A program made the position numbers and the translations under genes. A stretch of 64,000 bases of DNA. Origin: Nonlabens sp. (GTDB lineage: Bacteria > Bacteroidota > Bacteroidia > Flavobacteriales > Flavobacteriaceae). Below are positions 1 through 64,000 of the stretch, in pieces (the first letter of the stretch is position 1; the number at the start of each line of letters is the position of its first letter). The notes under the pieces are model-generated. The model was not told the origin of the DNA and did not search any database. It was given only the letters and a program-made list of their open reading frames with translations. Location: positions 81,916-145,915 of the forward strand of contig NZ_JBDVDQ010000016.1 of NCBI RefSeq assembly GCF_039941875.1. The letters run 5' to 3'.

Positions 1-61
1 TTAAGGTTAATTGCAAAGTTGTAGGAAAGAGGAAAGAGGAAATTTATGTTTTTATAGCAAA

Positions 62-89
62 AAAAAAGCGGACTTAAGTCCGCTTTTTT
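62..89. terminator. Intrinsic terminator hairpin downstream of cysteine desulfurase
   Basis: Perfect inverted repeat AAAAAAGCGGACTT/AAGTCCGCTTTTTT with A/T tails. Confidence 0.75.
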
Positions 90-166
90 GTTGTTAACCA
101 ATAAGGAAATATAATTAATTTCTTCTCGGTTCTTTAATGTAATCTTATGAATGCTTAAAATCTAAC

Positions 167-1324
167 CTAAGCCTCAATACCTTCCATATACTCTTTTAAT
201 ATCCCTACTACATAATCCAGTTCTTCTTTTGTATTATAAATAGAAAAGCTGAAACGTAAACTCGGTTTATTTAAATCTTCTTCTGTAAGAACACTAGTTA
301 AAACGTGAGATCCTTTTTGAGAACCACTCTGGCAAGCGCTTCCTTTAGAACAAGCGATACCTTTTAAATCCATCGTAAATAAAAGCATTGCAGCTTTATC
401 TGCAGGACATGGTAAACACACGTTTAATAAAGTATATGTGCTCTCTTTATGATCACCACAGTTACCGTTAAACTTAACACCAAGAACATGCTTTTCTAAC
501 TGTTCCTGAAAGTAATTCTTAAGGTCTAAAACATAAGCACGGTCTTCTTCTAGGTTATCATAAGCCATTTTTAAAGCCAAATCCATACCTACTATATTGT
601 GCACACTTTCTGTACCTGCTCTTATACCACGTTCTTGAGAACCACCTAAAATAAGGGGTTTTAAACCTGTTCCTTTTCTTATAAAAGCAAATCCAGTTCC
701 TTTAGGACCATGAAACTTATGAGCAGACACTGCTGTAAAATCAACAGGTAATTTACTTAAATCCATTTCATAATGACCTATAGACTGTACACAATCGCTA
801 TGAAACAACGCATTGTGCTTTTTACACAACTCTCCTACTCTATCTATATCTAACTTATTCCCTATCTCATTATTAATGTGCATTAATGAAACTAGCGTTT
901 TCTTATCGCTAGATGCTAGCAATTGTTCTAGATCTATATAATTAGGTGTACCGCAATCTTTAAGTTTTACATGAGCTACCTCTGTACCATATTTTTCTTT
1001 ACAATAATCTACTATATAAAGAACCGCATGATGCTCAATAGTAGTAGTTATAATACGTTCTACACCTAGATCACGCACACAACTATGAATAGCTAGATTA
1101 TCTGCCTCTGTACCTCCAGAAGTAAAAATAATCTCTGCAGCAGTAACATTTAATTGAGCAGCAATATTCTTACGAGCATTTTCAATAAGGGACTTTGCAC
1201 TACGTCCAAAACTATGGGTAGAACTAGGGTTTCCATGAACTTCTGTCATCACCTCGGTCATTCTTTGAACAACCTCCGGTCTCATTTGTGTCGTTGCCGC
1301 ACTATCTAAATAAACTTCTCTCAT
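167..1324 (-). CDS. iscS: Cysteine desulfurase (IscS/NifS family, PLP-dependent)
   Basis: YLDSAATT, GNPSS, FTSGGTEADN, SAHKFHGPKG (PLP Lys), SKGSACQSG (catalytic Cys). Confidence 0.9.
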   Translation of the reverse strand: MREVYLDSAATTQMRPEVVQRMTEVMTEVHGNPSSTHSFGRSAKSLIENARKNIAAQLNVTAAEIIFTSGGTEADNLAIHSCVRDLGVERIITTTIEHHAVLYIVDYCKEKYGTEVAHVKLKDCGTPNYIDLEQLLASSDKKTLVSLMHINNEIGNKLDIDRVGELCKKHNALFHSDCVQSIGHYEMDLSKLPVDFTAVSAHKFHGPKGTGFAFIRKGTGLKPLILGGSQERGIRAGTESVHNIVGMDLALKMAYDNLEEDRAYVLDLKNYFQEQLEKHVLGVKFNGNCGDHKESTYTLLNVCLPCPADKAAMLLFTMDLKGIACSKGSACQSGSQKGSHVLTSVLTEEDLNKPSLRFSFSIYNTKEELDYVVGILKEYMEGIEA

Positions 1325-1328
1325 AGCA

Positions 1329-1336
1329 CAAAAGTA
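1329..1336 (-). promoter_or_regulatory. Bacteroidota sigma70 -7 box TACTTTTG for iscS
   Basis: Matches TAnnTTTG; 4 nt upstream of the ATG. Confidence 0.6.
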
Positions 1337-1384
1337 ATTTTATTTACAATAAAATTTGCACTTTAGCGCTTTAATATGATTGAT

Positions 1385-1392
1385 TACTTTTG
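1385..1392 (+). promoter_or_regulatory. -7 box TACTTTTG for lipoprotein gene
   Basis: Matches TAnnTTTG; 4 nt upstream of ATG at 1397. Confidence 0.6.
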
Positions 1393-1396
1393 TAAA

Positions 1397-2389
1397 ATGA
1401 AAAAACTGCTATACCTTATAATTCCTATAGTTTTACTAGGCTGTGATGATGGAGATATCATTACTAACGACTTTGATTTTGAAGATGCGAGCGTAGAGGC
1501 TTGTGAACCAACAATCTCTTCTGGTAGTATAAATAATTTTGTTTTTTATAAAAATGAAGACACAAATTTTGAAAGCCTCGTTTTACAAATTTTAACTAGT
1601 GATGATATTCTAAATACAAATGCTACTTACGGTCCTTATGACATATCAAATACTAGTACAACCACATTTGAATACCGTAAATTCGATGCTGCGCCAGGTA
1701 ATGATTATTACTGCAACAGCATACCTCCTAGTTCACCTACAGTAACTGAGGTCTTTAACGCCATAGGTGGAGAAGTAACTATAGAAACATCTACACGTAG
1801 TGATGACGATGATGATGGTATTCTAGCCGAAGATGAAGAAATCGTTTTTGATCTTAATGGAGATATTGATTTTATTGCTAGTCGAGATACCGATGAGGAC
1901 GGCATACCAGACTTCATGGATATAGATGATGACGGTGATAACGTACCTACCAGCCTTGAAGGTGTCGCTTTTAATAGTGACGGGACTATAGACATAGCAA
2001 ATAGTCGAGACACCGATGGTGATGGCAAATTAGACTATAAAGACGCAGACGACGATGGCGATGGAGTCGATACAAAAGACGAAAGTATAGATGGTAATCT
2101 AGACCCAACAGATGATTTTGCCATAGGTGCCACAGTACCTAATTACTTAGTATTCTCTAGCACTCCGGCAGTGGCTAACCCATTGATAGAAGAATACATC
2201 CCACATACCATAGAACGCATCACACAATTGCACATCACAATAGCAGGTCTAACCTTAACTAACGGTAACGTAGAAATCATTGAAGATGATTATGATTTTG
2301 GCAATTATATAAAAGATGCTATTATATTAACTTGTACGCCAGCATTTCCGACAGCTTCACTACCTGTTAATGCTTGTGAATTTGAGTAA
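1397..2389 (+). CDS. Acidic lipoprotein with DxDxDG Ca-binding (thrombospondin type-3-like) repeats
   Basis: Signal peptide MKKLL...LLG-C; repeats DTDEDGIPDFMDIDDDGD and DTDGDGKLDYKDADDDGD; start moved from 1376 to MKKLL. Confidence 0.7.
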   Translation: MKKLLYLIIPIVLLGCDDGDIITNDFDFEDASVEACEPTISSGSINNFVFYKNEDTNFESLVLQILTSDDILNTNATYGPYDISNTSTTTFEYRKFDAAPGNDYYCNSIPPSSPTVTEVFNAIGGEVTIETSTRSDDDDDGILAEDEEIVFDLNGDIDFIASRDTDEDGIPDFMDIDDDGDNVPTSLEGVAFNSDGTIDIANSRDTDGDGKLDYKDADDDGDGVDTKDESIDGNLDPTDDFAIGATVPNYLVFSSTPAVANPLIEEYIPHTIERITQLHITIAGLTLTNGNVEIIEDDYDFGNYIKDAIILTCTPAFPTASLPVNACEFE

Positions 2390-2461
2390 TGATTTAAAAA
2401 TATAATCAGATCTATTTTAGAGTACTGAATTCTTATTTCCTTTAATTAAATTTATCAAGGA

Positions 2462-2992
2462 TTAAGCATTCTGGTGTATGTATATTTCAGTAGCGCCCTT
2501 TCCATATTTTTGATAATCAGCGTCATAAAACTTGACTTGGCTATATCGTTGAAAGAGGTAATTGAGTTCTTCTTTAAGAACTCCTTGCCCTATACCATGT
2601 ATAAAAACCAATTTAGGCACACGATTTTGAATAGCCCATTCTATCTTGTACCTCGCCGTATCTATTTGTAAATTGAGCTTATCATAAGCATCCATACCAC
2701 GTTCTGACTTCACTAATTGATGCACATGTAGATCGATTTCTACAGCAGGAATAAAAGCTGCTTTCTTTCTAGAAACCTGTCTTGCTTTAGATTTCTTAGG
2801 TGCAGGTTCTTCTTTAGGTGTAAAACTTGACACTTTGAATGATCTGTCTAAAATCAACTCACTGGGATGGTAGGTAATTTCTATGTCATCGTCAGTTAAG
2901 ATGGTTATTTGTTCCGCTTTCGCGAAAGCTACCACACCACCAAATTCATCGTCCAGAACAAGCACTCGATCGCCTTTTTTAAATGAATACAT
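2462..2992 (-). CDS. Smr/MutS2 C-terminal domain protein
   Basis: EIDLH, VFIHGIGQGVLK, YGKGATEI Smr motifs. Confidence 0.85.
   Translation of the reverse strand: MYSFKKGDRVLVLDDEFGGVVAFAKAEQITILTDDDIEITYHPSELILDRSFKVSSFTPKEEPAPKKSKARQVSRKKAAFIPAVEIDLHVHQLVKSERGMDAYDKLNLQIDTARYKIEWAIQNRVPKLVFIHGIGQGVLKEELNYLFQRYSQVKFYDADYQKYGKGATEIYIHQNA
2916..2929. repeat. Iterated palindrome GCTTTCGCGAAAGC, copy 1 (in Smr gene, AFAKA)
   Basis: Exact 14-bp match. Confidence 0.9.
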
Positions 2993-2995
2993 GGA

Positions 2996-3202
2996 CTACT
3001 CTTCTTCTTCAGATAAATGATCATCTTTATGAGCAACCCAATGTGTACTAGCACGATATGCGCCGAACATGATTAAAATCACTCCAAAAACCTTAAATAA
3101 TACGTTTGCGTCCTCATTTATAAAGGTATAGAGCAATAAAATTGCACCTACAAATATCACAAAACCGTTGATTAACTGCAAAAAGTTGTTTTTAATCGGC
3201 AT
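2996..3202 (-). CDS. Small two-TM hypothetical membrane protein
   Basis: Two hydrophobic segments; stop 3 nt before the Smr gene start. Confidence 0.7.
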   Translation of the reverse strand: MPIKNNFLQLINGFVIFVGAILLLYTFINEDANVLFKVFGVILIMFGAYRASTHWVAHKDDHLSEEEE

Positions 3203-3279
3203 TTTCTTTATTTAATCTAATTGTTATAACAAATTTATAAACTTATTTAAAAGGTAGTACCATTAGAAGGGATAAATTA

Positions 3280-3287
3280 TATTTTTG
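3280..3287 (+). promoter_or_regulatory. -7 box TATTTTTG upstream of T9SS cargo gene
   Basis: TAnnTTTG match 21 nt before ATG. Confidence 0.55.
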
Positions 3288-3308
3288 TACTGTTAAAGCA
3301 GCGTTATT

Positions 3309-5303
3309 ATGAAAAACATTATAAGCTTATTACTAGTGGGTTTTGCCTTTCAAATGGCAACCGCACAAGTATGGATTAAGGGTGATAATTTTATTTATTC
3401 CAAAGGAACAAACATCTTTGTGAAAAATAAAATTAATCTAGATACAGATTCTAAATTTTACCTTAGAGAAGAAGCACAGTTAATACAAGATGCCGATGTA
3501 CCTAATGAAGGTGATGGTATTATCTCTGTCTTTCAAGAAGGAACCACTAATAGTTACAGTTACAATTACTGGTCTTCTCCAGTAAGTGACGAATCTACTG
3601 GAACTGGTAACACTGGTTTTTTAAACACACAAATTAAATATCCAACCACAGCTGCAGGGACTAATACAGACTACACTATTACTGCTGAAGATTCACAAAT
3701 ACTAGCCTACAGTGTTAGAGATGGAGAGTCTGATGATGCTACTATAGGTGGTAGCCCTTTAAAAATAGCTGGTAGATGGTTATACACTTATGAAAGCGGT
3801 GGTAACCCTGCAACAGGATATGCTGGATGGTCTATTTTTAATGGATCACAAAACACACCTGCCGGTCAAGGTTTTACCATGAAAGGTGTTAATGAAATCG
3901 CTGGAGGATCTGCTAACTACAATGGTGGACAACGTTATGATTTTAGAGGAAGACCTAATAACGGTACAATTGAGATACAAATAGGTAATGATAACGCAAC
4001 TCTTGCCGGTAATCCTTATCCTAGCGCACTAGATTTAAAAAGATTCATACAAGTTAATGCTGAACATACCAGTGGTAATGACGTAAAAATGGATCCATGG
4101 GTTGAATTTTGGGAATCTCAAGTAGAAACCTCTCACCAGCTTACCTCTTACTTAGGTGGTTATGCAAGATACGTGCCTATGGGCTTTACTGCTGGATCTG
4201 AAAACGGTTATGATAACAGTGGTACTTATCTAGAACCTATCTTCAGAAGAACAGATAACGATGGTAATATAATAACCAGTGGTACTACAAACACTTCTGG
4301 TGTAGCAACCCCTCCAGGAACTACCACATCTAACACAGGAACTGGAATTGATGGAAGAAGAAGGTATGCCGCAATAGGCCAAGGTTTCTTTATTTCAAGA
4401 ACGAATACCGCTGTTCCTTTTACTGCCTCATCTTTTGAACAAGCTGCAACTGAATTTATCACGCCTGGTAGCGTTGTACCTAGCGGATTAGGAGAAACTA
4501 TAGAATTCAATAATTCTATGAGAGTCTTTCAAAAAGAAGATGGAAACACATCTGTATTTAAAGCTGCACCAGTTAATGGTAACCCATTAAGTAGTGTTGC
4601 TGCTATTCAAATACCTAAGATGATTATAAACGTAGTGCCTAACGGACTTTATGCTAGACCTCTTAACTTTGCTTTTGATGACAGTACATCACAAGCATAT
4701 GACTATGCATGGGAATCTCCTATATCTGGTAGAGTTGCTACAGATGCTTATATCAAAATAGGTACTGCAGGTGAATACGGTCTCTCTTCTCAAGCATTTG
4801 ATGAGAACATGGCTATTCCTATAGGTGTAGAAGTTGCGAGTTCATTTACTGCTCCTATTGATGTTGAATTTGAATTAGCTTTCTTGATCAACTTTGATCC
4901 TAATGAAGTTTATCTTCATGATAAAACAACAGGAGTTTATCATGATTTAAAAGCTGGAAACAAAACTTTATTAATTGCGCCAGGTCATTATACTGACCGT
5001 TTTGAAGTGACATTTAAAAGCACTTCTGGCACTTTAAGTAATGGACTTGTAGAAGAAACCAACTTTGATATTTTCCAAAACAATGGAAAGAAAGAGTTGA
5101 CGATACTTAATCCTAACTTAGAAGATGTAGCAAACATTTCTTTATATGACCTTGCAGGAAGACAAATCTTCTCTAATAAGCCAGCATCTGCAGAAAGCAG
5201 TTATAGTTTTGAAACAGCATCACTTTCTAGCGCTATTTACATCGCAAAAGTGACTACTGTAAATAATAAAGAAGTAGCTGTTAAGGTGAGTATCTCAAAT
5301 TAA
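3309..5303 (+). CDS. T9SS type A sorting-domain secreted protein
   Basis: Sec signal; GNPYPSALD motif; C-terminal SLYDLAGRQI...LSSAIYIAKV...KV type A CTD. Confidence 0.8.
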   Translation: MKNIISLLLVGFAFQMATAQVWIKGDNFIYSKGTNIFVKNKINLDTDSKFYLREEAQLIQDADVPNEGDGIISVFQEGTTNSYSYNYWSSPVSDESTGTGNTGFLNTQIKYPTTAAGTNTDYTITAEDSQILAYSVRDGESDDATIGGSPLKIAGRWLYTYESGGNPATGYAGWSIFNGSQNTPAGQGFTMKGVNEIAGGSANYNGGQRYDFRGRPNNGTIEIQIGNDNATLAGNPYPSALDLKRFIQVNAEHTSGNDVKMDPWVEFWESQVETSHQLTSYLGGYARYVPMGFTAGSENGYDNSGTYLEPIFRRTDNDGNIITSGTTNTSGVATPPGTTTSNTGTGIDGRRRYAAIGQGFFISRTNTAVPFTASSFEQAATEFITPGSVVPSGLGETIEFNNSMRVFQKEDGNTSVFKAAPVNGNPLSSVAAIQIPKMIINVVPNGLYARPLNFAFDDSTSQAYDYAWESPISGRVATDAYIKIGTAGEYGLSSQAFDENMAIPIGVEVASSFTAPIDVEFELAFLINFDPNEVYLHDKTTGVYHDLKAGNKTLLIAPGHYTDRFEVTFKSTSGTLSNGLVEETNFDIFQNNGKKELTILNPNLEDVANISLYDLAGRQIFSNKPASAESSYSFETASLSSAIYIAKVTTVNNKEVAVKVSISN

Positions 5304-5304
5304 T

Positions 5305-5601
5305 ATGAAATCATTTCTCATAGACGATAGCTGGATGCTACCATGTATGAGTAAACAATTAACGGGAATGGACTGTCCTGGATGTGGAATCCAGCGGTCC
5401 ATTTCTTTTTTACTCAAAGGTGACATCATCGATTCCTTTTTAATGTACCCAGGCCTTTATCCAGGCATGTTTTTATTCTTCTTTCTCATCTTTGATTGGT
5501 TTAAGAATGTAAAACACGGAGAGCAAATTAAACTATGGGCTACTATACTTACTATAGGTACTATTCTCACTAGTTATTTTATCAAAATGGCAATTCATTA
5601 A
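5305..5601 (+). CDS. DUF2752-family membrane protein
   Basis: C-x6-GMDCPGCGIQRS motif plus TM helices. Confidence 0.8.
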   Translation: MKSFLIDDSWMLPCMSKQLTGMDCPGCGIQRSISFLLKGDIIDSFLMYPGLYPGMFLFFFLIFDWFKNVKHGEQIKLWATILTIGTILTSYFIKMAIH

Positions 5602-5662
5602 AAAATATTGTAACATTGTGATTAAATAATCAACTAACTATACATATCAAATTAACCAAATT

Positions 5663-5983
5663 ATGCAAAAATTAAATACAACTCTAGTTTATATACTATC
5701 TATAGCAGGATTCATTTGCTGTTGCTGGTTAGGTGGATTATCAGTTATACCTGCTGCTATCGCCTTTTTTATAGCAAATAAAGAATTAACGAAATACGAA
5801 GCTAACCCTGCAGAATATGCCAACGGTCCAGCTATGAAAACTGCCAAAACTGTTGCGTTGGTAATACTTATCCTATCTGCACTTAACTTCATTTACACTA
5901 TCTATGGTCTTGCAACAACACCATGGGAAGAAGTAATAGCTGGTTACGAAGAAGGTTTTAAATCAAGTGGAGTAGAATTTTAA
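5663..5983 (+). CDS. CCC-motif membrane protein (paralog 1)
   Basis: GFICCCW, two TM segments, AMKTAKTVA. Confidence 0.75.
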   Translation: MQKLNTTLVYILSIAGFICCCWLGGLSVIPAAIAFFIANKELTKYEANPAEYANGPAMKTAKTVALVILILSALNFIYTIYGLATTPWEEVIAGYEEGFKSSGVEF

Positions 5984-5995
5984 ATAGAAACAATC

Positions 5996-6358
5996 ATGCA
6001 AAAATTAAATACAACTCTAGTTTATATTCTATCAGTAATAGGATTTTTATGCTGCTGTTTTTATGGTGTAGGTACTATTGCAGCAATAATAGCTATAGTG
6101 GTAGCTAGCAAAGAATTGAATAAATACAACGCAAATCCACAACAGTTTGTGAATGGTAAAGCTATGAAAACTGCTAAAACAGTGGCTATCATTTCTCTAG
6201 TTATCTCATTAATAGGACTTGCTCTAATTGCGTGGTTCTATTTTAACCAATGTGAATTCTACACATGGTACTTAGATACATTTGGAGACCAACCAGGTGT
6301 TACAGAAGAGCAACTAGCTCCTATTTATGAAGCTATGGAAGAAGCTGGATGTATCTAA
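5996..6358 (+). CDS. CCC-motif membrane protein (paralog 2)
   Basis: GFLCCCF, AMKTAKTVA; N-terminus identical to paralog 1. Confidence 0.75.
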   Translation: MQKLNTTLVYILSVIGFLCCCFYGVGTIAAIIAIVVASKELNKYNANPQQFVNGKAMKTAKTVAIISLVISLIGLALIAWFYFNQCEFYTWYLDTFGDQPGVTEEQLAPIYEAMEEAGCI

Positions 6359-6377
6359 AAAATACATTATAAATATT

Positions 6378-6410
6378 AAAAAAGGGAAAGCTAACGCTTT
6401 CCCTTTTTTT
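6378..6410. terminator. Bidirectional intrinsic terminator between convergent membrane-protein modules
   Basis: AAAAAAGGGAAAGC-TAAC-GCTTTCCCTTTTTT. Confidence 0.8.
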
Positions 6411-6445
6411 TGTTTTGAAACTAGATATAAGATAGTTTTAGAATT

Positions 6446-6826
6446 CTATAGATTACGTACGATTGTGAAAACGACAACGAGAGCAAAGACAGATAACACC
6501 AGATACTTATTATTGATCCATCTTCTAAATCTATGATCACGTAGACCGGGAATCCATTCAAAAACTCCTACTAAAACTCCAAACGGTAACAACACAAATA
6601 GTAAAGGGTTGTAATTATATGCCTTTATAAAATTACCATTTAACAAAGAATGTACGGCACGTTGAGAACCACAGCCTGGACAGTCATATCCTGTCACATA
6701 TTTACTAGGACATTGTGGGTAAAAGCCTACTTCTTCAGGATTATAATTTTTGAACAGAAAAAAAGCGGCACCAAATAAAATTATGGTACCGCATATAATA
6801 AGTATTTGCTTATAATTTTTGATCAT
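6446..6826 (-). CDS. DUF2752-family membrane protein
   Basis: CPSKYVTGYDCPGCGSQRA motif, AYNYNPL, TM helices. Confidence 0.8.
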   Translation of the reverse strand: MIKNYKQILIICGTIILFGAAFFLFKNYNPEEVGFYPQCPSKYVTGYDCPGCGSQRAVHSLLNGNFIKAYNYNPLLFVLLPFGVLVGVFEWIPGLRDHRFRRWINNKYLVLSVFALVVVFTIVRNL

Positions 6827-7155
6827 TAATAACCTCCATCAGCGATAGCTCCTAGTACACCCATGAAGAAAGCTAATATGATAACCACAAGACCAGTGAC
6901 GACAGCAGCTATCACCCAGTTTTTTGCGGTATTACTAGCTTTTATAGCTCCTTGAAAATCTCCTACTCTATGTTTACTTTCTACTTGAGAACTATAAATA
7001 ATAGCAATAATTCCAAAAACCTGACAACATAGAATAGTAACAATAATAGATTCTGCTAACCAGGTTTTAGGTGCAGGGCCATAATTATTACCTTGATTAA
7101 ACTGTTGTTGTTGAAATTGGTTTTGTGGTTGGTTAGATTGATCCATTCTATTCAA
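6826..7155 (-). CDS. CD225/dispanin (IFITM-like) membrane protein
   Basis: LCC[11 protein letters not shown]7-GDFQGA-x3-S-x2-AK signature; Q/N-rich N-terminus. Confidence 0.8.
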
Positions 7156-8425
7156 ATTCTTTTAAAGTATTAATAATAATTGCAATACACTCATCTAACT
7201 GTTCTTTAGTCATTACAAGTGGTGGCGCAAATCTAATAATATTTCCGTGAGTAGGTTTTGCTAGCAATCCATTATCTCTTAACCTTAAACAAATATTCCA
7301 TGCCGTCTTACTATCTTCTGTATCATTGATAACTATAGCATTTAAAAGACCTTTACCTCTTACTAGAGTTACCGTGTCTGTAGTTTCAATATACTTATTA
7401 ATCTCAGCTCTAAAGTAACTACCTAATGCACGAGCATTTTGAATTAATTTTTCATCCTTAACCACTTCAAGAGCAGCCATTGCAACTGCTGCTGCAACTG
7501 GATTACCACCAAAAGTAGAACCATGCTGTCCAGGCTTAATAACATTCATCACCTCATTGTCTGCAAGTACTGCACTTACAGGGTAAGCACCACCAGATAA
7601 TGCTTTACCTAATATCAACATATCAGGACGTGCATAAGTTGCCTCCTGGCGCTCACAATGCGCATCACAACTACAGTCACCACATACAGCTAGTAAACCA
7701 CCAGTTCTTGCGATACCAGTTTGTATCTCATCTGCTATAAATAAAGCATTGTATTTATTACAAAGATCGCGCGATGCTCTCATGAAGTCATCATTAGGAG
7801 TAAAAACTCCGGCCTCACCCTGTATAGGCTCTACTAGAAAACCAGCTACATTTTCTTCTTGCAGTGCTTTTTCAAGAGCCGCAGTATCGTTGTAAGGTAT
7901 TTTTATAAATCCAGGTGTATAAGGTCCAAAGTTCTTACGAGCATCTTCGTCATTAGAAAAAGAGATAATTGTAGTCGTACGACCATGAAAATTATTTTCA
8001 CATACTATAATTTTTGCAGCATGCTCCTCTACTCCTTTTTTCTCATAAGCCCATTTACGTGCTATTTTTATAGCAGTCTCTACCGCTTCAGCACCAGTAT
8101 TCATAGGTAGTACCTTATCAAACTGAAAATACTCTGTCATGTACTTTTCGTACTGACCTAATTTATCATTATGAAATGCTCTGGAAGTAAGCGTTAATGT
8201 TTGCGCTTGCTCATTCATCGCATTAACGATAGCAGGATGACAGTGTCCCTGATTCACCGCACTATAAGCACTTAAAAAATCATAGTATCGCTTTCCATCC
8301 ACATCCCACACATAAACACCTTCTCCTTTTTCTAATACTACAGGTAAGGGATGGTAATTATGCGCTCCATGTTTATCTTCTAGATCTATAAAATGTTGTG
8401 CTTTACTTTCGTTATTCATGCTCAT
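7148..8425 (-). CDS. rocD: Ornithine--oxo-acid aminotransferase
   Basis: [49 protein letters not shown]. Confidence 0.93.
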
Positions 8426-8582
8426 TGCAGTGCTATTTTTATCGTTTGCCGCAATTTAATCATTTCGATTACAGAATTAAAATTAAAACATCTAAGAATT
8501 TGTCAAATTCGCAAGAATCCACCCTTAACTTAAATGCCTAAAGATTCTATAAAAACAAGGAATTACGTTAATTTTACCGCCT

Positions 8583-10001
8583 ATGTCAAAACGAAGAAGA
8601 AGAGCTCAAAAGACCTTTGAAAATGTACCAGTAGTAGATGCAGGTGCAAGAGGTAAAAGTGTTGCAAAAACAGAAGATGGAGAAGTAATTTTCCTAACAG
8701 ACGCTGTCCCAGGAGATGTGGTAAACATCCAGACTTTTAAGAAAAAGAAATCTTTTTATGAAGGTCGTGTTACAGAATTTATTGAATTAAGTGACAGACG
8801 TGCGCAGCCTGTTTGTAAACACTTCAATACTTGTGGAGGTTGTAAATGGCAACACATGACTTATGAAAGTCAATTGTATTTTAAGCAAAAAGAAGTTGCA
8901 GAGAACCTGAGAAGAATAGGTCACCTAGACTTACCAGAAATGACTCCTATCGCAGGGTCCTCTGAGCAATACCACTATCGAAATAAGATGGAATTCAGCT
9001 TTTCTGCAAACCGATGGTTAACACTAGAAGAAATTCAAAGTGATGTAGAAATAGAAGATAAAAAAGCCCTAGGTTTTCATATTCCAGGAATGTGGGATAA
9101 GATTTTACACTTAGACGAGTGTCATCTACATCCTCAAATAGGAGAAGATATTAGATTGAGTGTGCACGCTTTCGCGAAAGCGGAAAACATATCCTACTTT
9201 AACCCAAGAGAAAAAACAGGAACATTAAGAACATTAATGTTACGTATGTCCTCTACTGGTGAGAACATGGTAGTGATTCAGTTTTTTCAAGATAACGAGG
9301 CACAAAGAATCGCTTTATTAGATCATTTAAAGGAAAACTTTCCACAAATAACGTCATTGCAGTACATTATAAATGAAAAAGCAAACGACACGATTTATGA
9401 TCAAGATGTAATATGCTATAATGGCCGCGATCATATTTTTGAAGAAATGGAAGGTTTGCAATTTAAAATTAATGCAAAATCTTTTTATCAGACTAATAGT
9501 AAACAGGCTTATGAACTGTATAAAATAACTAGAGATTTTGCAGGCTTATCTGGAGAAGAACTGGTTTATGACCTTTATACAGGAACAGGAACTATCGCGC
9601 AATTTGTTGCTAAAAAAGCAAAGCATGTCGTAGGAATAGAAGCTATACCTGTAGCTATAGAAGATGCTAAAACAAATGCTTTACACAACGGTATAGAAAA
9701 CACGACATTCTTTGCCGGTGATATGAAAGACGTATTTACTCAAGAATTTATTGACGAGCACGGACAGCCAGACATTATCATAACAGACCCACCTAGGGAC
9801 GGTATGCACAAAGATGTGGTAGCACAACTTATTAAATTAAGTGCACAACGCATAGTCTATGTAAGTTGTAACAGTGCAACACAAGCACGTGATCTTGCGT
9901 TGCTAGATGAGAAATACTCCATAGTAAAGGTACAACCAGTAGATATGTTCCCACAGACACATCACGTAGAAAACGTAGTTTTACTAGAACTTAAAGGCTA
10001 G
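8583..10001 (+). CDS. rlmD: 23S rRNA (uracil-1939-C5)-methyltransferase
   Basis: TRAM N-terminus, C..CGGC Fe-S motif, DLYTGTG, DPPRDG, YVSCN, DMFPQTHHVE. Confidence 0.9.
   Translation: MSKRRRRAQKTFENVPVVDAGARGKSVAKTEDGEVIFLTDAVPGDVVNIQTFKKKKSFYEGRVTEFIELSDRRAQPVCKHFNTCGGCKWQHMTYESQLYFKQKEVAENLRRIGHLDLPEMTPIAGSSEQYHYRNKMEFSFSANRWLTLEEIQSDVEIEDKKALGFHIPGMWDKILHLDECHLHPQIGEDIRLSVHAFAKAENISYFNPREKTGTLRTLMLRMSSTGENMVVIQFFQDNEAQRIALLDHLKENFPQITSLQYIINEKANDTIYDQDVICYNGRDHIFEEMEGLQFKINAKSFYQTNSKQAYELYKITRDFAGLSGEELVYDLYTGTGTIAQFVAKKAKHVVGIEAIPVAIEDAKTNALHNGIENTTFFAGDMKDVFTQEFIDEHGQPDIIITDPPRDGMHKDVVAQLIKLSAQRIVYVSCNSATQARDLALLDEKYSIVKVQPVDMFPQTHHVENVVLLELKG
9168..9181. repeat. Iterated palindrome copy 2 (in rlmD, AFAKA)
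   Basis: CGCTTTCGCGAAAGCG at 9167-9182. Confidence 0.9.
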
Positions 10002-10013
10002 AAAATTCAAATT

Positions 10014-10550
10014 ATGAAAAACATTTTCACAATAATAATCTTGCTCTTTATTACAGTCTCCTGTAAAAAAGAGCAAGTTGAAGTTACTAAAGACATAGAG
10101 ATACTCAGCTTTTCTAGTGACGATGCATCTACATTTATTGATGAAATTGTAGCAAATGCAAATGGTAAGGTAATTTATATAGACAACTGGGCAACCTGGT
10201 GCGCACCTTGCAAAGCAGAGTTTAAAGCAGCATCACCGGCGTTACATGAAAAATTTAAGGAAGATGTAGAATTTATCTACCTCTGCCACGCAAGTAAGGA
10301 AGCTACCTATTTACCTTCTATAGAAGAGTATAATATAAAAGGAAAACATTATTTTCTTACAGACGAGCAAGGCTCTATTGTACAACAGCAGTTGAACCTA
10401 GTAGGATTCCCGACGTATACCATTTATGATAAAAAAGGAAATCAGGTACTATCTGATTATATACACAGACCTAGTCATGGACCTACCTCAGACATTTTAA
10501 CAAAGTTGATCAATGACGAAGTTGTAAACCTGACTAATAGCACTCCATAA
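10014..10550 (+). CDS. TlpA-like thioredoxin-fold lipoprotein
   Basis: Lipobox VS-C; WATWCAPCK (CxxC); GFPTY. Confidence 0.8.
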   Translation: MKNIFTIIILLFITVSCKKEQVEVTKDIEILSFSSDDASTFIDEIVANANGKVIYIDNWATWCAPCKAEFKAASPALHEKFKEDVEFIYLCHASKEATYLPSIEEYNIKGKHYFLTDEQGSIVQQQLNLVGFPTYTIYDKKGNQVLSDYIHRPSHGPTSDILTKLINDEVVNLTNSTP

Positions 10551-10554
10551 TTCT

Positions 10555-11070
10555 ATGAAAAGATTTTCTAGCGTTTTTTTAATCCTAATCGCTGCCATTT
10601 TATTTAATGGTTGTGAAAAGGATGATTTGTGTACAACAGACCAGGCAGCCACACCTAGGTTAGTTATTGAATTTAGAGATGTGCTCAACCCTCTTAATTT
10701 TAAGGCTGTAGACCAAATTCAAGTACAAGAAATAGGCAGCAGCGAGCTTGCACCACTAGATAGTGACGATTCTACGACACTTACAGATGTAGAAACCATT
10801 TCTATACCTTTACTTACAGATGGTAATAGAACGAGTTATGATTTTATCTTTACTGAAGATGGTATTGCAAATTCTGATAACATAGATTTTAATTATATAC
10901 TAGAAGAAGAATATGTAAGTAGAGCTTGCGGTTTTAGAATTATATACAATAATCTTGTTGCTATTCTTACTCCAGAAACTAGCGGTACACAATGGATCAA
11001 CAGGACCGTAATCGTAGAAAATAATATAACTAATGATACAGAAGACATACATGTTCAAATACTTCATTAG
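10555..11070 (+). CDS. DUF6452-like lipoprotein
   Basis: Lipobox NG-C then EKDD; TPRLVIEF and YVSRACG motifs. Confidence 0.65.
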   Translation: MKRFSSVFLILIAAILFNGCEKDDLCTTDQAATPRLVIEFRDVLNPLNFKAVDQIQVQEIGSSELAPLDSDDSTTLTDVETISIPLLTDGNRTSYDFIFTEDGIANSDNIDFNYILEEEYVSRACGFRIIYNNLVAILTPETSGTQWINRTVIVENNITNDTEDIHVQILH

Positions 11071-11746
11071 CATACTAGCCATATTCACTTTTTTCACAAG
11101 TAACGCTCAAGGCGAAAACGAGATAGAAAAAGACAGCATCGTTTACAAGAAATCTTATGGTTTACGCGCTGGACTCGATCTTGCCAGTTTAGTAAGAACA
11201 GCACTAGATGATGAGTACACCGGTTTTCAAGTCCTAGCAGATTATCGACTAAGCGATAGACTTTATATAGCTGGAGAAATAGGTAGTGAATCTCTAGACA
11301 GAATAAGCGAGAGCGTAGATTATGAAACATCAGGATCATTCATTAAAGCAGGTGTAGATTATAATTTCTATCAAAACTGGCTGGACATGGATAACATGAT
11401 TTACGGAGGTGCAAGAATAGGGTATGCAACCATGTCACAAACCTTAAACCGATATGATTATAATATAGATAACAACTACTTCCCTGTTTTTACTAACGTT
11501 GTAGACCGAGAATTCACAGGTTTAAATATGATCTGGCTAGAAATACAACTAGGTTTAAAAGTTGAAGTATTGAACAATTTATACATGACAGCAAACTTTC
11601 AATTAAAGCGTCAGGTATCAGAAAAGACACCTGATAATTTTGACAATCTCTATGTTCCAGGATATGGAAGAACTTTTGACACTGGAAACATAGGCGTAGG
11701 TTATTCTTATGGAATCATGTATAGAATTCCATTTTTCAAAAAATAA
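11051..11746 (+). CDS. DUF6048-like predicted outer-membrane beta-barrel protein
   Basis: Signal peptide from MFKYF; alternating beta-strand pattern; aromatic C-terminus; overlaps upstream gene. Confidence 0.65.
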   Translation: MFKYFISILAIFTFFTSNAQGENEIEKDSIVYKKSYGLRAGLDLASLVRTALDDEYTGFQVLADYRLSDRLYIAGEIGSESLDRISESVDYETSGSFIKAGVDYNFYQNWLDMDNMIYGGARIGYATMSQTLNRYDYNIDNNYFPVFTNVVDREFTGLNMIWLEIQLGLKVEVLNNLYMTANFQLKRQVSEKTPDNFDNLYVPGYGRTFDTGNIGVGYSYGIMYRIPFFKK

Positions 11747-11765
11747 ATCACATGTTCAAAGACAT

Positions 11766-11804
11766 AAAAAAAGCCTTTCCAGTTATGGAAAGGCTTTTTT
11801 TTTT
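11766..11804. terminator. Bidirectional intrinsic terminator
   Basis: AAAAAAAGCCTTTCCA-GTTA-TGGAAAGGCTTTTTTT between convergent genes. Confidence 0.8.
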
Positions 11805-11821
11805 ATATAATAACTTTAAAC

Positions 11822-12217
11822 TTACTCCTCTTCTTGAGAGCCTAACATATCATTACCCTGTAGTAAGTTATACCACTGTAATACTTTTTTAATATCACTT
11901 GCATACACACGATCTTCATCATAATCAGGTAGAACCTCGTTAAAATAACTTTCTAGTTCTTTTTTACTACCCTTATGATTAATTGCAGGACCATTAGATT
12001 CCTTTGCAGCTATCTTCTTAAACACCTCTTTTAAAGGCATTTCTTGAGAATACGTATAAATAGAAATATCCTTAAGAACACTTACATTATGACTAATTCC
12101 CACTATAGAAGTTTTGTTATCTAATAAAGATTCTACTACAAAACCACTTTTTGCTTTACTCTTTAATTGGTATAAACCTGGCTTACCTGTTATGGAAAGT
12201 ATATTATCTAAATTCAT
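11822..12217 (-). CDS. DUF5606-like conserved Bacteroidota protein
   Basis: ILSITGKPGLY and DEDRVYASDIKK motifs; start moved to MNLDN. Confidence 0.7.
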   Translation of the reverse strand: MNLDNILSITGKPGLYQLKSKAKSGFVVESLLDNKTSIVGISHNVSVLKDISIYTYSQEMPLKEVFKKIAAKESNGPAINHKGSKKELESYFNEVLPDYDEDRVYASDIKKVLQWYNLLQGNDMLGSQEEE

Positions 12218-12238
12218 ATTTTTCTTTTTTAACGGTGG

Positions 12239-12246
12239 CAAATATA
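12239..12246 (-). promoter_or_regulatory. -7 box TATATTTG
   Basis: TAnnTTTG match upstream of 12217. Confidence 0.5.
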
Positions 12247-12313
12247 TATAATTACACCTTACCTTAATTATTACTTTAAGATTTCAACATCTCTTTGTGA
12301 AATCCTTCTAGAA

Positions 12314-12904
12314 CTACCTTCTTCCCTTTACTTCAGGAAAACGCATTCTATAATCTACATTAGTTTTTCCTTTTGAGATGTTAGATAGTTTTCCTTTTAT
12401 CAATCTCTTTTTAAGACTAGAAATTTTATCTGTAAACAAAACACCTTCTATGTGATCATACTCATGTTGTATAACACGAGCAATTAACCCATTATACGTT
12501 TCTGTGTGTTCTTTAAAGTTCTCGTCTTGATAACGTATAACGATCTCTTCCTGACGAAAAACGTCTTCTCTAACGTTAGGTATACTTAAACAACCTTCAT
12601 TAAAAGCCCATTCTTCACCATTTTCCTCAAGAATCTCAGCATTTATAAATGTCTTTTTAAATCCATTTAATTCCTTTGCTTCTTCTGGACTAAGGTCTGG
12701 ATCTTCAGAAAACGGAGTCGTATCTACTAGAAAAAGTCTAATAGGCATTCCTACCTGCGGCGCAGCAAGACCTACTCCACTTGCATTATACATCGTTTCC
12801 CACATATTATCTAGAATCTCCTTTATTTGAGGATGTTCTGATGTAATATCTACTGCTTTCTTTCTTAAAACTGGATCGCCATAAGCGACTACTGGTAAAA
12901 TCAT
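12314..12904 (-). CDS. def: Peptide deformylase
   Basis: GVGLAAPQ, EGCLSIP, QHEYDH. Confidence 0.95.
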   Translation of the reverse strand: MILPVVAYGDPVLRKKAVDITSEHPQIKEILDNMWETMYNASGVGLAAPQVGMPIRLFLVDTTPFSEDPDLSPEEAKELNGFKKTFINAEILEENGEEWAFNEGCLSIPNVREDVFRQEEIVIRYQDENFKEHTETYNGLIARVIQHEYDHIEGVLFTDKISSLKKRLIKGKLSNISKGKTNVDYRMRFPEVKGRR

Positions 12905-12958
12905 AATAAATGATTAATTGTTAATGCTTTTTAATCTTAAAATCAAAAAGCTAATTAT

Positions 12959-13378
12959 TTAAAACGGACTATTTCTGTCCATATAACTTTGCAATATGAT
13001 CGTGGCTGCTATCTCATCAACTAACGCTTTATTCTGGCGTTGTTTCTTCTTAAGCCCACCACTAAGCATAGCTGCATGTGCCATTTTTGAGGTAAAACGC
13101 TCATCTTCACGTTCTATTTTCACATCGGGAAACAGTTCTTGTAATTGAACGGTGTACTTTCTCAACCATGGTCCTAACTCACTATCTGTATAATCCATTT
13201 GTTTAGGCTCTCCTAACACTATGGTTTCTACCTCTTCCTTTTTAAGGTATTCTTGTAAAAAAGAGGTTAAATCACGAGTAGCAACTGTGGTAAGACCAGA
13301 CGCAATAATTTGCATAGGATCTGTAACCGCTATTCCAGTTCTTTTTTTACCGTAATCTATTGCTAGTAATCTTGCCAT
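12959..13378 (-). CDS. ruvX: Holliday junction resolvase-like RuvX/YqgF
   Basis: LAIDYGKKRTGIA, DERFTS, DEIAATIILQSY; start moved to MARLL. Confidence 0.9.
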   Translation of the reverse strand: MARLLAIDYGKKRTGIAVTDPMQIIASGLTTVATRDLTSFLQEYLKKEEVETIVLGEPKQMDYTDSELGPWLRKYTVQLQELFPDVKIEREDERFTSKMAHAAMLSGGLKKKQRQNKALVDEIAATIILQSYMDRNSPF

Positions 13379-13386
13379 ATATATTG

Positions 13387-13394
13387 CAAAAATA
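13387..13394 (-). promoter_or_regulatory. -7 box TATTTTTG for ruvX-def
   Basis: TAnnTTTG match 8 nt before ATG. Confidence 0.55.
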
Positions 13395-13457
13395 ACCAAA
13401 TCAATAAGGATGCCCTAATATGCCACCTTCAAAGTATCAATTCAAAGAGCTAGCTCT

Positions 13458-13465
13458 TATATTTG
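13458..13465 (+). promoter_or_regulatory. -7 box TATATTTG for dapD
   Basis: TAnnTTTG match, divergent from ruvX promoter. Confidence 0.55.
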
Positions 13466-13482
13466 TAAAAAAAAAGAACATC

Positions 13483-14298
13483 ATGGATCAATTGAGAAAT
13501 GTTATAGAAAATGCGTGGGAAGATCGCTCCCTTTTAGAAAACAAAGTCACTAAAAGCGCTATAAGAGAAGTTGTAGACATGCTAGATCGCGGTACATTGC
13601 GCGTTGCAGAGCCTACAGAAGATGGATGGCAAGTAAATGAATGGGTTAAGAAAGCCGTTGTACTTTATTTCCCTATTCAACAAATGGAAACTATAGAATG
13701 TGCTCCATTTGAATATCATGATAAAATACCTCTTAAAACCGGCTATGCAGAAAAAGGAATACGCGTTGTACCTAATGCAGTAGCTAGACATGGAGCTTAC
13801 ATCTCTAAGGGTGTTATCCTAATGCCATCTTATGTAAACATAGGTGCGCACGTAGAAGAAGGTACGATGGTAGACACATGGGCTACCGTAGGTAGTTGTG
13901 CTCAAATAGGTAAAAATGTACACTTAAGTGGTGGTGTAGGAATAGGTGGTGTTTTAGAACCACTACAAGCAGCTCCAGTAATTATAGAAGACGGTGCATT
14001 TATAGGCTCTCGTTGTATAGTAGTAGAAGGTGTACACGTAGAAAAAGAAGCTGTTCTAGGTGCAAATGTTGTTCTTACTATGAGTACTAAAATAATAGAC
14101 GTTACTGGTGATGAGCCTGTAGAGATGAAAGGTCGTGTGCCTGCACGTTCTGTGGTAATACCTGGTAGTTATACTAAAAAGTTTGCTGCTGGTGAGTTCC
14201 AAGTTCCTTGTGCTTTAATCATAGGTAGACGTAAAGAAAGTACTAATAAAAAGACATCTTTAAACGATGCTTTACGTGAATATAATGTAGCCGTTTAG
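13483..14298 (+). CDS. dapD: Tetrahydrodipicolinate N-succinyltransferase
   Basis: WQVNEWVKKAV, DTWATVGSCAQIG, GGVLEPLQA; start moved to MDQLR. Confidence 0.93.
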   Translation: MDQLRNVIENAWEDRSLLENKVTKSAIREVVDMLDRGTLRVAEPTEDGWQVNEWVKKAVVLYFPIQQMETIECAPFEYHDKIPLKTGYAEKGIRVVPNAVARHGAYISKGVILMPSYVNIGAHVEEGTMVDTWATVGSCAQIGKNVHLSGGVGIGGVLEPLQAAPVIIEDGAFIGSRCIVVEGVHVEKEAVLGANVVLTMSTKIIDVTGDEPVEMKGRVPARSVVIPGSYTKKFAAGEFQVPCALIIGRRKESTNKKTSLNDALREYNVAV

Positions 14299-15362
14299 TG
14301 CATATATTACTCATTCAATATCAAATGCTAGGTGATGTGCTTACCAGTACCATTATCGCCCAACAGCTCAAGATCACGTATCCTGATGCTCAAATCGATT
14401 ACCTCATCATCGCACATGCCGATGCTCTAGTGGCACATCACCCAGCTATTGATAATTTAATAAAAGTGACTAAGTCAGATTTTGAGAAAATGAGTTTTAT
14501 AATCTCGCTTTCGCGAAAGCTGAAACAAAAAAAATACGATCTTCTCATAGATGCTTATGGAAAAAATAATAGCGCTGTGCTATCTCATTTATCTAGAGCA
14601 AAACAAAGAATAGGTTATAAAAAATGGTTCTCTAGGCTTGCCTATACGGATGCCGTTAAAAACAATCCAGACACCTCTATTTATAAAACTGGGATAGCAC
14701 TAGGCAGCCGTATGTTGCTTACCACACCTATAACTAACGATGTGCAATGGCATTTAAAACCTAAGATATACCTAACACCAGATGAAAAGACTGAAGGCAA
14801 ACAATGGCTTTTACAATCTGGCATAGATCTTAAAAAACCACTTACTATGGTGAGTGTTTTAGGAAGTAGCGCAAATAAAACATTGCCATTTACCTCCATG
14901 GCAAAGGTGCTCGATAATTTTGTAACCCAAACAGGATCACAGTTACTTTTTAACTACATACCTAGTCAGAAAAAAGAAGCACTAGCTATATACAACGCTT
15001 GTTCTACCTCTACTCAAAAACATATTTTCATAGACGCATTTGCGCCTAGTATTAGAGATTTTTTAAAAGTATTATCACACTGCACAAGCATCATAGGTAA
15101 TGAAGGTGGCGCAATTAATATGGGTAAAGCACTAGATATACCCACTTTTGCTATATTCAGCCCATGGATTAATAAAGCATCATGGAATGTTAGTGAAGAC
15201 GGTAAAAAACACATCTCTGTACATCTGCAAGATTATTTACCAGAACTATATAAAGACTCATCTCCTAAGAACATGAAGTCTAGAGCCATGGAATTATACC
15301 AGCAATTTGATGCAAAATTGATGTTTCCCGATTTAAAGAAATTTGTCAGAGAGAATTATTAA
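14298..15362 (+). CDS. Glycosyltransferase family 9 (heptosyltransferase-like)
   Basis: IQYQMLGDVL, GNEGGAINMGKAL; GTG start overlapping dapD stop. Confidence 0.8.
   Translation: MHILLIQYQMLGDVLTSTIIAQQLKITYPDAQIDYLIIAHADALVAHHPAIDNLIKVTKSDFEKMSFIISLSRKLKQKKYDLLIDAYGKNNSAVLSHLSRAKQRIGYKKWFSRLAYTDAVKNNPDTSIYKTGIALGSRMLLTTPITNDVQWHLKPKIYLTPDEKTEGKQWLLQSGIDLKKPLTMVSVLGSSANKTLPFTSMAKVLDNFVTQTGSQLLFNYIPSQKKEALAIYNACSTSTQKHIFIDAFAPSIRDFLKVLSHCTSIIGNEGGAINMGKALDIPTFAIFSPWINKASWNVSEDGKKHISVHLQDYLPELYKDSSPKNMKSRAMELYQQFDAKLMFPDLKKFVRENY
14507..14520. repeat. Iterated palindrome copy 3 (in GT9, LSRK)
   Basis: Exact 14-bp match. Confidence 0.9.
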
Positions 15363-16255
15363 TTCTCTTCTATATCAATTTTACGCTCATTAATAATAAC
15401 TTCTTTTTCACTATCAGATAACTGATGAAACATCCGGTTATAAATTCTTTTTGATCTTTGATCTTTATAAAAATTAAGAGCTGCTGTAATTTCATTTTTC
15501 ACTTGTTGATAATAATCAAATGAGCATTGTCTACTCCATGAAATATTTATACAAACATCTCCTTTAAAATTCTTTAAAAAACGAAGGGTTTTATTTCTAA
15601 TATGTTTTGTTTGGATATACTCTTCATCTATAGAAAGTAGATCCTTATCGTCTATATAAAAATTCAAATCATCACAAGCTATAATTACTTCAACTGGTCC
15701 CTTAGGTATAGTATAACCATCATTGATTACTCCTTCTTCAAAATAATATTCACTTGCCAGCGCTACAATCAAATATTGATACAATTTGAATTCGTAATCC
15801 TTATCCTTAAACAATACAAGTAATTTTTGAGCCGTATCTCGAGAACTAGTACCACCTAACATTTCATCCGTTATCTGTTGAAACTTGTGCATGGTACGTT
15901 TTTCGATATCAGGAATGGTAAGATTTACATGCTCTATACATTCATCTAAACCAACAACTCCTTGAGTAGAAATAATAACAGGATGTCTTAAAGAAGTGTA
16001 ATCAACATCCTCAGGAACATCATTATTTGCAATTTGTGTTAAGAGTTTCTTATAATCTAATGCACGATTATCCAACAATAATCCTTGTTGAGAAATACTC
16101 AATTCAAAATCTTTCCAACTTTCTTTAAATTCAATGGTATTATAACCCATAGCAGCAAAACGACACTCTAGAATAAGGTCCTCGTAACTATTCGTTCTAT
16201 TATTCTCGCAAGAACTAAGGAAAAACACAAAAAGAATAAAAAAATGACTCTTCAT
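15359..16255 (-). CDS. Hypothetical lipoprotein with ExbD-like C-terminal region
   Basis: Lipobox LSS-C; C-terminal INISWSRQCSFDYYQQVKNEI resembles flavobacterial ExbD periplasmic domain. Confidence 0.5.
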   Translation of the reverse strand: MKSHFFILFVFFLSSCENNRTNSYEDLILECRFAAMGYNTIEFKESWKDFELSISQQGLLLDNRALDYKKLLTQIANNDVPEDVDYTSLRHPVIISTQGVVGLDECIEHVNLTIPDIEKRTMHKFQQITDEMLGGTSSRDTAQKLLVLFKDKDYEFKLYQYLIVALASEYYFEEGVINDGYTIPKGPVEVIIACDDLNFYIDDKDLLSIDEEYIQTKHIRNKTLRFLKNFKGDVCINISWSRQCSFDYYQQVKNEITAALNFYKDQRSKRIYNRMFHQLSDSEKEVIINERKIDIEEN

Positions 16256-16260
16256 TACAT

Positions 16261-17091
16261 TTATTTACTTTCCTTAACTATGCCATAAGGCGTGTAATCT
16301 TTCTTCTCGCCTCTTGTAGATTTTCTTATTGCTTTATTTTTATCAATAGATTCTTGATTCTTATAACCACGAGCGTGATCTAAGTGTAAACAGATAGCAC
16401 TGTAGCGTATTTGCTTTGATTTAATACCTAAATTAAATAAACGCTCACCCAGTTCTCTATCCTGACCGCCATATTGCATGCGCTCATCAAATCCATTTAC
16501 TTTTTTAAGATCTACCAGCCAGCCACTAGAATTATGCCCGTTCCAACTAGCGTTAGTAGGTGTCAGGTTTTCCATAATCTTTGCGGTAACAAATCCAGAT
16601 GTTAGTTTTTGGTTTTTATAAGATGCAGGTAGTCCGTTACTTCTTAACCAGTCAGCATTAAAACATCTTTGCGTTGCTATATCATTTTCTGTAATATTTT
16701 GAGAAAGTTCTAATGGCAATTTATAATAACCGCCAGAGAGAAAGTAACCATGCTCACGACGCTCGTAGTGAATCTGTAAAAAATCTTCTCTTGCGATACA
16801 ATCACCGTCAGACATGACCACATACTCTGCATTACAGGCAGATAATGCTTTGTTTAAGATCATACTTTTTTGAAAACCATCATCTTCATGCCATACATGT
16901 ATGATTTTCTTAGAGCTTTTTTCACTATATCTTTTAATAAAATCTTTAGTCTCATCATTTGACCCATCATCTGCAATAACTATTTCAAACTGTCTAAATA
17001 TTTGATGCTCATAACTCCACAAGGTTTTTTCTAACCATGGAATAGAGTTATACGTACTTATTACTACCGATATAGATGGATCTTTAATCAT
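16261..17091 (-). CDS. Glycosyltransferase family 2
   Basis: VISTYN, IADDGS, DGDC, NGFDERMQYGGQD. Confidence 0.88.
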   Translation of the reverse strand: MIKDPSISVVISTYNSIPWLEKTLWSYEHQIFRQFEIVIADDGSNDETKDFIKRYSEKSSKKIIHVWHEDDGFQKSMILNKALSACNAEYVVMSDGDCIAREDFLQIHYERREHGYFLSGGYYKLPLELSQNITENDIATQRCFNADWLRSNGLPASYKNQKLTSGFVTAKIMENLTPTNASWNGHNSSGWLVDLKKVNGFDERMQYGGQDRELGERLFNLGIKSKQIRYSAICLHLDHARGYKNQESIDKNKAIRKSTRGEKKDYTPYGIVKESK

Positions 17092-17119
17092 AAAAGGAAA
17101 ATAGTATTCTGATTTTTTA

Positions 17120-17127
17120 CAAATTTA
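17120..17127 (-). promoter_or_regulatory. -7 box TAAATTTG
   Basis: TAnnTTTG match upstream of 17091. Confidence 0.5.
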
Positions 17128-17160
17128 ATCATATAAGATGGGTTATTAAGATAACAAAGT

Positions 17161-17168
17161 TATTTTTG
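17161..17168 (+). promoter_or_regulatory. -7 box TATTTTTG
   Basis: TAnnTTTG match upstream of 17206. Confidence 0.5.
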
Positions 17169-17205
17169 CTACTGTTTGATTTTTATCTTGTAGATTAGTC
17201 ACCAC

Positions 17206-17970
17206 ATGCCAAAGTATCCAATAACAGCCATAATACCTGCTTATAACGAAGCGCACAACATAGTTGAAGTGCTTAAAAGTGTAAGTTTTTGTAACGAAGT
17301 CATTTTAGTAGATAGTAACAGTACTGATAATACTGTAGAACTGGGACAGCCCTATTTTGATAAATTACTTTCTAGAGAGTATATTCACAGTGCTTCTCAA
17401 AAGAACTGGGCCATACCTCAAGCAACTAACGAGTGGATTTTACTTGTAGACGCAGACGAGAGAGTTACTCCAGCCTTAAAAGAAGAAATAATCCAACTAA
17501 TACCGCAGCTAGAGATTAACGGTCATGCAGGCTACTGGATGGGAAGACGCAATTTCTTTATGGGTAAACAAGTGCGTTACAGCGGCTGGAAAAACGATAA
17601 AGTCATACGCCTTTTCCAAAAATCTAAATGTAAGTACGTAGATAAACACGTACACTCTGAAATAGAGGCAAATGGTTCTTTAGGCTGGTTAGACAACAAG
17701 TTATTGCATTATAAATATGTAAACATAGATCACCATGTAAATAAATTACAGCGGTATGCCAGTTTACAAGCAAGGGACTTTGATAAAAAAGTAGGCAGGA
17801 TCACCTTATTCCATGTGGTGGTTAAACCATTCTGGGGATTTTTTAAACACTACATTATCCAACTAGGTTTTCTAGATGGCTTTGTAGGTTTTACCATTGC
17901 ATACTTAAGAAGTTATGGAATTTTTATGAGGTATGTAAAATTGTGGTTATTACGCAGGGGAATAGACTAA
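17206..17970 (+). CDS. Glycosyltransferase family 2 (LPS core beta-1,4-glucosyltransferase-like)
   Basis: IPAYNE, VDSNSTDNT, LLVDADERVT, GFLDG. Confidence 0.85.
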   Translation: MPKYPITAIIPAYNEAHNIVEVLKSVSFCNEVILVDSNSTDNTVELGQPYFDKLLSREYIHSASQKNWAIPQATNEWILLVDADERVTPALKEEIIQLIPQLEINGHAGYWMGRRNFFMGKQVRYSGWKNDKVIRLFQKSKCKYVDKHVHSEIEANGSLGWLDNKLLHYKYVNIDHHVNKLQRYASLQARDFDKKVGRITLFHVVVKPFWGFFKHYIIQLGFLDGFVGFTIAYLRSYGIFMRYVKLWLLRRGID

Positions 17971-18806
17971 GACAGTAATTCTTCTATTTTGCTTTCAGAT
18001 AACTGGTAATGGGTACAAATTTGTTCCCACTGCACTCTATTAAAGTCTTGTCCTTTATTCACTTTTTTCAATGCTACGAACTGGGTACCTAAAATAGGTG
18101 TAGGTACTTCAGGACTGGTATGATTCTGCAAAGATCTAGTACCATTTAAAATAGCCATGGCTTTAAACCAAAGGTCATCTGCCTTAGGAGCTAATTTTGT
18201 AAAAAGATCAACATTTTGCACATCCTTATGCAAGCTACCTGCAGGATATAGAACACAAAAAGCACCTACAGGCATGTTATGAGGACTCTGCACTGGTGGA
18301 TCTACTATAAAAGGCCATTTACTATAAGAATTTATACGACCATCTACATAAGTCATTTTACGACACCTATTCCCTATTACCTGGTCTGGAAATTTAAGAT
18401 GTTCTTCAAAAATAATCTTAAGTGTATCAGGTTGATAAATAACATCGTCATCACAAGTAATTACAGCCTTATCAGGAAATGCCTCTATACTATGAATCAA
18501 TTTTCTATGAGAAAAACCATAAGTAGAATATCGTATCTCAAAAAGATCTCCCTCTAATTTTGAAAGCCTTTTAGGTATTTGATTTTTAAGATCTTCTTTG
18601 AGCCATAAAACAATCTTCTCGGGCAAATATTCTTGTTGCATCATACTGCGTATAGTAATGTGCAATGTTCTTAATCTAGTCGGTATAGAAGTTAGAGACA
18701 CTATTACCGGTATTCTCTTTTCAGGATGAGCGGCTAGCTTTGATTGCGGTATAAGCACCATCTTTAGACTCGTGCTTATAGACTTAGGAATTTCAGATAA
18801 CTTCAT
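17967..18806 (-). CDS. Glycosyltransferase-like protein (GT-A fold)
   Basis: IVSLTSIPTRL, ITCDDDVIY (DxD), ADDLW. Confidence 0.7.
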   Translation of the reverse strand: MKLSEIPKSISTSLKMVLIPQSKLAAHPEKRIPVIVSLTSIPTRLRTLHITIRSMMQQEYLPEKIVLWLKEDLKNQIPKRLSKLEGDLFEIRYSTYGFSHRKLIHSIEAFPDKAVITCDDDVIYQPDTLKIIFEEHLKFPDQVIGNRCRKMTYVDGRINSYSKWPFIVDPPVQSPHNMPVGAFCVLYPAGSLHKDVQNVDLFTKLAPKADDLWFKAMAILNGTRSLQNHTSPEVPTPILGTQFVALKKVNKGQDFNRVQWEQICTHYQLSESKIEELLS

Positions 18807-19573
18807 GATTTAAAAACACCTTTAATTTTCTTCTTCATGCGTTTCTTTCTATGAAAAGCTTCTTGAAACTGCTGTGTATACTTCCACATAGTCTCTATAG
18901 TAGTCTGTGGATCTTGCTTAGAAAGTAAAGCATACTCTTCTCCCATGATTTCGTACATCTCCTTTTTAGGAGATAAACGTTCAAAGTTTTTTAATCTATC
19001 CTCATATGGGATATCGTAAAATTTCATCCTATTTAAATCTACTAAAGAAAACTTATAATCTTCTCCTTCTTTCTTTATCAAGGTATTTCCTGGTGAATGA
19101 TCTAAAAAATAAATACCAGCCTCATGCATGTCGTACATGAATTTTGAAAATTGCTTTAAGATATTTTCTTTATCCTGTAATTGATCATCATTTATGATCT
19201 CGCGATAGGTAAAATCATGATTTGCATAGGCACTTACATAATAACTTTCATGCAGTCCTAGAGCTGTTAATTGTTCTAGAAAAGCAATAGGTGATGGAGT
19301 ACCTATACCGTGTTGCTCTAGATACTGCGCATTATAATAAGATCTCGCTGCCTTAGATTTTCTAAAAAATCGATACGCTATTTTATTAATAAAATTAGGC
19401 GTTCTAAAAGACTTTACTACCAGTTTCTCACCTTGGTACGTGACTACTTTAATCTTATTACGATCATCTCCTAACTGTTGAGTAGATTGATGAAATAGAT
19501 CGAGTATTTCTTGAAACCGCTTTCGCGAAAGCGTGCCACTAACAAATTTTTCTCTACTCATTATAATATCCAT
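18803..19573 (-). CDS. Lipopolysaccharide kinase (Kdo/WaaP/InaA-like)
   Basis: VVKSF, MHEAGIYFLDHSPGN, LVDLNRM kinase motifs; start could be the second Met. Confidence 0.8.
   Translation of the reverse strand: MDIIMSREKFVSGTLSRKRFQEILDLFHQSTQQLGDDRNKIKVVTYQGEKLVVKSFRTPNFINKIAYRFFRKSKAARSYYNAQYLEQHGIGTPSPIAFLEQLTALGLHESYYVSAYANHDFTYREIINDDQLQDKENILKQFSKFMYDMHEAGIYFLDHSPGNTLIKKEGEDYKFSLVDLNRMKFYDIPYEDRLKNFERLSPKKEMYEIMGEEYALLSKQDPQTTIETMWKYTQQFQEAFHRKKRMKKKIKGVFKS
19519..19532. repeat. Iterated palindrome copy 4 (in LPS kinase, LSRKR)
   Basis: CGCTTTCGCGAAAGCG at 19518-19533. Confidence 0.9.
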
Positions 19574-19659
19574 CTATTTACAGACCGCAAAGAAACGGAA
19601 AAAACAATCAAATGAATAGAATTACTTAATATTGCAGTATACCAACTTCATTTATCTCT

Positions 19660-20451
19660 ATGTCTTTAAAATGTTCTCTTGTTACCCCAACGTATAACTG
19701 GCCACAAGCACTAGAATTACTATTATTAAGTGTTAAAAGACAAAGCGTACTACCCAATGAGGTCATCATTGCAGACGATGGCTCTACGGCAGCTACACGC
19801 GAGTTAGTTGAAAAATTTCAAAAAGATTTTCCTGTACCTCTTATCCATGTCTGGCATGAAGATAATGGAAATCAAAAGCCGGCTATCATGAATAAGGCTA
19901 TCGCCAGAGCAAAATATGATTACATTCTAGAAATAGATGGCGATATAGTTTTACATAAAGATTTTGTAAAAGACCATCTTTCTATGGCTGAAGAAGGTGT
20001 TTATCTATTCGGTAGTCGTGTAAATATTCAAGAAAACCATTTAGAAAAATTATTTAAGAACAAACAAATAGATTTTAACTACTTCTCAAAAGGCATTAAA
20101 AAACGCAATAGAACTTTACGTATTCCATTCATCGCAAATAGAGCCAAAACAGAAACTAAAAGATCTGGAAAATTAAGAGGTTGCAACATGTCCTTTTGGC
20201 GCAAAGATTTCATTGCTGTAAATGGTTTTAATGAAGAACTAGTAGGTTGGGGAATCGACGACAGTGAACTTATTCAACGCATGATTAACAACGGTGTTCT
20301 AGGTAAACGTATTAAACATAAAGGTATAGTCTATCACGTATATCACAAAGAGCAAGATAAAAGCCAGGTCCATTTAAATCTAGAAATAGAGAAACAAATG
20401 GAAAGCTCTGGAAATACTTATGCCCAAAAAGGTGTGGATCAATATCTTTAA
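19660..20451 (+). CDS. Glycosyltransferase family 2
   Basis: TPTYN, IADDGS, IDGD, NGFNEELVGWGIDD. Confidence 0.88.
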   Translation: MSLKCSLVTPTYNWPQALELLLLSVKRQSVLPNEVIIADDGSTAATRELVEKFQKDFPVPLIHVWHEDNGNQKPAIMNKAIARAKYDYILEIDGDIVLHKDFVKDHLSMAEEGVYLFGSRVNIQENHLEKLFKNKQIDFNYFSKGIKKRNRTLRIPFIANRAKTETKRSGKLRGCNMSFWRKDFIAVNGFNEELVGWGIDDSELIQRMINNGVLGKRIKHKGIVYHVYHKEQDKSQVHLNLEIEKQMESSGNTYAQKGVDQYL

Positions 20452-20455
20452 ACCT

Positions 20456-21388
20456 TTACCTTTTTTGGATAACTTGTTTACATCGCAAAGATTGATCTAG
20501 AGAACCTCCTTTAAATAATGCGATGAACATTTTTCTTTTTTTAGCACTAAAAATCCCACCTATGAAAAACTTAATAGTGTAAAAATTGAGGAGTAAACAA
20601 TAAGCTAGACGACCGTGGTGTTTTTTAGTCAAATAAAGTAACGACAGTTTTTGCTCTATTTTTATATTGACATTTTTCTCTGTAGACTTGCCCTGATAAT
20701 GGATGTATTGCTGGCTAGGATAATGGTATGTTTTCTCTCCTAGTCTTTTCAATAATCTTGTAGATAAATCGCTTTCTTCATAATAAAGAAACAACGCTGT
20801 ATCAAAACCTCCTACAGCATCAAAAGAACTAGCTTTTACTAACATAAAACTACCTGGCACATAACCACAGGCTACAGGCTCTGTATATATTTTTTTACGT
20901 TTTGGATATTTAGAAACATTTAACCACTCTAAAAAATCCCTTTTTAATAGTTGTCTAGCAGGTGTAGCAAGATGGTCTAATGACGATATCCTATCACCAT
21001 GTTCACTCATCATTTGAGGACCACATATACCAGCATCTGGAGTACTTTCCATAAATACTTTTAAATCATGTAATGTATTCTCTTGAGTAAAGACAGTATC
21101 ATTATTTATGAATGCATAATACTTAGAAGGTGAGGTAAAGTTAACTCCTAACATATTCCCTGCACCAAAACCTGTATTAACCCTACTGCGATATAAGCGT
21201 ATCTTATCAGACTTTAATAAATCTAAAGAGTTTTTAAGCATCTCGTAATCTTCATATCTAGATCCATTATCCACAACCACAATTTCATAAGTAACAGAGT
21301 TAGTCGTTTTTTCCAGCAACGATTTTATGGCACTTGACGTGTATGAAGCACTATTATAGTTTACATAAACACAGCTTATATCTAACAT
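20456..21388 (-). CDS. Glycosyltransferase family 2 (rhamnosyltransferase-like)
   Basis: YVNYN, VVDNGS, NTGFGAGN, INNDT, GGFDTALFLYYEESD. Confidence 0.85.
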   Translation of the reverse strand: MLDISCVYVNYNSASYTSSAIKSLLEKTTNSVTYEIVVVDNGSRYEDYEMLKNSLDLLKSDKIRLYRSRVNTGFGAGNMLGVNFTSPSKYYAFINNDTVFTQENTLHDLKVFMESTPDAGICGPQMMSEHGDRISSLDHLATPARQLLKRDFLEWLNVSKYPKRKKIYTEPVACGYVPGSFMLVKASSFDAVGGFDTALFLYYEESDLSTRLLKRLGEKTYHYPSQQYIHYQGKSTEKNVNIKIEQKLSLLYLTKKHHGRLAYCLLLNFYTIKFFIGGIFSAKKRKMFIALFKGGSLDQSLRCKQVIQKR

Positions 21389-21503
21389 TGATCTTTAAGA
21401 TTTAGCTTTCAAAGTTAACCGATCATAGTTTAACAAGAAACAATAGAATGAAGTTGACATAAAAAAGCTACTAATACAGCTAGAAAACTTAATTTTGCAA
21501 ACC

Positions 21504-22151
21504 ATGGGAAGAAGCGATAGAAGTAGAAATAGAAGAGACCAAGTAAGAGGTCGTAAACCTAGTAAGGATAAGCAAGTAGAGGTAGAATTACCTCGCGAGG
21601 CTATCAACCTAGCTGTAACGGCTCTTAAAAAAGGCCAAACTCTTATTTACCCAACAGACACCATTTATGGTTTAGGCTGCGATGCTAGTAATTACGACGC
21701 AGTAGAAAAAATATTTGAAATTAAAGAACGTGATAAATCTAAATCTTTATTAGTTCTCGTAGATAGTTTTCAAATGTTAGAATCTATCATTGAGGATGTA
21801 CCAGATATGGCTTGGGAAGTTCTTAAGGTGAATAAAAAACCACTTACCATCGTATTCGACAGACCTAAAAATGTGGCAGAAAATGTAATAGCTGCAGATA
21901 ACACACTAGCTGTAAGGGTAACTAACGACCCATTGTGTAGATCTATCATTAAAAAACTGCGCAAACCCATCGTTTCTACTAGTGCAAATTTGAGCGGTGA
22001 ATCTTCTCCTGTTAACTTTGCAGACATACATCCAGATTTAATAGAAAGAGTAGACCATGTAATGGACCTTCCTCTAGTACACAAAAACATTAAACCATCT
22101 TCTATTATGAAGATCTCTAGTAATGGAGTCATTAAAATTATACGCGAGTAA
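21504..22151 (+). CDS. tsaC: L-threonylcarbamoyladenylate synthase (Sua5/TsaC) with basic N-terminal extension
   Basis: YPTDTIYGLGCD, PIVSTSANLSG; start uncertain (21495 TTG or 21504 ATG). Confidence 0.85.
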   Translation: MGRSDRSRNRRDQVRGRKPSKDKQVEVELPREAINLAVTALKKGQTLIYPTDTIYGLGCDASNYDAVEKIFEIKERDKSKSLLVLVDSFQMLESIIEDVPDMAWEVLKVNKKPLTIVFDRPKNVAENVIAADNTLAVRVTNDPLCRSIIKKLRKPIVSTSANLSGESSPVNFADIHPDLIERVDHVMDLPLVHKNIKPSSIMKISSNGVIKIIRE

Positions 22152-22153
22152 GA

Positions 22154-23584
22154 ATGGATCAAAAAACACATTATCCTGAAGCTATTCAAGAAAACGTTTT
22201 TAGAACTTTAAGTCAGGCAGCAGAGGAACTGGAATTACCAGCTTATGTAATAGGCGGTTATGTAAGAGATTTTTTTCTTAAACGTAGTCAGAAAAAAGAC
22301 ATAGATGTAGTAGCCGTAGGTAGTGGTATCACACTAGCTCGCAAAGTAGAAGAACTTTTACCACACAGCACTAAAGTAAGCGTCTTTAAAAACTATGGTA
22401 CAGCCATGGTTAAAACAGACGATCTAGAATTAGAATTTGTAGGTGCAAGAAAAGAAAGTTATGATCGCGGTAGTCGCAATCCTGTGGTAGAAGACGGAAG
22501 TCTAGAAGACGATCAAAACCGTCGTGACTTTACCATTAATGCAATGGCTTTTTCTCTTAATAGAAAAAACTACGGTGCTTTATTAGATCCTTTTAATGGT
22601 ATCAATGACTTAGAGAATAAGATTATACGCACACCATTAGATCCAGATATTACCTACAGTGACGACCCATTAAGAATGCTGCGCGCCATTAGATTTGCAT
22701 CACAATTAGGTTTTAGAATAGAATCTAAATCTTTTGAAAGTATAAAACGCAATGCTCATAGAATTGAGATTATATCAAAAGAACGCATCGTTACAGAAAT
22801 TAATAAAATCATGTTGTGTCAAGAGCCATCATTAGGCTTTTTATTACTTGAAAAGACTGGCTTGCTTAGATTAATAATGCCAGAACTCACTGCCTTAAAA
22901 GGTATTGAAGAAGTAGAAGGACAAAAACATAAAGACAATTTCTACCACACTCTAGAAGTAGTAGATAATATATCACGCAATACAGAAGATCTTTGGTTAC
23001 GCTGGGCAGCATTACTTCATGACATAGGTAAAGCACCTACTAAGAGATTTAGCAAAAAAGTAGGGTGGACATTTCATGGACACGAGTTTAAGGGAGCGAA
23101 AATGGTTTTTCATCTTTTCAAAAGATTAAAAATGCCATTAAACGATAAAATGAAATTTGTGCAGCAAATGGTGCGCATGTCTTCCCGACCTATAGCCGTT
23201 ATTGACGAGAGTGCTACAGACAGTGCTGTGAGAAGACTAGTACACGATGCTGGTGAACATATCGAGGATTTAATGATTCTATGTGAGGCAGACATTACTA
23301 CTAAGAACCCTAGACGTTTTAAACAGTATCACGCAAACTTTCAACAGGTGCGTGATAAAATAGTTGAGGTAGAAGAACGCGATCATGTACGCAATTTTCA
23401 ACCACCAGTTACTGGAGAAGAAATCATGCTAGCCTTTGACTTAAAACCTTGTAAAGAAATTGGAATAATTAAAACCTCTATTAAAGATTCTATACTCGAT
23501 GGTGTCATTCCTAACGAGCACGATGCAGCATATCAATTTATGCTCGAAAAAGGAAAAAGCTTGGGTTTAACACTTAAAAAATAA
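22154..23584 (+). CDS. cca: CCA tRNA nucleotidyltransferase with HD domain
   Basis: GGYVRD, DIDV, RRDFTINAMA, DDPLRMLRA, LLHDIGK. Confidence 0.88.
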   Translation: MDQKTHYPEAIQENVFRTLSQAAEELELPAYVIGGYVRDFFLKRSQKKDIDVVAVGSGITLARKVEELLPHSTKVSVFKNYGTAMVKTDDLELEFVGARKESYDRGSRNPVVEDGSLEDDQNRRDFTINAMAFSLNRKNYGALLDPFNGINDLENKIIRTPLDPDITYSDDPLRMLRAIRFASQLGFRIESKSFESIKRNAHRIEIISKERIVTEINKIMLCQEPSLGFLLLEKTGLLRLIMPELTALKGIEEVEGQKHKDNFYHTLEVVDNISRNTEDLWLRWAALLHDIGKAPTKRFSKKVGWTFHGHEFKGAKMVFHLFKRLKMPLNDKMKFVQQMVRMSSRPIAVIDESATDSAVRRLVHDAGEHIEDLMILCEADITTKNPRRFKQYHANFQQVRDKIVEVEERDHVRNFQPPVTGEEIMLAFDLKPCKEIGIIKTSIKDSILDGVIPNEHDAAYQFMLEKGKSLGLTLKK

Positions 23585-23645
23585 ATTAATTTTAAGATCT
23601 AAAAAATTTAAATCACTATCTTTAAGCGTTTTAAAACTTAAAATC

Positions 23646-24071
23646 ATGAAAGTATCAAAAATAACATCACTTATAATATGTTTATTCATCAGTGCTTTCA
23701 TGTTTGCGCAACACAATTTATTACAGGAAATACCAGTAGAAAAAGATGCGTGTGACGTTAATTTTAAATCAAGTATTACAACTAGCGATCTAGAGTTATT
23801 TGCAAAATGTATTAGCAATAAATCTTCGCTAGAAGTGGTGCAATCTACACTTCTTACAGATCAAATAGATTTTGAAAAACTACCATCTTTATTAGGTAGT
23901 GAAGAGTTTCCTACTATACAAAATATAAATCCAGATGCTTTTATAGAATTAGGAAATTATAACTCTACTTTCATAAACATGAAAACAAATAACCTAGCCT
24001 TTTTTGAAGCTAGTCGTAATTCTATATTAAGCGCAGGTTACACAGATTATACTGGAGTACCTAATTTCTAG
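23646..24071 (+). CDS. Hypothetical secreted protein
   Basis: Sec-type signal (…FMFA-Q); no recognised domain. Confidence 0.65.
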   Translation: MKVSKITSLIICLFISAFMFAQHNLLQEIPVEKDACDVNFKSSITTSDLELFAKCISNKSSLEVVQSTLLTDQIDFEKLPSLLGSEEFPTIQNINPDAFIELGNYNSTFINMKTNNLAFFEASRNSILSAGYTDYTGVPNF

Positions 24072-24167
24072 AATTTAATAAATGTATCGCTATTGTAAAA
24101 GCAGTATTTATATCAATTTACATTGTGTCATTAAATAATATTACAACACTGTGATCTATGTCATTAT

Positions 24168-24204
24168 AAAAATCGAGTTACAGCAATGTAACTCGATTTT
24201 TTTT
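24168..24204 (+). terminator. Intrinsic terminator
   Basis: AAAATCGAGTTAC-AGCAAT-GTAACTCGATTTT plus T-run. Confidence 0.8.
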
Positions 24205-24238
24205 GCTCAATCCTATTTCATTTTCTATCTTTAAAACT

Positions 24239-24682
24239 ATGTATAAATGGCTCTCTTTTATTATTATTTGTTGCACATGCTCCATTAATTATGGACAGGA
24301 ATTAAATAATGATGACCTTCAAGGTTTCAATCTTTTTCTCATGCCAGAGCATCAAATCAATATTACTCTGAGTCTAGATAGCAATAATATAGTTGATCCT
24401 AACACAGGTTTTTCTATAACTCCTGGAGTAAAAACCATCGATATGGTTTCTATTTATAATGAATCACAGTCCTTAGAGTCTAAACCTTATACACCTAATG
24501 CAAACACAGATTTTGGCAGATTAAGATTTAAAAAAGACCGCAAGGCTGTAAATGTGTATTTAGAAAACGATCGATTTGCTAGAAAATTTAAGTCTAGTAA
24601 TCCTGCCTTTTTTGAAGCCAATAGAAACACCGCATTACACCGATCTTATAATCCGCTATCGGTTTATAATAATCGCTGGTAA
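24239..24682 (+). CDS. Hypothetical secreted protein
   Basis: Signal peptide from MYKW (the TTG start at 24203 lies inside the terminator). Confidence 0.6.
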   Translation: MYKWLSFIIICCTCSINYGQELNNDDLQGFNLFLMPEHQINITLSLDSNNIVDPNTGFSITPGVKTIDMVSIYNESQSLESKPYTPNANTDFGRLRFKKDRKAVNVYLENDRFARKFKSSNPAFFEANRNTALHRSYNPLSVYNNRW

Positions 24683-24755
24683 TAAGGCTAGAATTCTATA
24701 ACTTACCACATTCTCTAATCAATAAATAAATATTATTATAAAGGTTTTTTGAAAA

Positions 24756-24779
24756 ATTCCGCTTTCGCGAAAGCGGAAT
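24756..24779. repeat. Iterated palindrome copy 5, extended 24-bp form ATTCCGCTTTCGCGAAAGCGGAAT
   Basis: Perfect 24-bp palindrome 30 nt upstream of pepT. Confidence 0.92.
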
Positions 24780-24809
24780 CAAACTATCTTTACACAATAA
24801 AAAAAAGCC

Positions 24810-26042
24810 ATGAAGAAGCAAGAAATCATAGAACGTTTTATAAGTTACATCACCATCGATACGGAGTCAGACCCTAATAGTGATACGACACCTAGTAGTG
24901 AAAAGCAGTGGGATCTTGCACGCAAATTACATCAAGAGCTTATAGATATGGGAATGAGCGATGTGACTATAGATGAGAATGCTTACATAATGGCTACTCT
25001 ACCTTCTAATGTTGATCATGAAACGCCTACCATAGGTTTTATCTCGCACTTTGATAGCACTCCAGATTTTACTGGTAAGGATGTAAAACCTCAAATTATA
25101 GAAGATTATGATGGAGGAGATATCCCTTTAAAAGGGTCTGATCTTGTTTTATCACCAGAATATTTTGACGATTTAAAACAATACAAAGGGCAAACGATTA
25201 TTACAACAGACGGTACTACCCTACTAGCGGCAGACGATAAAGCTGGAATTACTGAAATAATGACTGCTATGAAGCACATGCTCGATAATCCAGAAATTAA
25301 ACACGGTGCAATTAAAGTAGGTTTTACACCAGATGAAGAAATAGGTCGCGGCGCACATAAATTTGATGTAGAGAAATTTGGTGCAGACTGGGCTTACACA
25401 ATGGATGGTAGTCAGATAGGAGAACTGGAATATGAAAATTTCAATGCTGCTGGTGCGGTAGTAACTTTTTATGGTAAAATAGTTCACCCAGGATATGCCA
25501 AAGGAAAAATGATTAACTCCATGTACGTAGCTCAGGAGTTTATCGATTCTTTGCCTAGAATGGAAACTCCAGAACATACAGAGGAATACCAAGGATTCTT
25601 TCACCTACATAATATGAAAGGAGCTGTAGAAAAATCAGAATTACAGTATATTATTAGAGATCATGATAAAGGACATTTTGAAGCACGTAAAGAGGTAATG
25701 CAAAACCTTGTAAACACTCTTAATGAGCAATATGATCGCGAGGCAGTAAGTATAGAGATTAAGGATCAATACTTCAACATGCGTGAAAAAGTAGAACCAG
25801 TAATGCATATAGTAGACGTTGCAGAGCAGGCAATGAAAGACTTAGGCATTACACCTCTTATTAAACCTATACGAGGTGGTACAGATGGATCTCAATTAAG
25901 TTACATGGGATTACCGTGTCCTAATATATTTGCTGGTGGTCATAATTTTCACGGTCCTTATGAATATGTCCCAGTAGAAAGCATGATAAAAGCTACAGAG
26001 GTAATAGTAAAAATAGCAGAATTAGTTGCTCAAGAAAAGTAA
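24810..26042 (+). CDS. pepT: Peptidase T (tripeptide aminopeptidase)
   Basis: SHFDS, TTLLAADDKAG, FTPDEEIGRG, PIRGGTDG, NFHG. Confidence 0.93.
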   Translation: MKKQEIIERFISYITIDTESDPNSDTTPSSEKQWDLARKLHQELIDMGMSDVTIDENAYIMATLPSNVDHETPTIGFISHFDSTPDFTGKDVKPQIIEDYDGGDIPLKGSDLVLSPEYFDDLKQYKGQTIITTDGTTLLAADDKAGITEIMTAMKHMLDNPEIKHGAIKVGFTPDEEIGRGAHKFDVEKFGADWAYTMDGSQIGELEYENFNAAGAVVTFYGKIVHPGYAKGKMINSMYVAQEFIDSLPRMETPEHTEEYQGFFHLHNMKGAVEKSELQYIIRDHDKGHFEARKEVMQNLVNTLNEQYDREAVSIEIKDQYFNMREKVEPVMHIVDVAEQAMKDLGITPLIKPIRGGTDGSQLSYMGLPCPNIFAGGHNFHGPYEYVPVESMIKATEVIVKIAELVAQEK

Positions 26043-26044
26043 AC

Positions 26045-27016
26045 ATGATCAAATATTCATTGACCATAGTATTAACCATTGGTTTATTCACAGCAGCCAT
26101 TGCTCAAGAAAAGAGCTGGCTAGATAACAATAGAAAAGTGGTAACCGATTCTACAGCAGCAGTCTTTTATCAAATTAAAGAAGCAGATGCATCTATAGGT
26201 TTAATAAAAGAGGAAACTTATTACAAGCAGAATGATCAGTTATTTTCAAAAGGTTATTTGGAAATAAGAACCGATTATAGAACTGGCACCTGGCAATGGT
26301 TTTATAGTAATGGTAATAAGATGAGGCAACATACTTATTCTAGTGATCGAATAGTAGGTTTTCAATCTGTTTATGATTCCACTGGAACCTTGCTAGAAAA
26401 CTATGCCTTAAGTAAATCTAGTGAAGAAGGTGTACCATGTTATTATAAATATAAAAAAGAGCTAGATGGTAGTGTCTATATCAAAGATGGGAATGGAGTT
26501 TTTAATGGTCCATACAAAGGCGACAGTAAGGTAATAGATAGTCTGAGTGGCAATTATAAAAATCAAAAAGCTAGTGGTTTATGGAAAGCGTACAAAAACA
26601 ATATCTTAGTTTATGAAGAAATATACGAAGATGGGGTTCCAAAATCTGGAAAAAGCTATCACAATGGAAAAAGTTACACGTATGATTCCTATTCTCAAAG
26701 TGCTCAACCTTTGATGAATTCTAAAAAATTCATGCGTAAGTTACAGATACACATAAGTCATTATTATGATTTAATAAAACTCAACAATAACGATTACAGC
26801 ACTAATATGAGCATACTTTTTATGATCGATACAGAAGGTAATGTAAGCGATATTAAAATAAAGGATGGAATGGGTAAAGGACCTGATGAAATGGCAATTA
26901 GAGGTCTACTCAGTATGGATGTAAAATGGAAACCAGCTCAAGTAAGAGGCATACCAGTACAATCTTATGTTAGAATACCTTTTTCTATGGAGAGTAGAGA
27001 ATGTGGTGATTGTTAG
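26045..27016 (+). CDS. Secreted MORN-like repeat protein with C-terminal TonB domain
   Basis: Signal peptide; GTWQWFYSNG and GLWKAY repeats; FMIDTEGNVSDIKI...WKPAQVRGIPV TonB_C. Confidence 0.7.
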   Translation: MIKYSLTIVLTIGLFTAAIAQEKSWLDNNRKVVTDSTAAVFYQIKEADASIGLIKEETYYKQNDQLFSKGYLEIRTDYRTGTWQWFYSNGNKMRQHTYSSDRIVGFQSVYDSTGTLLENYALSKSSEEGVPCYYKYKKELDGSVYIKDGNGVFNGPYKGDSKVIDSLSGNYKNQKASGLWKAYKNNILVYEEIYEDGVPKSGKSYHNGKSYTYDSYSQSAQPLMNSKKFMRKLQIHISHYYDLIKLNNNDYSTNMSILFMIDTEGNVSDIKIKDGMGKGPDEMAIRGLLSMDVKWKPAQVRGIPVQSYVRIPFSMESRECGDC

Positions 27017-27085
27017 ACCTATTAACTTTTACTACAACTTTCTTTAGTTCGTGAAAGAAAAAAAAATCATCAATAAACACAAAAA

Positions 27086-27577
27086 ATGCCCAGTTTACAT
27101 CTTTCTACTACTATAAACGCTCCCATAGAATTGGTCTTTGATCTAGCTAGAAGTATAGACTTGCACATGTTATCGCTAGAACACACAAATGAGCGTGCAG
27201 TTGCAGGAAGAATGATTGGGCTAGTAGAAAAAGGAGAAACGGTCACCTGGAGAGCAAAGCACTTAGGTTTTACTCAAGAACTGACTAGTTTAATTACAGA
27301 TGTAGAACCACACAAATATTTTGCAGATCAACTAGTAAAAGGAGCTTTTAAGCATTTTAAACATGAACATTTTTTTGAACAACAAGAAGATGGCTCTACA
27401 CTCATGAAGGATATATTTGATTATACCTCACCTCTAGGTGTATTAGGTAAAATAGTTGATGCTCTATTTCTGAAAAACTATATGATCAGACTGTTAGAAC
27501 AAAGGAACAAAACCTTAAAAGAAGTGGCAGAAAACGGTACATGGAAAGAGTTGCCTGGAATGGAAAAGCACTTATAA
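27086..27577 (+). CDS. SRPBCC (polyketide cyclase-like) family protein
   Basis: APIELVFD, GETVTWRAKHLG, F-x-HEH-x-F. Confidence 0.8.
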   Translation: MPSLHLSTTINAPIELVFDLARSIDLHMLSLEHTNERAVAGRMIGLVEKGETVTWRAKHLGFTQELTSLITDVEPHKYFADQLVKGAFKHFKHEHFFEQQEDGSTLMKDIFDYTSPLGVLGKIVDALFLKNYMIRLLEQRNKTLKEVAENGTWKELPGMEKHL

Positions 27578-27604
27578 CTATTACAGGTATTAAATACAGC
27601 GTAT

Positions 27605-27633
27605 AAAAAAACCCTTGATCTCTCAAGGGTTTT
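27605..27633. terminator. Bidirectional intrinsic terminator
   Basis: AAAAACCCTTGA-TCTC-TCAAGGGTTTT between convergent genes. Confidence 0.75.
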
Positions 27634-27654
27634 ATAAATGAACATAAACTGTTC

Positions 27655-27957
27655 TTAGTTTTCTTTAGTAATCACTGTCTCAGATAATTTCTTTGTCAGC
27701 TCTACAGATATTGCAGATCTTTCAAAAGTAATTTTACCGGCACCTGTTTCAATCAAAACGGTTCCTTTTTCAGGATTAATTTGATTTACTTTACCGTGTA
27801 TACCGCTAGTAGTAATTACTTTGGTACCCACTTTAAGTGATTCTGCAAAAGTTTTTTCTTCTTTACGCTTTTGTGCTTGTGGTCTCATGATCAAAAAATA
27901 GAACACTCCGATGATAAGCAGGTAAGGCGCAAAGTTTATAATGGTATTCATGTCCAT
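27655..27957 (-). CDS. yajC: Preprotein translocase subunit YajC
   Basis: YFLIMRPQ, LKVGTKVITTSGIHG. Confidence 0.92.
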   Translation of the reverse strand: MDMNTIINFAPYLLIIGVFYFLIMRPQAQKRKEEKTFAESLKVGTKVITTSGIHGKVNQINPEKGTVLIETGAGKITFERSAISVELTKKLSETVITKEN

Positions 27958-27969
27958 AATAAAAAATCC

Positions 27970-28446
27970 TTATGCGTTAGGCGTACCAGCCTTAGCCTTA
28001 GGATTTACAAAACCTTTGATACGGATAGACTCAGTACCAGATTCTGTATTTGCCTTAATAGTAACTGTTTTAGTCTGTGCATTAGGTTTACCATTAGTAT
28101 TAAATTTTACTAACATCGTACCTTCAGCACCAGGAGCGATAGGCTCTTTAGACCAAGTAGGAACTGTACAACCACAAGATCCTTTTGCGTTTACAACGAT
28201 TAGTGGAGCACTTCCCGTGTTTGTAAACTTATATTCATGCTCAACTACTGCACCTTCTTCCACAGTACCGAAATCAAATTCAGTTTCAGCAAAAGTCATT
28301 TCTGGATAGTCACCAGCAACTTCTTTGCTTGCAGCTGCAGCAGTAAGGTTTGCTTCATCGATTGTTGCAGATTGTGCTTTTTCGTTACAGCTAGTTAAAG
28401 CCATTGTAGCTACAGCAGCTACCATCAAAACTAATTTTTTCATCAT
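27970..28446 (-). CDS. DUF1573-family lipoprotein
   Basis: Lipobox LTS-C; FDFGTV, FTNTGSAPL, SCGCTVP, IAPG. Confidence 0.85.
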   Translation of the reverse strand: MMKKLVLMVAAVATMALTSCNEKAQSATIDEANLTAAAASKEVAGDYPEMTFAETEFDFGTVEEGAVVEHEYKFTNTGSAPLIVVNAKGSCGCTVPTWSKEPIAPGAEGTMLVKFNTNGKPNAQTKTVTIKANTESGTESIRIKGFVNPKAKAGTPNA

Positions 28447-28479
28447 GTTTTATTTTAATAATTTCTAAAAAATGTAAAG

Positions 28480-28487
28480 CAAATGTA
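28480..28487 (-). promoter_or_regulatory. -7 box TACATTTG
   Basis: TAnnTTTG match upstream of 28446. Confidence 0.45.
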
Positions 28488-28526
28488 ATTAAAAACATGT
28501 TTTAATCCAACGCTATTAACTTAACC

Positions 28527-29465
28527 TTACATTAAACCTCTACCCATTTTATGTAGCTGATCGTTTTTCTCAAATTCCTTAAGTAGATTATCTAGAATAC
28601 CGTTGATAAAATTAGCACTTTTAGGAGAGCTGTAATCTTTGGCAATCTCTAGATATTCATTGATAGTAACCTTAACCGGTATGTCTGAGAAATATAAAAA
28701 CTCAGCTTGTGCCATCATAATCAACACCAAATCTATTTGAGCTATACGTTCTTTATCCCAGTTAGGTGTTTTACCTTCTATACGAGCAGATAGCTCATTA
28801 ATGTTTAGCAACGTCTTTCTAAAAAGATTCATTGTAAACTTTGCGTCTTCTTGATCTTTAAATAATGGTGGCAAAACAACATCTTTTGAAGGTTTAATTT
28901 TACGCATGAATTGAATCATGGTAGAATTAACTAGTGGAAAATCATCGGTCCATGTGATGTTAATGTCTTCTAGGTAATCTAAAAGCTCATCACTAGGCGC
29001 GATAATATCTTCGTAGATGTAGGTTAAGAATTTTAGATCCTTTTTAAGAGAAGGCTCTTCGTCCATAGAATAAACGACAAAAGTCTTGCTTTCTTGAATT
29101 TTAAAATAAAGGTTTTCTACGTACTTAGAATCAAGATGCCATGGATCTAGATCACGCTGTTGTAACGCCTCTTTAAGCGCCTCGCTCTCTCTTAATTGTA
29201 ATAAAATTTTATTATCAATGAAGTGTCTTGACGGATTTTCTTCTACATTAGAAGAAAGCAATCTCTTTTGCTTTTTACCATGTCTTTCTACAGCCTCTTC
29301 ATGAATTTTAACCAGCAGTTGTGCCATGTATAAAAACAGCGTGTATGATTGCGTCATACTAGTGTTGATAAACTTTTCAAGGTCTTTTAAATCGTCTGGA
29401 TTTTGACGTTGAAAAGAAAAAACTGCTTGCATTACTTTGATGCGCAATTGTCTTCTGGTAAGCAT
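28527..29465 (-). CDS. nusB: Transcription antitermination factor NusB (Bacteroidota long form)
   Basis: MLTRRQLRIKVMQ, IPVKVTINEYLEIAK, FINGILD. Confidence 0.9.
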   Translation of the reverse strand: MLTRRQLRIKVMQAVFSFQRQNPDDLKDLEKFINTSMTQSYTLFLYMAQLLVKIHEEAVERHGKKQKRLLSSNVEENPSRHFIDNKILLQLRESEALKEALQQRDLDPWHLDSKYVENLYFKIQESKTFVVYSMDEEPSLKKDLKFLTYIYEDIIAPSDELLDYLEDINITWTDDFPLVNSTMIQFMRKIKPSKDVVLPPLFKDQEDAKFTMNLFRKTLLNINELSARIEGKTPNWDKERIAQIDLVLIMMAQAEFLYFSDIPVKVTINEYLEIAKDYSSPKSANFINGILDNLLKEFEKNDQLHKMGRGLM

Positions 29466-29509
29466 AAGAACGTTTTATTTATTACTCTAGCGATCTATTT
29501 TTTATGATA

Positions 29510-29523
29510 GCTTTCGCGAAAGC
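29510..29523. repeat. Iterated palindrome copy 6 (nusB upstream region)
   Basis: Exact 14-bp match followed by GGAAT. Confidence 0.9.
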
Positions 29524-29569
29524 GGAATTATAATAACTATTAACCTCGTTTCTACTTCTAAAAACGAGG

Positions 29570-29577
29570 CAAAAATA
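29570..29577 (-). promoter_or_regulatory. -7 box TATTTTTG upstream of nusB
   Basis: TAnnTTTG match about 105 nt before nusB ATG. Confidence 0.5.
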
Positions 29578-29592
29578 CTGTTTTAAAGTGAA

Positions 29593-30699
29593 CTAGTAAA
29601 CTAGCTGCTCTTGTTTTCTAGCTGCAATACGAGCTTGTGCTATCTCTAAAGCTGCTTTATGAGTACTCACGCCAGTTTCTTTGGCACGATTCAAAATTTC
29701 TATAGTAGTCGTATAAATATTTTCAGTTTTTCTCATGATTTCAGAACGGTCATACCCTTCTAACTCTGCATAAACATTTATAATCCCACCTGCATTAATT
29801 AAAAAGTCTGGAGCATAAACAATTCCTTTGTTTTGAAGTAGCATACCATGCTTTACCTCATCTGCAAGTTGATTATTTGCGGCACCAGCAATAATAGATG
29901 CTTGTAATTTATTAATAGAAGTGTCATTTATAGTAGCTCCTAATGCACAAGGAGCATAAATATCCATTTGCTCTGCATGTAAATCGTTACCTCCATAAAT
30001 AGTCACACCATATTTATCTCTAACCTCTTCTAGTCTGTCCTGATTTATATCAGAAACAACAACATCTGCGCCTTCTTGAGTTAGATATTCTACTAGAGTT
30101 TCCCCTACGTTACCTATTCCTTCTACATAGATTTTTTTATCTTCTAGTACATCGCTGCCGTACTTAAACTGTGCAGCTGCTTTCATACCCATAAAAACAC
30201 CGTAAGCTGTAATAGGAGAAGGATTTCCTGCACCACCTTTTTCTTGAGATATACCAGTTACATATGGCGTAACCTCACGCACTGTATCCATATCTTCGGT
30301 AGCCATACCTACATCTTCGGCAGTGATGTAACGACCGCTTAATGAATGTACAAATTCACCAAACTTGCGCATTAACTCAGGTGTTTTTTGAGTTTTTGCA
30401 TCCCCTATAATAACGGCTTTTCCACCACCTAGATTTAATCCAGTAATGGCACTCTTAAAGGTCATACCTCTAGAAAGTCTTAAAACATCATTAAGTGCCG
30501 CCCATTCATTTTCATATTGCCACATGCGCGTACCACCTAATGCTGGACCTAATACTGTATTATGAATACCGATAATGGCTTTCAGTCCTGTATCTTTGTC
30601 GTTACAAAAAACGATTTGCTCGTGACCATCAAATGACACCTGACCGAAGACAGGATCCTGACGAACTAATTTTTCTAAAGAATCAAATTCTTGAGGCAT
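29593..30699 (-). CDS. Leu/Phe/Val dehydrogenase
   Basis: GPALGGTR, LGGGKAVI, ITAEDVG, GIGNVG, AGAANNQL, APDFLINAGG. Confidence 0.9.
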   Translation of the reverse strand: MPQEFDSLEKLVRQDPVFGQVSFDGHEQIVFCNDKDTGLKAIIGIHNTVLGPALGGTRMWQYENEWAALNDVLRLSRGMTFKSAITGLNLGGGKAVIIGDAKTQKTPELMRKFGEFVHSLSGRYITAEDVGMATEDMDTVREVTPYVTGISQEKGGAGNPSPITAYGVFMGMKAAAQFKYGSDVLEDKKIYVEGIGNVGETLVEYLTQEGADVVVSDINQDRLEEVRDKYGVTIYGGNDLHAEQMDIYAPCALGATINDTSINKLQASIIAGAANNQLADEVKHGMLLQNKGIVYAPDFLINAGGIINVYAELEGYDRSEIMRKTENIYTTTIEILNRAKETGVSTHKAALEIAQARIAARKQEQLVY

Positions 30700-30744
30700 A
30701 AAAAGAAATTTATTGACTTTTAAAAGTTGTTATTAAAAAGCGTG

Positions 30745-30752
30745 CAAAAATA
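30745..30752 (-). promoter_or_regulatory. -7 box TATTTTTG
   Basis: TAnnTTTG match upstream of 30699. Confidence 0.5.
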
Positions 30753-30838
30753 ACTTGATTTTAGGGATTAGGCAATTTACCATGCTTAATTTACGAACTG
30801 ATTAAAAAAATAATTTCCCATAGGGAATTTGTAAGTAA

Positions 30839-32590
30839 ATGAAAGAACTTAAAAAACTAAATGTACTGTTTGCAAAGTACAAATGGCAATTTATAGGAGG
30901 TGTTATAGTCACCATTATATCTCGTTATTTATCCTTGTATTTACCTAAATATGTAGGTAAAATTATTAACCTTCTTAACGATTATGATAAGGGTTTAATT
31001 ACGGATAAAGAAGGGATGAAAGACGATCTCATTTTATACATCTTAATTATTTTAGGATCTACCCTTCTCGCCGCGGTACTTACTTTTGTAATGAGACAGT
31101 TGATAATAGTTGTTTCCAGGCACCTAGAATACGACCTTAAAAATATAGTCTATCAACAGTACCAGCGTCTATCTCTAGGCTTTTATAAACAAAACCGTAC
31201 AGGAGATTTAATGAATCGTATAAGTGAAGATGTTTCTAAAGTACGCATGTACATGGGACCTGCCATCATGTACAGTATAAACATGATTACTTTATTTGCC
31301 GTTGTTATACCTGCGATGATAGAGACTGCTCCTACTCTAGCTATTTACACGATTATACCGTTACCTATTTTATCAGTAGCGATTTACGTAATAAGTAGAG
31401 AGATCAACAAGCGAGCTACACTGGTACAACAATATTTATCAAATTTAAATACCATCTCACAAGAAGCTTTTAGTGGAATATCTGTTATTAAGGCTTATAA
31501 TCTTGCTCCACAAATGAATGAGCAGTTTACACAAGTAGCTAACGACAGTAAGGATAAAAATATAGATCTAGCCCGAATACAAGCGCTATTCTTTCCGTTA
31601 ATGGTACTACTTATAGGACTTAGTAATATAATGGTCATATATATAGGTGGTAACCAAGTTATAGAAGGAACTATAGATGTAGGTACGATACCAGAATTTT
31701 TAATCTATGTAAACATGCTTACCTGGCCAGTTGCCATCGTAGGGTGGGTTACTAACATGATACAGCAAGCTGAGGCTTCTCAAAAAAGAATTAACGAGTT
31801 CTTAGATATAGATCCAGCAATTAAAAATCTTAATGAGTCGCCTACACCTATTAAAGGTAATATCTCATTTAAGAATGTAAACTTTACTTATGAAGATACT
31901 AACATTCATGCTTTAAAGAATGTATCATTTGAAATAGAATCTGGAAAAACACTAGCCATTTTAGGAAAAACTGGTAGTGGTAAATCTACTATCCTAGAAT
32001 TAATAGGTAGACTTTATGATATAGATAACGGCTCTCTAACCGTAGACGGTACTGAGATCAATCAGCTTAATTTAAACGACCTAAGAAACTCCATAGGTTA
32101 TGTACCACAAGACGCATTCTTATTCTCTGATTCCATAGGTAAGAACATAGCATTCGGTAAAAAAGATGCCAGCCAGGAAGAGATAGAAGCTGCTGCAAAA
32201 AATGCTGTTGTACATAAGAATATAACCAACTTTACTAAGGGTTATGAAACCGTGTTAGGAGAACGAGGTATTACTTTAAGTGGTGGACAGAAACAACGCG
32301 TTTCCATCGCAAGGGCAATTATTAAAAAACCACAGATTTTATTATTCGACGACTGCTTAAGCGCCGTAGACACAGAGACCGAAGAAAAGATACTGAACAA
32401 TCTTAAAAAGGTAACTAAAGATACGACTACGGTAATTGTAAGTCATCGTGTGAGTAGTGCAAAAAATGCAGATCAAATAATCGTACTAGAAGATGGTAAC
32501 ATTATAGAACACGGTAATCATGAATCTCTACTAGCAAATGAAGGTTATTATGCAGATCTATATGCAAATCAAATGCTACAAGAAGATTAA
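30839..32590 (+). CDS. ABC transporter, fused permease/ATPase (MdlA-like exporter)
   Basis: TM domain; GKTGSGKS, LSGGQKQR, LLFDD, VSHR. Confidence 0.9.
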   Translation: MKELKKLNVLFAKYKWQFIGGVIVTIISRYLSLYLPKYVGKIINLLNDYDKGLITDKEGMKDDLILYILIILGSTLLAAVLTFVMRQLIIVVSRHLEYDLKNIVYQQYQRLSLGFYKQNRTGDLMNRISEDVSKVRMYMGPAIMYSINMITLFAVVIPAMIETAPTLAIYTIIPLPILSVAIYVISREINKRATLVQQYLSNLNTISQEAFSGISVIKAYNLAPQMNEQFTQVANDSKDKNIDLARIQALFFPLMVLLIGLSNIMVIYIGGNQVIEGTIDVGTIPEFLIYVNMLTWPVAIVGWVTNMIQQAEASQKRINEFLDIDPAIKNLNESPTPIKGNISFKNVNFTYEDTNIHALKNVSFEIESGKTLAILGKTGSGKSTILELIGRLYDIDNGSLTVDGTEINQLNLNDLRNSIGYVPQDAFLFSDSIGKNIAFGKKDASQEEIEAAAKNAVVHKNITNFTKGYETVLGERGITLSGGQKQRVSIARAIIKKPQILLFDDCLSAVDTETEEKILNNLKKVTKDTTTVIVSHRVSSAKNADQIIVLEDGNIIEHGNHESLLANEGYYADLYANQMLQED

Positions 32591-32679
32591 TCATACAAAA
32601 AATATCGCATACAATTAACTATATCACAGTTGCTTATGATATTAATTATCGATTATCTTTTCTATTAGACATTTTTTTC

Positions 32680-32687
32680 TATTTTTG
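32680..32687 (+). promoter_or_regulatory. -7 box TATTTTTG
   Basis: TAnnTTTG match upstream of 32714. Confidence 0.5.
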
Positions 32688-32713
32688 GTAAGATATAACA
32701 CTACTTAAAGAAC

Positions 32714-33100
32714 ATGAGCGATCGAGATTACCAAGAGCAAGAAGAGATATTTTCAAAAGTAGTACGAGCAGGAAGACGTACCTATTTCTTTGACGTAAGA
32801 GCCACTAAGGCAGACGATTATTACTTAACTATTACTGAAAGTAAGAAATTCACTAATGATGATGGTAGTTTTCACTTTAAGAAACATAAAATCTATCTTT
32901 ATAAAGAAGATTTTCAAGAATTCGGAGACACGCTCAAAGAGATCACCGACTTTATTATAGATAAAAAAGGTGGTGAAGTTATATCTGACCGCCATCAATC
33001 TGATTACAAAAGAGAAGAGGCAGCAGCACCTATCGCAACAGAGACCGCTACTGTAAACCCTACTGAAAGTTTTACCGACATCAGTTTTGATGACATATAA
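32714..33100 (+). CDS. PUR-family (DUF3276) nucleic-acid-binding protein
   Basis: FSKVVRAGRRTYFFDV, YLTITESKK, KHKIYLYKEDF. Confidence 0.85.
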   Translation: MSDRDYQEQEEIFSKVVRAGRRTYFFDVRATKADDYYLTITESKKFTNDDGSFHFKKHKIYLYKEDFQEFGDTLKEITDFIIDKKGGEVISDRHQSDYKREEAAAPIATETATVNPTESFTDISFDDI

Positions 33101-33121
33101 GTAAACAATTAAAATTATCAC

Positions 33122-33150
33122 AAAGCCTTTCTATATGAGAGGCTTTTTTT
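33122..33150 (+). terminator. Intrinsic terminator
   Basis: AAAGCCTTTC-TATAT-GAGAGGCTTT plus T-run. Confidence 0.65.
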
Positions 33151-33214
33151 ATTTTTATATCCCACGCATTCTTTGATGCACCAAGTACGATTACCTCACG
33201 ATTAAAATTACACC

Positions 33215-35746
33215 ATGAAACAAACGATGTTGCTATTGTTGGTTCTCGCTTTCGCGAAAGCGTTACCAGCACAAACTATTGTAGATCCTACTCTAGATTA
33301 TTATTTACCACAAAATGTTTCTTATAATCCAGACATTCCTACACCACAAGAAATCATAGGTTATGTACCAGGAAAATGGCATGTATCTCATGATAAATTA
33401 GCTCAATACATGATGGTGCTGGCAGATAAATCTGACCGTTTTACTATTGAAAATCGTGGCAAAACCTATGAAGACCGACCTTTATACTTACTAACAGTAA
33501 CTAGTGTTGAGAATCAAAAAAACATAGAACAAATAAGAACAGACCATGTTGCTGCTACAGATAAAGATGCCGTGGACAACACAAACGCACCAATAGTCGT
33601 TTATCAAGGTTTTTCTATTCATGGAAACGAACCTAGTGGTTCTAACGCCTCTCTACTTCTAGCCTATCATCTAGCTGCTGCACAAGGTCCAGAAATAGAG
33701 GCACTTTTAAAAAACACCGTTATACTCCTAGATCCTAGTTTAAATCCTGATGGATTACAACGATTTGCTACTTGGGTTAATCAAAATAAAAGTGACAACG
33801 TAAATCCAGACACCTACGACAGAGAATACAATGAAACATGGCCTGGTGGACGTACTAATCATTACTGGTTTGATATGAATCGTGACTGGTTACCGGTTCA
33901 ATTACCAGAATCGCAAGCACGCATTGAGACTTTTCATAAATGGTTACCTAATATCTTAACAGATCATCATGAAATGGGAACTAACTCCACATTCTTTTTT
34001 CAGCCTGGAATACCGTCTAGAACACATCCTTTAACTCCTGCGATGAATCAAAAACTGACTCGTGAAATAGGAAATTACCTTGCCGAAGGTTTTGATAAAA
34101 TAGGATCGCTTTATTACACAGAAGAAGATTATGACGATTTCTACTACGGTAAGGGATCTACTTTTCCAGATATTAATGGTTCTATAGGTATTTTATTTGA
34201 GCAAGCCAGCTCTCGCGGTCATGCTCAAAACTCTGATAACGGAGTGCTAACCTTTCCATTTACCATAAGAAATCAATTCACAGCAGCTTTGAGCACCTTA
34301 AAAGCAGCAACTAATAAACGTAAAGAAATACTCGATTATCAAAATCAATTTTATAAAGATGCGAGGAAAGAAACTGGTAATGGTAATCTTAATTTCGATA
34401 ACGGCGACGCGATCATTTTTGGTGATTACACAGATGCTGGTCGCACCGATGCGCTCGCTGAGATTTTAAAAAGGCACAAAATTAAAATCGAACCATTACA
34501 TGCAGATAGAGTTATAGAAGGAAAAGCATTCAAACAAGGTTATGCTTATCGCGTTCCTAAAAATCAAAAGAATTCTAGACTAATAAAAGCCATGTTTGAA
34601 AAACGCACTAATTTTCAAGACAGCTTGTTCTATGATATTAGTGCCTGGACGTTTCCTTTGGCTTTTGATATGGATTATGTAGATGGTAAACATATTAAAA
34701 TGCAGGCACCTTCAGCTGGAGCAAATAGCCGAATTAATTTAATAAGTCTATCTTCATACGCGTATCTTTTAAAATGGAATGAATTTTACACTCCTAAAGC
34801 TTTAAATCTATTGCTATCTAAAGGAATAAGAGCCAAAGTAGCCATGAAACCTTTTAATGTAAATAATACTCAGTACGATTATGGGACCATCATGATACCT
34901 GCCGAAGGTCAAACCATGACATCTGAAGAAATGGTTTCCTTATTTAAGGAAATACAATCCAAAACAGAAATCACCTTTCATAATGTAAAAACAGGCCTCA
35001 CCGAAGGAATCGATTTAGGATCGCGTCAGTTTAGAGATATTAAACAACCTGAGATTGCAGTTCTTGTAGGTGAAGGTATCAACCCATCTGACGCTGGAGA
35101 GATCTGGCATTTAATGGATCAGCAATATGATATTCCTATTACAAAAATTGATCTAGCAGATATTAATCGTAAAGATTTATCTCGTTACAATACGATTATT
35201 GTCCCAACGACTTATGGCAGCCCAGAAAATGAGGTGATCGACCAATTAAAAACATGGACTCGCAATGGCGGTACTTTAATAGGTTATCGCAGTGCATTAA
35301 GATGGATGAGTAGTTCTAAATTGCTACCTCTTAAATTCAAAAAAACAGAAAACCCTGCAAACAATATCACCTTTGAGCAACGTCGTGATCACAGCGGTGC
35401 ACAACGTATAGGTGGAGCTATTTTTGAAACGAAATTAGACCGCTCTCACCCTATTGCTTTTGGTTTTAAAGACGACCAGTTGCCCATGTTTAGAAACACA
35501 ACTTTATTTGTAGAGCCACACAAAGACAGTTACCGCAACCCTATTAAGTATACGGACAACCCTTTAATGAGCGGCTATATTTCTGGTATAAATCTGGAGG
35601 CAGTAAAAAACACAGTACCGTTTCAGCATAATAATTATGGACGTGGTGACGTGATAGGTTTCACAGATAATACTCAGTTTAGAGCATTCTGGTACGGAAC
35701 AAATAAATTATTAATGAACGCTATTTTCTTTGCTGAGCAAATGTAA
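33215..35746 (+). CDS. M14-family zinc carboxypeptidase (secreted)
   Basis: Signal peptide; IHGNE, NPDG, DMNRD, DHHEM. Confidence 0.85.
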   Translation: MKQTMLLLLVLAFAKALPAQTIVDPTLDYYLPQNVSYNPDIPTPQEIIGYVPGKWHVSHDKLAQYMMVLADKSDRFTIENRGKTYEDRPLYLLTVTSVENQKNIEQIRTDHVAATDKDAVDNTNAPIVVYQGFSIHGNEPSGSNASLLLAYHLAAAQGPEIEALLKNTVILLDPSLNPDGLQRFATWVNQNKSDNVNPDTYDREYNETWPGGRTNHYWFDMNRDWLPVQLPESQARIETFHKWLPNILTDHHEMGTNSTFFFQPGIPSRTHPLTPAMNQKLTREIGNYLAEGFDKIGSLYYTEEDYDDFYYGKGSTFPDINGSIGILFEQASSRGHAQNSDNGVLTFPFTIRNQFTAALSTLKAATNKRKEILDYQNQFYKDARKETGNGNLNFDNGDAIIFGDYTDAGRTDALAEILKRHKIKIEPLHADRVIEGKAFKQGYAYRVPKNQKNSRLIKAMFEKRTNFQDSLFYDISAWTFPLAFDMDYVDGKHIKMQAPSAGANSRINLISLSSYAYLLKWNEFYTPKALNLLLSKGIRAKVAMKPFNVNNTQYDYGTIMIPAEGQTMTSEEMVSLFKEIQSKTEITFHNVKTGLTEGIDLGSRQFRDIKQPEIAVLVGEGINPSDAGEIWHLMDQQYDIPITKIDLADINRKDLSRYNTIIVPTTYGSPENEVIDQLKTWTRNGGTLIGYRSALRWMSSSKLLPLKFKKTENPANNITFEQRRDHSGAQRIGGAIFETKLDRSHPIAFGFKDDQLPMFRNTTLFVEPHKDSYRNPIKYTDNPLMSGYISGINLEAVKNTVPFQHNNYGRGDVIGFTDNTQFRAFWYGTNKLLMNAIFFAEQM
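33248..33261. repeat. Iterated palindrome copy 7 (in M14 signal peptide, AFAKA)
   Basis: CGCTTTCGCGAAAGCG at 33247-33262. Confidence 0.9.
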
Positions 35747-35766
35747 ATTTTAGATTCTAGCTCCAT

Positions 35767-35808
35767 AAAAAAAATGCTTCTGAAATAATCTTTCAGAAGC
35801 ATTTTTTT
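35767..35808. terminator. Bidirectional intrinsic terminator
   Basis: AAAAAATGCTTCTGAAA-TAATC-TTTCAGAAGCATTTTTT. Confidence 0.8.
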
Positions 35809-35851
35809 ATGGAAAATTTCTAGTTTACGTTTGGTCCTCTATAAGGATTCA

Positions 35852-36184
35852 TTATCCTACTCGATCGCCATTCTTTGCCTGAGCATTAGGTTGTAAAAGG
35901 ATAACATCTTTATCATCTCCCACCACACCTAGAACTAGGCATTCACTCATAAAGTTGGCTATTTGCTTTTTAGGAAAATTAACCACCGCAATAACCTGTT
36001 TACCTACTAGGTCTTTTTTATCATATCGCTTAGTAATTTGTGCACTGGTCTTTTTAACACCTAAATCACCAAAATCAATTTGCAATTGATATGCTGGATT
36101 ACGCGCTTCTGGAAAATCACTCACTGTCATTACCGTTCCTACACGCATGTCTACTTTTTCAAAATCACCCCAAGAGATTTCCAT
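35852..36184 (-). CDS. csaA: tRNA-binding OB-fold protein (CsaA-like)
   Basis: DFEKVDMRVG, SAQIT, AVVNFPKKQIANFMSECLVLG. Confidence 0.8.
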   Translation of the reverse strand: MEISWGDFEKVDMRVGTVMTVSDFPEARNPAYQLQIDFGDLGVKKTSAQITKRYDKKDLVGKQVIAVVNFPKKQIANFMSECLVLGVVGDDKDVILLQPNAQAKNGDRVG

Positions 36185-36498
36185 TAATTCATTTTTAATT
36201 TTTGTATCATTTCTGGAGAGATATATTCATCTGCTCCATAAGCATTTACTAGCAATCCTTTCTCACCTGTTTTACACTCTAGAACGTAAAGTATTGTATT
36301 ATCGCCAGTACTGCTCATTCCTTCAAATCTATAAAATTTCACTACTTCTATCTCGCCTGCTTTCCATTGTTTTTTCAAATCTTTAGATTGCACTCCATCT
36401 TCTACCAGGTCAAAGTTTACTGTAAAACCTTCTTTTTGTAAGTCTTCTATCGCTTCTGAGAGCGTATTGTATCCGTTTTTCATAGTTTTTATTTTCAA
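36184..36498 (-). CDS. Conserved Bacteroidota hypothetical protein
   Basis: TLSEAI-x2-L-x2-EG, FYRFEG, KGLLVNAYG; overlaps csaA start by 1 nt. Confidence 0.7.
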   Translation of the reverse strand: MKIKTMKNGYNTLSEAIEDLQKEGFTVNFDLVEDGVQSKDLKKQWKAGEIEVVKFYRFEGMSSTGDNTILYVLECKTGEKGLLVNAYGADEYISPEMIQKLKMN

Positions 36499-36572
36499 TT
36501 TAAATAAAACAATTCCGTTAGAAGAAGGTTTAAAATAAGTTTAGGAAAAGAAAAATGATGGTTATTGGTCTC

Positions 36573-36586
36573 GCTTTCGCGAAAGC
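36573..36586. repeat. Iterated palindrome copy 8 (intergenic, divergent promoter region)
   Basis: CGCTTTCGCGAAAGCG at 36572-36587. Confidence 0.9.
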
Positions 36587-36629
36587 GTAACAAAAATCAT
36601 ACTTTTACTACTAATAAATAAAAACTATC

Positions 36630-37184
36630 ATGTCCTTAACCCCATCTACCATGCTACCGTTAGGAACAACGGCACCAGATTTTACCCTACTAGACACCGT
36701 AAGTGGTGACATGATCCACTTGCAAGATCAAAAAGGAGCAAGGGGTACGGTGGTTATGTTTATATGCAATCACTGTCCGTTTGTAATTCATGTAAATGAA
36801 GAACTGGTAAGAATAGCAAATGATTATAGGGTTACAGGTTTTAACTTTATCGCGATCTCTAGTAATGATGTCGTTAACTATCCACAAGATGGGCCAGATC
36901 GCATGAATCAACATGCTGATGAGAACGACTACCCATTTCCTTATTTATATGATGAAACGCAAGAAGTAGCGAGAGCATATAACGCCGCGTGTACACCAGA
37001 TTTTTATTTATTTGACGACCGATTAAAGTTAGTATATCGAGGCCAGCTAGACGACTCTAGACCTGGAAACGGAATACCACTTACCGGCAGATCATTACGT
37101 GAATCAATGGACGCACTTTTGGGTAATAAAAAAGTTCCAGAGCCACAAAAACCAAGTATAGGTTGCAATATCAAGTGGAAATAA
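36630..37184 (+). CDS. Thioredoxin/AhpC-TSA family protein
   Basis: FICNHCPFV, YNAACTPDF, SIGCNIKWK. Confidence 0.85.
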   Translation: MSLTPSTMLPLGTTAPDFTLLDTVSGDMIHLQDQKGARGTVVMFICNHCPFVIHVNEELVRIANDYRVTGFNFIAISSNDVVNYPQDGPDRMNQHADENDYPFPYLYDETQEVARAYNAACTPDFYLFDDRLKLVYRGQLDDSRPGNGIPLTGRSLRESMDALLGNKKVPEPQKPSIGCNIKWK

Positions 37185-37252
37185 TTGAAAGATGAAGTAG
37201 TCGCTATTTTAAACGATAAAGAGTAATTTAGCAACTTATAAAATTACCGTTT

Positions 37253-38203
37253 ATGTTCTCACTTAAAGTGATCTGGAATCCGTTAGAAGGGCTTGATTTA
37301 GGCTTTTTTACATTGCATTTTTATAGCCTTTCTTATGTTATCGCATTTGTCTTAGGATGGTACATTATCAAACCTATCTTTAAAAGAGATGGTGTGAGTG
37401 TAGAAAAACTAGATCCGCTATTTATGTACACGGTAATAGGCTGTCTACTAGGTGCACGATTAGGCCACTATTTATTTTATGAGCCATCTACCTTTTTCTC
37501 AGACCCATTGAGAGTATTCTTACCATTTGAGACATCTCCATTTAAATGGACCGGTTTTGCAGGTATGGCGAGTCATGGAGCAGCTATAGGTATTATTATC
37601 GCTATGTTCTTTTACAGCCGCAAGCATTTAAAGAAAAACATGTTATGGATACTGGACCGTATCGTGGTACCTACAGCTATAGGAGGTACTTTTGTACGTT
37701 TAGGTAACCTTATGAATAGTGAGATAAATGGAAAGCCTAGCGGCGACTTTTTTGCTGGTTTCAAATTTGTACGCGACACGAGTGATGATAATGTGAGAGC
37801 TGCATTACAGCAAACTAAAATATTAGATACCGATAAGGCTATTGACGCACTGGTAAACAACCCTCAATATGCAGATGCATTAGAAGCTATACCTTACAAA
37901 CACCCTGCACAGCTGTATGAAGCAATTTGTTATGTAGGCGTTTTTATAATTCTTTACCTAGTCTACTGGAAAACAGATAAGCGCAATAAACTAGGGTATA
38001 TCTTAGGGTTATTCTTTGTATTACTATTTACAGTAAGACTACTTATTGAAACGGTAAAAGAACCACAAACAGATACCGATGCTTTTGAACTTATAGGCAT
38101 GCACTTTAATACTGGTCAGCTTTTAAGTGTTCCATTTATTCTATTGGGTCTATTTCTTATGTTCCGACCAGATGGTATGTTTGAAAAGAAAAGTGATGCG
38201 TAA
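37253..38203 (+). CDS. lgt: Prolipoprotein diacylglyceryl transferase
   Basis: GARLGH, GMASHGA, RLGNLMNSEING, HPAQLYE. Confidence 0.92.
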   Translation: MFSLKVIWNPLEGLDLGFFTLHFYSLSYVIAFVLGWYIIKPIFKRDGVSVEKLDPLFMYTVIGCLLGARLGHYLFYEPSTFFSDPLRVFLPFETSPFKWTGFAGMASHGAAIGIIIAMFFYSRKHLKKNMLWILDRIVVPTAIGGTFVRLGNLMNSEINGKPSGDFFAGFKFVRDTSDDNVRAALQQTKILDTDKAIDALVNNPQYADALEAIPYKHPAQLYEAICYVGVFIILYLVYWKTDKRNKLGYILGLFFVLLFTVRLLIETVKEPQTDTDAFELIGMHFNTGQLLSVPFILLGLFLMFRPDGMFEKKSDA

Positions 38204-38678
38204 ACTGTTTTTAAGCACATTAATCTTAACCTGTCTCTTGCACAGTTGCAAACCTGATCAAGAGGCAGAAATGAGAGCTCGTGACTGGTCTTTTAAGAAC
38301 GAGGCACAAGCAGTGCTTATTAATAAAGAAAATGACACTCTACAGCAATTAAAGCTAGAACTAGCCGATACTGATTACACCATACAACTAGGTATGATGT
38401 ATAGAGAACAGCTTACTGAAGATCAAGGAATGCTTTTTGTTTTTAGTGATGCTAGACCGCGATTTTTCTATATGAAAAACACAGACGTACCTCTAGACAT
38501 TATCTACATAACTGCAGATAATCGCATAGACAGTTACCATACTAACGCCGTACCTAAAGACGAGACTTTATTAAAAAGTAAAGGTGACGCACAATACGTA
38601 CTCGAGGTAAAAGCGGGCATGGTGGAGAAATGGAGCCTTAAAGAAGGAGATCTTTTCAAGTGGCAAGAAATCAATTAA
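38196..38678 (+). CDS. DUF192-family lipoprotein
   Basis: Lipobox LHS-C; GMMYR, GMLFVF, FYMKNT-x2-PLDII, YVLEV-x-AG; start moved to MRKLF. Confidence 0.85.
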   Translation: MRKLFLSTLILTCLLHSCKPDQEAEMRARDWSFKNEAQAVLINKENDTLQQLKLELADTDYTIQLGMMYREQLTEDQGMLFVFSDARPRFFYMKNTDVPLDIIYITADNRIDSYHTNAVPKDETLLKSKGDAQYVLEVKAGMVEKWSLKEGDLFKWQEIN

Positions 38679-38696
38679 AACTTTTCATTATCATAT

Positions 38697-38732
38697 AAAA
38701 AAATGCCTCTCCAATTGAGAGGCATTTTTTTT
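38697..38732. terminator. Terminator hairpin AAATGCCTCTC-CAATT-GAGAGGCATTT (left island flank)
   Basis: 11-bp stem with A/T tails after DUF192 gene. Confidence 0.8.
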
Positions 38733-38751
38733 GAGTTTGATGTTGTTAAGG

Positions 38752-38775
38752 GTTTCGCTTTCGCGAAAGAGAAAC
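38752..38775. repeat. Iterated palindrome copy 9 (13/14 match, left island flank)
   Basis: GTTTC-G-CTTTCGCGAAAG-A-GAAAC. Confidence 0.8.
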
Positions 38776-38901
38776 ACAAATAAAGAATAATTACTACTTA
38801 TACAAAACCTCTTCTTAACAACTGAAATCTGTCTTAGGATTGTGTGTTCTAAAAACATTCCTCTTAATATTATATACACTACAAATGTTATATTGAACAA
38901 A

Positions 38902-38931
38902 TGCGCATTACAAACGCGCGCGACGTGGAGG
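38902..38931 (+). repeat. GC-rich REP-like hairpin at 3' end of immunity gene 3
   Basis: TGCGCATTACAAACGCGCGCGACGTGGAGG in very AT-rich context. Confidence 0.5.
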
Positions 38932-38936
38932 ATTCT

Positions 38937-39491
38937 TCAATATTCCATTTCAATGCGGTTTATTAACAAGTCATTGACAATCTTAACTTCTGGATGAAGC
39001 TCAATTTTAAAAATTGTTACATCTTTAAAGTACTTTTCCTCTATTGAATTATAATAGCTTCTTTCTACCGGTAATAAAACAGGACTGTACTCCTTGTTAT
39101 GCATCAAATTTAATGTATGATAATTTAACCATTTATCTATAGGCTCATGAATTATGAAATAACTTTTTTCAAAAGATTTCATTGAAATGGGATCTAATTC
39201 ATTAAAATAATTATCAGAAATAATTATGTCATTAAACTTAATCTTCATTTTATTAATAATAATGGTATCATTTAGGTTAAAAACATCTCTAGGTACAAAG
39301 CGAATAGGTCCATTTAACGATACTGAATTAGGAAACTCAAAAAAAGTCTTAATAGTTAAATGATCTTTTGGTTTGATGTTTAATCTACTAATAACTTCTT
39401 CATATACAGCATTTTTATCATTCTCTTGAGTATTACCTTTTTTAAAACAAAATAACAATACAATAAAAATGAAAAATTTTATTTTAATCAT
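38937..39491 (-). CDS. Exported hypothetical protein, candidate immunity protein (cassette 3)
   Basis: Signal peptide; ATGA 4-nt overlap with upstream toxin tip. Confidence 0.6.
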   Translation of the reverse strand: MIKIKFFIFIVLLFCFKKGNTQENDKNAVYEEVISRLNIKPKDHLTIKTFFEFPNSVSLNGPIRFVPRDVFNLNDTIIINKMKIKFNDIIISDNYFNELDPISMKSFEKSYFIIHEPIDKWLNYHTLNLMHNKEYSPVLLPVERSYYNSIEEKYFKDVTIFKIELHPEVKIVNDLLINRIEMEY

Positions 39492-40036
39492 AACTTTTTA
39501 TTAATTTTTGAAATTGCTTCACTTGGTCTAAATGCTGAAGGATTATCAGTACCCTTATTAAAATGAAGAAAACCTGATCTATAATCTGAACGATGCGGCA
39601 GTTCCATTTCACCTCTAAAAATATTTATTAAATCAACTGTATCTCCAGTTTGTCGTCCATTTACTGAACTTGGATCTCTCAAACCTCCAACAGCATGTCC
39701 AATAAATTCATGCTCTACTAATCTTCCAAGATTAAACATTCTTTTTGAAAAATTTCCAGTCTCTGAAACCCAACTTCCTAATGCATTTTGTCCATCAAAA
39801 TCAGCTAAATCAACGTAGGCTGTTTTAGTTTCCATATTAGTTGAACCGTACCCTATAGGATTACTAACGTTAACGGTCTGACCTGCAACTGTGACAGAAC
39901 TATCTTCTGATCCAATATTATAGCCAAATACTAATTTCCCTTCAGAAGTACTTCCATTCTTTAATTCCCCTGCTGGCGCTCGTGCTAGTTTGCAACTAGT
40001 ACCGTACAGAGTGAAGACATAAATATAATAAATCAT
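39488..40036 (-). pseudogene. Orphan toxin C-terminal fragment with HExxGH metallopeptidase-like motif
   Basis: VEHEFIGHA; first ~24 codons come from the direct repeat. Confidence 0.5.
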
Positions 40037-40123
40037 AGAAATCTTTAGACCTCAAAGGTTTCTTATTTTCTTTTAAAAATTATTCTATTTTATTCAAACT
40101 CGGTATTCCCTAGAAACGAGTAC
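39965..40123. repeat. Direct repeat copy A (~160 bp)
   Basis: 29/30 identity at 39969-39998 vs 42260-42289 and 51/52 at 40017-40068 vs 42315-42366. Confidence 0.9.
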
Positions 40124-40160
40124 GAGCGTTTGCGCAGTAAATCTATAATTAATTTCATAA

Positions 40161-40190
40161 AAAAGGAAAGTTGTTTCTAACTTTCCTTTT
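40161..40190. terminator. Terminator hairpin after JAB-toxin immunity gene
   Basis: AAAAGGAAAGTT-GTTTCT-AACTTTCCTTTT. Confidence 0.75.
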
Positions 40191-40206
40191 CCATGATTGT
40201 GCATAT

Positions 40207-40246
40207 CACGAGCGAGACGCTTGCGCCAGTTGGCCAACTAGGGAGG
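40207..40246 (+). repeat. GC-rich REP-like hairpin at 3' end of immunity gene 2
   Basis: CACGAGCG-AGA-CGCTTGCG-CCAG...GGGAGG, ending 2 nt from the stop codon. Confidence 0.55.
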
Positions 40247-40248
40247 TT

Positions 40249-40737
40249 TTAATCGCATTTTCTAATCTGAGAATCGACTAAATGGTAACAATTTTGAGTA
40301 TCCTTTTTAATAAGCCAGGCAGAAATATCTCTAAAAGAAATAACAGATTTACCTACGTAATTACTCAAATCTATATTAAAATCAGTTTTAAATAATAAAT
40401 CGTTTTGTTTATTGATTACTACAAATACAACATTATTGTTAATGACGGTTGAAAGTATGGCTTTTTCCTGATAATTATTCAATTCCATCAGATTAGCAAT
40501 TTTACCTTGAGTGACTAAAATGTAATCATTTTCCTTAAAATCAACATACCAATTAAACTTGTTTTTATTGTTTTGACAGGTATCCTTTTTACCAATAATG
40601 TTCTCCAATTCTTTTATCAATTGTTCGTTCTTAAAAAAAACTAGATTCGAGTGTGTTGTTGAATTTTCCTTTTGAGCATAACAGAATAAAGTACAGAAGA
40701 AAATTAATACAAATATTTTGAAATTGAATGATCTCAT
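40249..40737 (-). CDS. Exported hypothetical protein, candidate immunity to JAB toxin
   Basis: Sec signal (…FCYA-Q); ATGA overlap with toxin stop. Confidence 0.65.
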   Translation of the reverse strand: MRSFNFKIFVLIFFCTLFCYAQKENSTTHSNLVFFKNEQLIKELENIIGKKDTCQNNKNKFNWYVDFKENDYILVTQGKIANLMELNNYQEKAILSTVINNNVVFVVINKQNDLLFKTDFNIDLSNYVGKSVISFRDISAWLIKKDTQNCYHLVDSQIRKCD

Positions 40738-41654
40738 AATTTAAGTTTTTTTTGTGCTGGAGCATCTATTATTATGGTATTTAATTCAAAACTTACTGAG
40801 TTCTTATCAAAGTCCTTATACTCATTTATAAACGGAGAATATATTTCAAATCTAGGTTTGAAACCTAGTCTTTTTTCGAAGATTCCTGCCGAAGAAATAT
40901 CCAATGGTGATGGGGCTAAAAAAGGATCAGGATGAGAATGTACATGATGTAATAATATTTTATGCCTTTTGGATAAAATATTTATGCTATACTCTGCATT
41001 TGATTCAAAAGATGTGCTGATATATTTAATATCTGAAAACCAATTTGAATAAGAGTGTTCACTGTCCGAATTATCTGTAATAAATTCAAACAAAGCTTTG
41101 TTATCTTTTACTTTAGTAGTTTCTATATTTTGTATTTCCCTAATTGTTCCCTCATCATCAATATGTGTTGTATTTTCAATTTTATCTAAAACACCTTTCT
41201 CAACATTTATTGAATTTCCTGTTTCTTTACCTTCATAATCTAAAGCAATAAGTTTATCATGCTTATCATTTGTAGCCCTAATAAATGCAATTTTACCATT
41301 ATCATCTATACCATAATCATCTTGTACTACTTCAGGAGCCATCCCAGTAGGATCGGTATACATCACAGGATTATTAAACGCATAAGCATACGACGACCAT
41401 TCAGGCATTTTTTCCGCCAGTGGATCAACACTCATCCATATACTTAAACTAGGGTCATAATAACGTGCTCCATAATAATACATACCGGTCTCGCTGTCCA
41501 GTTCTTTACCGTTAAATTTGAACTCGGTCTGGTAATATGATATTGAGGTTTGCTCTGCCATGGTCTCTCCAAAGGGTAAGTTAAGAAAAAACTGGTACAT
41601 ATTACCGTTTACGTCTGTTAACGCATTTGTGGTACCTAAATGGTAAATAGGTTT
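40734..41654 (-). pseudogene. Headless Rhs-core fragment with C-terminal JAB/JAMM (Tox-JAB1-like) toxin domain
   Basis: In-frame upstream of the ATG at 41600: HLGTTNALTDVNGN; then PFGE, FNGKELDSETGMYYYGARYYDP, NNPVMYTDPTG, HSHP-x6-S-x2-D. Confidence 0.85.
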
Positions 41655-42119
41655 TTAAAAGCTACAACTGCTAATTTGGTTTTTTAGGAAGTTTATTTCC
41701 TTTGATTCATCTTTTACTATTGTAAAATTGAACCATGTATCATCCTCGCCTTGATAATAGTCTATTTGATCTGACTTGTACTGCTTTGAATAGACTATTG
41801 AAGCTTCTGGAACACCACTCGAAAAAGCTTTCATAGGCAACGCAACTATACGTTTACCCTTACTAACAAAAGATATAGACTCAGAATTTAAGTTCTTAAA
41901 CCTATCCTCATCTTCTTTTGTTTTCAGCTTCACATAAAGCATAGTCTCATCGCGGCATATTTGATCAATTTCAAAAATTATTTCATCCTGATTCGTAGAA
42001 ACAGTAAGTTTTAATGAGCTATTTTCGAATGACTGACAAGAGACAATACTAACGCTTATAGTTATGATATTTAGGCTCAAGATTAACGCTCGTACCGAAC
42101 ATATTCGTTGTAGTACCAT
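41655..42119 (-). CDS. Hypothetical lipoprotein, candidate immunity protein (cassette 1)
   Basis: Hydrophobic stretch ending IVS-C; overlaps upstream short ORF; start uncertain. Confidence 0.55.
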   Translation of the reverse strand: MVLQRICSVRALILSLNIITISVSIVSCQSFENSSLKLTVSTNQDEIIFEIDQICRDETMLYVKLKTKEDEDRFKNLNSESISFVSKGKRIVALPMKAFSSGVPEASIVYSKQYKSDQIDYYQGEDDTWFNFTIVKDESKEINFLKNQISSCSF

Positions 42120-42318
42120 ATAATTTAGTTATTTCAGATAAAGTAAAAACTTGGGGTTTTACATATATACCATTTTTTGAATATAAATAAGTAATTCCAT
42201 CTTGACTTCTTCCGTAAAACACAGCGGAATTGGTATTTCCAAATATCACATTCGTTTCTCCTGCTGGCGCTTGTGCTAGTTTGCAACTACTACCATTACC
42301 GTACAGAGTTATAAACAT
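42049..42318 (-). pseudogene. Short orphan toxin-tip-like fragment fused to repeat-encoded peptide
   Basis: First ~21 codons come from direct repeat B; position parallels cassette 3. Confidence 0.35.
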
Positions 42319-42419
42319 AAATATAATAAATCATAGAAATCTTTAGACTTCAAAGGTTTCTTATTTATTTTTAAATTATTCTTATCTACTCCAACTATGT
42401 ACTCGATAGAAACGAGCAC
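42256..42419. repeat. Direct repeat copy B (~160 bp)
   Basis: See copy A. Confidence 0.9.
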
Positions 42420-42512
42420 CAGAGGTTTTGTAAACTTGCGATAGTAGTTTTATTGATTAATTAAAAGATTCTTAATTGTCAAAGAGAACAACGCCTAAAA
42501 CGAATAGAAAAT

Positions 42513-42544
42513 AAAAAATGCCTCTCCATTACAGAGAGGCATTT
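42513..42544. terminator. Terminator hairpin AAATGCCTCTC-CATTACA-GAGAGGCATTT (right island flank)
   Basis: Same 11-bp stem as 38701-38727. Confidence 0.8.
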
Positions 42545-42571
42545 GTATTTAAGATTTTTAGTACTTGTTCC

Positions 42572-42585
42572 GCTTTCGCGAAAGC
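42572..42585. repeat. Iterated palindrome copy 10 (right island flank)
   Basis: CGCTTTCGCGAAAGCG at 42571-42586. Confidence 0.9.
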
Positions 42586-42602
42586 GATACTAGTATCTAT
42601 AT

Positions 42603-44981
42603 TTAATAGTTGATATACATCCAGCTTGCAATATCTTCAGCCTCTGCATCATTAAACTTAATTACATAGAAGTAAGTCCCTACTGGAAGTAATCCATCGC
42701 CAGAGGCTACTCCTGAATTAGGAATACCTGCAAACTCTACATAGTTGTTTGCTCTAGTTTCATAAACGACAGAACCTAATCTATTGAATACTTTCATTTC
42801 AAAGTTAGGAAACTGATCTAGTCCAGGAATAGAGAACGTATCATTAATACCATCATTGTTAGGAGAGAAACCTTCTGGAACTTCTACCTCACAAGTCATA
42901 ACTATTAGAGTAAATGAACCTGTTGTAAAACAAGATGGATCTTGTACGTTAGATACTCTCACATAAATAATTTCTCCCATAGACTGATAAGAGTCTGGAG
43001 TAGAAATACTATTTGTATTTGCGTCTGCATCTGCTTGAGAAAGGAAGTAAGCTACATCAAATTCTGCTGCTGATTGTGCTCCTAGAATGATAGCGTCTTG
43101 TGCTGTAAGATCAAATAACTCTAGACCGTTAATAGCACCATCTACATCATCACAAGCTTCTATATCTGCTACTGCATTAAACACAGCAGATGAATAAACG
43201 ATATCCAATTCTTCCACCACATAACAACCAGAAGCAAGATCTTGTACTCTAATAAACACGGTTTCATTTGCGCTTACATCATAAACACCTGGAGATACAA
43301 TAGCATTTGTAGCAGCGTCTGCATCTAATTGTGTAGGGTAAACATCTATTGAAAACAAAGTTGTGTCTAGTCCATTAAGTGTTTGTGTATATCTAGAGGT
43401 TAAATCTATCGTAGCAGAACCAGTATTTTGACATACTATAATATCATTAGGTTGTGCAGTAGCTATTTCTGACGACACTTCTATACATACCGTTTCTGTG
43501 TAAGTACAACCGAAGCTATCTGTAAATATATAATCGTAACAATTTTGCCCAGCAACAGTAGGTGTTACTGTGATAACGTTACCGTTTGTTGCAGTAATAT
43601 CTGCATTTGCTCCCCATACTTGAGAAACTTCCCCAGGAGTATATCTTTCTGCATCAGGCACAATTAATGGGTTAAAATTGATACCCCATTCAAAAATATA
43701 ACCATTATCACTAGATAAATTATCTACAATTCTAAGGCACCATAATCCATTAAGAGATGTTCCTGCAAATGTAGAGAAAGGATCTTCTGCAAGATAATCT
43801 CCTGCAGGTAGTGTAGTGACTGCTCCCGAAGCTTGAAAAAGAGTTTGTGTAGCACTAGGCGCCTCAGTAAAATTATAAACAAATCCTACTCCAGGAGTTA
43901 AATCGGTATCTACATCGATAGGTACACCTAAAAATGTATTTCCACCACCACCGGTTTTTACATCAATTACTGCACCGTTAGGAGCCGTTAAAGTAATATC
44001 TAAATCTCCTAAATAACTATGTTCCATATTAATAAAGAAGCCTAATAAATCTGCCGCACTGTTAAGTGTTGCTCCAGGAGCAAACCCACTTACATCTATA
44101 CAAGTTTCATAAAATGTAGTACCACTATCATCTGGTAAAAATGTAACACCTGAAACTGGAGGTGCAACTTGTGATGCAAATTCAGTTGCTACCACCATTC
44201 CCGTGATATCTGTAGATTCTCCAAAACAGATAGTAGTATCTGCTGCTGCAGTTCCAGTAAAGTCTGGTGTAGTTGATACTTGTATAACAATATCTTCTAA
44301 TGATCTATCTCGACAACCGTCTGGTGCAGTAGCGACGAAGTCTATTCTATAAACACCTGGATCGTTAAAAGTCTGTTGTAAAGTAGTTCCTACTGCCTCT
44401 GTACCGTCAGGAAGTCTGAATTTATATGTTGCTCCAGCAGAATCATTTGAAAATGTAGCTGAACCAGTGAAGTCTACTACTTCTCCTTGACACAATCTAA
44501 GTATACCGTCTGCATCAATAGCAGGTACAGTAACTATATCAGTTGTAATAGTTTGACACGTATCAAAACATTCTACCGCAGCTTGCCATCCAGTAGATGT
44601 ACCTGATCCATTAGAAATAAAAGTAAAAGTTAAACACCCTGAGGTATTTGTAGCACTTGCTAGAAGAGTTCCTGGAGATGTTGTCCCCTGAAAAACACCT
44701 AAAAAAGGAGCTGTATTACTATCTCCATCATAAGCAAGAAGAATATCACCGAACTGTGTGTCAAAAGAATTGAAAGTTACTCGCATAGCATCTGTTTCAA
44801 AAGGAGAACAGAAAGTAATCGTAAAACTTTCACTAACAGCATAATCACCTGTGACACCACCTGAATCTGTAAAGCTACCTGAACAAGTAACAAACTCACC
44901 GTCGGTCATAGGAAAGTCTTGTGCGGTTGAGAAGGCTGTAAAAAATAATATGCCTATACAACTAAGAATAAAGTTTTTCAT
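42603..44981 (-). CDS. T9SS type B (gliding-motility-associated CTD) surface protein with CUB-like, PKD-like and proprotein-convertase P-like domains
   Basis: Signal peptide; GSFTDSGG-x3-DY; GDLDITLTAPNG...LNGLWCLRIVDN; PEGFSPNNDGINDTF...VFNRLG...GTYFY. Confidence 0.8.
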   Translation of the reverse strand: MKNFILSCIGILFFTAFSTAQDFPMTDGEFVTCSGSFTDSGGVTGDYAVSESFTITFCSPFETDAMRVTFNSFDTQFGDILLAYDGDSNTAPFLGVFQGTTSPGTLLASATNTSGCLTFTFISNGSGTSTGWQAAVECFDTCQTITTDIVTVPAIDADGILRLCQGEVVDFTGSATFSNDSAGATYKFRLPDGTEAVGTTLQQTFNDPGVYRIDFVATAPDGCRDRSLEDIVIQVSTTPDFTGTAAADTTICFGESTDITGMVVATEFASQVAPPVSGVTFLPDDSGTTFYETCIDVSGFAPGATLNSAADLLGFFINMEHSYLGDLDITLTAPNGAVIDVKTGGGGNTFLGVPIDVDTDLTPGVGFVYNFTEAPSATQTLFQASGAVTTLPAGDYLAEDPFSTFAGTSLNGLWCLRIVDNLSSDNGYIFEWGINFNPLIVPDAERYTPGEVSQVWGANADITATNGNVITVTPTVAGQNCYDYIFTDSFGCTYTETVCIEVSSEIATAQPNDIIVCQNTGSATIDLTSRYTQTLNGLDTTLFSIDVYPTQLDADAATNAIVSPGVYDVSANETVFIRVQDLASGCYVVEELDIVYSSAVFNAVADIEACDDVDGAINGLELFDLTAQDAIILGAQSAAEFDVAYFLSQADADANTNSISTPDSYQSMGEIIYVRVSNVQDPSCFTTGSFTLIVMTCEVEVPEGFSPNNDGINDTFSIPGLDQFPNFEMKVFNRLGSVVYETRANNYVEFAGIPNSGVASGDGLLPVGTYFYVIKFNDAEAEDIASWMYINY

Positions 44982-45133
44982 AAATATAGTATTGCGTTTT
45001 GGATATGGTTATAACTAACTGCAAAATAATCAAATTCGTTAACCCATTATTAAGAAATTATAATTTCTATGAACTGTTTATCAAACAAACTTACACAAAT
45101 AGATAAAACACGCATTTATTCGGTAGAACGCAT

Positions 45134-45164
45134 AAAAAAACCGCTTGATATGATCAAGCGGTTT
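45134..45164 (-). terminator. Intrinsic terminator after secDF
   Basis: AAACCGCTTGAT-ATG-ATCAAGCGGTTT with A-run on + strand. Confidence 0.75.
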
Positions 45165-45187
45165 AAATAAATTATCAAAAAGATAGA

Positions 45188-48100
45188 TTATAGTTCTTCT
45201 TTTTCAGGTTTTGGCTCTTTAGGAGTCAATTTTCCATTTGTTTTAGTCATAGTATCAAACATCACTGGTGTTGCAATGAACACAGATGAATATGTACCTA
45301 CTATTACACCGATAATTAATGCTAACATAAATCCTTGTATAGACTCACCACCGAATATAAAGATAGCAAGTAATACAATTAATGTAGTTAAAGATGTATT
45401 TAATGTACGTGATATAGTACTACTGATAGCAGAGTTAACTGTTCTTGGGAATTCCCAATTAGTACGCTCATTGATAAATTCACGTATTCTATCAAATACA
45501 ACCACGGTATCATTCAGTGAATAACCAATAACTGTTAATATTGCTGCAATAAATGCCTGATCTATTTCCATGTTAAATGGTAATACTTTGTATAATACGG
45601 AGAATGCACCTAATACGATAATAACATCATGGAATACAGCAGCTACTGCACCTAATGAGAATTGCCACTTACGGAAACGTATTAAGATATAAATAAATAC
45701 CACTATAAGAGATCCTAAGATCGCATAAAGTGAACCTGTTAGAATATCATCTGCAATAGAAGCACCTACCTGGAAAGAAGATCTAATACCATGCTTCTTG
45801 TTTTCGTTACTTACATCAGCAAACTGAGCTTGTGACATATCACTTGGTAAATAAGGTTTAAGAATTTGATATAATTTATCTTCTATTTCCTGACTTACTT
45901 CACTATCATCTCTATCAATACCATACTTGGTACTAATTTTCAATTGATTTCCAGAACCATAAGTTTTTGCCTCAGCACTACCGAAGATGTCTTCAGAACT
46001 TAGTTGCTTTGTAATTTCTGTTGCATTAACATCTTGAGCAAAACCTACGATTACCGTACGTCCACCAGTAAAGTCAATACCCATATTCAACTTATTAGTT
46101 GCTAGAGACACTAAACTTCCTACCACTAAGAATGCAGAAATAATATAAGCTATCTTTCTCTTTTTCAAGAAATCTATATTTACATTTCTAAACCAGTTCT
46201 TTGTAATACCAGTAGAGAATCCTATAGTTTTTCCATTGTTTACATAACCATCAACAAATAATCTTGTTATAAAGATTGCAGTAAATAATGATGTAAGAAT
46301 ACCTATCATTAAAGTAGTAGCAAAACCTTGAATAGGTCCTGTTCCAAATACATAAAGAATAACAGCCGTTAAGAATGTAGTAACGTTTGCATCTAGAATA
46401 GAACTTAATGCGTTGTTGAAACCATCTTTTATACTATCTGCTTGTGATTTACCTTTTGCAAGTTCTTCACGTATTCTTTCAAAAATAAGTACGTTAGCAT
46501 CTACCGATATACCTATAGTTAATACAATACCTGCAATACCAGGTAAAGTAAGAACTGCTTTAAGAGATGCCAGAGCACCAAATATGAATAGTATGTTTAC
46601 TAAAAGAGCGATATCTGCATATAAACCTGCACGACCGTAATAGAAGAACATCCATACTAATACTAATAAAAGAGCAATACCAAATGACCATAGTCCGCTA
46701 TCAATAGCTTCTTGACCTAATGATGGTCCGATCACGTCACTTTGAATAATTTCTGCTTTTGCAGGTAATTTACCAGCTCTAAGAACTGTTGCAAGATCTT
46801 TAGCCTCATCAATTGAGAAGTTACCAGAAATTTGAGTCTGTCCACCAGAAATAGCACCGTTAGTTACGTTAGGCGCACTGTATACTGTATTATCTAAAAC
46901 TACAGATACTTGAGATTGGTTTTGATAAGCTTCAGCAGTCATATCTTCCCAGATCTTAGCACCTTCACCATTCATAGACATACTTACTACAGGTAGTCCA
47001 GAGTTACCATATTGCTGGCTTGCGTCTGTAATAACACCACCAGTAAGTGGCGCTTCATTTTGAGAGTTACCTTTTAATGCATATAAGTCAATAATTTCAT
47101 AACCTAAACCTTCATTAAGTACAGGAAGTCCCCATGCAAATTTCACATTGCGCTGCTCTGCAGTTAACTTACCTCTAGCTTGTGGGTCATTGATATAACT
47201 ATCAATTAAGTCTTTATCTTCTGCTTTGAAAGCTGCAAGTGCTCCATTAGGAGATTGAAACATTCTACTAAAGATAGGACTCTTATCAAAGTCTGCACTA
47301 GAAGGTCCATCTGTAGAAGCATCATCTTCATTTTCTTGATTTAATAAATCACCAAGACCAGCCTCAGTAGAATCTGTAGCTACTTCAGTTTGTGCTGCAA
47401 GATCGTCAGTTGCAACATCTTCTTTTTTAGACGCCGCGCTAGCTGCAAGCTTTGCTGCCCAGTAAGTATTTGCTTCGTTTAAATAAGAAGCAATTGCATT
47501 AGGTTGGTACACATGCCAAAACTCTAATTGTGCCGCTTTAGTAAGGATGTCCTTAATACGCTTTACATCAGTCTCACCAGGTAATTCAATAAGAATACGA
47601 CCAGAAGTACCTAATTGTTGTAAGTTAGGTTGTGTAGTACCGAATTTATCGATACGCTTTCTTAGTACATCAAATGCACTAGTCATGTAATCTTTAAGCT
47701 CTTCTCTAAGAATAGGCTCTACATCAGAATTACTCATGTCAAATTCGATTCCACGAGTTTGCATTTCCTGATTTGCAAAAATATCTGGAGACGCAAGTTG
47801 TGCTCCATCTATATTATTAAATTCTTCAATAAAATAGTTAAAGTAGTCATCCTGACCATCTTTAATTCTTTCATCTGCTGCATCTAGCGCTCTATTGAAA
47901 TTAGGATCGGTAGAATCGTCTGCCATTCCTGTTAATAGATCACGTACAGATACTTGAAGAATTACGTTAATACCACCTTTAAGGTCAAGTCCTTTCTTAA
48001 GTTCTTGATTCTTTGCGTCAGCATAAGTTGTAAATCCGCCCCATACATCTTGTGATGCTACAGAGTCTAAATAATGTTTTTGAGCCTCGCTCTTTAATGA

Positions 48101-48253
48101 AGATGCGTTTACAGCACTTTCATCTACTTTAGAACTAGAATAAACATCAGCATCACCTTCTACTTTATTAGTAATAAACGTGTAGGTAAGCTGGTAAATA
48201 CTAGCTATTGCAAAAATGATCGCGAAAAAACGGATCAATCCTTTATTTTGCAT
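45188..48253 (-). CDS. secDF: Protein translocase subunit SecDF (fused)
   Basis: GLDLKGG, RILIELPG, GPSLG, LTLPGIAG, DANVLIFERIRE, GIDFTGG, GYSLNDTVVVFDRIRE. Confidence 0.95.
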   Translation of the reverse strand: MQNKGLIRFFAIIFAIASIYQLTYTFITNKVEGDADVYSSSKVDESAVNASSLKSEAQKHYLDSVASQDVWGGFTTYADAKNQELKKGLDLKGGINVILQVSVRDLLTGMADDSTDPNFNRALDAADERIKDGQDDYFNYFIEEFNNIDGAQLASPDIFANQEMQTRGIEFDMSNSDVEPILREELKDYMTSAFDVLRKRIDKFGTTQPNLQQLGTSGRILIELPGETDVKRIKDILTKAAQLEFWHVYQPNAIASYLNEANTYWAAKLAASAASKKEDVATDDLAAQTEVATDSTEAGLGDLLNQENEDDASTDGPSSADFDKSPIFSRMFQSPNGALAAFKAEDKDLIDSYINDPQARGKLTAEQRNVKFAWGLPVLNEGLGYEIIDLYALKGNSQNEAPLTGGVITDASQQYGNSGLPVVSMSMNGEGAKIWEDMTAEAYQNQSQVSVVLDNTVYSAPNVTNGAISGGQTQISGNFSIDEAKDLATVLRAGKLPAKAEIIQSDVIGPSLGQEAIDSGLWSFGIALLLVLVWMFFYYGRAGLYADIALLVNILFIFGALASLKAVLTLPGIAGIVLTIGISVDANVLIFERIREELAKGKSQADSIKDGFNNALSSILDANVTTFLTAVILYVFGTGPIQGFATTLMIGILTSLFTAIFITRLFVDGYVNNGKTIGFSTGITKNWFRNVNIDFLKKRKIAYIISAFLVVGSLVSLATNKLNMGIDFTGGRTVIVGFAQDVNATEITKQLSSEDIFGSAEAKTYGSGNQLKISTKYGIDRDDSEVSQEIEDKLYQILKPYLPSDMSQAQFADVSNENKKHGIRSSFQVGASIADDILTGSLYAILGSLIVVFIYILIRFRKWQFSLGAVAAVFHDVIIVLGAFSVLYKVLPFNMEIDQAFIAAILTVIGYSLNDTVVVFDRIREFINERTNWEFPRTVNSAISSTISRTLNTSLTTLIVLLAIFIFGGESIQGFMLALIIGVIVGTYSSVFIATPVMFDTMTKTNGKLTPKEPKPEKEEL

Positions 48254-48433
48254 GTTGTTATATTTTTAGGTTAAATTTAAAAGTCGGCAAATATGAGATT
48301 TACCTTTTATATGGACAATTCATTTGTCCTTTAAAAACGAAATATTTATCATTATTAGAATGATAATCTTTCTTAGACACACATTATTACATGAATATCT
48401 AATTATGTAGAATAAACTGATTAACAACCAGAC

Positions 48434-49036
48434 CTAAGAAATAGGGCCTGCTCGTACTTCTGGAATTTTATAAGTAGAATCATTAAAAGCAAATAAGACA
48501 TTGCCTCTAACTTTTACTGCTATCGCAGTTAACTGATTACGGCTATCAATAGTAATAACAGGACTTACAAAGCCTAAAACTTGCGACCCTCTATTATAAT
48601 CTTGTTTTAACTCAAAGTAACATTTGCCCTCATTATCAAATCCAGAAACAACATTTTCCTGAATTTCATAAACATCTATTTGATAATCTTTTGCGCTTTC
48701 TTTTACAGGTTCATTACCATAATCATTCAGTGCAGTTGCAACACTTGAAGCGTCTAAACTTGTAAATAATTGTTCTTTTACATTTTGAATAGCTAGATGA
48801 CTATAATAAGACACTTTTAAAGACCCATTATCTAGACTAGAAATAGTTACATTTCTAGCCCCTAAACTCAATAATTGAGTCTTTACAGTTTCTATTGCTA
48901 GGTCTTTAGAAGAAGTGTTTTCACCTTGTATAAATGTAAGTAGAACCTCTTGATTAGGTACATCTACACTTTGTTGTTGTACAACAAAATAAGAGATTAT
49001 AGCGATCAGTGCGCCTATGTACCATTTTACATTCAC
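48434..49036 (-). CDS. Conserved flavobacterial hypothetical protein
   Basis: GTG start, N-terminal TM/signal, PNQEVLL, C-terminal PEVRAGP. Confidence 0.65.
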   Translation of the reverse strand: MNVKWYIGALIAIISYFVVQQQSVDVPNQEVLLTFIQGENTSSKDLAIETVKTQLLSLGARNVTISSLDNGSLKVSYYSHLAIQNVKEQLFTSLDASSVATALNDYGNEPVKESAKDYQIDVYEIQENVVSGFDNEGKCYFELKQDYNRGSQVLGFVSPVITIDSRNQLTAIAVKVRGNVLFAFNDSTYKIPEVRAGPIS

Positions 49037-49040
49037 GTGC

Positions 49041-49048
49041 CAAATATA
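49041..49048 (-). promoter_or_regulatory. -7 box TATATTTG
   Basis: TAnnTTTG match 4 nt before GTG start. Confidence 0.55.
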
Positions 49049-49163
49049 AAGAATTACATCTGCTTTTACACTAACCCTATTTATTTAAAGTCTAGCAGTA
49101 GCAAAAACCACATAACCTACTCATTTACAAATATTTACTTATCAATTAAAATAATATTACTTG

Positions 49164-49185
49164 TTCCGCTTTCGCGAAAGCGGAA
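49164..49185. repeat. Iterated palindrome copy 11, extended TTCCGCTTTCGCGAAAGCGGAA
   Basis: Perfect 22-bp palindrome, intergenic. Confidence 0.92.
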
Positions 49186-49236
49186 TACAGATAAACAAAT
49201 GAAACACACATGAGCTTCTTAGAAAACACAAGGCAT

Positions 49237-49263
49237 AAAAAAACCGCTCACATGGAGCGGTTT
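49237..49263 (-). terminator. Intrinsic terminator after mdh
   Basis: AAACCGCTC-ACATG-GAGCGGTTT with A-run on + strand. Confidence 0.75.
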
Positions 49264-49286
49264 ATATAATAATATGTATCTAATTT

Positions 49287-50207
49287 CTAGATAAGCGCGT
49301 TAGTAGCTTTTACACCTTCAGCACTTGCTTGCATAGCAGCTTTTTCAGCATCACTTAAGTTAATCTCTACGATCTTCTCGATACCATTTCTACCTAATAC
49401 AACTGGCACACCGATACAAAGATCAGAAAGTCCATATTCACCATCTAATAAAGTACTACATGGGAATATTTTCTTCTGGTCACAAGCGATAGCCTGCACT
49501 AATCCAGATACAGCAGCACCTGGCGCATACCATGCACTTGTACCTAAAAGACCTGTAAGAGTTGCTCCACCTACTTTAGTAGCTTGAAGTACTTCTTCTA
49601 ATCTTTCTTCAGATAAGAATTCACTTGCTGGCACAGAGTTACGAGTTGCAAGACGAGTTAATGGCACCATTCCTTTATCAGAGTGACCACCTATTACCAT
49701 TCCATCTACGTCAGAGATCGGTGCTTCAAGAGCTTCGGCAAGACGGTATTTGAAACGAGCACTATCTAAAGCACCACCCATACCGATAATACGGTTTTTA
49801 GGTAATCCTGTTACTTTGTGTGCTAGGTAAGTCATGGTATCCATAGGATTAGAAACCACAATTAAGATAACGTCTGGAGAGTGCTTTACTAGACTTTCTG
49901 AAACAGACTTTACAATACCTGCATTAATACCTATTAATTCTTCACGAGTCATTCCTGGTTTACGTGGAATTCCTGATGTGATAACAGCGATATCGCTACC
50001 AGCAGTTTTTGAGTAATCATTTGTCGCTCCAGTAATTTTAGTATCAAAACCGTTTAATGATGCTGTTTGCATCAAGTCCATCGCTTTACCTTCGGCAAAA
50101 CCTTCTTTGATATCTACTAATACTACTTCACTTGCAAAATTTTTAATTGCAATATACTCTGCACAACTAGCGCCTACTGCACCTGCTCCTACTACGGTAA
50201 CTTTCAT
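49287..50207 (-). CDS. mdh: Malate dehydrogenase (LDH-like)
   Basis: VVGAGAVG, ITSGIPRKPGMTREEL, VSNPMD, LDSARF, GGHSD; start moved to MKVTV. Confidence 0.93.
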   Translation of the reverse strand: MKVTVVGAGAVGASCAEYIAIKNFASEVVLVDIKEGFAEGKAMDLMQTASLNGFDTKITGATNDYSKTAGSDIAVITSGIPRKPGMTREELIGINAGIVKSVSESLVKHSPDVILIVVSNPMDTMTYLAHKVTGLPKNRIIGMGGALDSARFKYRLAEALEAPISDVDGMVIGGHSDKGMVPLTRLATRNSVPASEFLSEERLEEVLQATKVGGATLTGLLGTSAWYAPGAAVSGLVQAIACDQKKIFPCSTLLDGEYGLSDLCIGVPVVLGRNGIEKIVEINLSDAEKAAMQASAEGVKATNALI

Positions 50208-50258
50208 GTTATAATGATTTAATTTATAGTATAATTTAAGGCCTAAAAAGGCTCTAAG

Positions 50259-50266
50259 CAAAAATA
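50259..50266 (-). promoter_or_regulatory. -7 box TATTTTTG for mdh
   Basis: TAnnTTTG match. Confidence 0.5.
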
Positions 50267-50351
50267 AACAAAACGCCCATAATTAAAGACAAAGTAGCCT
50301 TAAAACTATGGACGTTAAGATCCCAAAAAAGGGTAATTAATGTTTAATCTG

Positions 50352-51449
50352 TTAAATTCTGAAAAATATAGATGCACTTGCCGTGTCATATTCCCCAAAA
50401 CTATAATCTGCATTGATATTAAAAGCTCCCAAAGTCAATTTTGCACCTAATGTTCCTAAAACACCACTTACGTCGCTTTTTAATGATAAAGGATCTTCAA
50501 CTGTACTAGAAACGGGAAAAATCACTGTGTTAGATCTAAAGGTGTAGGTACCTTTTAAATCTGTTGTAGAATTTCCTGAAACGTAATTAAGACCTCCATA
50601 AAAATTAAGAACTTTAAAATTTGTACTTGCTATAGCCGCAAAATTATAAGCATTAGTTTTAGTTTCTAATAACTGATCACTACCTTCTACTACAGCACCA
50701 TCTTCAAAATCATAAGAGGCATCTAACCTCGTAAACGCTCCTAAAACAGAAACAGAAACTGGCAAATTATTAACACCATTTTCATCGGTAAAAAACTGTG
50801 TCAGTTCCCATTGTAAACCTACACCATAAAGACCTGTCTCTACCTCATCGGTTTCTATTTTTGGTATAAAACGAGCTTTCACCTCTAGACCAGCACCTAG
50901 ACCTACTCCTACTTGAAAAAATGCTGACGGCACCACATCTAAACCTGTACTACCTATTCCTTGAGCTAGTGTAATAATGTCTTCTTGTAATAATAAATTT
51001 GAATTAGACTCTCTACTCCTTATTATTAAGGACTCATCTGGGTTATTTTCACCGAGAGCACTCGCTACTAACCTAGGTGTCGTACTACCATCACCAAAAG
51101 TTACCGAAATATTTGCTGAAGGATTACCTGTATTATTATAACTATCCTGTATGATACGTTCATACTCTAATGGATCTAGAACAAACGACTTCTTTTCATC
51201 TGGCGCAAAAGTACCTTGAGCTTTAATTTGTAATTTAAACTTTCCTGGCTTTAAAACCTTACCACTCTCGTACCACCCAGAAGCTAGATTATAAGTGAAG
51301 GCTTCAGCTGCTGGAGCCGTGTAAGAATTTGCATATTTATCTGCCGCCTCTACACCTGCAGCAAGAATATCAGAAAAGCCATTTTGCGCCTGCGATAAGC
51401 GCCCCAAACAACAAAGCACGATAATTACTATATTTCTATTCAGTTTCAT
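50352..51449 (-). CDS. DUF6588-like outer-membrane protein
   Basis: Signal peptide; C-terminal alternating beta-strands ending FFRI. Confidence 0.6.
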   Translation of the reverse strand: MKLNRNIVIIVLCCLGRLSQAQNGFSDILAAGVEAADKYANSYTAPAAEAFTYNLASGWYESGKVLKPGKFKLQIKAQGTFAPDEKKSFVLDPLEYERIIQDSYNNTGNPSANISVTFGDGSTTPRLVASALGENNPDESLIIRSRESNSNLLLQEDIITLAQGIGSTGLDVVPSAFFQVGVGLGAGLEVKARFIPKIETDEVETGLYGVGLQWELTQFFTDENGVNNLPVSVSVLGAFTRLDASYDFEDGAVVEGSDQLLETKTNAYNFAAIASTNFKVLNFYGGLNYVSGNSTTDLKGTYTFRSNTVIFPVSSTVEDPLSLKSDVSGVLGTLGAKLTLGAFNINADYSFGEYDTASASIFFRI

Positions 51450-51527
51450 ATTCTTTAATTTAAACTATAACTAAATCACCCTTTAAAAAAAGTCGACCGT
51501 AAAAATACCCTTTAAAAACAAAACATA

Positions 51528-51558
51528 AAAAAAGCCCTCTATAAAAGAGAGCTTTTTT
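51528..51558 (-). terminator. Intrinsic terminator after gyrB
   Basis: AAAAAAGCCCTCT-ATAAA-AGAGAGCTTTTTT. Confidence 0.65.
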
Positions 51559-51577
51559 AAAATATCACGTACTTTAT

Positions 51578-53530
<1,953 letters not shown>

Positions 53531-53552
53531 TTACTGCTATATGCGTAATACA

Positions 53553-53560
53553 CAAATATA
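53553..53560 (-). promoter_or_regulatory. -7 box TATATTTG for gyrB
   Basis: TAnnTTTG match. Confidence 0.55.
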
Positions 53561-53685
53561 AGAAACCACTAATGTTTATAGGCTTTAACCATTAAAATAG
53601 CAGCTTAAGTTATTAACAAATTATTAATATGCATATGGCATTAATATTGATTAATTTAGGACTACTATATTCAACACAATACACC

Positions 53686-54234
53686 ATGAAAAATATTCAA
53701 ATTATCCTCTTATTTTTTACCTGCTCATTTTTCTCATTTGCACAAAATGATAGTGACCTAAGCTTCTCTCAATTAGACAAAAGCCCACTAGATGTGGTCA
53801 TGTACCGCGATGCAAATAAAGCCGCTGTGGCTAGAGTAATTTATAGTCGCCCATCTAAACGTGATAGAGAGATTTTTGGAAACCTTGTTCCTTATGATCA
53901 GGTATGGAGAACTGGCGCAAATGAAGCCACTGAAATAGCTTTTTATAAAGATGTAAAAATTAATAACGAACTAGTAAAGGCAGGAACTTACTCCATGTAC
54001 ACCATCCCGAGTGAAAACGACTGGAAATTTATACTCAACACAGACACGACACAATCTGGGCTAGAATATGACGCTACTAAAAATCTAGTTACTACCACTA
54101 TGGATGTACTACCATCACCACAAGAAATAGAGTCGTTTTCTATAAGCTTTGTAGAGCAAAACAATGGAGGTATGTTATTCTTAGGATGGGACGATACTAT
54201 CGCTAGCGTACCTTTTACCGTGGTAAATCCTTAA
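53686..54234 (+). CDS. DUF2911-family secreted protein
   Basis: YSRPSKRDREIFG-x-LVPY-x2-VWRTGANEAT; start moved to MKNIQ. Confidence 0.85.
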   Translation: MKNIQIILLFFTCSFFSFAQNDSDLSFSQLDKSPLDVVMYRDANKAAVARVIYSRPSKRDREIFGNLVPYDQVWRTGANEATEIAFYKDVKINNELVKAGTYSMYTIPSENDWKFILNTDTTQSGLEYDATKNLVTTTMDVLPSPQEIESFSISFVEQNNGGMLFLGWDDTIASVPFTVVNP

Positions 54235-54863
54235 GGTATATTTAAATACTTATGCGTTTGCAAAGAGACTTGCCATTCTGGATTTTCCATTACAAATTCA
54301 GTAATATACGGTATCATTTTTTCACGCACCGACCATTCTGGCTGTAAAAAAAGCTTGCATGTAGAAGATACTTTTTCAGATTCCGCTTTCGCGAAAGCGA
54401 GATCATGACGATTAAACACGATCACTTTAAGCTCATGTGCTGCTTCATAAACTTCCGGAAGTGGCATTTTTGCTTTTTTAGGAGATAAACAAATCCAGTC
54501 CCAATGACCAGAAAGCGGATAAGCACCACTAGTTTCAATATGAACATCTAGCGAGGAGTTTTTTAAACCTATTGTAAGAGGTTCCATATTCCATGTAAGC
54601 GGTTCTCCACCTGTTACCACAATAGTTTTACTATACTTAGATGCATTTGCTACGATCTGATCCACACCTGTAGGTGGATGCTTTTCTGGATCCCAGCTCT
54701 CTTTTACATCGCACCAGTGACACCCCACATCACAACCACCTACTCTAATAAAGTAAGCCGCGCGACCAGTGTGATATCCTTCACCTTGGATGGTGTAAAA
54801 TTCCTCCATTAAAGGTAACATTGTACCTTTTTCAACCTGTTGCTGTATTGTTTTCTCTAGCAT
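54231..54863 (-). CDS. queE: 7-carboxy-7-deazaguanine synthase (radical SAM)
   Basis: EEFYTIQGEG, GCDVGCHWCD, TGGEP, SLQTHKYL. Confidence 0.9.
   Translation of the reverse strand: MLEKTIQQQVEKGTMLPLMEEFYTIQGEGYHTGRAAYFIRVGGCDVGCHWCDVKESWDPEKHPPTGVDQIVANASKYSKTIVVTGGEPLTWNMEPLTIGLKNSSLDVHIETSGAYPLSGHWDWICLSPKKAKMPLPEVYEAAHELKVIVFNRHDLAFAKAESEKVSSTCKLFLQPEWSVREKMIPYITEFVMENPEWQVSLQTHKYLNIP
54385..54398. repeat. Iterated palindrome copy 12 (in queE, AFAKA)
   Basis: CGCTTTCGCGAAAGCG at 54384-54399. Confidence 0.9.
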
Positions 54864-54867
54864 CTTG

Positions 54868-54875
54868 CAAAGATA
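54868..54875 (-). promoter_or_regulatory. -7 box TATCTTTG for queE
   Basis: TAnnTTTG match 4 nt before ATG. Confidence 0.55.
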
Positions 54876-54997
54876 CGGTAGCTTTTACATTATTTATAAC
54901 AGTGTAACATATGATAAAGTAATACATTTGTAAAAAATATAATCTCTCAACTATATTTTATCCAATTACTTAACCATACTCACTCTATATTCTTTTC

Positions 54998-55702
54998 ATG
55001 AAAAAGTTCTTTTATTTACTTATAATAATCTCTAGCCAGATTATTACAGCCCAAGTAGGTGTCAATACATCAACACCTGACGATGGATCTGCATTACAAA
55101 TAGACAGTACAACAGGCAGTTTTGTACCTCCTAGAATGGATACTGCAGCAATGAATTTGATCCCTACACCTCTAGAAGGTTCAATTGTATTTAATACAGA
55201 TACAAAATCCTTACACATCTATAAGAACTCAAATTGGAAAAATCAGGCAACTCCTACTATTCCACAAATCACATTATATAAAAGTTTTAACGGAACTGAA
55301 GATATAGGAACCGATTCAAATTTTCATCAATTCCCAATAGGAAATGAGCCTGGAGAAATTCTATCTTCAGATCCAACACATTTTGATGTTTTATCTGACG
55401 GAAAAATTAGAATACTAAAATCTGGAACTTATCAAATAAGTGGAGGAATCTCCTTGCGTAATGTTAATAGTGGTGATCATAAATACATATTAGGTGTTTT
55501 TATAGACTCTAGTCGCAAAGGATACTTGTGTCGTGGATATGCTAACATACCTGGAAGTAATGATTACTGGGGTGCTTCTGGGGTATTTCAATTTAAGATC
55601 ACAGCTGGTCAAGTACTCGACTTACGTTTTTACCTAACTAATAGCGACACAGTTGAGCCATTAGACTTTTGCGACATAGGAATTTTAAGAGTTTCTGATT
55701 AA
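54998..55702 (+). CDS. Secreted hypothetical protein (QVG-x-NT-x-TP N-terminal family; possible C1q-like C-terminus)
   Basis: Signal peptide; QVGVNTSTPD...SALQIDS...PPRM; GKIRILKSGTYQIS. Confidence 0.6.
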   Translation: MKKFFYLLIIISSQIITAQVGVNTSTPDDGSALQIDSTTGSFVPPRMDTAAMNLIPTPLEGSIVFNTDTKSLHIYKNSNWKNQATPTIPQITLYKSFNGTEDIGTDSNFHQFPIGNEPGEILSSDPTHFDVLSDGKIRILKSGTYQISGGISLRNVNSGDHKYILGVFIDSSRKGYLCRGYANIPGSNDYWGASGVFQFKITAGQVLDLRFYLTNSDTVEPLDFCDIGILRVSD

Positions 55703-55729
55703 ACCATACCATTTTAAAGACCTTATAAG

Positions 55730-55762
55730 AACAGTTCTGCTTTATTACAGAACTGTTTTTTT
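55730..55762 (+). terminator. Intrinsic terminator
   Basis: AACAGTTCTG-CTTTATTA-CAGAACTGTT plus T-run. Confidence 0.7.
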
Positions 55763-55780
55763 ATACCCATATTTTTAAAT

Positions 55781-55788
55781 TACTTTTG
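55781..55788 (+). promoter_or_regulatory. -7 box TACTTTTG
   Basis: TAnnTTTG match upstream of 55805. Confidence 0.55.
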
Positions 55789-55804
55789 AGGAAATACTTT
55801 TTTC

Positions 55805-57322
55805 ATGTCCCAAAAAGATGAATTTTTCAAATATATAACTGACGGTTATAACCCAAAAGGCGACTCTATCGTTATGGGTGCCGCTATGCTAGATGGTGAA
55901 ACTTTAACAAATGCACATGTAAAGATCCCCTTAAAAACCATGAACCGTCATGGGTTGATAGCAGGTGCCACAGGTACTGGAAAAACCAAAACACTACAAA
56001 TAATAGCTGAACAACTATCCCAACAAGGTGTCCCAACTTTATTAATGGATATAAAAGGCGACCTCTCTGGTATCGCTGCAGAGAGTCCTGGACATGAAAA
56101 AATAGATGAGCGTCACGAGAAAATAGGCCTGGATTTCAAAAAAAGAAAATCGCCTGTAGAGATCATGACCATTTCTGAGCAAGAAGGAATTAAAATGAGA
56201 GCTACCGTGAGCGAATTCGGCCCGGTACTTTTATCAAGAATTCTCGATGTTACAGAAACTCAGGCTGGTATTATATCAGTCGTTTTTAAATACTGTGATG
56301 ATAATAAGTTACCTCTACTAGATTTAGATGATTTAAAAAAGGTTTTACAATATGCTACTGGAGCAGGTAAAGAAGAATTTCAAGAAGAATATGGACGTAT
56401 ATCTACATCTTCTACAGGAGCAATTCTCAGAAAACTTATTGAGCTAGAACAACAAGGCGCACAACGATTTTTTGGTGAACGTAGTTTTGATGTTAAAGAT
56501 CTAGTAAGAAAAGATCGCGATGGTAATGGATATGTAAACGTAATAAGACTTACCGACATACAGGACAGACCTAAGCTTTTCTCAACTTTCATGTTGAGCC
56601 TACTTGCCGAAATATACTCCACATTCCCTGAGCAAGGAGATAGTGATAAACCAGAGCTTATCCTATTTATAGACGAAGCTCATTTAATCTTTGACAACGC
56701 TAGTAAAGCACTACTAAGTCAGATAGAGAGTATTGTAAAATTAATACGCTCTAAAGGTATAGGCCTTTATTTTGTTACTCAAAACCCAACAGATATACCT
56801 GAGGGCGTACTTAGTCAACTGGGACTTAAGATACAGCATGCTTTGAGAGCATTCACAGCAAAGGACAGAAAGGCAATTAAACTTACTGCTCAAAATTATC
56901 CTGAAACTGATTATTACGACACTGCCGAAATACTTACCTCGCTAGGTATAGGAGAAGCTTTAATAAGCGCCCTAGATGAAAAAGGAAGACCTAGCCCTCT
57001 AGCCGCTACATTATTACGTGCTCCAGAAAGCCGCATGGACGTTCTTACCGATAGGGAATTAAGCGATTTAATAGCCGATTCTGAACTTACTGATAAATAT
57101 AATGAAGAAATAGATCGAGAAAGTGCTGAAGAAATTCTACAGAAAAAAATAGAAGAGGCAAATGAAGAAGAGATCAAAGAAAAGGCTGCAAAAGAAAAAG
57201 CAAAAGCTCGTAAATCTTCTACTTCTAGAACTAGCACCAGACAAAACCCTATCCTAAAAGTATTAACCAGCGCTTCTTTTATAAGAGGAGTAATGGGAAT
57301 TTTAGGTAAAGCGTTAAAATAA
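55805..57322 (+). CDS. HerA-like P-loop ATPase (DUF853/YjgR family)
   Basis: NRHGLIAGATGTGKTKT, FIDEAH, IRSKG, TQNPTD, QHALRAFT. Confidence 0.88.
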   Translation: MSQKDEFFKYITDGYNPKGDSIVMGAAMLDGETLTNAHVKIPLKTMNRHGLIAGATGTGKTKTLQIIAEQLSQQGVPTLLMDIKGDLSGIAAESPGHEKIDERHEKIGLDFKKRKSPVEIMTISEQEGIKMRATVSEFGPVLLSRILDVTETQAGIISVVFKYCDDNKLPLLDLDDLKKVLQYATGAGKEEFQEEYGRISTSSTGAILRKLIELEQQGAQRFFGERSFDVKDLVRKDRDGNGYVNVIRLTDIQDRPKLFSTFMLSLLAEIYSTFPEQGDSDKPELILFIDEAHLIFDNASKALLSQIESIVKLIRSKGIGLYFVTQNPTDIPEGVLSQLGLKIQHALRAFTAKDRKAIKLTAQNYPETDYYDTAEILTSLGIGEALISALDEKGRPSPLAATLLRAPESRMDVLTDRELSDLIADSELTDKYNEEIDRESAEEILQKKIEEANEEEIKEKAAKEKAKARKSSTSRTSTRQNPILKVLTSASFIRGVMGILGKALK

Positions 57323-57419
57323 TTTAAGAGTTAAAATACTAATAAGAACTGTAAAATAAATAATGCAAAACTCGTGTAGTTTCTCTAGCAATTGTAATTT
57401 TACATCTTTAAATAAAAAT

Positions 57420-57968
57420 ATGAAAAAAGTAATAGCATTAATTGCCGTAATAGTCGTACTAGCTAGTTGCTCTAAAGATCAAGATCCATTTGAATGGAAT
57501 AAAGATCGTGTAGGTCACCTGACTAAAGACATGAAAGTATTTCAATTAGATAGCATTTATGCTAATGATAGTATTGTAAGAGCAGTTAAGGGAGATGAAT
57601 TTAGTAATGGTGCTAATCAAATAGAGATTTTTGAAAAAGGCGGAGCGCATTTATTAACTCTTACTCCTAGTGAAGCTTTAGATAGCACAGCTACTATTGA
57701 AAACATAATCATACGTGATGAGCGTTTTACCACTATAAAAGGTATTACTAAAAACAGTACTTATAAAGAGATAAGTACGGCATATAAAATAAGCAGCGTA
57801 GATAACATGATCGACGATGCCGTAATATGGGTTAATGATGAAAATTTTTATTTCACCATATCTAAAGACGATTTACCTACAGATGTGAAATTTGACATCA
57901 GCGCTTCAGTTGAGAAAACGATGATTCCTCAGGATACTAAACCACTTTATATGTTTGTATCCTGGTAA
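57420..57968 (+). CDS. Hypothetical lipoprotein
   Basis: Lipobox LAS-C; start moved to MKKVIAL. Confidence 0.7.
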   Translation: MKKVIALIAVIVVLASCSKDQDPFEWNKDRVGHLTKDMKVFQLDSIYANDSIVRAVKGDEFSNGANQIEIFEKGGAHLLTLTPSEALDSTATIENIIIRDERFTTIKGITKNSTYKEISTAYKISSVDNMIDDAVIWVNDENFYFTISKDDLPTDVKFDISASVEKTMIPQDTKPLYMFVSW

Positions 57969-57979
57969 TTTAAATACTC

Positions 57980-58822
57980 ATGAAAAAAACACTTCAAAAA
58001 GCCATACCTAAACTGTATGGCTTTTATTTTAATACGATTCACCTATTCTCTAAAGAAAAGGCAGCAAACCTAGCTCTTAAAGTATTCAGTATACCAAGAA
58101 GAGGTAAAATTGCAGAACATCAAAAAGAATTCCTTAGCACCGCGAGGACACAAAAAATAGCCTTTGAAGATGGTTTATTTGAGGTTTACCATTGGAAAGG
58201 TAATGGTCCAACTGTCTTGTTAAACCATGGCTGGGAATCTAACGCCTTCAGGTGGAAGTACCTTATTGAACCCTTACAGAAATTAGACTATAATATCATA
58301 GCAATAGACGCACCTGCTCACGGCGCTTCTGATGGTGAATTATTTACCGCTGTAAAGTATTCTAAAGTTATTACAACAGTCATTGATTTATATGAGCCCA
58401 AAATAGTAATCGCCCATAGTGTAGGCGCCATGGCTACTATTTATCAAGAGTCAAATCATCCTCATGATTTTATAGAGAAATTAGTTTTACTAGGCAGCCC
58501 TAATAAGCTAGAGGTCATCATGCGCGGCTATCAAAATATAACTAGTTTCAACAATTCTGTTTATGGTAGTCTAAATAACCTGCTCAAGAATACTTTTGGC
58601 TTTCTTATAGAAGACTTTGTAGCTGCAGATTTTGCAGAGAAAATTAAAATTCCTTCGTTGATTGTTCATAATCCGCAAGATGTAATTGTACCCTATGAAG
58701 CAATGGATGAAATAGCTGCAAAAATGCCTAATTCGAGCACGTATACGTCTCAAACAGGTGGTCACAGTTTATACACACCAGAAGTAATTGAAGAGGTATT
58801 AAAGTTTTTAGCCAGACCTTAA
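57980..58822 (+). CDS. Alpha/beta hydrolase
   Basis: NHGWES, DAPAHG, AHSVG nucleophile elbow, GGH. Confidence 0.85.
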   Translation: MKKTLQKAIPKLYGFYFNTIHLFSKEKAANLALKVFSIPRRGKIAEHQKEFLSTARTQKIAFEDGLFEVYHWKGNGPTVLLNHGWESNAFRWKYLIEPLQKLDYNIIAIDAPAHGASDGELFTAVKYSKVITTVIDLYEPKIVIAHSVGAMATIYQESNHPHDFIEKLVLLGSPNKLEVIMRGYQNITSFNNSVYGSLNNLLKNTFGFLIEDFVAADFAEKIKIPSLIVHNPQDVIVPYEAMDEIAAKMPNSSTYTSQTGGHSLYTPEVIEEVLKFLARP

Positions 58823-58971
58823 TTATATGTTTATTAAGCTATCGTTATTGATTGCTAATCGAATTAATCATAAATTCATTAAAATAAAACTAACTGCATT
58901 TATTATATCCAGATAAAATATTAAAAGAGTAAAGAAGAGCTAATAATTACATTAAGAAATAACTGACACCT

Positions 58972-59994
58972 ATGAATGATCAGATTCCTACTACTAAGAT
59001 ACGCCAGCTATTCATCCTATTAATTATAATGGGGATTCTGTTCTTGATAGGCATGGAGCTACTTCCTTATTTAGGAGGTGTTCTTGGTGCCATTACTTTA
59101 TTCATTTTACTAGCACCACTTCAAGAAAAACTTGAAAAAAAGAAATGGAAACCTGCCCTGGCAGCGACGCTTCTCATGTTTTTATCTTTTGTGATCATCT
59201 TACTACCTATCGCAGGAATAGGATTAATGCTTACTTCTAAGGTAAAGACGGCTATCCAGAACAGTACCGAAATCACCAATACTATAAAATCAGAGATTTC
59301 TAAAGCTGAAGAACTGGTAGGAATGAATATTTCTGAGAACATTAATTCTAGCGAGGTAAGCACGTGGATATCCCAAAATATTCAAGATCTAGCTAACTCT
59401 GGTCTTACTGTAACCATCTCTGTCGGGATTATGTTCTTTTTATTGTACTTTATGTTAACCGAGCGTAAGAAATGGCTAGCAACTGCCTTAGTTTATTTAC
59501 CTCTTAAAGAAGAAAACACAAAGAATATAGGTAAAGAGAGTATAGACTTGGTAAAATCAAACGCCATAGGTATTCCACTAGTAGCTTTACTTCAAGGTGT
59601 TGTAGCGTTAATAGGTTATTTCATATTCGGCGTGGATAATCCATTCTTTTGGTTTGTCATTACCATTATAGGTAGTATGATACCATTTGTAGGAACAGCG
59701 TTAGGAATATTACCTGTATGTATTTTATTATTCTCACAAGGAGACACTACTGCCGCAATAGGAATATTGATTTACGGCGCCATAGTTGTAGGATCCACAG
59801 ATAATCTTTTCAGGCTGGTAGTACAAAAACGACTGGCAGATGTTCATCCACTAGTAACACTTATAGGCGTAGTAGTCGGTGTGCCTCTATTCGGTTTTAT
59901 AGGGCTTATCTTTGGACCTTTATTAGTAAGTTTATTTTTACTATTGGTAAAAATTTATAAAAACGAATATGGCAAACAAGGTAAGAAGATATAG
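58972..59994 (+). CDS. AI-2E family transporter (PerM-like)
   Basis: Multi-TM; IPFVGT, DNLFR, GFIGLIFGP. Confidence 0.85.
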   Translation: MNDQIPTTKIRQLFILLIIMGILFLIGMELLPYLGGVLGAITLFILLAPLQEKLEKKKWKPALAATLLMFLSFVIILLPIAGIGLMLTSKVKTAIQNSTEITNTIKSEISKAEELVGMNISENINSSEVSTWISQNIQDLANSGLTVTISVGIMFFLLYFMLTERKKWLATALVYLPLKEENTKNIGKESIDLVKSNAIGIPLVALLQGVVALIGYFIFGVDNPFFWFVITIIGSMIPFVGTALGILPVCILLFSQGDTTAAIGILIYGAIVVGSTDNLFRLVVQKRLADVHPLVTLIGVVVGVPLFGFIGLIFGPLLVSLFLLLVKIYKNEYGKQGKKI

Positions 59995-60056
59995 TCTTGT
60001 TAATTGAGTAGATTTATTTTTTAAGATTCCGTATTTTTAACCCAAATTAAAATTGA

Positions 60057-60599
60057 ATGAGCAAAGCATTTAAACTTCAAGATAAAATAGACGAAACTTA
60101 CATTGAACAACGCAAATTGTTCATTTGGGGAATGGTAGATGATAAAACGGCTAGACACTGTGTAGATAGATTATTATACCTAGATTCTTTAAGTAATGAA
60201 GAAATCACTTTTGTAATCAATAGTCCAGGTGGTTATGTAACTGCTGGTTTTTCTATTTATGACACGATGCAAGAAATTAAAAGCCCAGTAAGCACTGTAT
60301 GTAGTGGTCTTGCTGCATCTATGGGTTCTTTACTTCTTTCTGGTGGTACTAAAGGACGTCGCATGATACAAAAACACGGTCGTGTAATGATACACCAACC
60401 TAGTGGTGGTGCTCGTGGTACCAGTGCAGACATTGAAATCACTGCAAATGAGATTCTTAAAACTAAAGAATTAAGTGCTCAAATTCTTGCAGACAACTGT
60501 GGACAGACTTTTGAAAAAGTGATGAAAGATTTTAACCGTGATTACTGGCTAGGAGCTGACGAGGCACTTGCTTACGGAATTGTGGATGGTATTTTATAA
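60057..60599 (+). CDS. clpP: ClpP-family protease subunit
   Basis: INSPGG, GLAASMGS, MIHQPSGG, RDYW. Confidence 0.85.
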   Translation: MSKAFKLQDKIDETYIEQRKLFIWGMVDDKTARHCVDRLLYLDSLSNEEITFVINSPGGYVTAGFSIYDTMQEIKSPVSTVCSGLAASMGSLLLSGGTKGRRMIQKHGRVMIHQPSGGARGTSADIEITANEILKTKELSAQILADNCGQTFEKVMKDFNRDYWLGADEALAYGIVDGIL

Positions 60600-60619
60600 A
60601 TAACATAACACATTTATTC

Positions 60620-60651
60620 AAAAAGCCAGCTTGTCTTTAAGCTGGCTTTTT
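60620..60651 (+). terminator. Intrinsic terminator after clpP
   Basis: AAAAGCCAGCTT-GTCTTT-AAGCTGGCTTTT. Confidence 0.75.
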
Positions 60652-60663
60652 AATTTTATAAAA

Positions 60664-60873
60664 ATGGTTAGAGATTACTTAAACGCTTACTTTAGAACAA
60701 TTTCATTTATCTTTTTAATCTTGTTCGGTATTTATGTAATACTTACTATTGGCTCAGAAGAATACTTAAAATCATTTGTCACCTCTTTTTCATACACCTT
60801 ACTACCAGTTGTAGTAGGTAATATTCCCATCGCCTGGCTTTATTATTACATCCATAAAAAATCAACTCAATGA
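60664..60873 (+). CDS. Small two-TM hypothetical protein
   Basis: Hydrophobic ORF overlapping next gene by ATGA; start moved to MVRDY. Confidence 0.5.
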   Translation: MVRDYLNAYFRTISFIFLILFGIYVILTIGSEEYLKSFVTSFSYTLLPVVVGNIPIAWLYYYIHKKSTQ

Positions 60874-61286
60874 AACTAACTCCTTTTCACCTCGCGATTC
60901 CAGTTAAAGAAATCACCACCACACGTGCGTTTTATCGCGATACATTAGGCTGTAAAGAAGGACGTAGTTCAGACCATTGGGTAGACTTTGATTTTTTTGG
61001 TCATCAACTGGTTATACATGTGACAGAAGAGGCTCAAAAAGCAGCCATTAATGCCGTAGATGGCAAGGCCGTTCCTGTTCCACATTTTGGTGTCGTTCTA
61101 GAATGGGATATTTTTCACGCTTTCGCGAAAGCGGTAAAAGAAAAAGGCATCCAGTTTATAATTGAGCCGTACATAAGATTTGAAGGACTACCAGGCGAGC
61201 AAGCCACGATGTTCTTTCAAGACCCAAGCGGAAATTCACTAGAGTTTAAGTCCTTTAAAGACTTTGATCAAATATTTGCATCATGA
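60870..61286 (+). CDS. VOC/glyoxalase-family protein
   Basis: PFHLAIPV, DFFGHQLVIH, VPHFGVVL, DPSGNSLEFK. Confidence 0.88.
   Translation: MKLTPFHLAIPVKEITTTRAFYRDTLGCKEGRSSDHWVDFDFFGHQLVIHVTEEAQKAAINAVDGKAVPVPHFGVVLEWDIFHAFAKAVKEKGIQFIIEPYIRFEGLPGEQATMFFQDPSGNSLEFKSFKDFDQIFAS
61119..61132. repeat. Iterated palindrome copy 13 (in VOC gene, AFAKA)
   Basis: CGCTTTCGCGAAAGCG at 61118-61133. Confidence 0.9.
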
Positions 61287-61699
61287 GACTATTCAGAAAA
61301 AAAATAAATTTACCTGACGAAGATTACACACTAGAAACCGTAGAACAGACTACCGTCGCAGATGTGGATAAAGCGATAGAAAAAGAAGAAAGTATTACTT
61401 CTACTATTGCAAATTCTGGCTTTTTGAAAAAATATGCAAAGCTAGGTAAGATCATGTTTATGATGATTAAAGATTACCGCAAAGGTATTTATACAAACAT
61501 CCCATGGTTTACCATTGCTGCTATTACTACAGGATTATTATATGTATTTAGCCCCATAGACCTTATCCCAGATTTCATTCCAGGATTAGGATTTATAGAC
61601 GACCTAACTGTACTTTCTTTTGTAACCGGATGGATCGAGACCGACTTACATAGATATCTAGACTGGAAACTTAAGGAAGATTCTTATTTAGAAGAGTGA
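61283..61699 (+). CDS. YkvA/DUF1232-family protein
   Basis: LYVFSPIDLIPDFIPGLGFIDD. Confidence 0.88.
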   Translation: MRLFRKKINLPDEDYTLETVEQTTVADVDKAIEKEESITSTIANSGFLKKYAKLGKIMFMMIKDYRKGIYTNIPWFTIAAITTGLLYVFSPIDLIPDFIPGLGFIDDLTVLSFVTGWIETDLHRYLDWKLKEDSYLEE

Positions 61700-61724
61700 A
61701 AAAGTGTCAATTGCAATGCGATCA

Positions 61725-62957
61725 TTATTTAATTTTTATTTTCTCCAATAATTCAAAAACAATTTCTTTTGAATTATTCAAAGGAATTAGAAACTTTCCG
61801 TTAGAATCAATGATTCCATATTGGTTAGAATCTTCGACAAATGCAAGTGATTGCAAAAACGGACTGCTTTTTAGTTTATAAAATGATTGATCAGGAGACT
61901 CTTTATTCTGATTATGAAACATTGTAAAGGAATCAAACCTATAATCTGTTAATTGCTTTCCAGTAGAATCAAAAACAGCCCATTTACTATCCTTTTTAAA
62001 TCCTATAATTCCCTCGAATTCTCTTATAAAATTAGTATGTTGAAAAGGGATTAAAATCTTTCCTTGTAAATCAATTAATCCCCATTTATTATTAAGTCTT
62101 GCAGCGGCTGCATTCAAGTGGGGAAACCTTAGAATTTCATAGTCGCCCTCAAATATAAGCTCCCCATTAATGTTTATGAAACCTACTTTTCCATTTTCTT
62201 TTCTAATTACGGTAAATTCATTAGTATAAAAAGGACTTACCATCCGAAATTCAGGAGCGATCACCTCTATTCCTTTCCTGTTTATAAAACCGTATAAATT
62301 GTCAGCACGAATTTTTGCTTTATTAAAATAGTATTCCCCAAATGCAGTATATTTTAAATCAGTTATAAAACTTCCATCTGTCTTTACTAAGGCATAGTGG
62401 CTGTCTTTTCCAACTAAAAGAGTATCTTGTCCTAGCTTTTTAAAAGAACTGAATTCTGGCTCCAGAATTACATCGCCATTCAAATCATAAATACCATATA
62501 CTTGTGTGGGATTATAGGAAACACCATAACGTCCTTTATTTATTTTTCCAAACTTTCTTTTACTAACTAAAAGTTTATTTTTTGAAAGATTTATACTTTT
62601 AAAATGTAGAGGTAAAATCAATCTGTCATTTTTACCTACTACACCATAAATATCATCCCAAAAATATTCGCCTTTATTTCTGACTTTGTAAAGCGAATCA
62701 TTCAGTATGTAAACCTTGTGGTATTTAATAGGTATCACAATATTATTTTTCCTATCAATTACACCTACTTTTTTATTTAAATAGACAACACCATTACCTT
62801 TATAAAAATCTTTGGCATAATTATATTGAGGGGTTATAACCACACTATCTCCTAATTTGTAGCCATATACACCTTGTTCTTGAAAAGACTTCAAATCTTG
62901 TGATAAACAACTTATACCGCTAAAACAGAACAGGAAAATTATTAGACATTTAGTCAT
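61725..62957 (-). CDS. WG-repeat secreted protein
   Basis: Signal peptide; repeated YGFIN-x2-G-x-EVI-x-P-x-F, WGLID-x2-G, VGFIN-x2-G units. Confidence 0.8.
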   Translation of the reverse strand: MTKCLIIFLFCFSGISCLSQDLKSFQEQGVYGYKLGDSVVITPQYNYAKDFYKGNGVVYLNKKVGVIDRKNNIVIPIKYHKVYILNDSLYKVRNKGEYFWDDIYGVVGKNDRLILPLHFKSINLSKNKLLVSKRKFGKINKGRYGVSYNPTQVYGIYDLNGDVILEPEFSSFKKLGQDTLLVGKDSHYALVKTDGSFITDLKYTAFGEYYFNKAKIRADNLYGFINRKGIEVIAPEFRMVSPFYTNEFTVIRKENGKVGFININGELIFEGDYEILRFPHLNAAAARLNNKWGLIDLQGKILIPFQHTNFIREFEGIIGFKKDSKWAVFDSTGKQLTDYRFDSFTMFHNQNKESPDQSFYKLKSSPFLQSLAFVEDSNQYGIIDSNGKFLIPLNNSKEIVFELLEKIKIK

Positions 62958-62988
62958 TAGTTTATATCTAAGTATCTATTAATACCAT

Positions 62989-64000
62989 TTACATAGAAGA
63001 GTAAACCAATTCTCCATTACTATAAGTAGCACTAACTTTCAAATTAGGAACTTGTTCTATAGCAACGTCCATTAAATCTTGATCGAGCATAATAAAGTCA
63101 GCTGCTTTACCTATTTCAAGACTTCCTTTTTCATTTTCTTCAAAATTAGAATAAGCTGCCCAAATGGTCATACCTCTTAATGCTTCTTCCCTAGAAAGAG
63201 CCTGATCTGCACGGAAACTATTTTCTGGATAACCACTAGTGTCTTTTCTCGCTACTGCCGCATAAAAGGTCAAAAACGGATTTACCTGCTCCACAGGGTA
63301 ATCAGTACCAAGAGCTAACATATTAGACATACCTAATAGCTTCTTATAAGCATAAGCTCCTTGAATGCGCTCTTCTCCTACTCTATCTTGCGCCCAATAC
63401 ATATCGCTAGTAGCATGAGTAGGCTGCACCGATGGAAGTATATTTTCTGTATCAAAAAAATCAAAATCTACTGGATCAACGATTTGCGCGTGTTCTACTC
63501 TCCATCTTCTGTCTTTTTTATCACTAAGTAATTCTTTATAGTTTTTTAAAACTACATAATTTGCACTATCACCTATCGCGTGTGTGTTCATCTGGTAGTC
63601 AGTAGCTGCGATACGCTCTGCAATACCTCTAAAATCTTTTACACTGCTTAATAACGCTCCATAATGATCGTGTTTATCTGAATAGGATTCTTTCATTGCA
63701 GCACCGCGACTACCTAGAGCGCCGTCCGCATAGAACTTTACAGATCTTACATTTAGACGATTTGTTTTTACGATTCCTTTCTCAAGATAGTAATCAAGGT
63801 TTTCTGGTGTGTTAGAAATCATCGCATAGATCTTCATTTTTAAAGCCCCATCTTGTTGTAAACTATCGATAAGTTCTATAGTAGAACGCATTAAACCAGC
63901 GTCATCTACCGTAGTAATTCCATAACCGAAGTTGATCTCCTGAGCATCCATTAAAGATTTAATAGACTCTTCAGTAGTTTCTGCAGGGAAAACCGCTTCT
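62989..64000 (-). CDS. Amidohydrolase (YtcJ-like), 5' end outside window
   Basis: DGALGSRGA, HAIGD, RVEHAQ, LGTDYPV, GSLEIGKAADF; frame stays open to window edge. Confidence 0.85.
   Translation of the reverse strand, partial: EAVFPAETTEESIKSLMDAQEINFGYGITTVDDAGLMRSTIELIDSLQQDGALKMKIYAMISNTPENLDYYLEKGIVKTNRLNVRSVKFYADGALGSRGAAMKESYSDKHDHYGALLSSVKDFRGIAERIAATDYQMNTHAIGDSANYVVLKNYKELLSDKKDRRWRVEHAQIVDPVDFDFFDTENILPSVQPTHATSDMYWAQDRVGEERIQGAYAYKKLLGMSNMLALGTDYPVEQVNPFLTFYAAVARKDTSGYPENSFRADQALSREEALRGMTIWAAYSNFEENEKGSLEIGKAADFIMLDQDLMDVAIEQVPNLKVSATYSNGELVYSSM

Follow-up and report, generated by a model that had tools for sequence, protein, structure and literature searches.

The 16-bp palindrome CGCTTTCGCGAAAGCG is very probably a genomic word maintained by selection in Nonlabens, and neither a mobile element nor an RNA signal: its copies would be made in place by point substitution, even at the cost of amino acid changes, and remain letter-perfect amid diverging DNA, with a copy in almost any 2-8 kb stretch of DNA that has been resident for long and a need for both halves. 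A literature search found no paper containing the word, which is apparently an undescribed cousin of DNA-uptake sequences and of cyanobacterial HIP1.

We analysed a stretch of 64,000 nucleotides from Nonlabens sp. (contig NZ_JBDVDQ010000016.1, hereafter called the window). It contains 12 exact copies of the 14-mer GCTTTCGCGAAAGC and one copy with a single mismatch, where none is expected, and 100 dinucleotide shuffles of the window yielded no match. The 13 positions given in a preliminary description of this DNA were all right, including that of the imperfect copy GCTTTCGCGAAAGA at 38757:

2916..2929, exact copy within the ORF 2462-2992 (- strand); at the same position, 11 of the 15 aligned Nonlabens species have an exact copy and the other 4 a one-mismatch copy
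9168..9181, exact copy encoding AFAKA within a tRNA-U5-methyltransferase-like gene, 8583-10001 (+ strand); xFAxx in the outgroup genera, gapless
14507..14520, exact copy within the ORF 14298-15362 (+ strand); 1-5 mismatches at the site in one subclade
19519..19532, exact copy within the ORF 18803-19573 (- strand); kept in 11 of 11 aligned species
24761..24774, exact copy, intergenic (ORF end at 24682, next ORF start at 24810); extension ATTCC...GGAAT
29510..29523, exact copy, intergenic, between the ORFs 28527-29465 (- strand) and 29593-30699 (- strand)
33248..33261, exact copy encoding the AFAKA of a signal-peptide-like N-terminus (MKQTMLLLLVLAFAKALPAQ), ORF 33215-35746 (+ strand)
36573..36586, exact copy, intergenic (divergent spacer, 36498 / 36630); left flank GT-rich, right flank AC-rich
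38757..38770, one-mismatch copy GCTTTCGCGAAAGA, intergenic, bordering a variable toxin-cassette island on the left
42572..42585, exact copy, intergenic, bordering that island on the right
49168..49181, exact copy, intergenic, between the ORFs 48434-49036 and 49287-50261; extension TTCC...GGAA
54385..54398, exact copy within the ORF 54231-54863 (- strand)
61119..61132, exact copy within the ORF 60870-61286 (+ strand)

The Nonlabens genome containing the window, G000 (3,166,013 bp in 24 contigs), harbours 672 exact copies of GCTTTCGCGAAAGC, 581 of which are part of the 16-mer CGCTTTCGCGAAAGCG. Markov models of orders 1 to 4 predict 0.002-0.009 copies per genome, corresponding to about 1e-4 per window as estimated in the preliminary description, and the genome-wide count, more than four orders of magnitude higher, does not fit this background. 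The order-5 expectation of 5.4 copies per genome is too high because the word itself inflates the model. Near-forms are scarce in G000 (72 one-mismatch and 20 two-mismatch forms), 672 of the 706 TTCGCGAA octamers sit within the full word, and the counts of TCGCGA and CGCG outside it are not unusual for the composition. Isolated half-sites are not enriched in this genome (77 versus about 101 expected), indicating that both halves are needed. The extensions described earlier (ATTCC...GGAAT and TCTC...) are real, as position -1 is a C in 93% of copies and the commonest prefixes are TTCC or CTC. The frequency of minor variant forms varies among species.

Hundreds of copies are present in all 39 Nonlabens species and in two further genera of Flavobacteriaceae (G309 and G289), and each of the other 263 genera has at most 12. 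The clustered copies examined in five low-count genera all belong to one metal-resistance island common to them. In prophage-like contigs, the density of the word is close to that of the host, and a cultured lytic Nonlabens phage is devoid of it yet infects its host. The initial view, that of a word scattered over the genome, hugely over-represented and specific to a lineage, as in the HIP1/uptake-sequence class, is supported, and the word is probably a recognition site.

In G000, 374 copies (56%) are found in coding sequences, in all three frames, and 297 in spacers, where the word is 6-fold enriched per kb at similar densities in tandem, convergent and divergent spacers. Its density is uniform from contig to contig. 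The mean spacing is 4,648 bp, with a coefficient of variation of 0.605 versus 1.035 (minimum 0.91) in 500 random placements preserving the split between coding sequences and spacers, and 6 spacings are shorter than 1 kb versus 141 expected. A low-GC integrase island and the ribosomal-protein operon, representing recent or constrained DNA, contain no copy.

Orthologues in other genera align without gaps at the word sites, which indicates that copies arise by substitution. In the tRNA-U5-methyltransferase-like gene, the outgroup xFAxx corresponds to AFAKA in Nonlabens with no gap. At one Phe codon of a RuvX-like gene, the word yields AFAKA in Nonlabens; the two further genera have it there with a 1-nt offset, giving RFRES, and outgroups have a PFLEK-like sequence at this site. 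Among 928 orthologous pairs from 21 species, 68% are identical at the word for a flank identity of approximately 74%, with a mean of 1.3 mismatches versus 3.6 expected from the flanks. Orthologous states are bimodal, with 0-2 or at least 5 mismatches and none at 3-4. A core-versus-flank comparison gave 99.8-100% identity for the core versus 92%, and the word remains letter-perfect while its flanks fall to about 70% identity. In one species, three synonymous changes abolished the word and left the AFAKA peptide in place.

Each half is preceded on its 5' side by a C-poor, (TTG)n-like flank of approximately 30 nt, which is GT-rich with T peaks at every third base; on the 3' side, A rather than T is enriched. 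These strand-asymmetric flanks are seen in all three reading frames, also inside genes. Left and right flanks do not covary.

The reading that we tentatively favour is that the word is the recognition site of a putative clade-specific factor marking resident ('self') DNA for homologous exchange. Such marking would act in the uptake stage or the RecA/DprA-dependent recombination stage of natural transformation, with USS/DUS as a precedent and a recent proposal of this kind for HIP1. As a palindrome, the word would work in either orientation, and the C-poor stretch 5' of the core on each strand would offer a single-stranded substrate beside the site. Selection would be for coverage, one site per fragment being sufficient and a second one nearby adding nothing, which would generate even spacing. 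We count in favour of DNA exchange the abundance of the word, its clade specificity, its origin by substitution, the constraint at the DNA level, the even coverage, the scarcity in recent or constrained DNA, the requirement for two halves, the flank asymmetry and the presence of ComEC (PF03772, in 15 of 15 genomes) and DprA (PF02481, in G000). There are naturally competent relatives within the same order, one of which favours its own DNA (PMC7965970), HIP1 has recently been linked to transformation (bioRxiv 10.1101/2024.09.10.611283; PMC13756078), and RecA prefers Chi-resembling, TGG-type triplet repeats (PMC3763553).

Like the word, the USS of Pasteurellaceae and the DUS of Neisseriaceae are lineage-specific, have a weaker extended flank consensus, occur in genes and spacers, arise by point mutation at proto-sites with protein changes, are evenly spaced and rare in recently acquired DNA, and have minor variants whose frequency depends on the species. 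However, they are asymmetric 9-12-mers, present about once per kb and read by type IV pili, whereas the Nonlabens word is a 16-bp palindrome present once per 4.6 kb. No type IV pilus/T2SS ATPase (PF00437) was detected above cut-off in any of the 15 genomes tested, which counts against DNA exchange, and G000 has no protein with the Walker-A motif GPTGSGK[ST]. ComEC and DprA occur just as much in word-less genera, and therefore known competence genes do not explain its clade specificity. Also on the negative side, our searches found no reader protein, we know of no report of competence in Nonlabens, the ratio of one-mismatch to exact copies (72:672 here) is much lower than that of USS, and the bimodal orthologous states are not obviously predicted by a graded uptake bias.

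It is conceivable, if unlikely, that the word serves as a bidirectional recombination punctuation read on a single strand. Whichever side the DNA is unwound from, at a break (by AddAB) or upon entry in transformation, the strand on which the core is recognized would be exposed, and the C-free, triplet-patterned, (TTG)n-like tract would then be passed to RecA or DprA. If so, each 4-5 kb of self DNA, as well as long-resident prophages, would have a built-in recombination entry point lacking in foreign DNA.

The main rival explanation, possible but rather doubtful, is a chromosome-architecture site. A clade-specific dimeric protein comparable to ParB/Noc, SlmA or MatP, or else a factor defining domain boundaries, would bind the palindrome, whose even spread would organize or compact the nucleoid. 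Dimeric proteins typically have sites of this form, a perfect 16-bp palindrome needing both halves, and the parS sites of ParB, NBS of Noc, SBS of SlmA and matS of MatP are similarly 12-16-bp, chromosome-scattered palindromes with two necessary halves. The strikingly regular spacing, the uniform density over contigs, the absence of any tie to transcription-unit geometry and the occurrence in long-resident prophage-like contigs but not in the lytic phage are consistent with such a role, and the periodicity of HIP1 has been interpreted likewise (PMC5861425). However, known architecture sites are present in tens of copies, with degeneracy tolerated, whereas the word is ten- to thirty-fold more numerous, with >600 copies that are letter-perfect over 14-16 positions. 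The spacing of its TTTC...GAAA half-sites is unlike that of parS and NBS, its strand-asymmetric C-poor flanks suggest a single-strand property rather than duplex contacts, and our searches yielded no candidate protein.

A palindromic Chi-like signal for an AddAB-type helicase-nuclease is unlikely. It would be read on the unwound strand from either side and halt degradation, leaving a 3' tail with a C-free (TTG)n-like RecA substrate. The density of the word matches that of Chi in Escherichia coli, about 1 per 4.5 kb, and the GT-rich, C-poor 5' flank with its T peak every third base is found on both would-be 3'-tail strands. An AddAB-like gene pair is present, prophage-like contigs have a near-host density of the word, and RecA favours Chi-like TGG-type triplets (PMC3763553). 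Nevertheless, known Chi sites are asymmetric, 5-8 nt long, strand-biased and co-oriented with replication, unlike a palindrome of 14-16 nt; RecC is absent, the AddAB-like genes are equally found in word-less genera, and the cultured phage infects its host despite zero copies.

The preliminary description had also considered a methylation-linked word, which appears decidedly unlikely. In this HIP1-type scenario, an orphan methylase would mark the CGCG/TCGCGA core, and very-short-patch-like repair or a methyl-dependent process would maintain the palindrome. HIP1 (GCGATCGC) is likewise an exact palindrome, orders of magnitude over-represented, located in genes and spacers, spread by substitution, conserved at its sites beyond the flanks and non-randomly distributed on chromosomes, with a long obscure function (PMC4390886, PMC5861425). 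A few variants of the Nonlabens word are CpG transitions (TTTTGCG / CGCAAAA). However, the latter word is 14-16 bp long rather than 8, belongs to another phylum, is restricted to three genera, and has strand-asymmetric C-poor flanks of ~30 nt. It is also several-fold sparser than HIP1. A motif-based six-frame scan of one genome revealed no cognate orphan methylase, with no C5-methylase motif IV, Vsr GCFWH or Dam DPPY; in G000, the NPPY/NPPF matches are all RNA or protein methylases or unrelated proteins, and the sole DNA methylase detected is a Type I HsdM. Beyond the word, TCGCGA and CGCG occur at unremarkable frequencies, and to our knowledge no ordinary methylase recognizes 14-16 bp.

That the word has no function and simply results from a mutational or repair drive, such as template switching at quasi-palindromes or biased correction perfecting near-matches, seems improbable. 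The on/off bimodality of orthologous states and the perfect palindrome fit such a drive, but few of the two-mismatch forms (2 of 20) are the symmetric doubles that arm-to-arm copying would leave, even spacing is not predicted, and the choice of a single specific word and the flank asymmetry retained inside genes are left unexplained.

Finally, a REP/REPIN or MITE mobilized by a RAYT/IS200-type transposase, or a terminator or other RNA element, is extremely improbable, although the word is a short, dispersed, spacer-enriched palindrome (6-fold per kb) whose core can form a hairpin, and Y1 transposases occur in some genomes. The preliminary proposals of fused inverted halves of a ATTCCCGC-type REP, or of an IS/MITE end, did not hold: 56% of copies are genic, in all frames, and orthologous alignments are gap-free, which indicates substitution rather than insertion, and the Y1/RAYT transposase (PF01797) is not conserved, being missing from 7 of 39 Nonlabens genomes that still carry the word (478-762 copies where counted) and reduced to a 95-aa fragment in G000. 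The lack of covariation, in the stem as between the flanks, and of enrichment in compensatory double changes speaks against a structured RNA, and the word has no match in Rfam; a terminator is discounted by a core hairpin of only -4.3 kcal/mol, an A-rich 3' side and equal densities in the three spacer types.

Iterated words such as USS/DUS, HIP1 and Chi are rare windows on the discrimination between self and foreign DNA and on DNA-level selection overriding protein coding. The Nonlabens word is unusually long and exact, its three genera include cultured marine species, and its symmetric, strand-specific C-poor flanks and sharply regular spacing are undescribed in those systems. It represents a sharp marker of DNA originating in the Nonlabens-containing clade: it already points to the spread of a metal-resistance island into at least five further genera and tells the examined prophage-like viral contigs apart from the one cultured phage checked. 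Its narrow distribution, with 3 word-rich genera out of 266, puts the reader gene within reach of phylogenetic profiling, and finding that gene could help with the long-standing question of the function of HIP-like palindromes.

The 14-mer GCTTTCGCGAAAGC is exact at 12 of the 13 coordinates where the preliminary description had noticed a dispersed palindrome, and the copy at 38757 has one mismatch, which bears out that observation for the window. No match to the 14-mer was found among 100 dinucleotide-preserving shuffles of the window. The latter corresponds to positions 81916-145915 of contig C16 in its parent assembly, G000 (3.17 Mb, 34.6% G+C). In this whole genome we counted 672 exact 14-mers, 581 of which correspond to the 16-mer CGCTTTCGCGAAAGCG, for 0.002-0.009 expected copies according to Markov models of order 1 to 4. 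The count thus lies more than 10,000-fold above the Markov background that, if matched, would have refuted the initial reading. Forms with one and two mismatches number 72 and 20, respectively, and the 67 forms with three mismatches are approximately what chance would yield by a rough composition estimate. Furthermore, 672 of the 706 TTCGCGAA octamers of the genome fall within the full word. The commonest variant, GCTTTCGCGGAAGC, is minor in every Nonlabens genome (8-73 copies each), and we therefore rejected a switch of dialect within the genus.

The word or a minor variant of it is present in all 39 Nonlabens species sampled, with 312-858 exact copies per species in the 25 that were scanned. 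We surveyed the 16-mer in 397 good genomes representing 266 Flavobacteriaceae genera. It is abundant in three genera only, namely Nonlabens (498-592 copies), g268 (549) and g248 (154), the last of which harbours 34 exact 14-mers in one 200-kb sample despite its lower 16-mer count. All other genera surveyed have at most 12 copies, and no copies were detected in 16 other families of the order, each represented by one genome. Matches to a 22-mer fall in Nonlabens and Dokdonia records. In the first 200 kb of contig C3 of the g268 genome (G309:C3:1-200000, loci L262-L271), we observed numerous one-sided variants, ATTTTCGCGAAAGC and GCTTTCGCGAAAAT, and two-mismatch forms reach 25 versus 41 exact copies. 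These variants suggest a mild dialect, in which a putative reader might be more relaxed at the outer GC.

The C and G at positions -1 and +14 are conserved in 93% of copies, which makes the core a perfect palindrome of 16 bp; beyond it, TTCC/GGAA or CTC/GAG are favoured. On each side, the core is bordered by a long but weak signature. In the left flank of approximately 30 nucleotides, the top strand has 9% C (background 17%) and 43% T, with T peaks at -4, -7, -10 and -13, and the right flank mirrors it with 9.5% G, 43% A and the corresponding A peaks. Enriched flank words include TGTTG, TTGTT, GTTGT and GTTGG. This asymmetry is kept by in-gene copies in each of the three frames, indicating a constraint at the DNA level that is satisfied by the choice of synonymous and even of amino-acid-changing codons. 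We found no covariation between the two flanks at any of 30 positions and no enrichment of compensatory double variants, and the bare core folds as DNA with only -4.3 kcal/mol. These results rule out an extended hairpin or cruciform as the feature under maintenance. As isolated half-sites are not enriched (77 observed, approximately 101 expected), the unit is the whole palindrome.

According to crude gene calls (2,681 genes, 88.8% coding), 374 copies (56%) are located in coding sequences, where they encode AFAKA (212), FRES (87) or LSRK (75) depending on the frame, and 297 are in spacers, a 6-fold enrichment per kb. Whether a spacer is tandem, convergent or divergent makes little difference to the density, so that a terminator or promoter role was rejected. 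Among the AFAKA-frame copies, 64 of 212 are within 120 nucleotides of the predicted start, and several of these sit in signal-peptide-like N-termini, as their A-x-A-like end, as in the following example:

Window 33215-33275: signal-peptide-like N-terminus with the AFAKA copy at 33248

Genes for exported proteins thus seem to accommodate the word preferentially and at low cost. The spacing of copies is far more even than chance: its coefficient of variation is 0.605, whereas 500 random placements with the same split between coding sequences and spacers averaged 1.035 and never fell below 0.91. Only 6 spacings are shorter than 1 kb, for 141 expected.

Comparisons of orthologous sites revealed how copies arise and persist. 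In 20 syntenic Nonlabens loci, the 14-mer is kept at the four window sites compared, all of them in ORFs, with flanks down to approximately 70% identity; in one species, the AFAKA peptide is retained and the word lost through three synonymous changes. Orthologues of the tRNA-U5-methyltransferase-like protein from 29 other genera align without gaps, with xFAxx in the place of AFAKA, which indicates that the word was written by substitution rather than insertion. In the RuvX/YqgF-like gene, outgroups have I-x-P-F-L-E-K-L and most Nonlabens AFAKA, and in g268 and g248 the motif is RFRES, i.e., the word shifted by one base and read in another frame over the same Phe codon. One proto-site has thus been written independently. 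The word at this site has since been lost in the G000 clade. There, the gene (window 12959-13399, minus strand) shows a gap-free replacement of the 9-residue block GVINAFAKA by PWLRKYTVQ, exactly where other Nonlabens have the palindrome and its GT-rich flank.

Few sites are orthologous between genera. Within Nonlabens, 928 orthologous pairs showed a bimodal distribution of states, with 0, 1 and 2 mismatches in 634, 136 and 33 pairs, none with 3-4, and 125 with at least 5 mismatches or gaps. The mean of 1.3 mismatches per pair compares with 3.6 expected from flank divergence. Close relatives share 99.8-100% identity in the core, versus approximately 92% overall. Identity is also raised by approximately 1.5% within 400 bp of copies, with p values of 0.046 and 0.14 in circular-shift permutations, which does not establish a recombination footprint.

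The following islands and phage contigs bear on the distribution of the word:

G000:C14:120259-130800: mobile island (loci L184-L191), 70-90% identical to DNA of at least 5 other Flavobacteriaceae genera
G000:C22:104677-131818: low-GC island, 27 kb, 31% G+C, zero copies, with an integrase-like gene
UViG_3300040781_000495, 3300036669_000050 and 3300039191_000376: phage contigs (loci L198, L204, L213, L223, L230 and L233)

The clustered copies examined in five other genera all belong to the first of these islands. Almost all the few copies of these genera are on it, among them a recurrent pair with a distance of 933 bp. Its translations resemble an RND efflux pump and an ATPase for metal transport, which gives it the look of a metal-resistance island, and it was apparently exported by horizontal transfer from the word-rich clade with the mark of the latter. 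The longest stretches without the word are 34 kb beside this island, the low-GC island and the ribosomal-protein operon. The low-GC island is probably a recent acquisition, and the translations of some of its genes resemble dnd-like proteins of the cysteine desulfurase and PAPS reductase types. In IMG/VR, the 16-mer occurs in just 42 stretches. Several of these are genuine tailed-phage contigs that encode the portal, terminase, major head and tape-measure proteins, one of them together with an integrase. In the phage contigs, the word occurs once per 6-7 kb, even within the genes for portal and terminase, and its flanks show the asymmetry described above less strongly. The cultured Nonlabens phage P12024S (JQ823122, L234; 35.7 kb, no annotated integrase) has no copies even with up to 2 mismatches, and a BLAST search of cultured phages and plasmids with a 30-mer consensus gave chance matches only, in unrelated organisms.

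The copies at 38757 and 42572 flank an Rhs-type toxin/immunity cassette island (window 38826-42510, G000:C16:120741-124425). In its place, the close relative G024 has approximately 330 bp of unrelated DNA between the same two terminator-plus-palindrome units, and both palindromes have decayed there, with 2 and 3 changes that are chiefly C:G to T:A transitions. A further genome, G007, has other content at this spot. Of the breakpoints that separate G000 from two close relatives, 11% fall within 100 bp of a copy, versus 5% of random points; as these breakpoints were counted redundantly and mostly lie in spacers, which are themselves 6-fold richer in copies, this is not evidence, and a role of copies as indel or island border marks was rejected.

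The main rival to the reading proposed below is a binding site for chromosome architecture, in line with the interpretation given to HIP1 periodicity (PMC5861425); we consider it unlikely. The methylation-linked function suggested initially found no partner, and very-short-patch repair fails likewise, since C5 methylase, Dam and Vsr signatures were not found in G000. Its proteins with an NPPY/F motif all proved to be methylases of RNA or protein, or unrelated, and the sole DNA methylase found is a Type I HsdM (523 aa). The gene of the latter starts 43 bp past one of a close pair of copies (1,156 bp apart, in the region G000:C11:101940-104710), probably by coincidence. A REP/RAYT or MITE origin, the former also proposed initially, was abandoned because copies lie within genes without insertion gaps and 7 of 39 Nonlabens genomes have no Y1 transposase. 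In G000 itself only a fragment was identified:

G000:C16:207821-208048, outside the window: truncated IS200-type Y1 transposase, 95 aa, model positions 41-121

At the syntenic place, G007 and G024 have an intact transposase. A terminator or RNA element was dismissed on the basis of wrong geometry, an A-rich rather than T-rich 3' flank and no stem covariation, and an Rfam search of the window yielded zero matches.

Neither the 14-mer nor the 12-mer was found in the papers searched, and the literature on Nonlabens palindromes or Flavobacteriaceae uptake sequences yielded nothing on the word. The present analysis adds the asymmetry of the flanks between strands, the statistics on spacing, the on/off pattern of mismatches, the overwriting of one codon in two frames, the negative results for methylase, Vsr, RAYT, T4P and RecC, the contrast between phage contigs and a cultured phage, and the travelling metal-resistance island.

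Gene content is neutral regarding an uptake or Chi-like role, as ComEC and DprA are present also in word-free genera, an AddAB-like pair is present everywhere tested, no T4P/T2SS ATPase was detected in any genome tested, and RecC was not found. The word has the properties of a recognition site, selected for coverage of resident DNA, for a putative factor that requires both halves. Riemerella, of the same order Flavobacteriales, is naturally competent, with R. columbina preferring its own DNA (PMC7965970); HIP1 was recently tied to transformation (bioRxiv 10.1101/2024.09.10.611283; PMC13756078); and on each strand the C-free, GT-rich flank 5' of the core follows a triplet pattern, the type of DNA preferred by RecA (PMC3763553). 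For these reasons we tentatively favour the possibility that the word might serve as a self-DNA tag for uptake or recombination.

Follow-up and report, generated by a model that had tools for sequence, protein, structure and literature searches.

The locus lies in Nonlabens sp. GCF_039941875.1 (G000 in our comparisons), an assembly of 3.17 Mb with a completeness of 99.98%. The window, i.e., the whole stretch of DNA that was analysed, covers 64,000 nt (NZ_JBDVDQ010000016.1, 81,916-145,915), and locus positions follow its numbering. We examined the block 38697-42586, where 3.8 kb of orphan toxin and immunity genes are bracketed by two hairpins of the same stem, each followed by a palindrome. In the following, L and R denote the left and the right hairpin-palindrome unit. 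The features are:

37253-38203, lgt, preceding the DUF192 gene (PF01790, E = 1e-54)
38127..38678, plus strand, DUF192 gene, left flank (Pfam PF02643, E = 8.5e-29)
38697..38732, unstranded, L hairpin: A7-TGCCTCTC, loop CAATT, GAGAGGCA-T8 (RNAfold -19.4 kcal/mol)
38752..38775, unstranded, L palindrome GTTTCGCTTTCGCGAAAGAGAAAC, 24 nt with one mismatch, core 38757-38769, member of a 672-copy family
38776..38936, minus strand, array tail, a 3' untranslated end kept in G000, G007 and G024 up to ~38909 (alignment)
38903-38925, cassette-tail motif TTACAAACGCGCGCGACGTGGA within the array tail
38937..39491, minus strand, 184-aa ORF with signal peptide in immunity position; no family match, putative function from position only
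39488..40036, minus strand, 182-aa orphan toxin-like ORF with conserved head LYGTSCKLARAPAGE and a HEFIGH metallopeptidase-like motif
39965..40131, minus strand, copy A of the cassette-head repeat, 73-95% identity with copy B (repeat search; BLAST)
40155..40196, minus strand, internal terminator-like hairpin between cassettes
40205-40230, junction remnant CACGAGCGAGACGCTTGCGCCAG after the internal hairpin
40249..40737, minus strand, 162-aa ORF in immunity position, found also in the island of N. xylanidelens (DNA 97.7% identical)
40734..41600, minus strand, orphan Rhs C-terminal toxin, 288 aa: Rhs-associated core end (YYGARYYDP..DPLAE) and JAB-like toxin domain
41655..42119, minus strand, lipoprotein-like ORF of 154 aa in an immunity-like position; no family match
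42049..42318, minus strand, 89-aa truncated toxin head (LYGNGSSCKLAQAPAGE) without toxin domain
42256..42427, minus strand, cassette-head repeat copy B (alignment and repeat search)
42513..42544, minus strand, R hairpin: A6-TGCCTCTC, loop CATTACA, GAGAGGCATTT (terminator scan; RNAfold -16.3 kcal/mol)
42571..42586, unstranded, R palindrome CGCTTTCGCGAAAGCG, 17 nt ahead of the T9SS gene stop
42603..44981, minus strand, T9SS-substrate gene, right flank, with CUB/PKD/P-domain and CHU_C type-B C-terminal domain (Pfam PF13585, E = 1e-22)

The GC content of the island is 30.6% vs. ~36% in the flanks, and all six island ORFs are on the minus strand. On the left, the synteny of the DUF192 flank is kept in 24 Nonlabens genomes; on the right, the T9SS-substrate gene shows mosaic divergence from its counterpart in G007.

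Within the 288-aa ORF, residues 9-87 match TIGR03696 (E = 4e-24, 84.8 bits, cut-off 32.5) and residues 160-232 match PF15659 Toxin-JAB1 (23.2 bits, cut-off 21). That is, the core motif stands directly before a variable C-terminal domain and no YD-repeat shell lies upstream, which makes the cassette an orphan Rhs-CT. No parental rhs gene is present in the assembly: the RHS repeat PF05593 has 0 matches in this nearly complete genome, whose only two Rhs-core ORFs are both short. The stop of the Rhs toxin gene is overlapped by 4 nt by the 162-aa ORF, its putative cognate immunity gene.

The second head type, 'SCKLAxAPAGE', was traced across the genus, where the search for its parent returned one 419-aa ORF in G005 only and was uninformative. 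The head DNA of the 182-aa ORF recurs at 42256-42427 (head repeats of ~170 nt), and copy B together with 42428-42515 forms the array head, which is kept in G000, G007 and G024. The tail motif TTACAAACGCGCGCGACGTGGA is found once in this island, three times in that of G007 and as a variant in G002, while the junction remnant CACGAGCGAGACGCTTGCGCCAG forms a direct repeat on both sides of ORF149 in G016. No recombinase is encoded in the island (PF00589 has 4 matches genome-wide, the nearest 47 kb off); the island ORFs of G000 and G007 are toxin- or immunity-like only, with no integrase among them.

The hairpin pair and its orthologues

The earlier note had placed the hairpin starts at 38701 and 42516, with the palindrome core 56 nt further on in both units, and these coordinates are correct. 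The L hairpin reads AAATGCCTCTC-CAATT-GAGAGGCATTT (38701-38727) and the R hairpin AAATGCCTCTC-CATTACA-GAGAGGCATTT (42516-42544); GCTTTCGCGAAAG begins at 38757 in L, with 13/14 positions of the full 14-mer (final base A), and at 42572 in R (14/14). AAAAAATGCCTCTCCA and GAGAGGCATTT are identical between L and R, i.e., they are direct repeats that provide a shared core at both junctions, and the identity also takes in A-tract sequence and the two bases that open the loop. As the note also observed, loops and spacers have diverged: the loops measure 5 nt (L) and 7 nt (R), the spacers 29 nt and 27 nt, and the latter have no detectable homology (local alignment vs. shuffles, z = -0.3). Including the sequence before and after gives a result no better than shuffled, such that only arms and palindrome are common to both units. 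Since the equal 56 nt are the sum of unequal parts, and since the distance varies from 55 to 58 nt in the single orthologous units of relatives, they indicate rough homology at most.

The L hairpin is bidirectional terminator-like and lies 22 nt past the DUF192 stop, while the T-run of the R hairpin is on the minus strand only, where the terminator scan detected it. Judged by sequence and folding, both are predicted Rho-independent terminators, i.e., a GC-rich stem-loop with a T-run. An Rfam scan returned only sub-threshold attenuator-like matches (Phe_leader, 35 and 24 bits; gathering score 55), which we judged meaningless.

The note's remark that no other terminator in the window uses this stem holds even genome-wide. 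GCCTCTC-N3-12-GAGAGGC has exactly 2 occurrences in 3.17 Mb, and among 421 terminator-like perfect hairpins the 2 that carry it are neighbours, 3.8 kb apart. This stem is also the conserved one at the same locus across the genus. The T9SS gene has a single hairpin at its 3' end in G005, G009, G010, G014, G016, G017, G020, G046, G002 and G006 as well as in two metagenome contigs. The R hairpin is its positional orthologue; L is an extra, clade-specific copy. A palindrome orthologous to that of R is present in G010, G014, G016, G017, G046, G002 and G006 and absent in G005, G009 and G020. The N. xylanidelens clade, here G000, G007 and G024, has both units in every member, and the second hairpin copy occurs in those three only. 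That both hairpins are copies of a single ancestral terminator is thus almost certain.

The relatives differ in what lies between the flanking genes. G010 has a true empty site, with the DUF192 gene and the T9SS gene convergent on a single hairpin with palindrome; the true empty site of G005 holds a single hairpin without palindrome. In G024, the two units are only ~330 nt apart, with array head and tail but no gene between them. Three Rhs-CT cassettes (7.7 kb) are found in G002, with a single hairpin and palindrome on the T9SS-gene side, and one Rhs-CT cassette lies between the DUF192 gene and such a single T9SS-side unit in G006. G016 and a TARA contig carry an immunity-like ORF between toxin-head remnants, with a single unit and the DUF192 gene on the other side. 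Repeat number hence does not track the island: sites are empty with one hairpin (G010, G005), empty with two (G024) or occupied with one (G002, G006, G016). The ancestral layout proposed in the earlier note therefore exists in G010 (in G005 with the hairpin only), but G024 keeps both units, an outcome that the note itself had listed against its reading.

Origin of the second hairpin and turnover of the cargo

The T9SS gene has the R unit as its resident terminator, with a stem conserved across Nonlabens and the genus-wide palindrome lying between hairpin and stop codon. Orphan polymorphic-toxin C-termini and their immunity genes have a genus-wide hotspot in the intergenic space from the DUF192 gene to this terminator, with toxin heads of the Rhs-core type and the 'SCKLAxAPAGE' type. 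Throughout the N. xylanidelens clade (G000, G007 and G024), the L hairpin is a second copy of the R hairpin. Taken together, the locus is probably an old clade-specific terminator copy beside a genus-wide cassette hotspot, with neither an att pair nor a palindromic landmark involved.

The L copy would have arisen once, in the ancestor that the clade shares, either by local duplication or by one-sided recombination of an 'empty' allele (DUF192-hairpin-palindrome) with an array-bearing allele. Because arms and palindrome are all that L and R have in common, we exclude a duplication that is both simple and recent and assume an old one; for lack of L/R homology past the hairpin we also reject the T9SS gene's 3' end as part of the duplicated segment. 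The duplication predates the present cargo, given that both units occur in G000, G007 and G024, the last with just its short head and tail. Conversely, the hotspot is independent of the duplication, as cassettes lie beside a single unit in G002, G006, G016 and the TARA contig. The L loop length and spacer are closer to the outgroup units than those of R, which would fit a reverse history in which foreign DNA brought in R. From its sequence and predicted fold, L may now terminate both the DUF192 gene and the far end of the array, in which case a silent, AT-rich array would be insulated on both sides.

Homologous recombination at conserved sequences, namely the cassette heads, the cassette tails and the ends of the Rhs core, probably accounts for cargo turnover, rather than site-specific recombination at hairpin or palindrome. 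On the left, the cargo of G000 departs from that of N. xylanidelens ~150 nt inward of the palindrome; on the right, it does so 100-260 nt inward of the hairpin. Rhs core ends are 88-94% identical between G000 and G007 and the immunity gene 97.7%, while the arrays otherwise differ.

The earlier note had read the two units as attL/attR-like direct repeats, duplicated on island entry. In such a model, an element with its own hairpin (and palindrome) integrated site-specifically at the DUF192/T9SS terminator, duplicated the site and lost its integrase later. We consider this unlikely. Direct repeats at both ends with identical 16-nt and 11-nt arms, the empty single-unit sites of G010 and G005 and the low island GC agree with it, and identical arms combined with differing loops and spacers are expected of an attP copy from another lineage. 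However, G024 retains both units without cargo, the arrays of G002, G006 and G016 are each accompanied by a single unit, the G000/G007 cargo breakpoints lie inside the island and away from the repeats, and neither the three islands nor their surroundings encode an integrase. The empty state of G024 could be a secondary deletion and would then be no proof of a cargo-independent duplication.

It is quite improbable that the head and tail within the hairpin pair, empty in G024, act as a landing pad at which a host-encoded or unlinked recombinase recognises the tail motif or the hairpin and thereby captures and loses cassettes. If true, marine Flavobacteriia would have a cassette platform that resembles an integron but has no linked integrase.

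That the palindrome is a recombination landmark, as the earlier note also suggested, with islands entering or leaving via its copies, we regard as very improbable. A copy does lie near both borders here and at the T9SS-side border in G002, G006, G014 and G016, and identical 14-16-nt copies each 4.6 kb are possible microhomology. The genome-wide distribution speaks against it: GCTTTCGCGAAAGC has 672 copies vs. ~0.003 expected (13 in the window), of which 381 fall within crude ORFs and show a bias in reading frame. Spacing is regular (~4.6 kb; CV 0.60 vs. 0.99 for random placement), ~16% of intergenic regions contain a copy and ~38 copies adjoin terminator hairpins. Furthermore, the palindrome is missing at the left array borders of G002, G006 and G016, conserved array head and tail stand between the cargo and both palindromes, and the borders of a second orphan toxin locus (C23) lack a hairpin-palindrome pair. 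The L palindrome as a hybrid half-site or recombination junction is ruled out, since all 24 nt of the palindrome are present, with just one point change. Both palindromes of the locus appear to be ordinary members of their family without a special part, and with so many copies in window and genome their presence in both units is a weak sign of common descent.

Finally, coincidence, i.e., unrelated terminators converging on one stem beside independently placed palindromes, is scarcely credible: the same hairpin in >120 metagenome contigs, mostly unrelated, makes the stem reachable by convergence, terminator-palindrome pairs are common and the spacers share no homology, but the genome-wide rarity of the stem, the proximity of its two occurrences, the identity beyond the arms and the conservation at this very locus oppose it. 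Only three of these contigs carry hairpin and palindrome; L134 and L136 have one unit each at the DUF192/T9SS locus, while L157 (1.7 kb) is too short to place.

Comparison with known systems

The palindrome is the more unusual object of the locus. It was found in 39/39 Nonlabens genomes searched, and a literature search returned no mention of it. Like HIP1 of cyanobacteria, it is hugely over-represented within and between genes, but HIP1 has 8 nt, whereas the palindrome has 14-16 nt, is regularly spaced and belongs to a flavobacterial genus. The partly symmetric flanks of its intergenic copies resemble REP elements. A REP/RAYT system does not fit, as copies are not confined to extragenic DNA and only a 95-aa Y1_Tnp (Y1 transposase) fragment is present in the genome. 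Regular, intra- and intergenic, genus-wide and without a tie to islands, the palindrome merits a separate study.

Islands of tyrosine integrases at gene 3' ends likewise show imperfect direct repeats at both ends and single-copy sites in relatives. Here, in contrast, there is no integrase, and we observe repeats without cargo (G024) and cargo without a repeat pair (G002, G006, G016). That is, a neat pair of direct repeats on either side of a toxin island can be misleading, since repeats outlive cargo and sister lineages have cargo without the pair. [quoted passage not shown] Our locus resembles them as a co-directional, low-GC Bacteroidota array with immunity-like genes and toxin remnants, and TTACAAACGCGCGCGACGTGGA, single in G000 and threefold in G007, may correspond to their repeated intergenic motif. 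The Nonlabens array differs in that it has no 5' XerD-like recombinase, is small (6 ORFs) and keeps intact-looking toxin C-termini.

Arrays of orphan Rhs/CdiA C-terminal toxin/immunity cassettes are known from the orphan rhs of Salmonella (PMC3967940) and from Rhs of Serratia (PMC10539506). As in these, a conserved Rhs core end (TIGR03696) precedes a variable toxin domain and a small ORF, cassettes have no N-terminal shell, homology blocks are short and common, and close relatives vary. In contrast, no full-length rhs adjoins the Nonlabens array or is present elsewhere in the assembly, the array also contains a second head type, which is non-Rhs, and it lies downstream of a T9SS-substrate gene, behind its terminator. 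With its empty, scaffold-only, one-, two- and three-cassette states, the locus is a natural series for orphan cassette turnover, useful for marine Flavobacteriia without a parental rhs gene.

Hairpin-palindrome units at the island borders

The toxin island of 3.8 kb lies between a DUF192 gene and a gene encoding a T9SS substrate (42603-44981, minus strand). It is bordered by a left unit (DUF192 side) and a right unit (T9SS side), each consisting of a hairpin and a palindrome:

38697-38732, left hairpin: A7-TGCCTCTC / CAATT / GAGAGGCA-T8
38757 (start), left palindrome core GCTTTCGCGAAAGA: 13 of 14 bases match
42513-42544, right hairpin: A6-TGCCTCTC / CATTACA / GAGAGGCATTT
42572 (start), right palindrome core: 14 of 14 bases match

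The earlier note had described hairpins starting at 38701 and 42516 with identically spaced palindromes. We find the pair as described, i.e., the distance from the start of AAATGCCTCTC to the start of the palindrome core is 56 nt in both units. That no other terminator uses this stem is true genome-wide: a search of the entire genome for GCCTCTC..GAGAGGC yields the left and right hairpins only, which are 2 of 421 terminator-like perfect hairpins. Given this confinement, a chance convergence of two neighbouring terminators onto one stem is very unlikely, and the hairpin duplication is real. The identical spacing is less telling than the stem itself; the equal 56 nt result from compensating differences (loops off by 2 nt, spacers off by 2 nt in the opposite direction), and in orthologous single units elsewhere in the genus the distance is 55, 55, 56, 56 and 58 nt.

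Local alignments compared with shuffles show no homology between the two units for spacers (z = -0.3), upstream sequence (z = 0.8) and downstream sequence (z = -0.2). Across species, the arms AAAATGCCTCTC/GAGAGGCATTTT are identical or differ by at most one base (window 38697-38732 and 42513-42544; relatives' loci L031, L032, L033, L035, L063 and L065), while flanks of orthologous hairpins are about 75% identical and loops as well as spacers vary freely. This arm conservation exceeds the sequence requirement of a terminator stem. Judging from the T-run, which is present for the minus strand only, the right hairpin should prevent transcription of the T9SS gene from running on into the array, and the left hairpin (A7 and T8) should act as a terminator for both DUF192 and the array.

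Cargo of the island

Six ORFs are found between the units, all of them (6/6) on the minus strand. The distinguishing features are:

39488-40036, minus: ORF with the conserved head (LYGTSCKLARAPAGE) at its start and a HEFIGH motif
after ORF 39488-40036, minus: secreted ORF of 184 aa
40734-41600, minus: Rhs-type toxin ORF, i.e., Rhs-associated core end (TIGR03696, 84.8 bits, cut-off 32.5), then a JAB-like toxin domain (PF15659, above cut-off)
overlapping ORF 40734-41600, minus: ORF of 162 aa in immunity position
42049-42318, minus: ORF with a second, truncated copy of the LYGTSCKLARAPAGE head
39965-40131 and 42256-42427: repeated head DNA

The island has a GC content of 30.6% vs about 36% in its flanks. 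The genome contains two Rhs-core matches, each in a short ORF, and no RHS/YD repeat is present in the whole assembly, such that the cassettes are orphan, without a parental gene. The island is an orphan polymorphic-toxin/immunity array. The only other Rhs-core ORF is located on contig C23 (C23:108556-110122, 355 aa) and is followed by a downstream ORF of 165 aa; a further toxin-head remnant lies on C23 at about 110340-110400.

In three species, putative immunity genes of the arrays are followed by a conserved cassette-tail motif, (A)ACG..TTACAAACGCGCGCGACGTGGA (window 38903-38925; relatives' loci L036 at 8862, 10527, 10697 and L192 at ~1735-1765). This motif could be a 3' element of the cassettes or a site of recombination. 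Furthermore, a GC-rich sequence CACGAGCGAGACGCT(C/T)GCGCCAG is located between cassettes at 40205-40230 and, in the Nonlabens genome G016 (locus L032), at ~1972-1998 and ~2862-2888, where the copies form a direct repeat around an ORF of 149 aa. The sequence looks like a toxin-head junction remnant (..GCGCCAGC(A/T)GG).

The locus in related genomes

Throughout the genus, the T9SS-substrate gene carries a hairpin of this kind at its 3' end. The stem is identical in most relatives, with a variant in G002 and G006, and a palindrome between hairpin and T9SS stop codon is present in some species only.

Arrangement of the locus in other Nonlabens genomes (G handles) and metagenome contigs
G005: DUF192, 67 nt, hairpin, T9SS stop; without palindrome
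G010: DUF192, 15 nt, hairpin, palindrome variant, T9SS stop
G014 and one metagenome contig: non-coding stretch of about 300 nt, then a single unit
G016 and a TARA contig: single unit, preceded by an ORF of 149 aa between direct repeats of a toxin-head remnant
G006: single unit, directly abutted by one Rhs-CT cassette plus immunity ORF
G002: array of 7.7 kb with three Rhs-CT cassettes, single unit on the T9SS side
G009, G020: hairpin only

The earlier note postulated an ancestral site with one unit that was duplicated as attL/attR-like repeats on island entry. The note is right on the ancestral site, and G010 is indeed the predicted empty site. The duplication on entry, on the other hand, is contradicted: both units are present in G024, separated by just ~330 nt, G002, G006 and G016 are occupied yet carry a single unit, and no tyrosine recombinase is found within 47 kb of the island. 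In G002, an unrelated MITE-like element of 113 nt with inverted ends CTGTCATGCTGA...TTCAGAATGACAG flanks the array on both sides; its two copies (locus L192, 1525-1637 and 9023-9136) are in direct orientation and 81% identical, and the window lacks it.

Two units are observed only in this genome, in its closest relative N. xylanidelens DSM 16809 (G007; 95-96% identity across the left flank) and in G024. The G007 island spans 5.7 kb and holds cassettes unlike those of this genome; common to both are the putative immunity gene of 162 aa (97.7%), Rhs core ends and heads. The units of G024 are somewhat decayed, and the DNA between them matches two parts of the array, its tail (window 38776 to ~38909) and its head (from ~42340). 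Following these alignments, the cargo breakpoints are inside conserved head/tail sequences and thus away from hairpins and palindromes. The T9SS-substrate protein is a mosaic when compared to G007, with about 97% identity for residues 1-480 and about 65% for residues 481-694 (window 42603-44981 vs locus L029 3893-6553), which demonstrates past recombination at the locus. The G007 protein has an additional repeat of about 94 aa, and the membrane protein of 1021 aa adjoining the T9SS gene is 98% identical to that of N. xylanidelens.

In our interpretation, the right unit is the resident terminator unit of the locus, and the intergenic DNA on its left has long been a hotspot for orphan toxin/immunity cassettes. 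The left unit is an extra hairpin copy, probably with a single origin in the ancestor of the three species. Similarity by now extends no further than the selected arms, so the event behind the left unit is either old or drew on a diverged allele. Loop (5 nt) and spacer of the left unit are outgroup-like, and so is the right flank of the right unit. The left hairpin could stem from either a local duplication or one-sided recombination involving an empty and an occupied allele.

The iterated palindrome and known systems

Within the assembly (3.17 Mb, 34.5% GC; the window is part of contig C16), GCTTTCGCGAAAGC occurs 672 times vs about 0.003 copies expected from composition; written as (C)GCTTTCGCGAAAGC(G), the palindrome is 14-16 nt long. 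The window holds 13 copies (2916, 9168, 14507, 19519, 24761, 29510, 33248, 36573, 38757, 42572, 49168, 54385, 61119). Crude ORFs contain 381/672 copies, e.g., 9168, 61119 and 33248, the last of these in a signal peptide (..LAFAKAL..), with a reading-frame bias towards AFAK (170 of 302 copies deep within genes). The palindrome is present in about 16% of intergenic regions, with little preference among convergent, tandem and divergent gene pairs. At most 75 nt from a terminator-like hairpin we find 38 palindromes vs 13.4 ± 3.6 at random positions; thus, a terminator paired with a palindrome is a recurrent arrangement. Spacing is regular (CV 0.605 vs 0.985 ± 0.037 for random placement; median gap 4.1 kb), and gaps below 1 kb make up 0.9% vs 19% expected. 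The family is found in 39/39 Nonlabens genomes searched, and the two palindromes of the island units are generic members of it. The earlier note's reading as an integration landmark is contradicted by this genome-wide distribution as well as by the second orphan toxin locus on C23.

In G024 (locus L030), the palindromes at 2243-2255 and 2600-2615, about 370 nt apart, are both decayed via CG-to-CA/TG transitions (GCTTTCGCAAAAG; CGTTTTCACAAAAGCG), which fits the near absence of close-spaced copies genome-wide; other copies at this locus are intact. The palindrome at 36573-36586, upstream of the AhpC/redoxin gene (36630), keeps its position in nearly all genus members, with flanking DNA just 70-77% identical (relatives' loci L001-L020 at ~820-860 or ~3600).

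The sole good match to a Y1 (IS200/RAYT-type) transposase in the genome is a fragment of 95 aa at C16:207821-208048, and no mention of the palindrome sequence was found in the literature searched. In its behaviour, the palindrome is closer to a HIP-type or architectural site than to REP. The island itself, although without the recombinase that defines rAID-1, resembles rAID-1 clusters (bioRxiv 10.1101/471110).

Follow-up and report, generated by a model that had tools for sequence, protein, structure and literature searches.

Tox-JAB-1 was catalogued by Zhang et al. 2012 as a toxin domain limited to Bacteroidetes and linked to RHS repeats, with a signature of NxxxE, HxH, S and D, and the lipoprotein Imm65 was described as its partner, in "strict association" with it (Biol Direct 7:18, PMC3482391). 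The same authors guessed that toxin JAB clades, in which the ubiquitin-tail tunnel residues are lacking, may be RadC-like nucleases (PMC3482391). A literature search found no paper on Tox-JAB-1 or Imm65 after that 2012 catalogue, and no activity, binding or localisation measurement for any protein of either kind.

Orphan rhs-CT/immunity modules are familiar from Enterobacteria, including Salmonella, E. coli and Serratia, where they lie downstream of main rhs genes. Among gut Bacteroidales, Ross et al. are said to have described in 2019 orphan immunity clusters, located on mobile elements with recombinases, that reportedly serve as an acquired interbacterial defence against T6SS effectors.

The locus compared here with these systems lies in a window of 64,000 nucleotides (the whole stretch of DNA analysed) from Nonlabens sp. 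The favoured reading, to which a probability of roughly 0.6 is given as a whole, is that it represents an orphan cassette with an exported cognate immunity protein and a tip that would act outside the cytoplasm, and that its role in this genome would be one of immunity only.

Organization of the locus

The JAB cassette is one of three toxin/immunity-like units set between housekeeping genes, with lgt and a DUF192 gene flanking the island on one side and a T9SS cargo gene and secDF on the other. The features of the cassette and its immediate surroundings are as follows.

41655-42119, minus strand: upstream 154-aa lipoprotein-like ORF with the lipobox SIVSC, its stop abutting the Rhs frame
41651-40737, minus strand: Rhs C-terminal cassette frame (core remnant plus Tox-JAB-1 tip), an open frame of 305 aa
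41340-41576, minus strand: TIGR03696 match (Rhs-associated core domain, model positions 3-76) with DPTGM at its end
41354-41340, minus strand: DPTGM autocleavage-type motif, at the end of the TIGR03696 match
41115-41339, minus strand: tip residues 1-75, beta-rich subdomain (DDYG.D.NGKI...VEKG.L), conserved across the family
40785-41114, minus strand: tip residues 76-185, predicted JAB/JAMM catalytic domain (PF15659, invariant E/H/H/S/D, AF2 model)
41060-41058, minus strand: E94 within NSDSE, the upstream NxxxE glutamate, 40 residues before the HxH motif
40940-40899, minus strand: HSHPDPFLAPSPLD, an exact fit to H-x-H-x7-S-x2-D
40737-40784, minus strand: C-terminal tail of the tip (…APAQKKLKL)
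40734-40737, minus strand: ATGA overlap of toxin stop and partner start
40249-40737, minus strand: partner gene of 162 aa, overlapping by ATGA, probable cognate immunity protein
40737-40675, minus strand: partner signal peptide with predicted cleavage CYA↓Q (mature part 40674-40252)
40578-40576, minus strand: partner C54, invariant in 8/8 family members
40257-40255, minus strand: partner C161, kept in 7/7 full-length members
40155-40196, minus strand: intrinsic-terminator-like hairpin and T-run, 53 nt past the partner stop, closing the transcription unit

The Rhs frame starts on the codon right after the TAA stop (41657-41655) of the upstream ORF, which is probably the immunity gene of a preceding decayed cassette. 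The first ATG of the frame, at 41600, would give a product of 288 aa, and a 288-aa ORF is what gene callers record (P0002). Terminator-like hairpins at 42544-42516, 40196-40155 and 38919-38903 (minus strand) bound the island and divide it into two units, six hairpins being found against 1.1 expected in shuffles, and the cassette labelled A appears to share one transcription unit with the JAB cassette. A sigma-70 promoter scan performed no better than on shuffles, and a strict Bacteroidetes-type promoter pattern (TTTG…TAnnTTTG) has no match within the island.

A repeat of ~170 nt, with a mean column identity of 84%, stands ahead of the two other cassettes (42230-42470 and 39950-40160, minus strand) and gives them a shared start and a leader, …LYG..SCKLA.APAGE, which occurs just twice in the genome. 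The 89-aa ORF of the upstream copy is out of frame with the shared ATG because of a 1-nt insertion after that ATG. An HEFIGH motif is present in the downstream copy (40036-39488), after which comes an ORF for an exported protein of 184 aa.

Identity and predicted fold of the tip

Residues 26-104 of the frame match the Rhs core model TIGR03696 with 84.8 bits (cut-off 32.5, E 4.4e-24), and the remaining 201 residues (41339-40737) constitute the tip. Within it, residues ~73-144 score 24.3 bits with Pfam Toxin-JAB1 (PF15659), above its cut-off of 21 (E 4.6e-5), and 26.6 bits in a genome-wide profile search. By pattern alone, H-x-H-x7-S-x2-D is estimated to give ~0.2 chance matches when 64 kb are translated in six frames. 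Among 1.8 billion representatives searched, 133 relatives of the tip were found, and across 43 aligned homologues the sole invariant columns are F84, F86, E94, H134, H136, S144 and D147.

Compared with the PDB, the family profile matches AfJAMM (E 5e-4) and RadC (E 6e-3), as well as the core ends of Tc/Rhs proteins. An AlphaFold2 model of the tip, built from the alignment, reached a pLDDT of 94.8 and a pTM of 0.87. When this model was compared with PDB representatives using VIA, JAMM1 of P. furiosus (5ld9) was the best match, with a Z of 9.4 and an rmsd of 3.4 Å over 101 residues; below it came BRCC36, Sst2/AMSH, Rpn11, CSN5, AfJAMM, CBASS Cap3, a bacterial Ubl-deubiquitinase and RadC (Z 6.6). 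JAMM/MPN proteins fill every one of the top ~22 places in this comparison, and the alignments cover model residues ~75-185 throughout. Foldseek against the PDB gave weak E-values (7e-3 or worse), with top hits that are again all JAMM proteins, the VIA result being the clearer of the two. For the beta subdomain, tip residues 1-75, no solved fold in the PDB was matched.

Many tip homologues end in a basic tail (…IT.PKKKN / PRRKKK). The tips as a whole are acidic, with a median pI of 5.3 (5.15 in the window copy), and cysteine is absent from 37 of the 43. Taken together, the NxxxE/HxH/S/D signature, the PF15659 score above cut-off and the JAB (deaminase-like alpha+beta) fold of the model identify the tip, as judged from sequence and prediction, as a bona fide Tox-JAB-1/JAMM-fold domain. 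RadC, a proposed nuclease, turns up in both the structural and the profile comparison as well, and the fold therefore leaves the choice between peptidase and nuclease unsettled.

What the initial annotation had seen in the letters of this locus holds. The DPTG autocleavage motif ahead of the tip is recovered as the DPTGM that ends the TIGR03696 match; the exact JAMM pattern of HSHPDPFLAPSPLD is now backed by PF15659, the invariant residues, the profile match to AfJAMM and the model; the coupled downstream gene with a Sec signal peptide is borne out by the ATGA overlap, the CYA↓Q site and the invariant +1 Gln; and JAB domains are indeed a recognised class of Rhs toxin, Tox-JAB-1 being listed as RHS-linked (PMC3482391). 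The designation of the locus as an Rhs-JAB toxin stands for the JAB tip and the core end. It does not stand for a deployable toxin, as this is a 5'-truncated orphan cassette in an assembly without an Rhs shell.

Orphan status and genome context

The assembly, 99.98% complete in 24 contigs, contains no match to the RHS repeat PF05593 or the YD repeat TIGR01643, and none to PAAR, the T6SS sheath protein VipB or the Bacteroidetes-type Hcp (TssD). Only two Rhs-core matches occur genome-wide, both in short frames, of 306 and 361 aa. The window frame keeps just the last ~100 residues of the core, with no shell and no N-terminal trafficking part. P0083, an Rhs-JAB relative of 1081 aa composed of a signal peptide, DUF6443, core and tip, has no alignment with the genome ahead of its residue 793 and matches just the two short frames, the alignment at the JAB locus covering window positions 41642-40875. 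A main rhs gene or a T6SS elsewhere in the genome was accordingly rejected, given the lack of repeats, PAAR, VipB and TssD and the restriction of P0083 matches to short frames, in an assembly whose 24 contigs could conceivably conceal a repeat-rich rhs gene.

The locus is, with very little doubt, a displaced orphan Tox-JAB-1 cassette. It shows the 5' cut within the core, the preceding immunity gene and the intact pair of tip and immunity gene that characterize orphan rhs-CT/immunity modules; no main rhs gene sharing the core for recombination was found, the two short frames being the sole core matches in the 24-contig assembly. From the make-up of a full-length Rhs shell toxin it retains the DPxG[LM] core end, and it lacks the repeat shell, the trafficking part and the delivery machine. 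The toxin half is undeliverable in this genome, which offers it neither a shell nor a signal peptide nor a T6SS.

Rhs cores were found in 61 of 151 genomes of Flavobacteriaceae, many of them as arrays of a main gene plus orphans. The single genome searched from the same genus has no PF15659 match. Contig 23 of the assembly that holds the window encodes another shell-less Rhs-core protein, of 355 aa (L002, 1387-2953); its tip is zincin-like (LHELGH) and is followed by a 165-aa lipoprotein-like ORF.

Predicted export of the partner and of its counterparts

The partner opens with MRSFNFK, a hydrophobic stretch and CYA↓QKE, which together make up a Sec signal peptide, as called by inspection, alignment and a home-made heuristic rather than by SignalP. 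In Bacteroidetes, the substrates of signal peptidase I follow a Q-rule, with Gln at +1 (PMC5837995). The +1 residue of the partner, Q22, is invariant in 8/8 family members, as this rule predicts, and the protein therefore fits a signal peptidase I substrate (PMC5837995). The cleavage site reads …SFG↓Q in most members (five without any Cys), …CYA↓Q in the window copy, MISC in P0136/L012 and LSAC in L011; in the window site, …TLFCYA↓QKE, an F before the Cys makes a poor lipobox. The conservation of Cys54 and Cys161 is consistent with a periplasmic disulfide. The partner is thus predicted, very probably correctly, to be exported.

Neighbourhood analysis of Tox-JAB-1 homologues, proposed in the initial annotation as a check, was carried out. 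Seven further Tox-JAB-1 loci were read in five genomes, and in each the downstream gene opens with a signal peptide, mostly with a lipobox as well; with L011, L012 and L015, an exported partner is present at 10/10 other tip loci examined. BLASTP places those Tox-JAB-1 partners in six unrelated families. The partners of the other window cassettes, of L002 on contig 23 and of two non-JAB cassettes of L012 are exported too, and by a simple heuristic a signal-peptide-like partner follows 12 of 19 sampled Flavobacteriaceae Rhs tips (~63%), against a background of 33% of small ORFs. Since most non-JAB Rhs tips of this family also have an exported partner after them, export is no peculiarity of JAB partners, and its cause may lie in how the lineage delivers its toxins rather than in JAB chemistry. 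The exported partner that the annotation had pointed out is real at this locus, and is neither new, the lipoprotein Imm65 having been known since 2012 (PMC3482391), nor peculiar to JAB.

Among the sampled loci L018-L046, tips of ~190-310 aa follow DP[DST]G with a variable next residue and have an exported partner in 12/15 cases, and tips of ~110-150 aa follow DP[LF]GL and have partners without a signal peptide in 4/4. Long and short tips may represent two Rhs classes with different target compartments. At a further locus (L010, 1-1674), a JAB tip remnant of 92 aa is followed by three tandem paralogous genes for exported partners ending in …GMCCF, two of them 59% identical and the third cut by the end of the locus; this is a poly-immunity array.

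Complete relatives and the site of action

Signal peptides start the complete relatives of the tip, namely P0004/L011, P0018, P0023, P0047, P0121 and P0083. All of these except P0083 are mini Tox-JAB-1 toxins of 310-380 aa (P0004/L011 at L011 3509-4666), composed of a Q-rule signal peptide, an N-domain of ~60 aa, the last half of the Rhs core and the tip, with no RHS shell. The N-domain (NPF.EFGY…TLS.GKY.EF) is conserved and has no Pfam match. Most close homologues of the tip are, like the window copy, cut within the core.

Immunity proteins are generally found in the compartment in which their toxins act, as with Tae/Tai, Tle/Tli and colicin M/Cmi on the one hand and the cytoplasmic CdiI and nuclease-colicin immunities on the other. 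Because immunity usually sits where the toxin acts, the exported partner would point to the periplasm or envelope, as the initial annotation had reasoned, and its interpretation is reasonable and partly supported. Circumstantial and not decisive support comes from the Sec export of complete relatives, by tips that are acidic and nearly Cys-free, and by nearest folds that are peptidase-type JAMMs. Acidic, almost Cys-free tips are unlike typical nucleases, pI being weak evidence on the type of target. On balance, an extracytoplasmic target is slightly favoured, at odds with the RadC-like nuclease guessed in 2012.

That guess forms the basis of the strongest alternative, in which the tip would be a RadC-like JAB nuclease with a cytoplasmic nucleic-acid target, and the exported immunity protein would intercept it in the periplasm or guard the producer after Sec export. 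Zhang et al. 2012 argued for it from toxin JAB clades without the ubiquitin-tail tunnel residues (PMC3482391), and RadC is indeed among the profile and structural matches; moreover, the toxin has to cross the periplasm anyway. However, exported immunity proteins are a mismatch to a nuclease, no import domain is evident in the tip, and the closest folds are peptidase-type JAMMs, with a Z of 9.4 against 6.6 for RadC. The acidity of the tips and the general knowledge that immunity proteins occupy the toxin's compartment of action also speak against a cytoplasmic nuclease, which is considered unlikely.

A more specific proposal can be put forward tentatively, at somewhat less than even odds: Tox-JAB-1 tips would be the first JAMM/MPN-type zinc peptidases to act outside the cytoplasm, cutting an (iso)peptide bond of the Bacteroidota envelope, for example in the stems or cross-links of peptidoglycan or where a protein is anchored to a glycan, and the Q-rule partner would have a new immunity fold. 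The high-confidence tip model, the very small immunity family co-varying with the tip and the Sec signals of complete relatives are what the locus adds, and together they make a periplasm-acting JAMM peptidase a concrete, testable hypothesis.

The partner as a probable cognate immunity protein

A single-sequence word-index search with the 162-aa partner found the protein itself alone; homologues came to light in the neighbourhoods of tip relatives, and a profile search among 5.8 billion clusters then gave a family of 8 clusters. Related loci were collected with a 10-sequence alignment, which gave two genome loci, and with a metagenome scan, which gave three. Partner relatives adjoin the same tip subfamily within 10 nt in L011 (a Flavobacteriaceae MAG), L012 (an uncultured Flavobacteriaceae genome) and L015 (a metagenome contig), so that the family directly follows this subfamily in four independent loci, in which tips are 43-64% and partners 29-40% identical. 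On two metagenome contigs, L015 (1705-2166) and L016 (741-989), a further orphan Rhs fragment begins after the partner homologue, and the pair thus sits within longer orphan arrays elsewhere.

No family in Pfam or NCBIfam matches the partner or any of 9 Tox-JAB-1 partners. An AF2 model of the partner from 8 sequences had a pLDDT of 42 and was unusable, and an ESM Atlas search returned chance-level scores (0.78). The family is a very small, unnamed, new immunity family that co-varies with the tip.

The ATGA overlap, and homologues that lie no more than 10 nt from tips of one and the same subfamily, make it likely that the partner is the cognate immunity protein. It could instead be an unrelated secreted or accessory protein travelling with the cassette, given that it has no recognisable domain and no usable structure, that its family comprises 8 clusters only and that, by the heuristic, one third of the genome's small ORFs look exported. 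Such a passenger is quite improbable in view of the ATGA coupling, the position after the tip that is kept in four independent loci despite divergence of both genes, the same layout at all other Tox-JAB-1 loci and, in L015 and L016, the orphan Rhs fragment that comes next, as in toxin/immunity arrays.

Proposed explanation

In the orphan-cassette reading, the terminal ~100 residues of an Rhs core, including the DPxG cleavage motif, and the Tox-JAB-1 tip behind them would represent a displaced cassette. The tip, a predicted JAMM-type zinc hydrolase, carries an additional beta subdomain at its N-terminus, and its gene would be translationally coupled to that of the putative cognate immunity protein, which would be exported by Sec, cut by signal peptidase I before Gln22 and probably hold one disulfide. 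In complete relatives, the toxin itself would be Sec-exported, either as a long Rhs protein or as a mini form. We infer that the freed tip would attack an extracytoplasmic substrate of neighbouring Bacteroidota, most likely at a peptide or isopeptide-type bond in the envelope, and that the periplasmic immunity protein would bind and block it. What works in this genome is probably the immunity gene, shielding the cell from JAB-armed neighbours, and the intact tip would be a silent reserve or relic.

It is very doubtful that the 288-aa product from the ATG at 41600 is made and acts alone as a free-standing cytoplasmic JAB enzyme with the core remnant as its leader: the catalytic residues and the entire tip are intact, the unit is bounded by the hairpins at 42544-42516 and 40196-40155, and gene callers record the ORF (P0002), but neither a start nor a trafficking context is present, the frame sets in midway through the core just as in orphan modules, the core is truncated in most close homologues too, and a cytoplasmic enzyme would be out of reach of neutralisation by the exported partner.

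Comparison with known systems

The closest counterparts are the Tox-JAB-1/Imm65 pairs, with which the locus shares the PF15659 tip, the signature, the Bacteroidota lineage, the Rhs core and an exported, strictly adjacent partner (PMC3482391). Strict adjacency to the tip, a trait of Imm65, is found for the window partner and for its homologues in L011, L012 and L015. Unlike the catalogued pairs, the window copy has neither RHS repeats nor a signal peptide on the toxin (PMC3482391). The partner would also differ from the lipoprotein Imm65 in having a signal peptidase I site, …CYA↓Q, with no clear lipobox, and its 8-cluster family is apparently a separate one; Imm65 is described as an alpha+beta protein with a YxC motif, and no YxC is conserved in the alignment of the partner family.

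Tox-JAB-2 (DUF4329), exemplified by the tip of E. coli RhsD, is likewise a JAB clade used as an Rhs tip, and differs from Tox-JAB-1 in its Pfam family, its immunity family (Imm-NTF2-2) and its wider taxonomic range. The JAMM/MPN+ isopeptidases, including AfJAMM, PfJAMM1, Rpn11, CSN5, AMSH, BRCC36 and the bacterial Cap3 and Bub deubiquitinase-like proteins, have the same fold as the tip model, with Z of 6-9.4 over ~100 residues, and, as far as the alignment tells, the same E…HxHx7Sx2D zinc site. These enzymes are cytoplasmic and act on ubiquitin-like tails, whereas the tip family is Sec-exported and has an added beta subdomain of 75 residues, a basic tail and periplasmic partners.

With the enterobacterial orphan rhs-CT/immunity modules, the locus has in common the 5' truncation inside the core, the preceding immunity gene, the intact tip/immunity pair and the short array. 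It differs from them in its exported immunity proteins and in a genome where neither a main rhs gene nor an RHS repeat nor a T6SS could be detected, so a role as a recombination reservoir has no partner here. The Bacteroidales orphan immunity clusters resemble it in an immunity gene kept without a usable toxin, with protection from the toxins of neighbours as the likely benefit, but the three cassettes here stand between housekeeping genes with no mobility gene.

The locus itself is an ordinary orphan cassette and a useful example, and experiments would be better served by a complete relative such as the L011 form with its signal peptide. Measured against these systems, it is a new example of the pairing catalogued in 2012 and no new kind of system; its new elements are modest, namely an orphan copy without a delivery system, an immunity family of 8 members that has a site for signal peptidase I in place of a lipobox, and the mini-form relatives.
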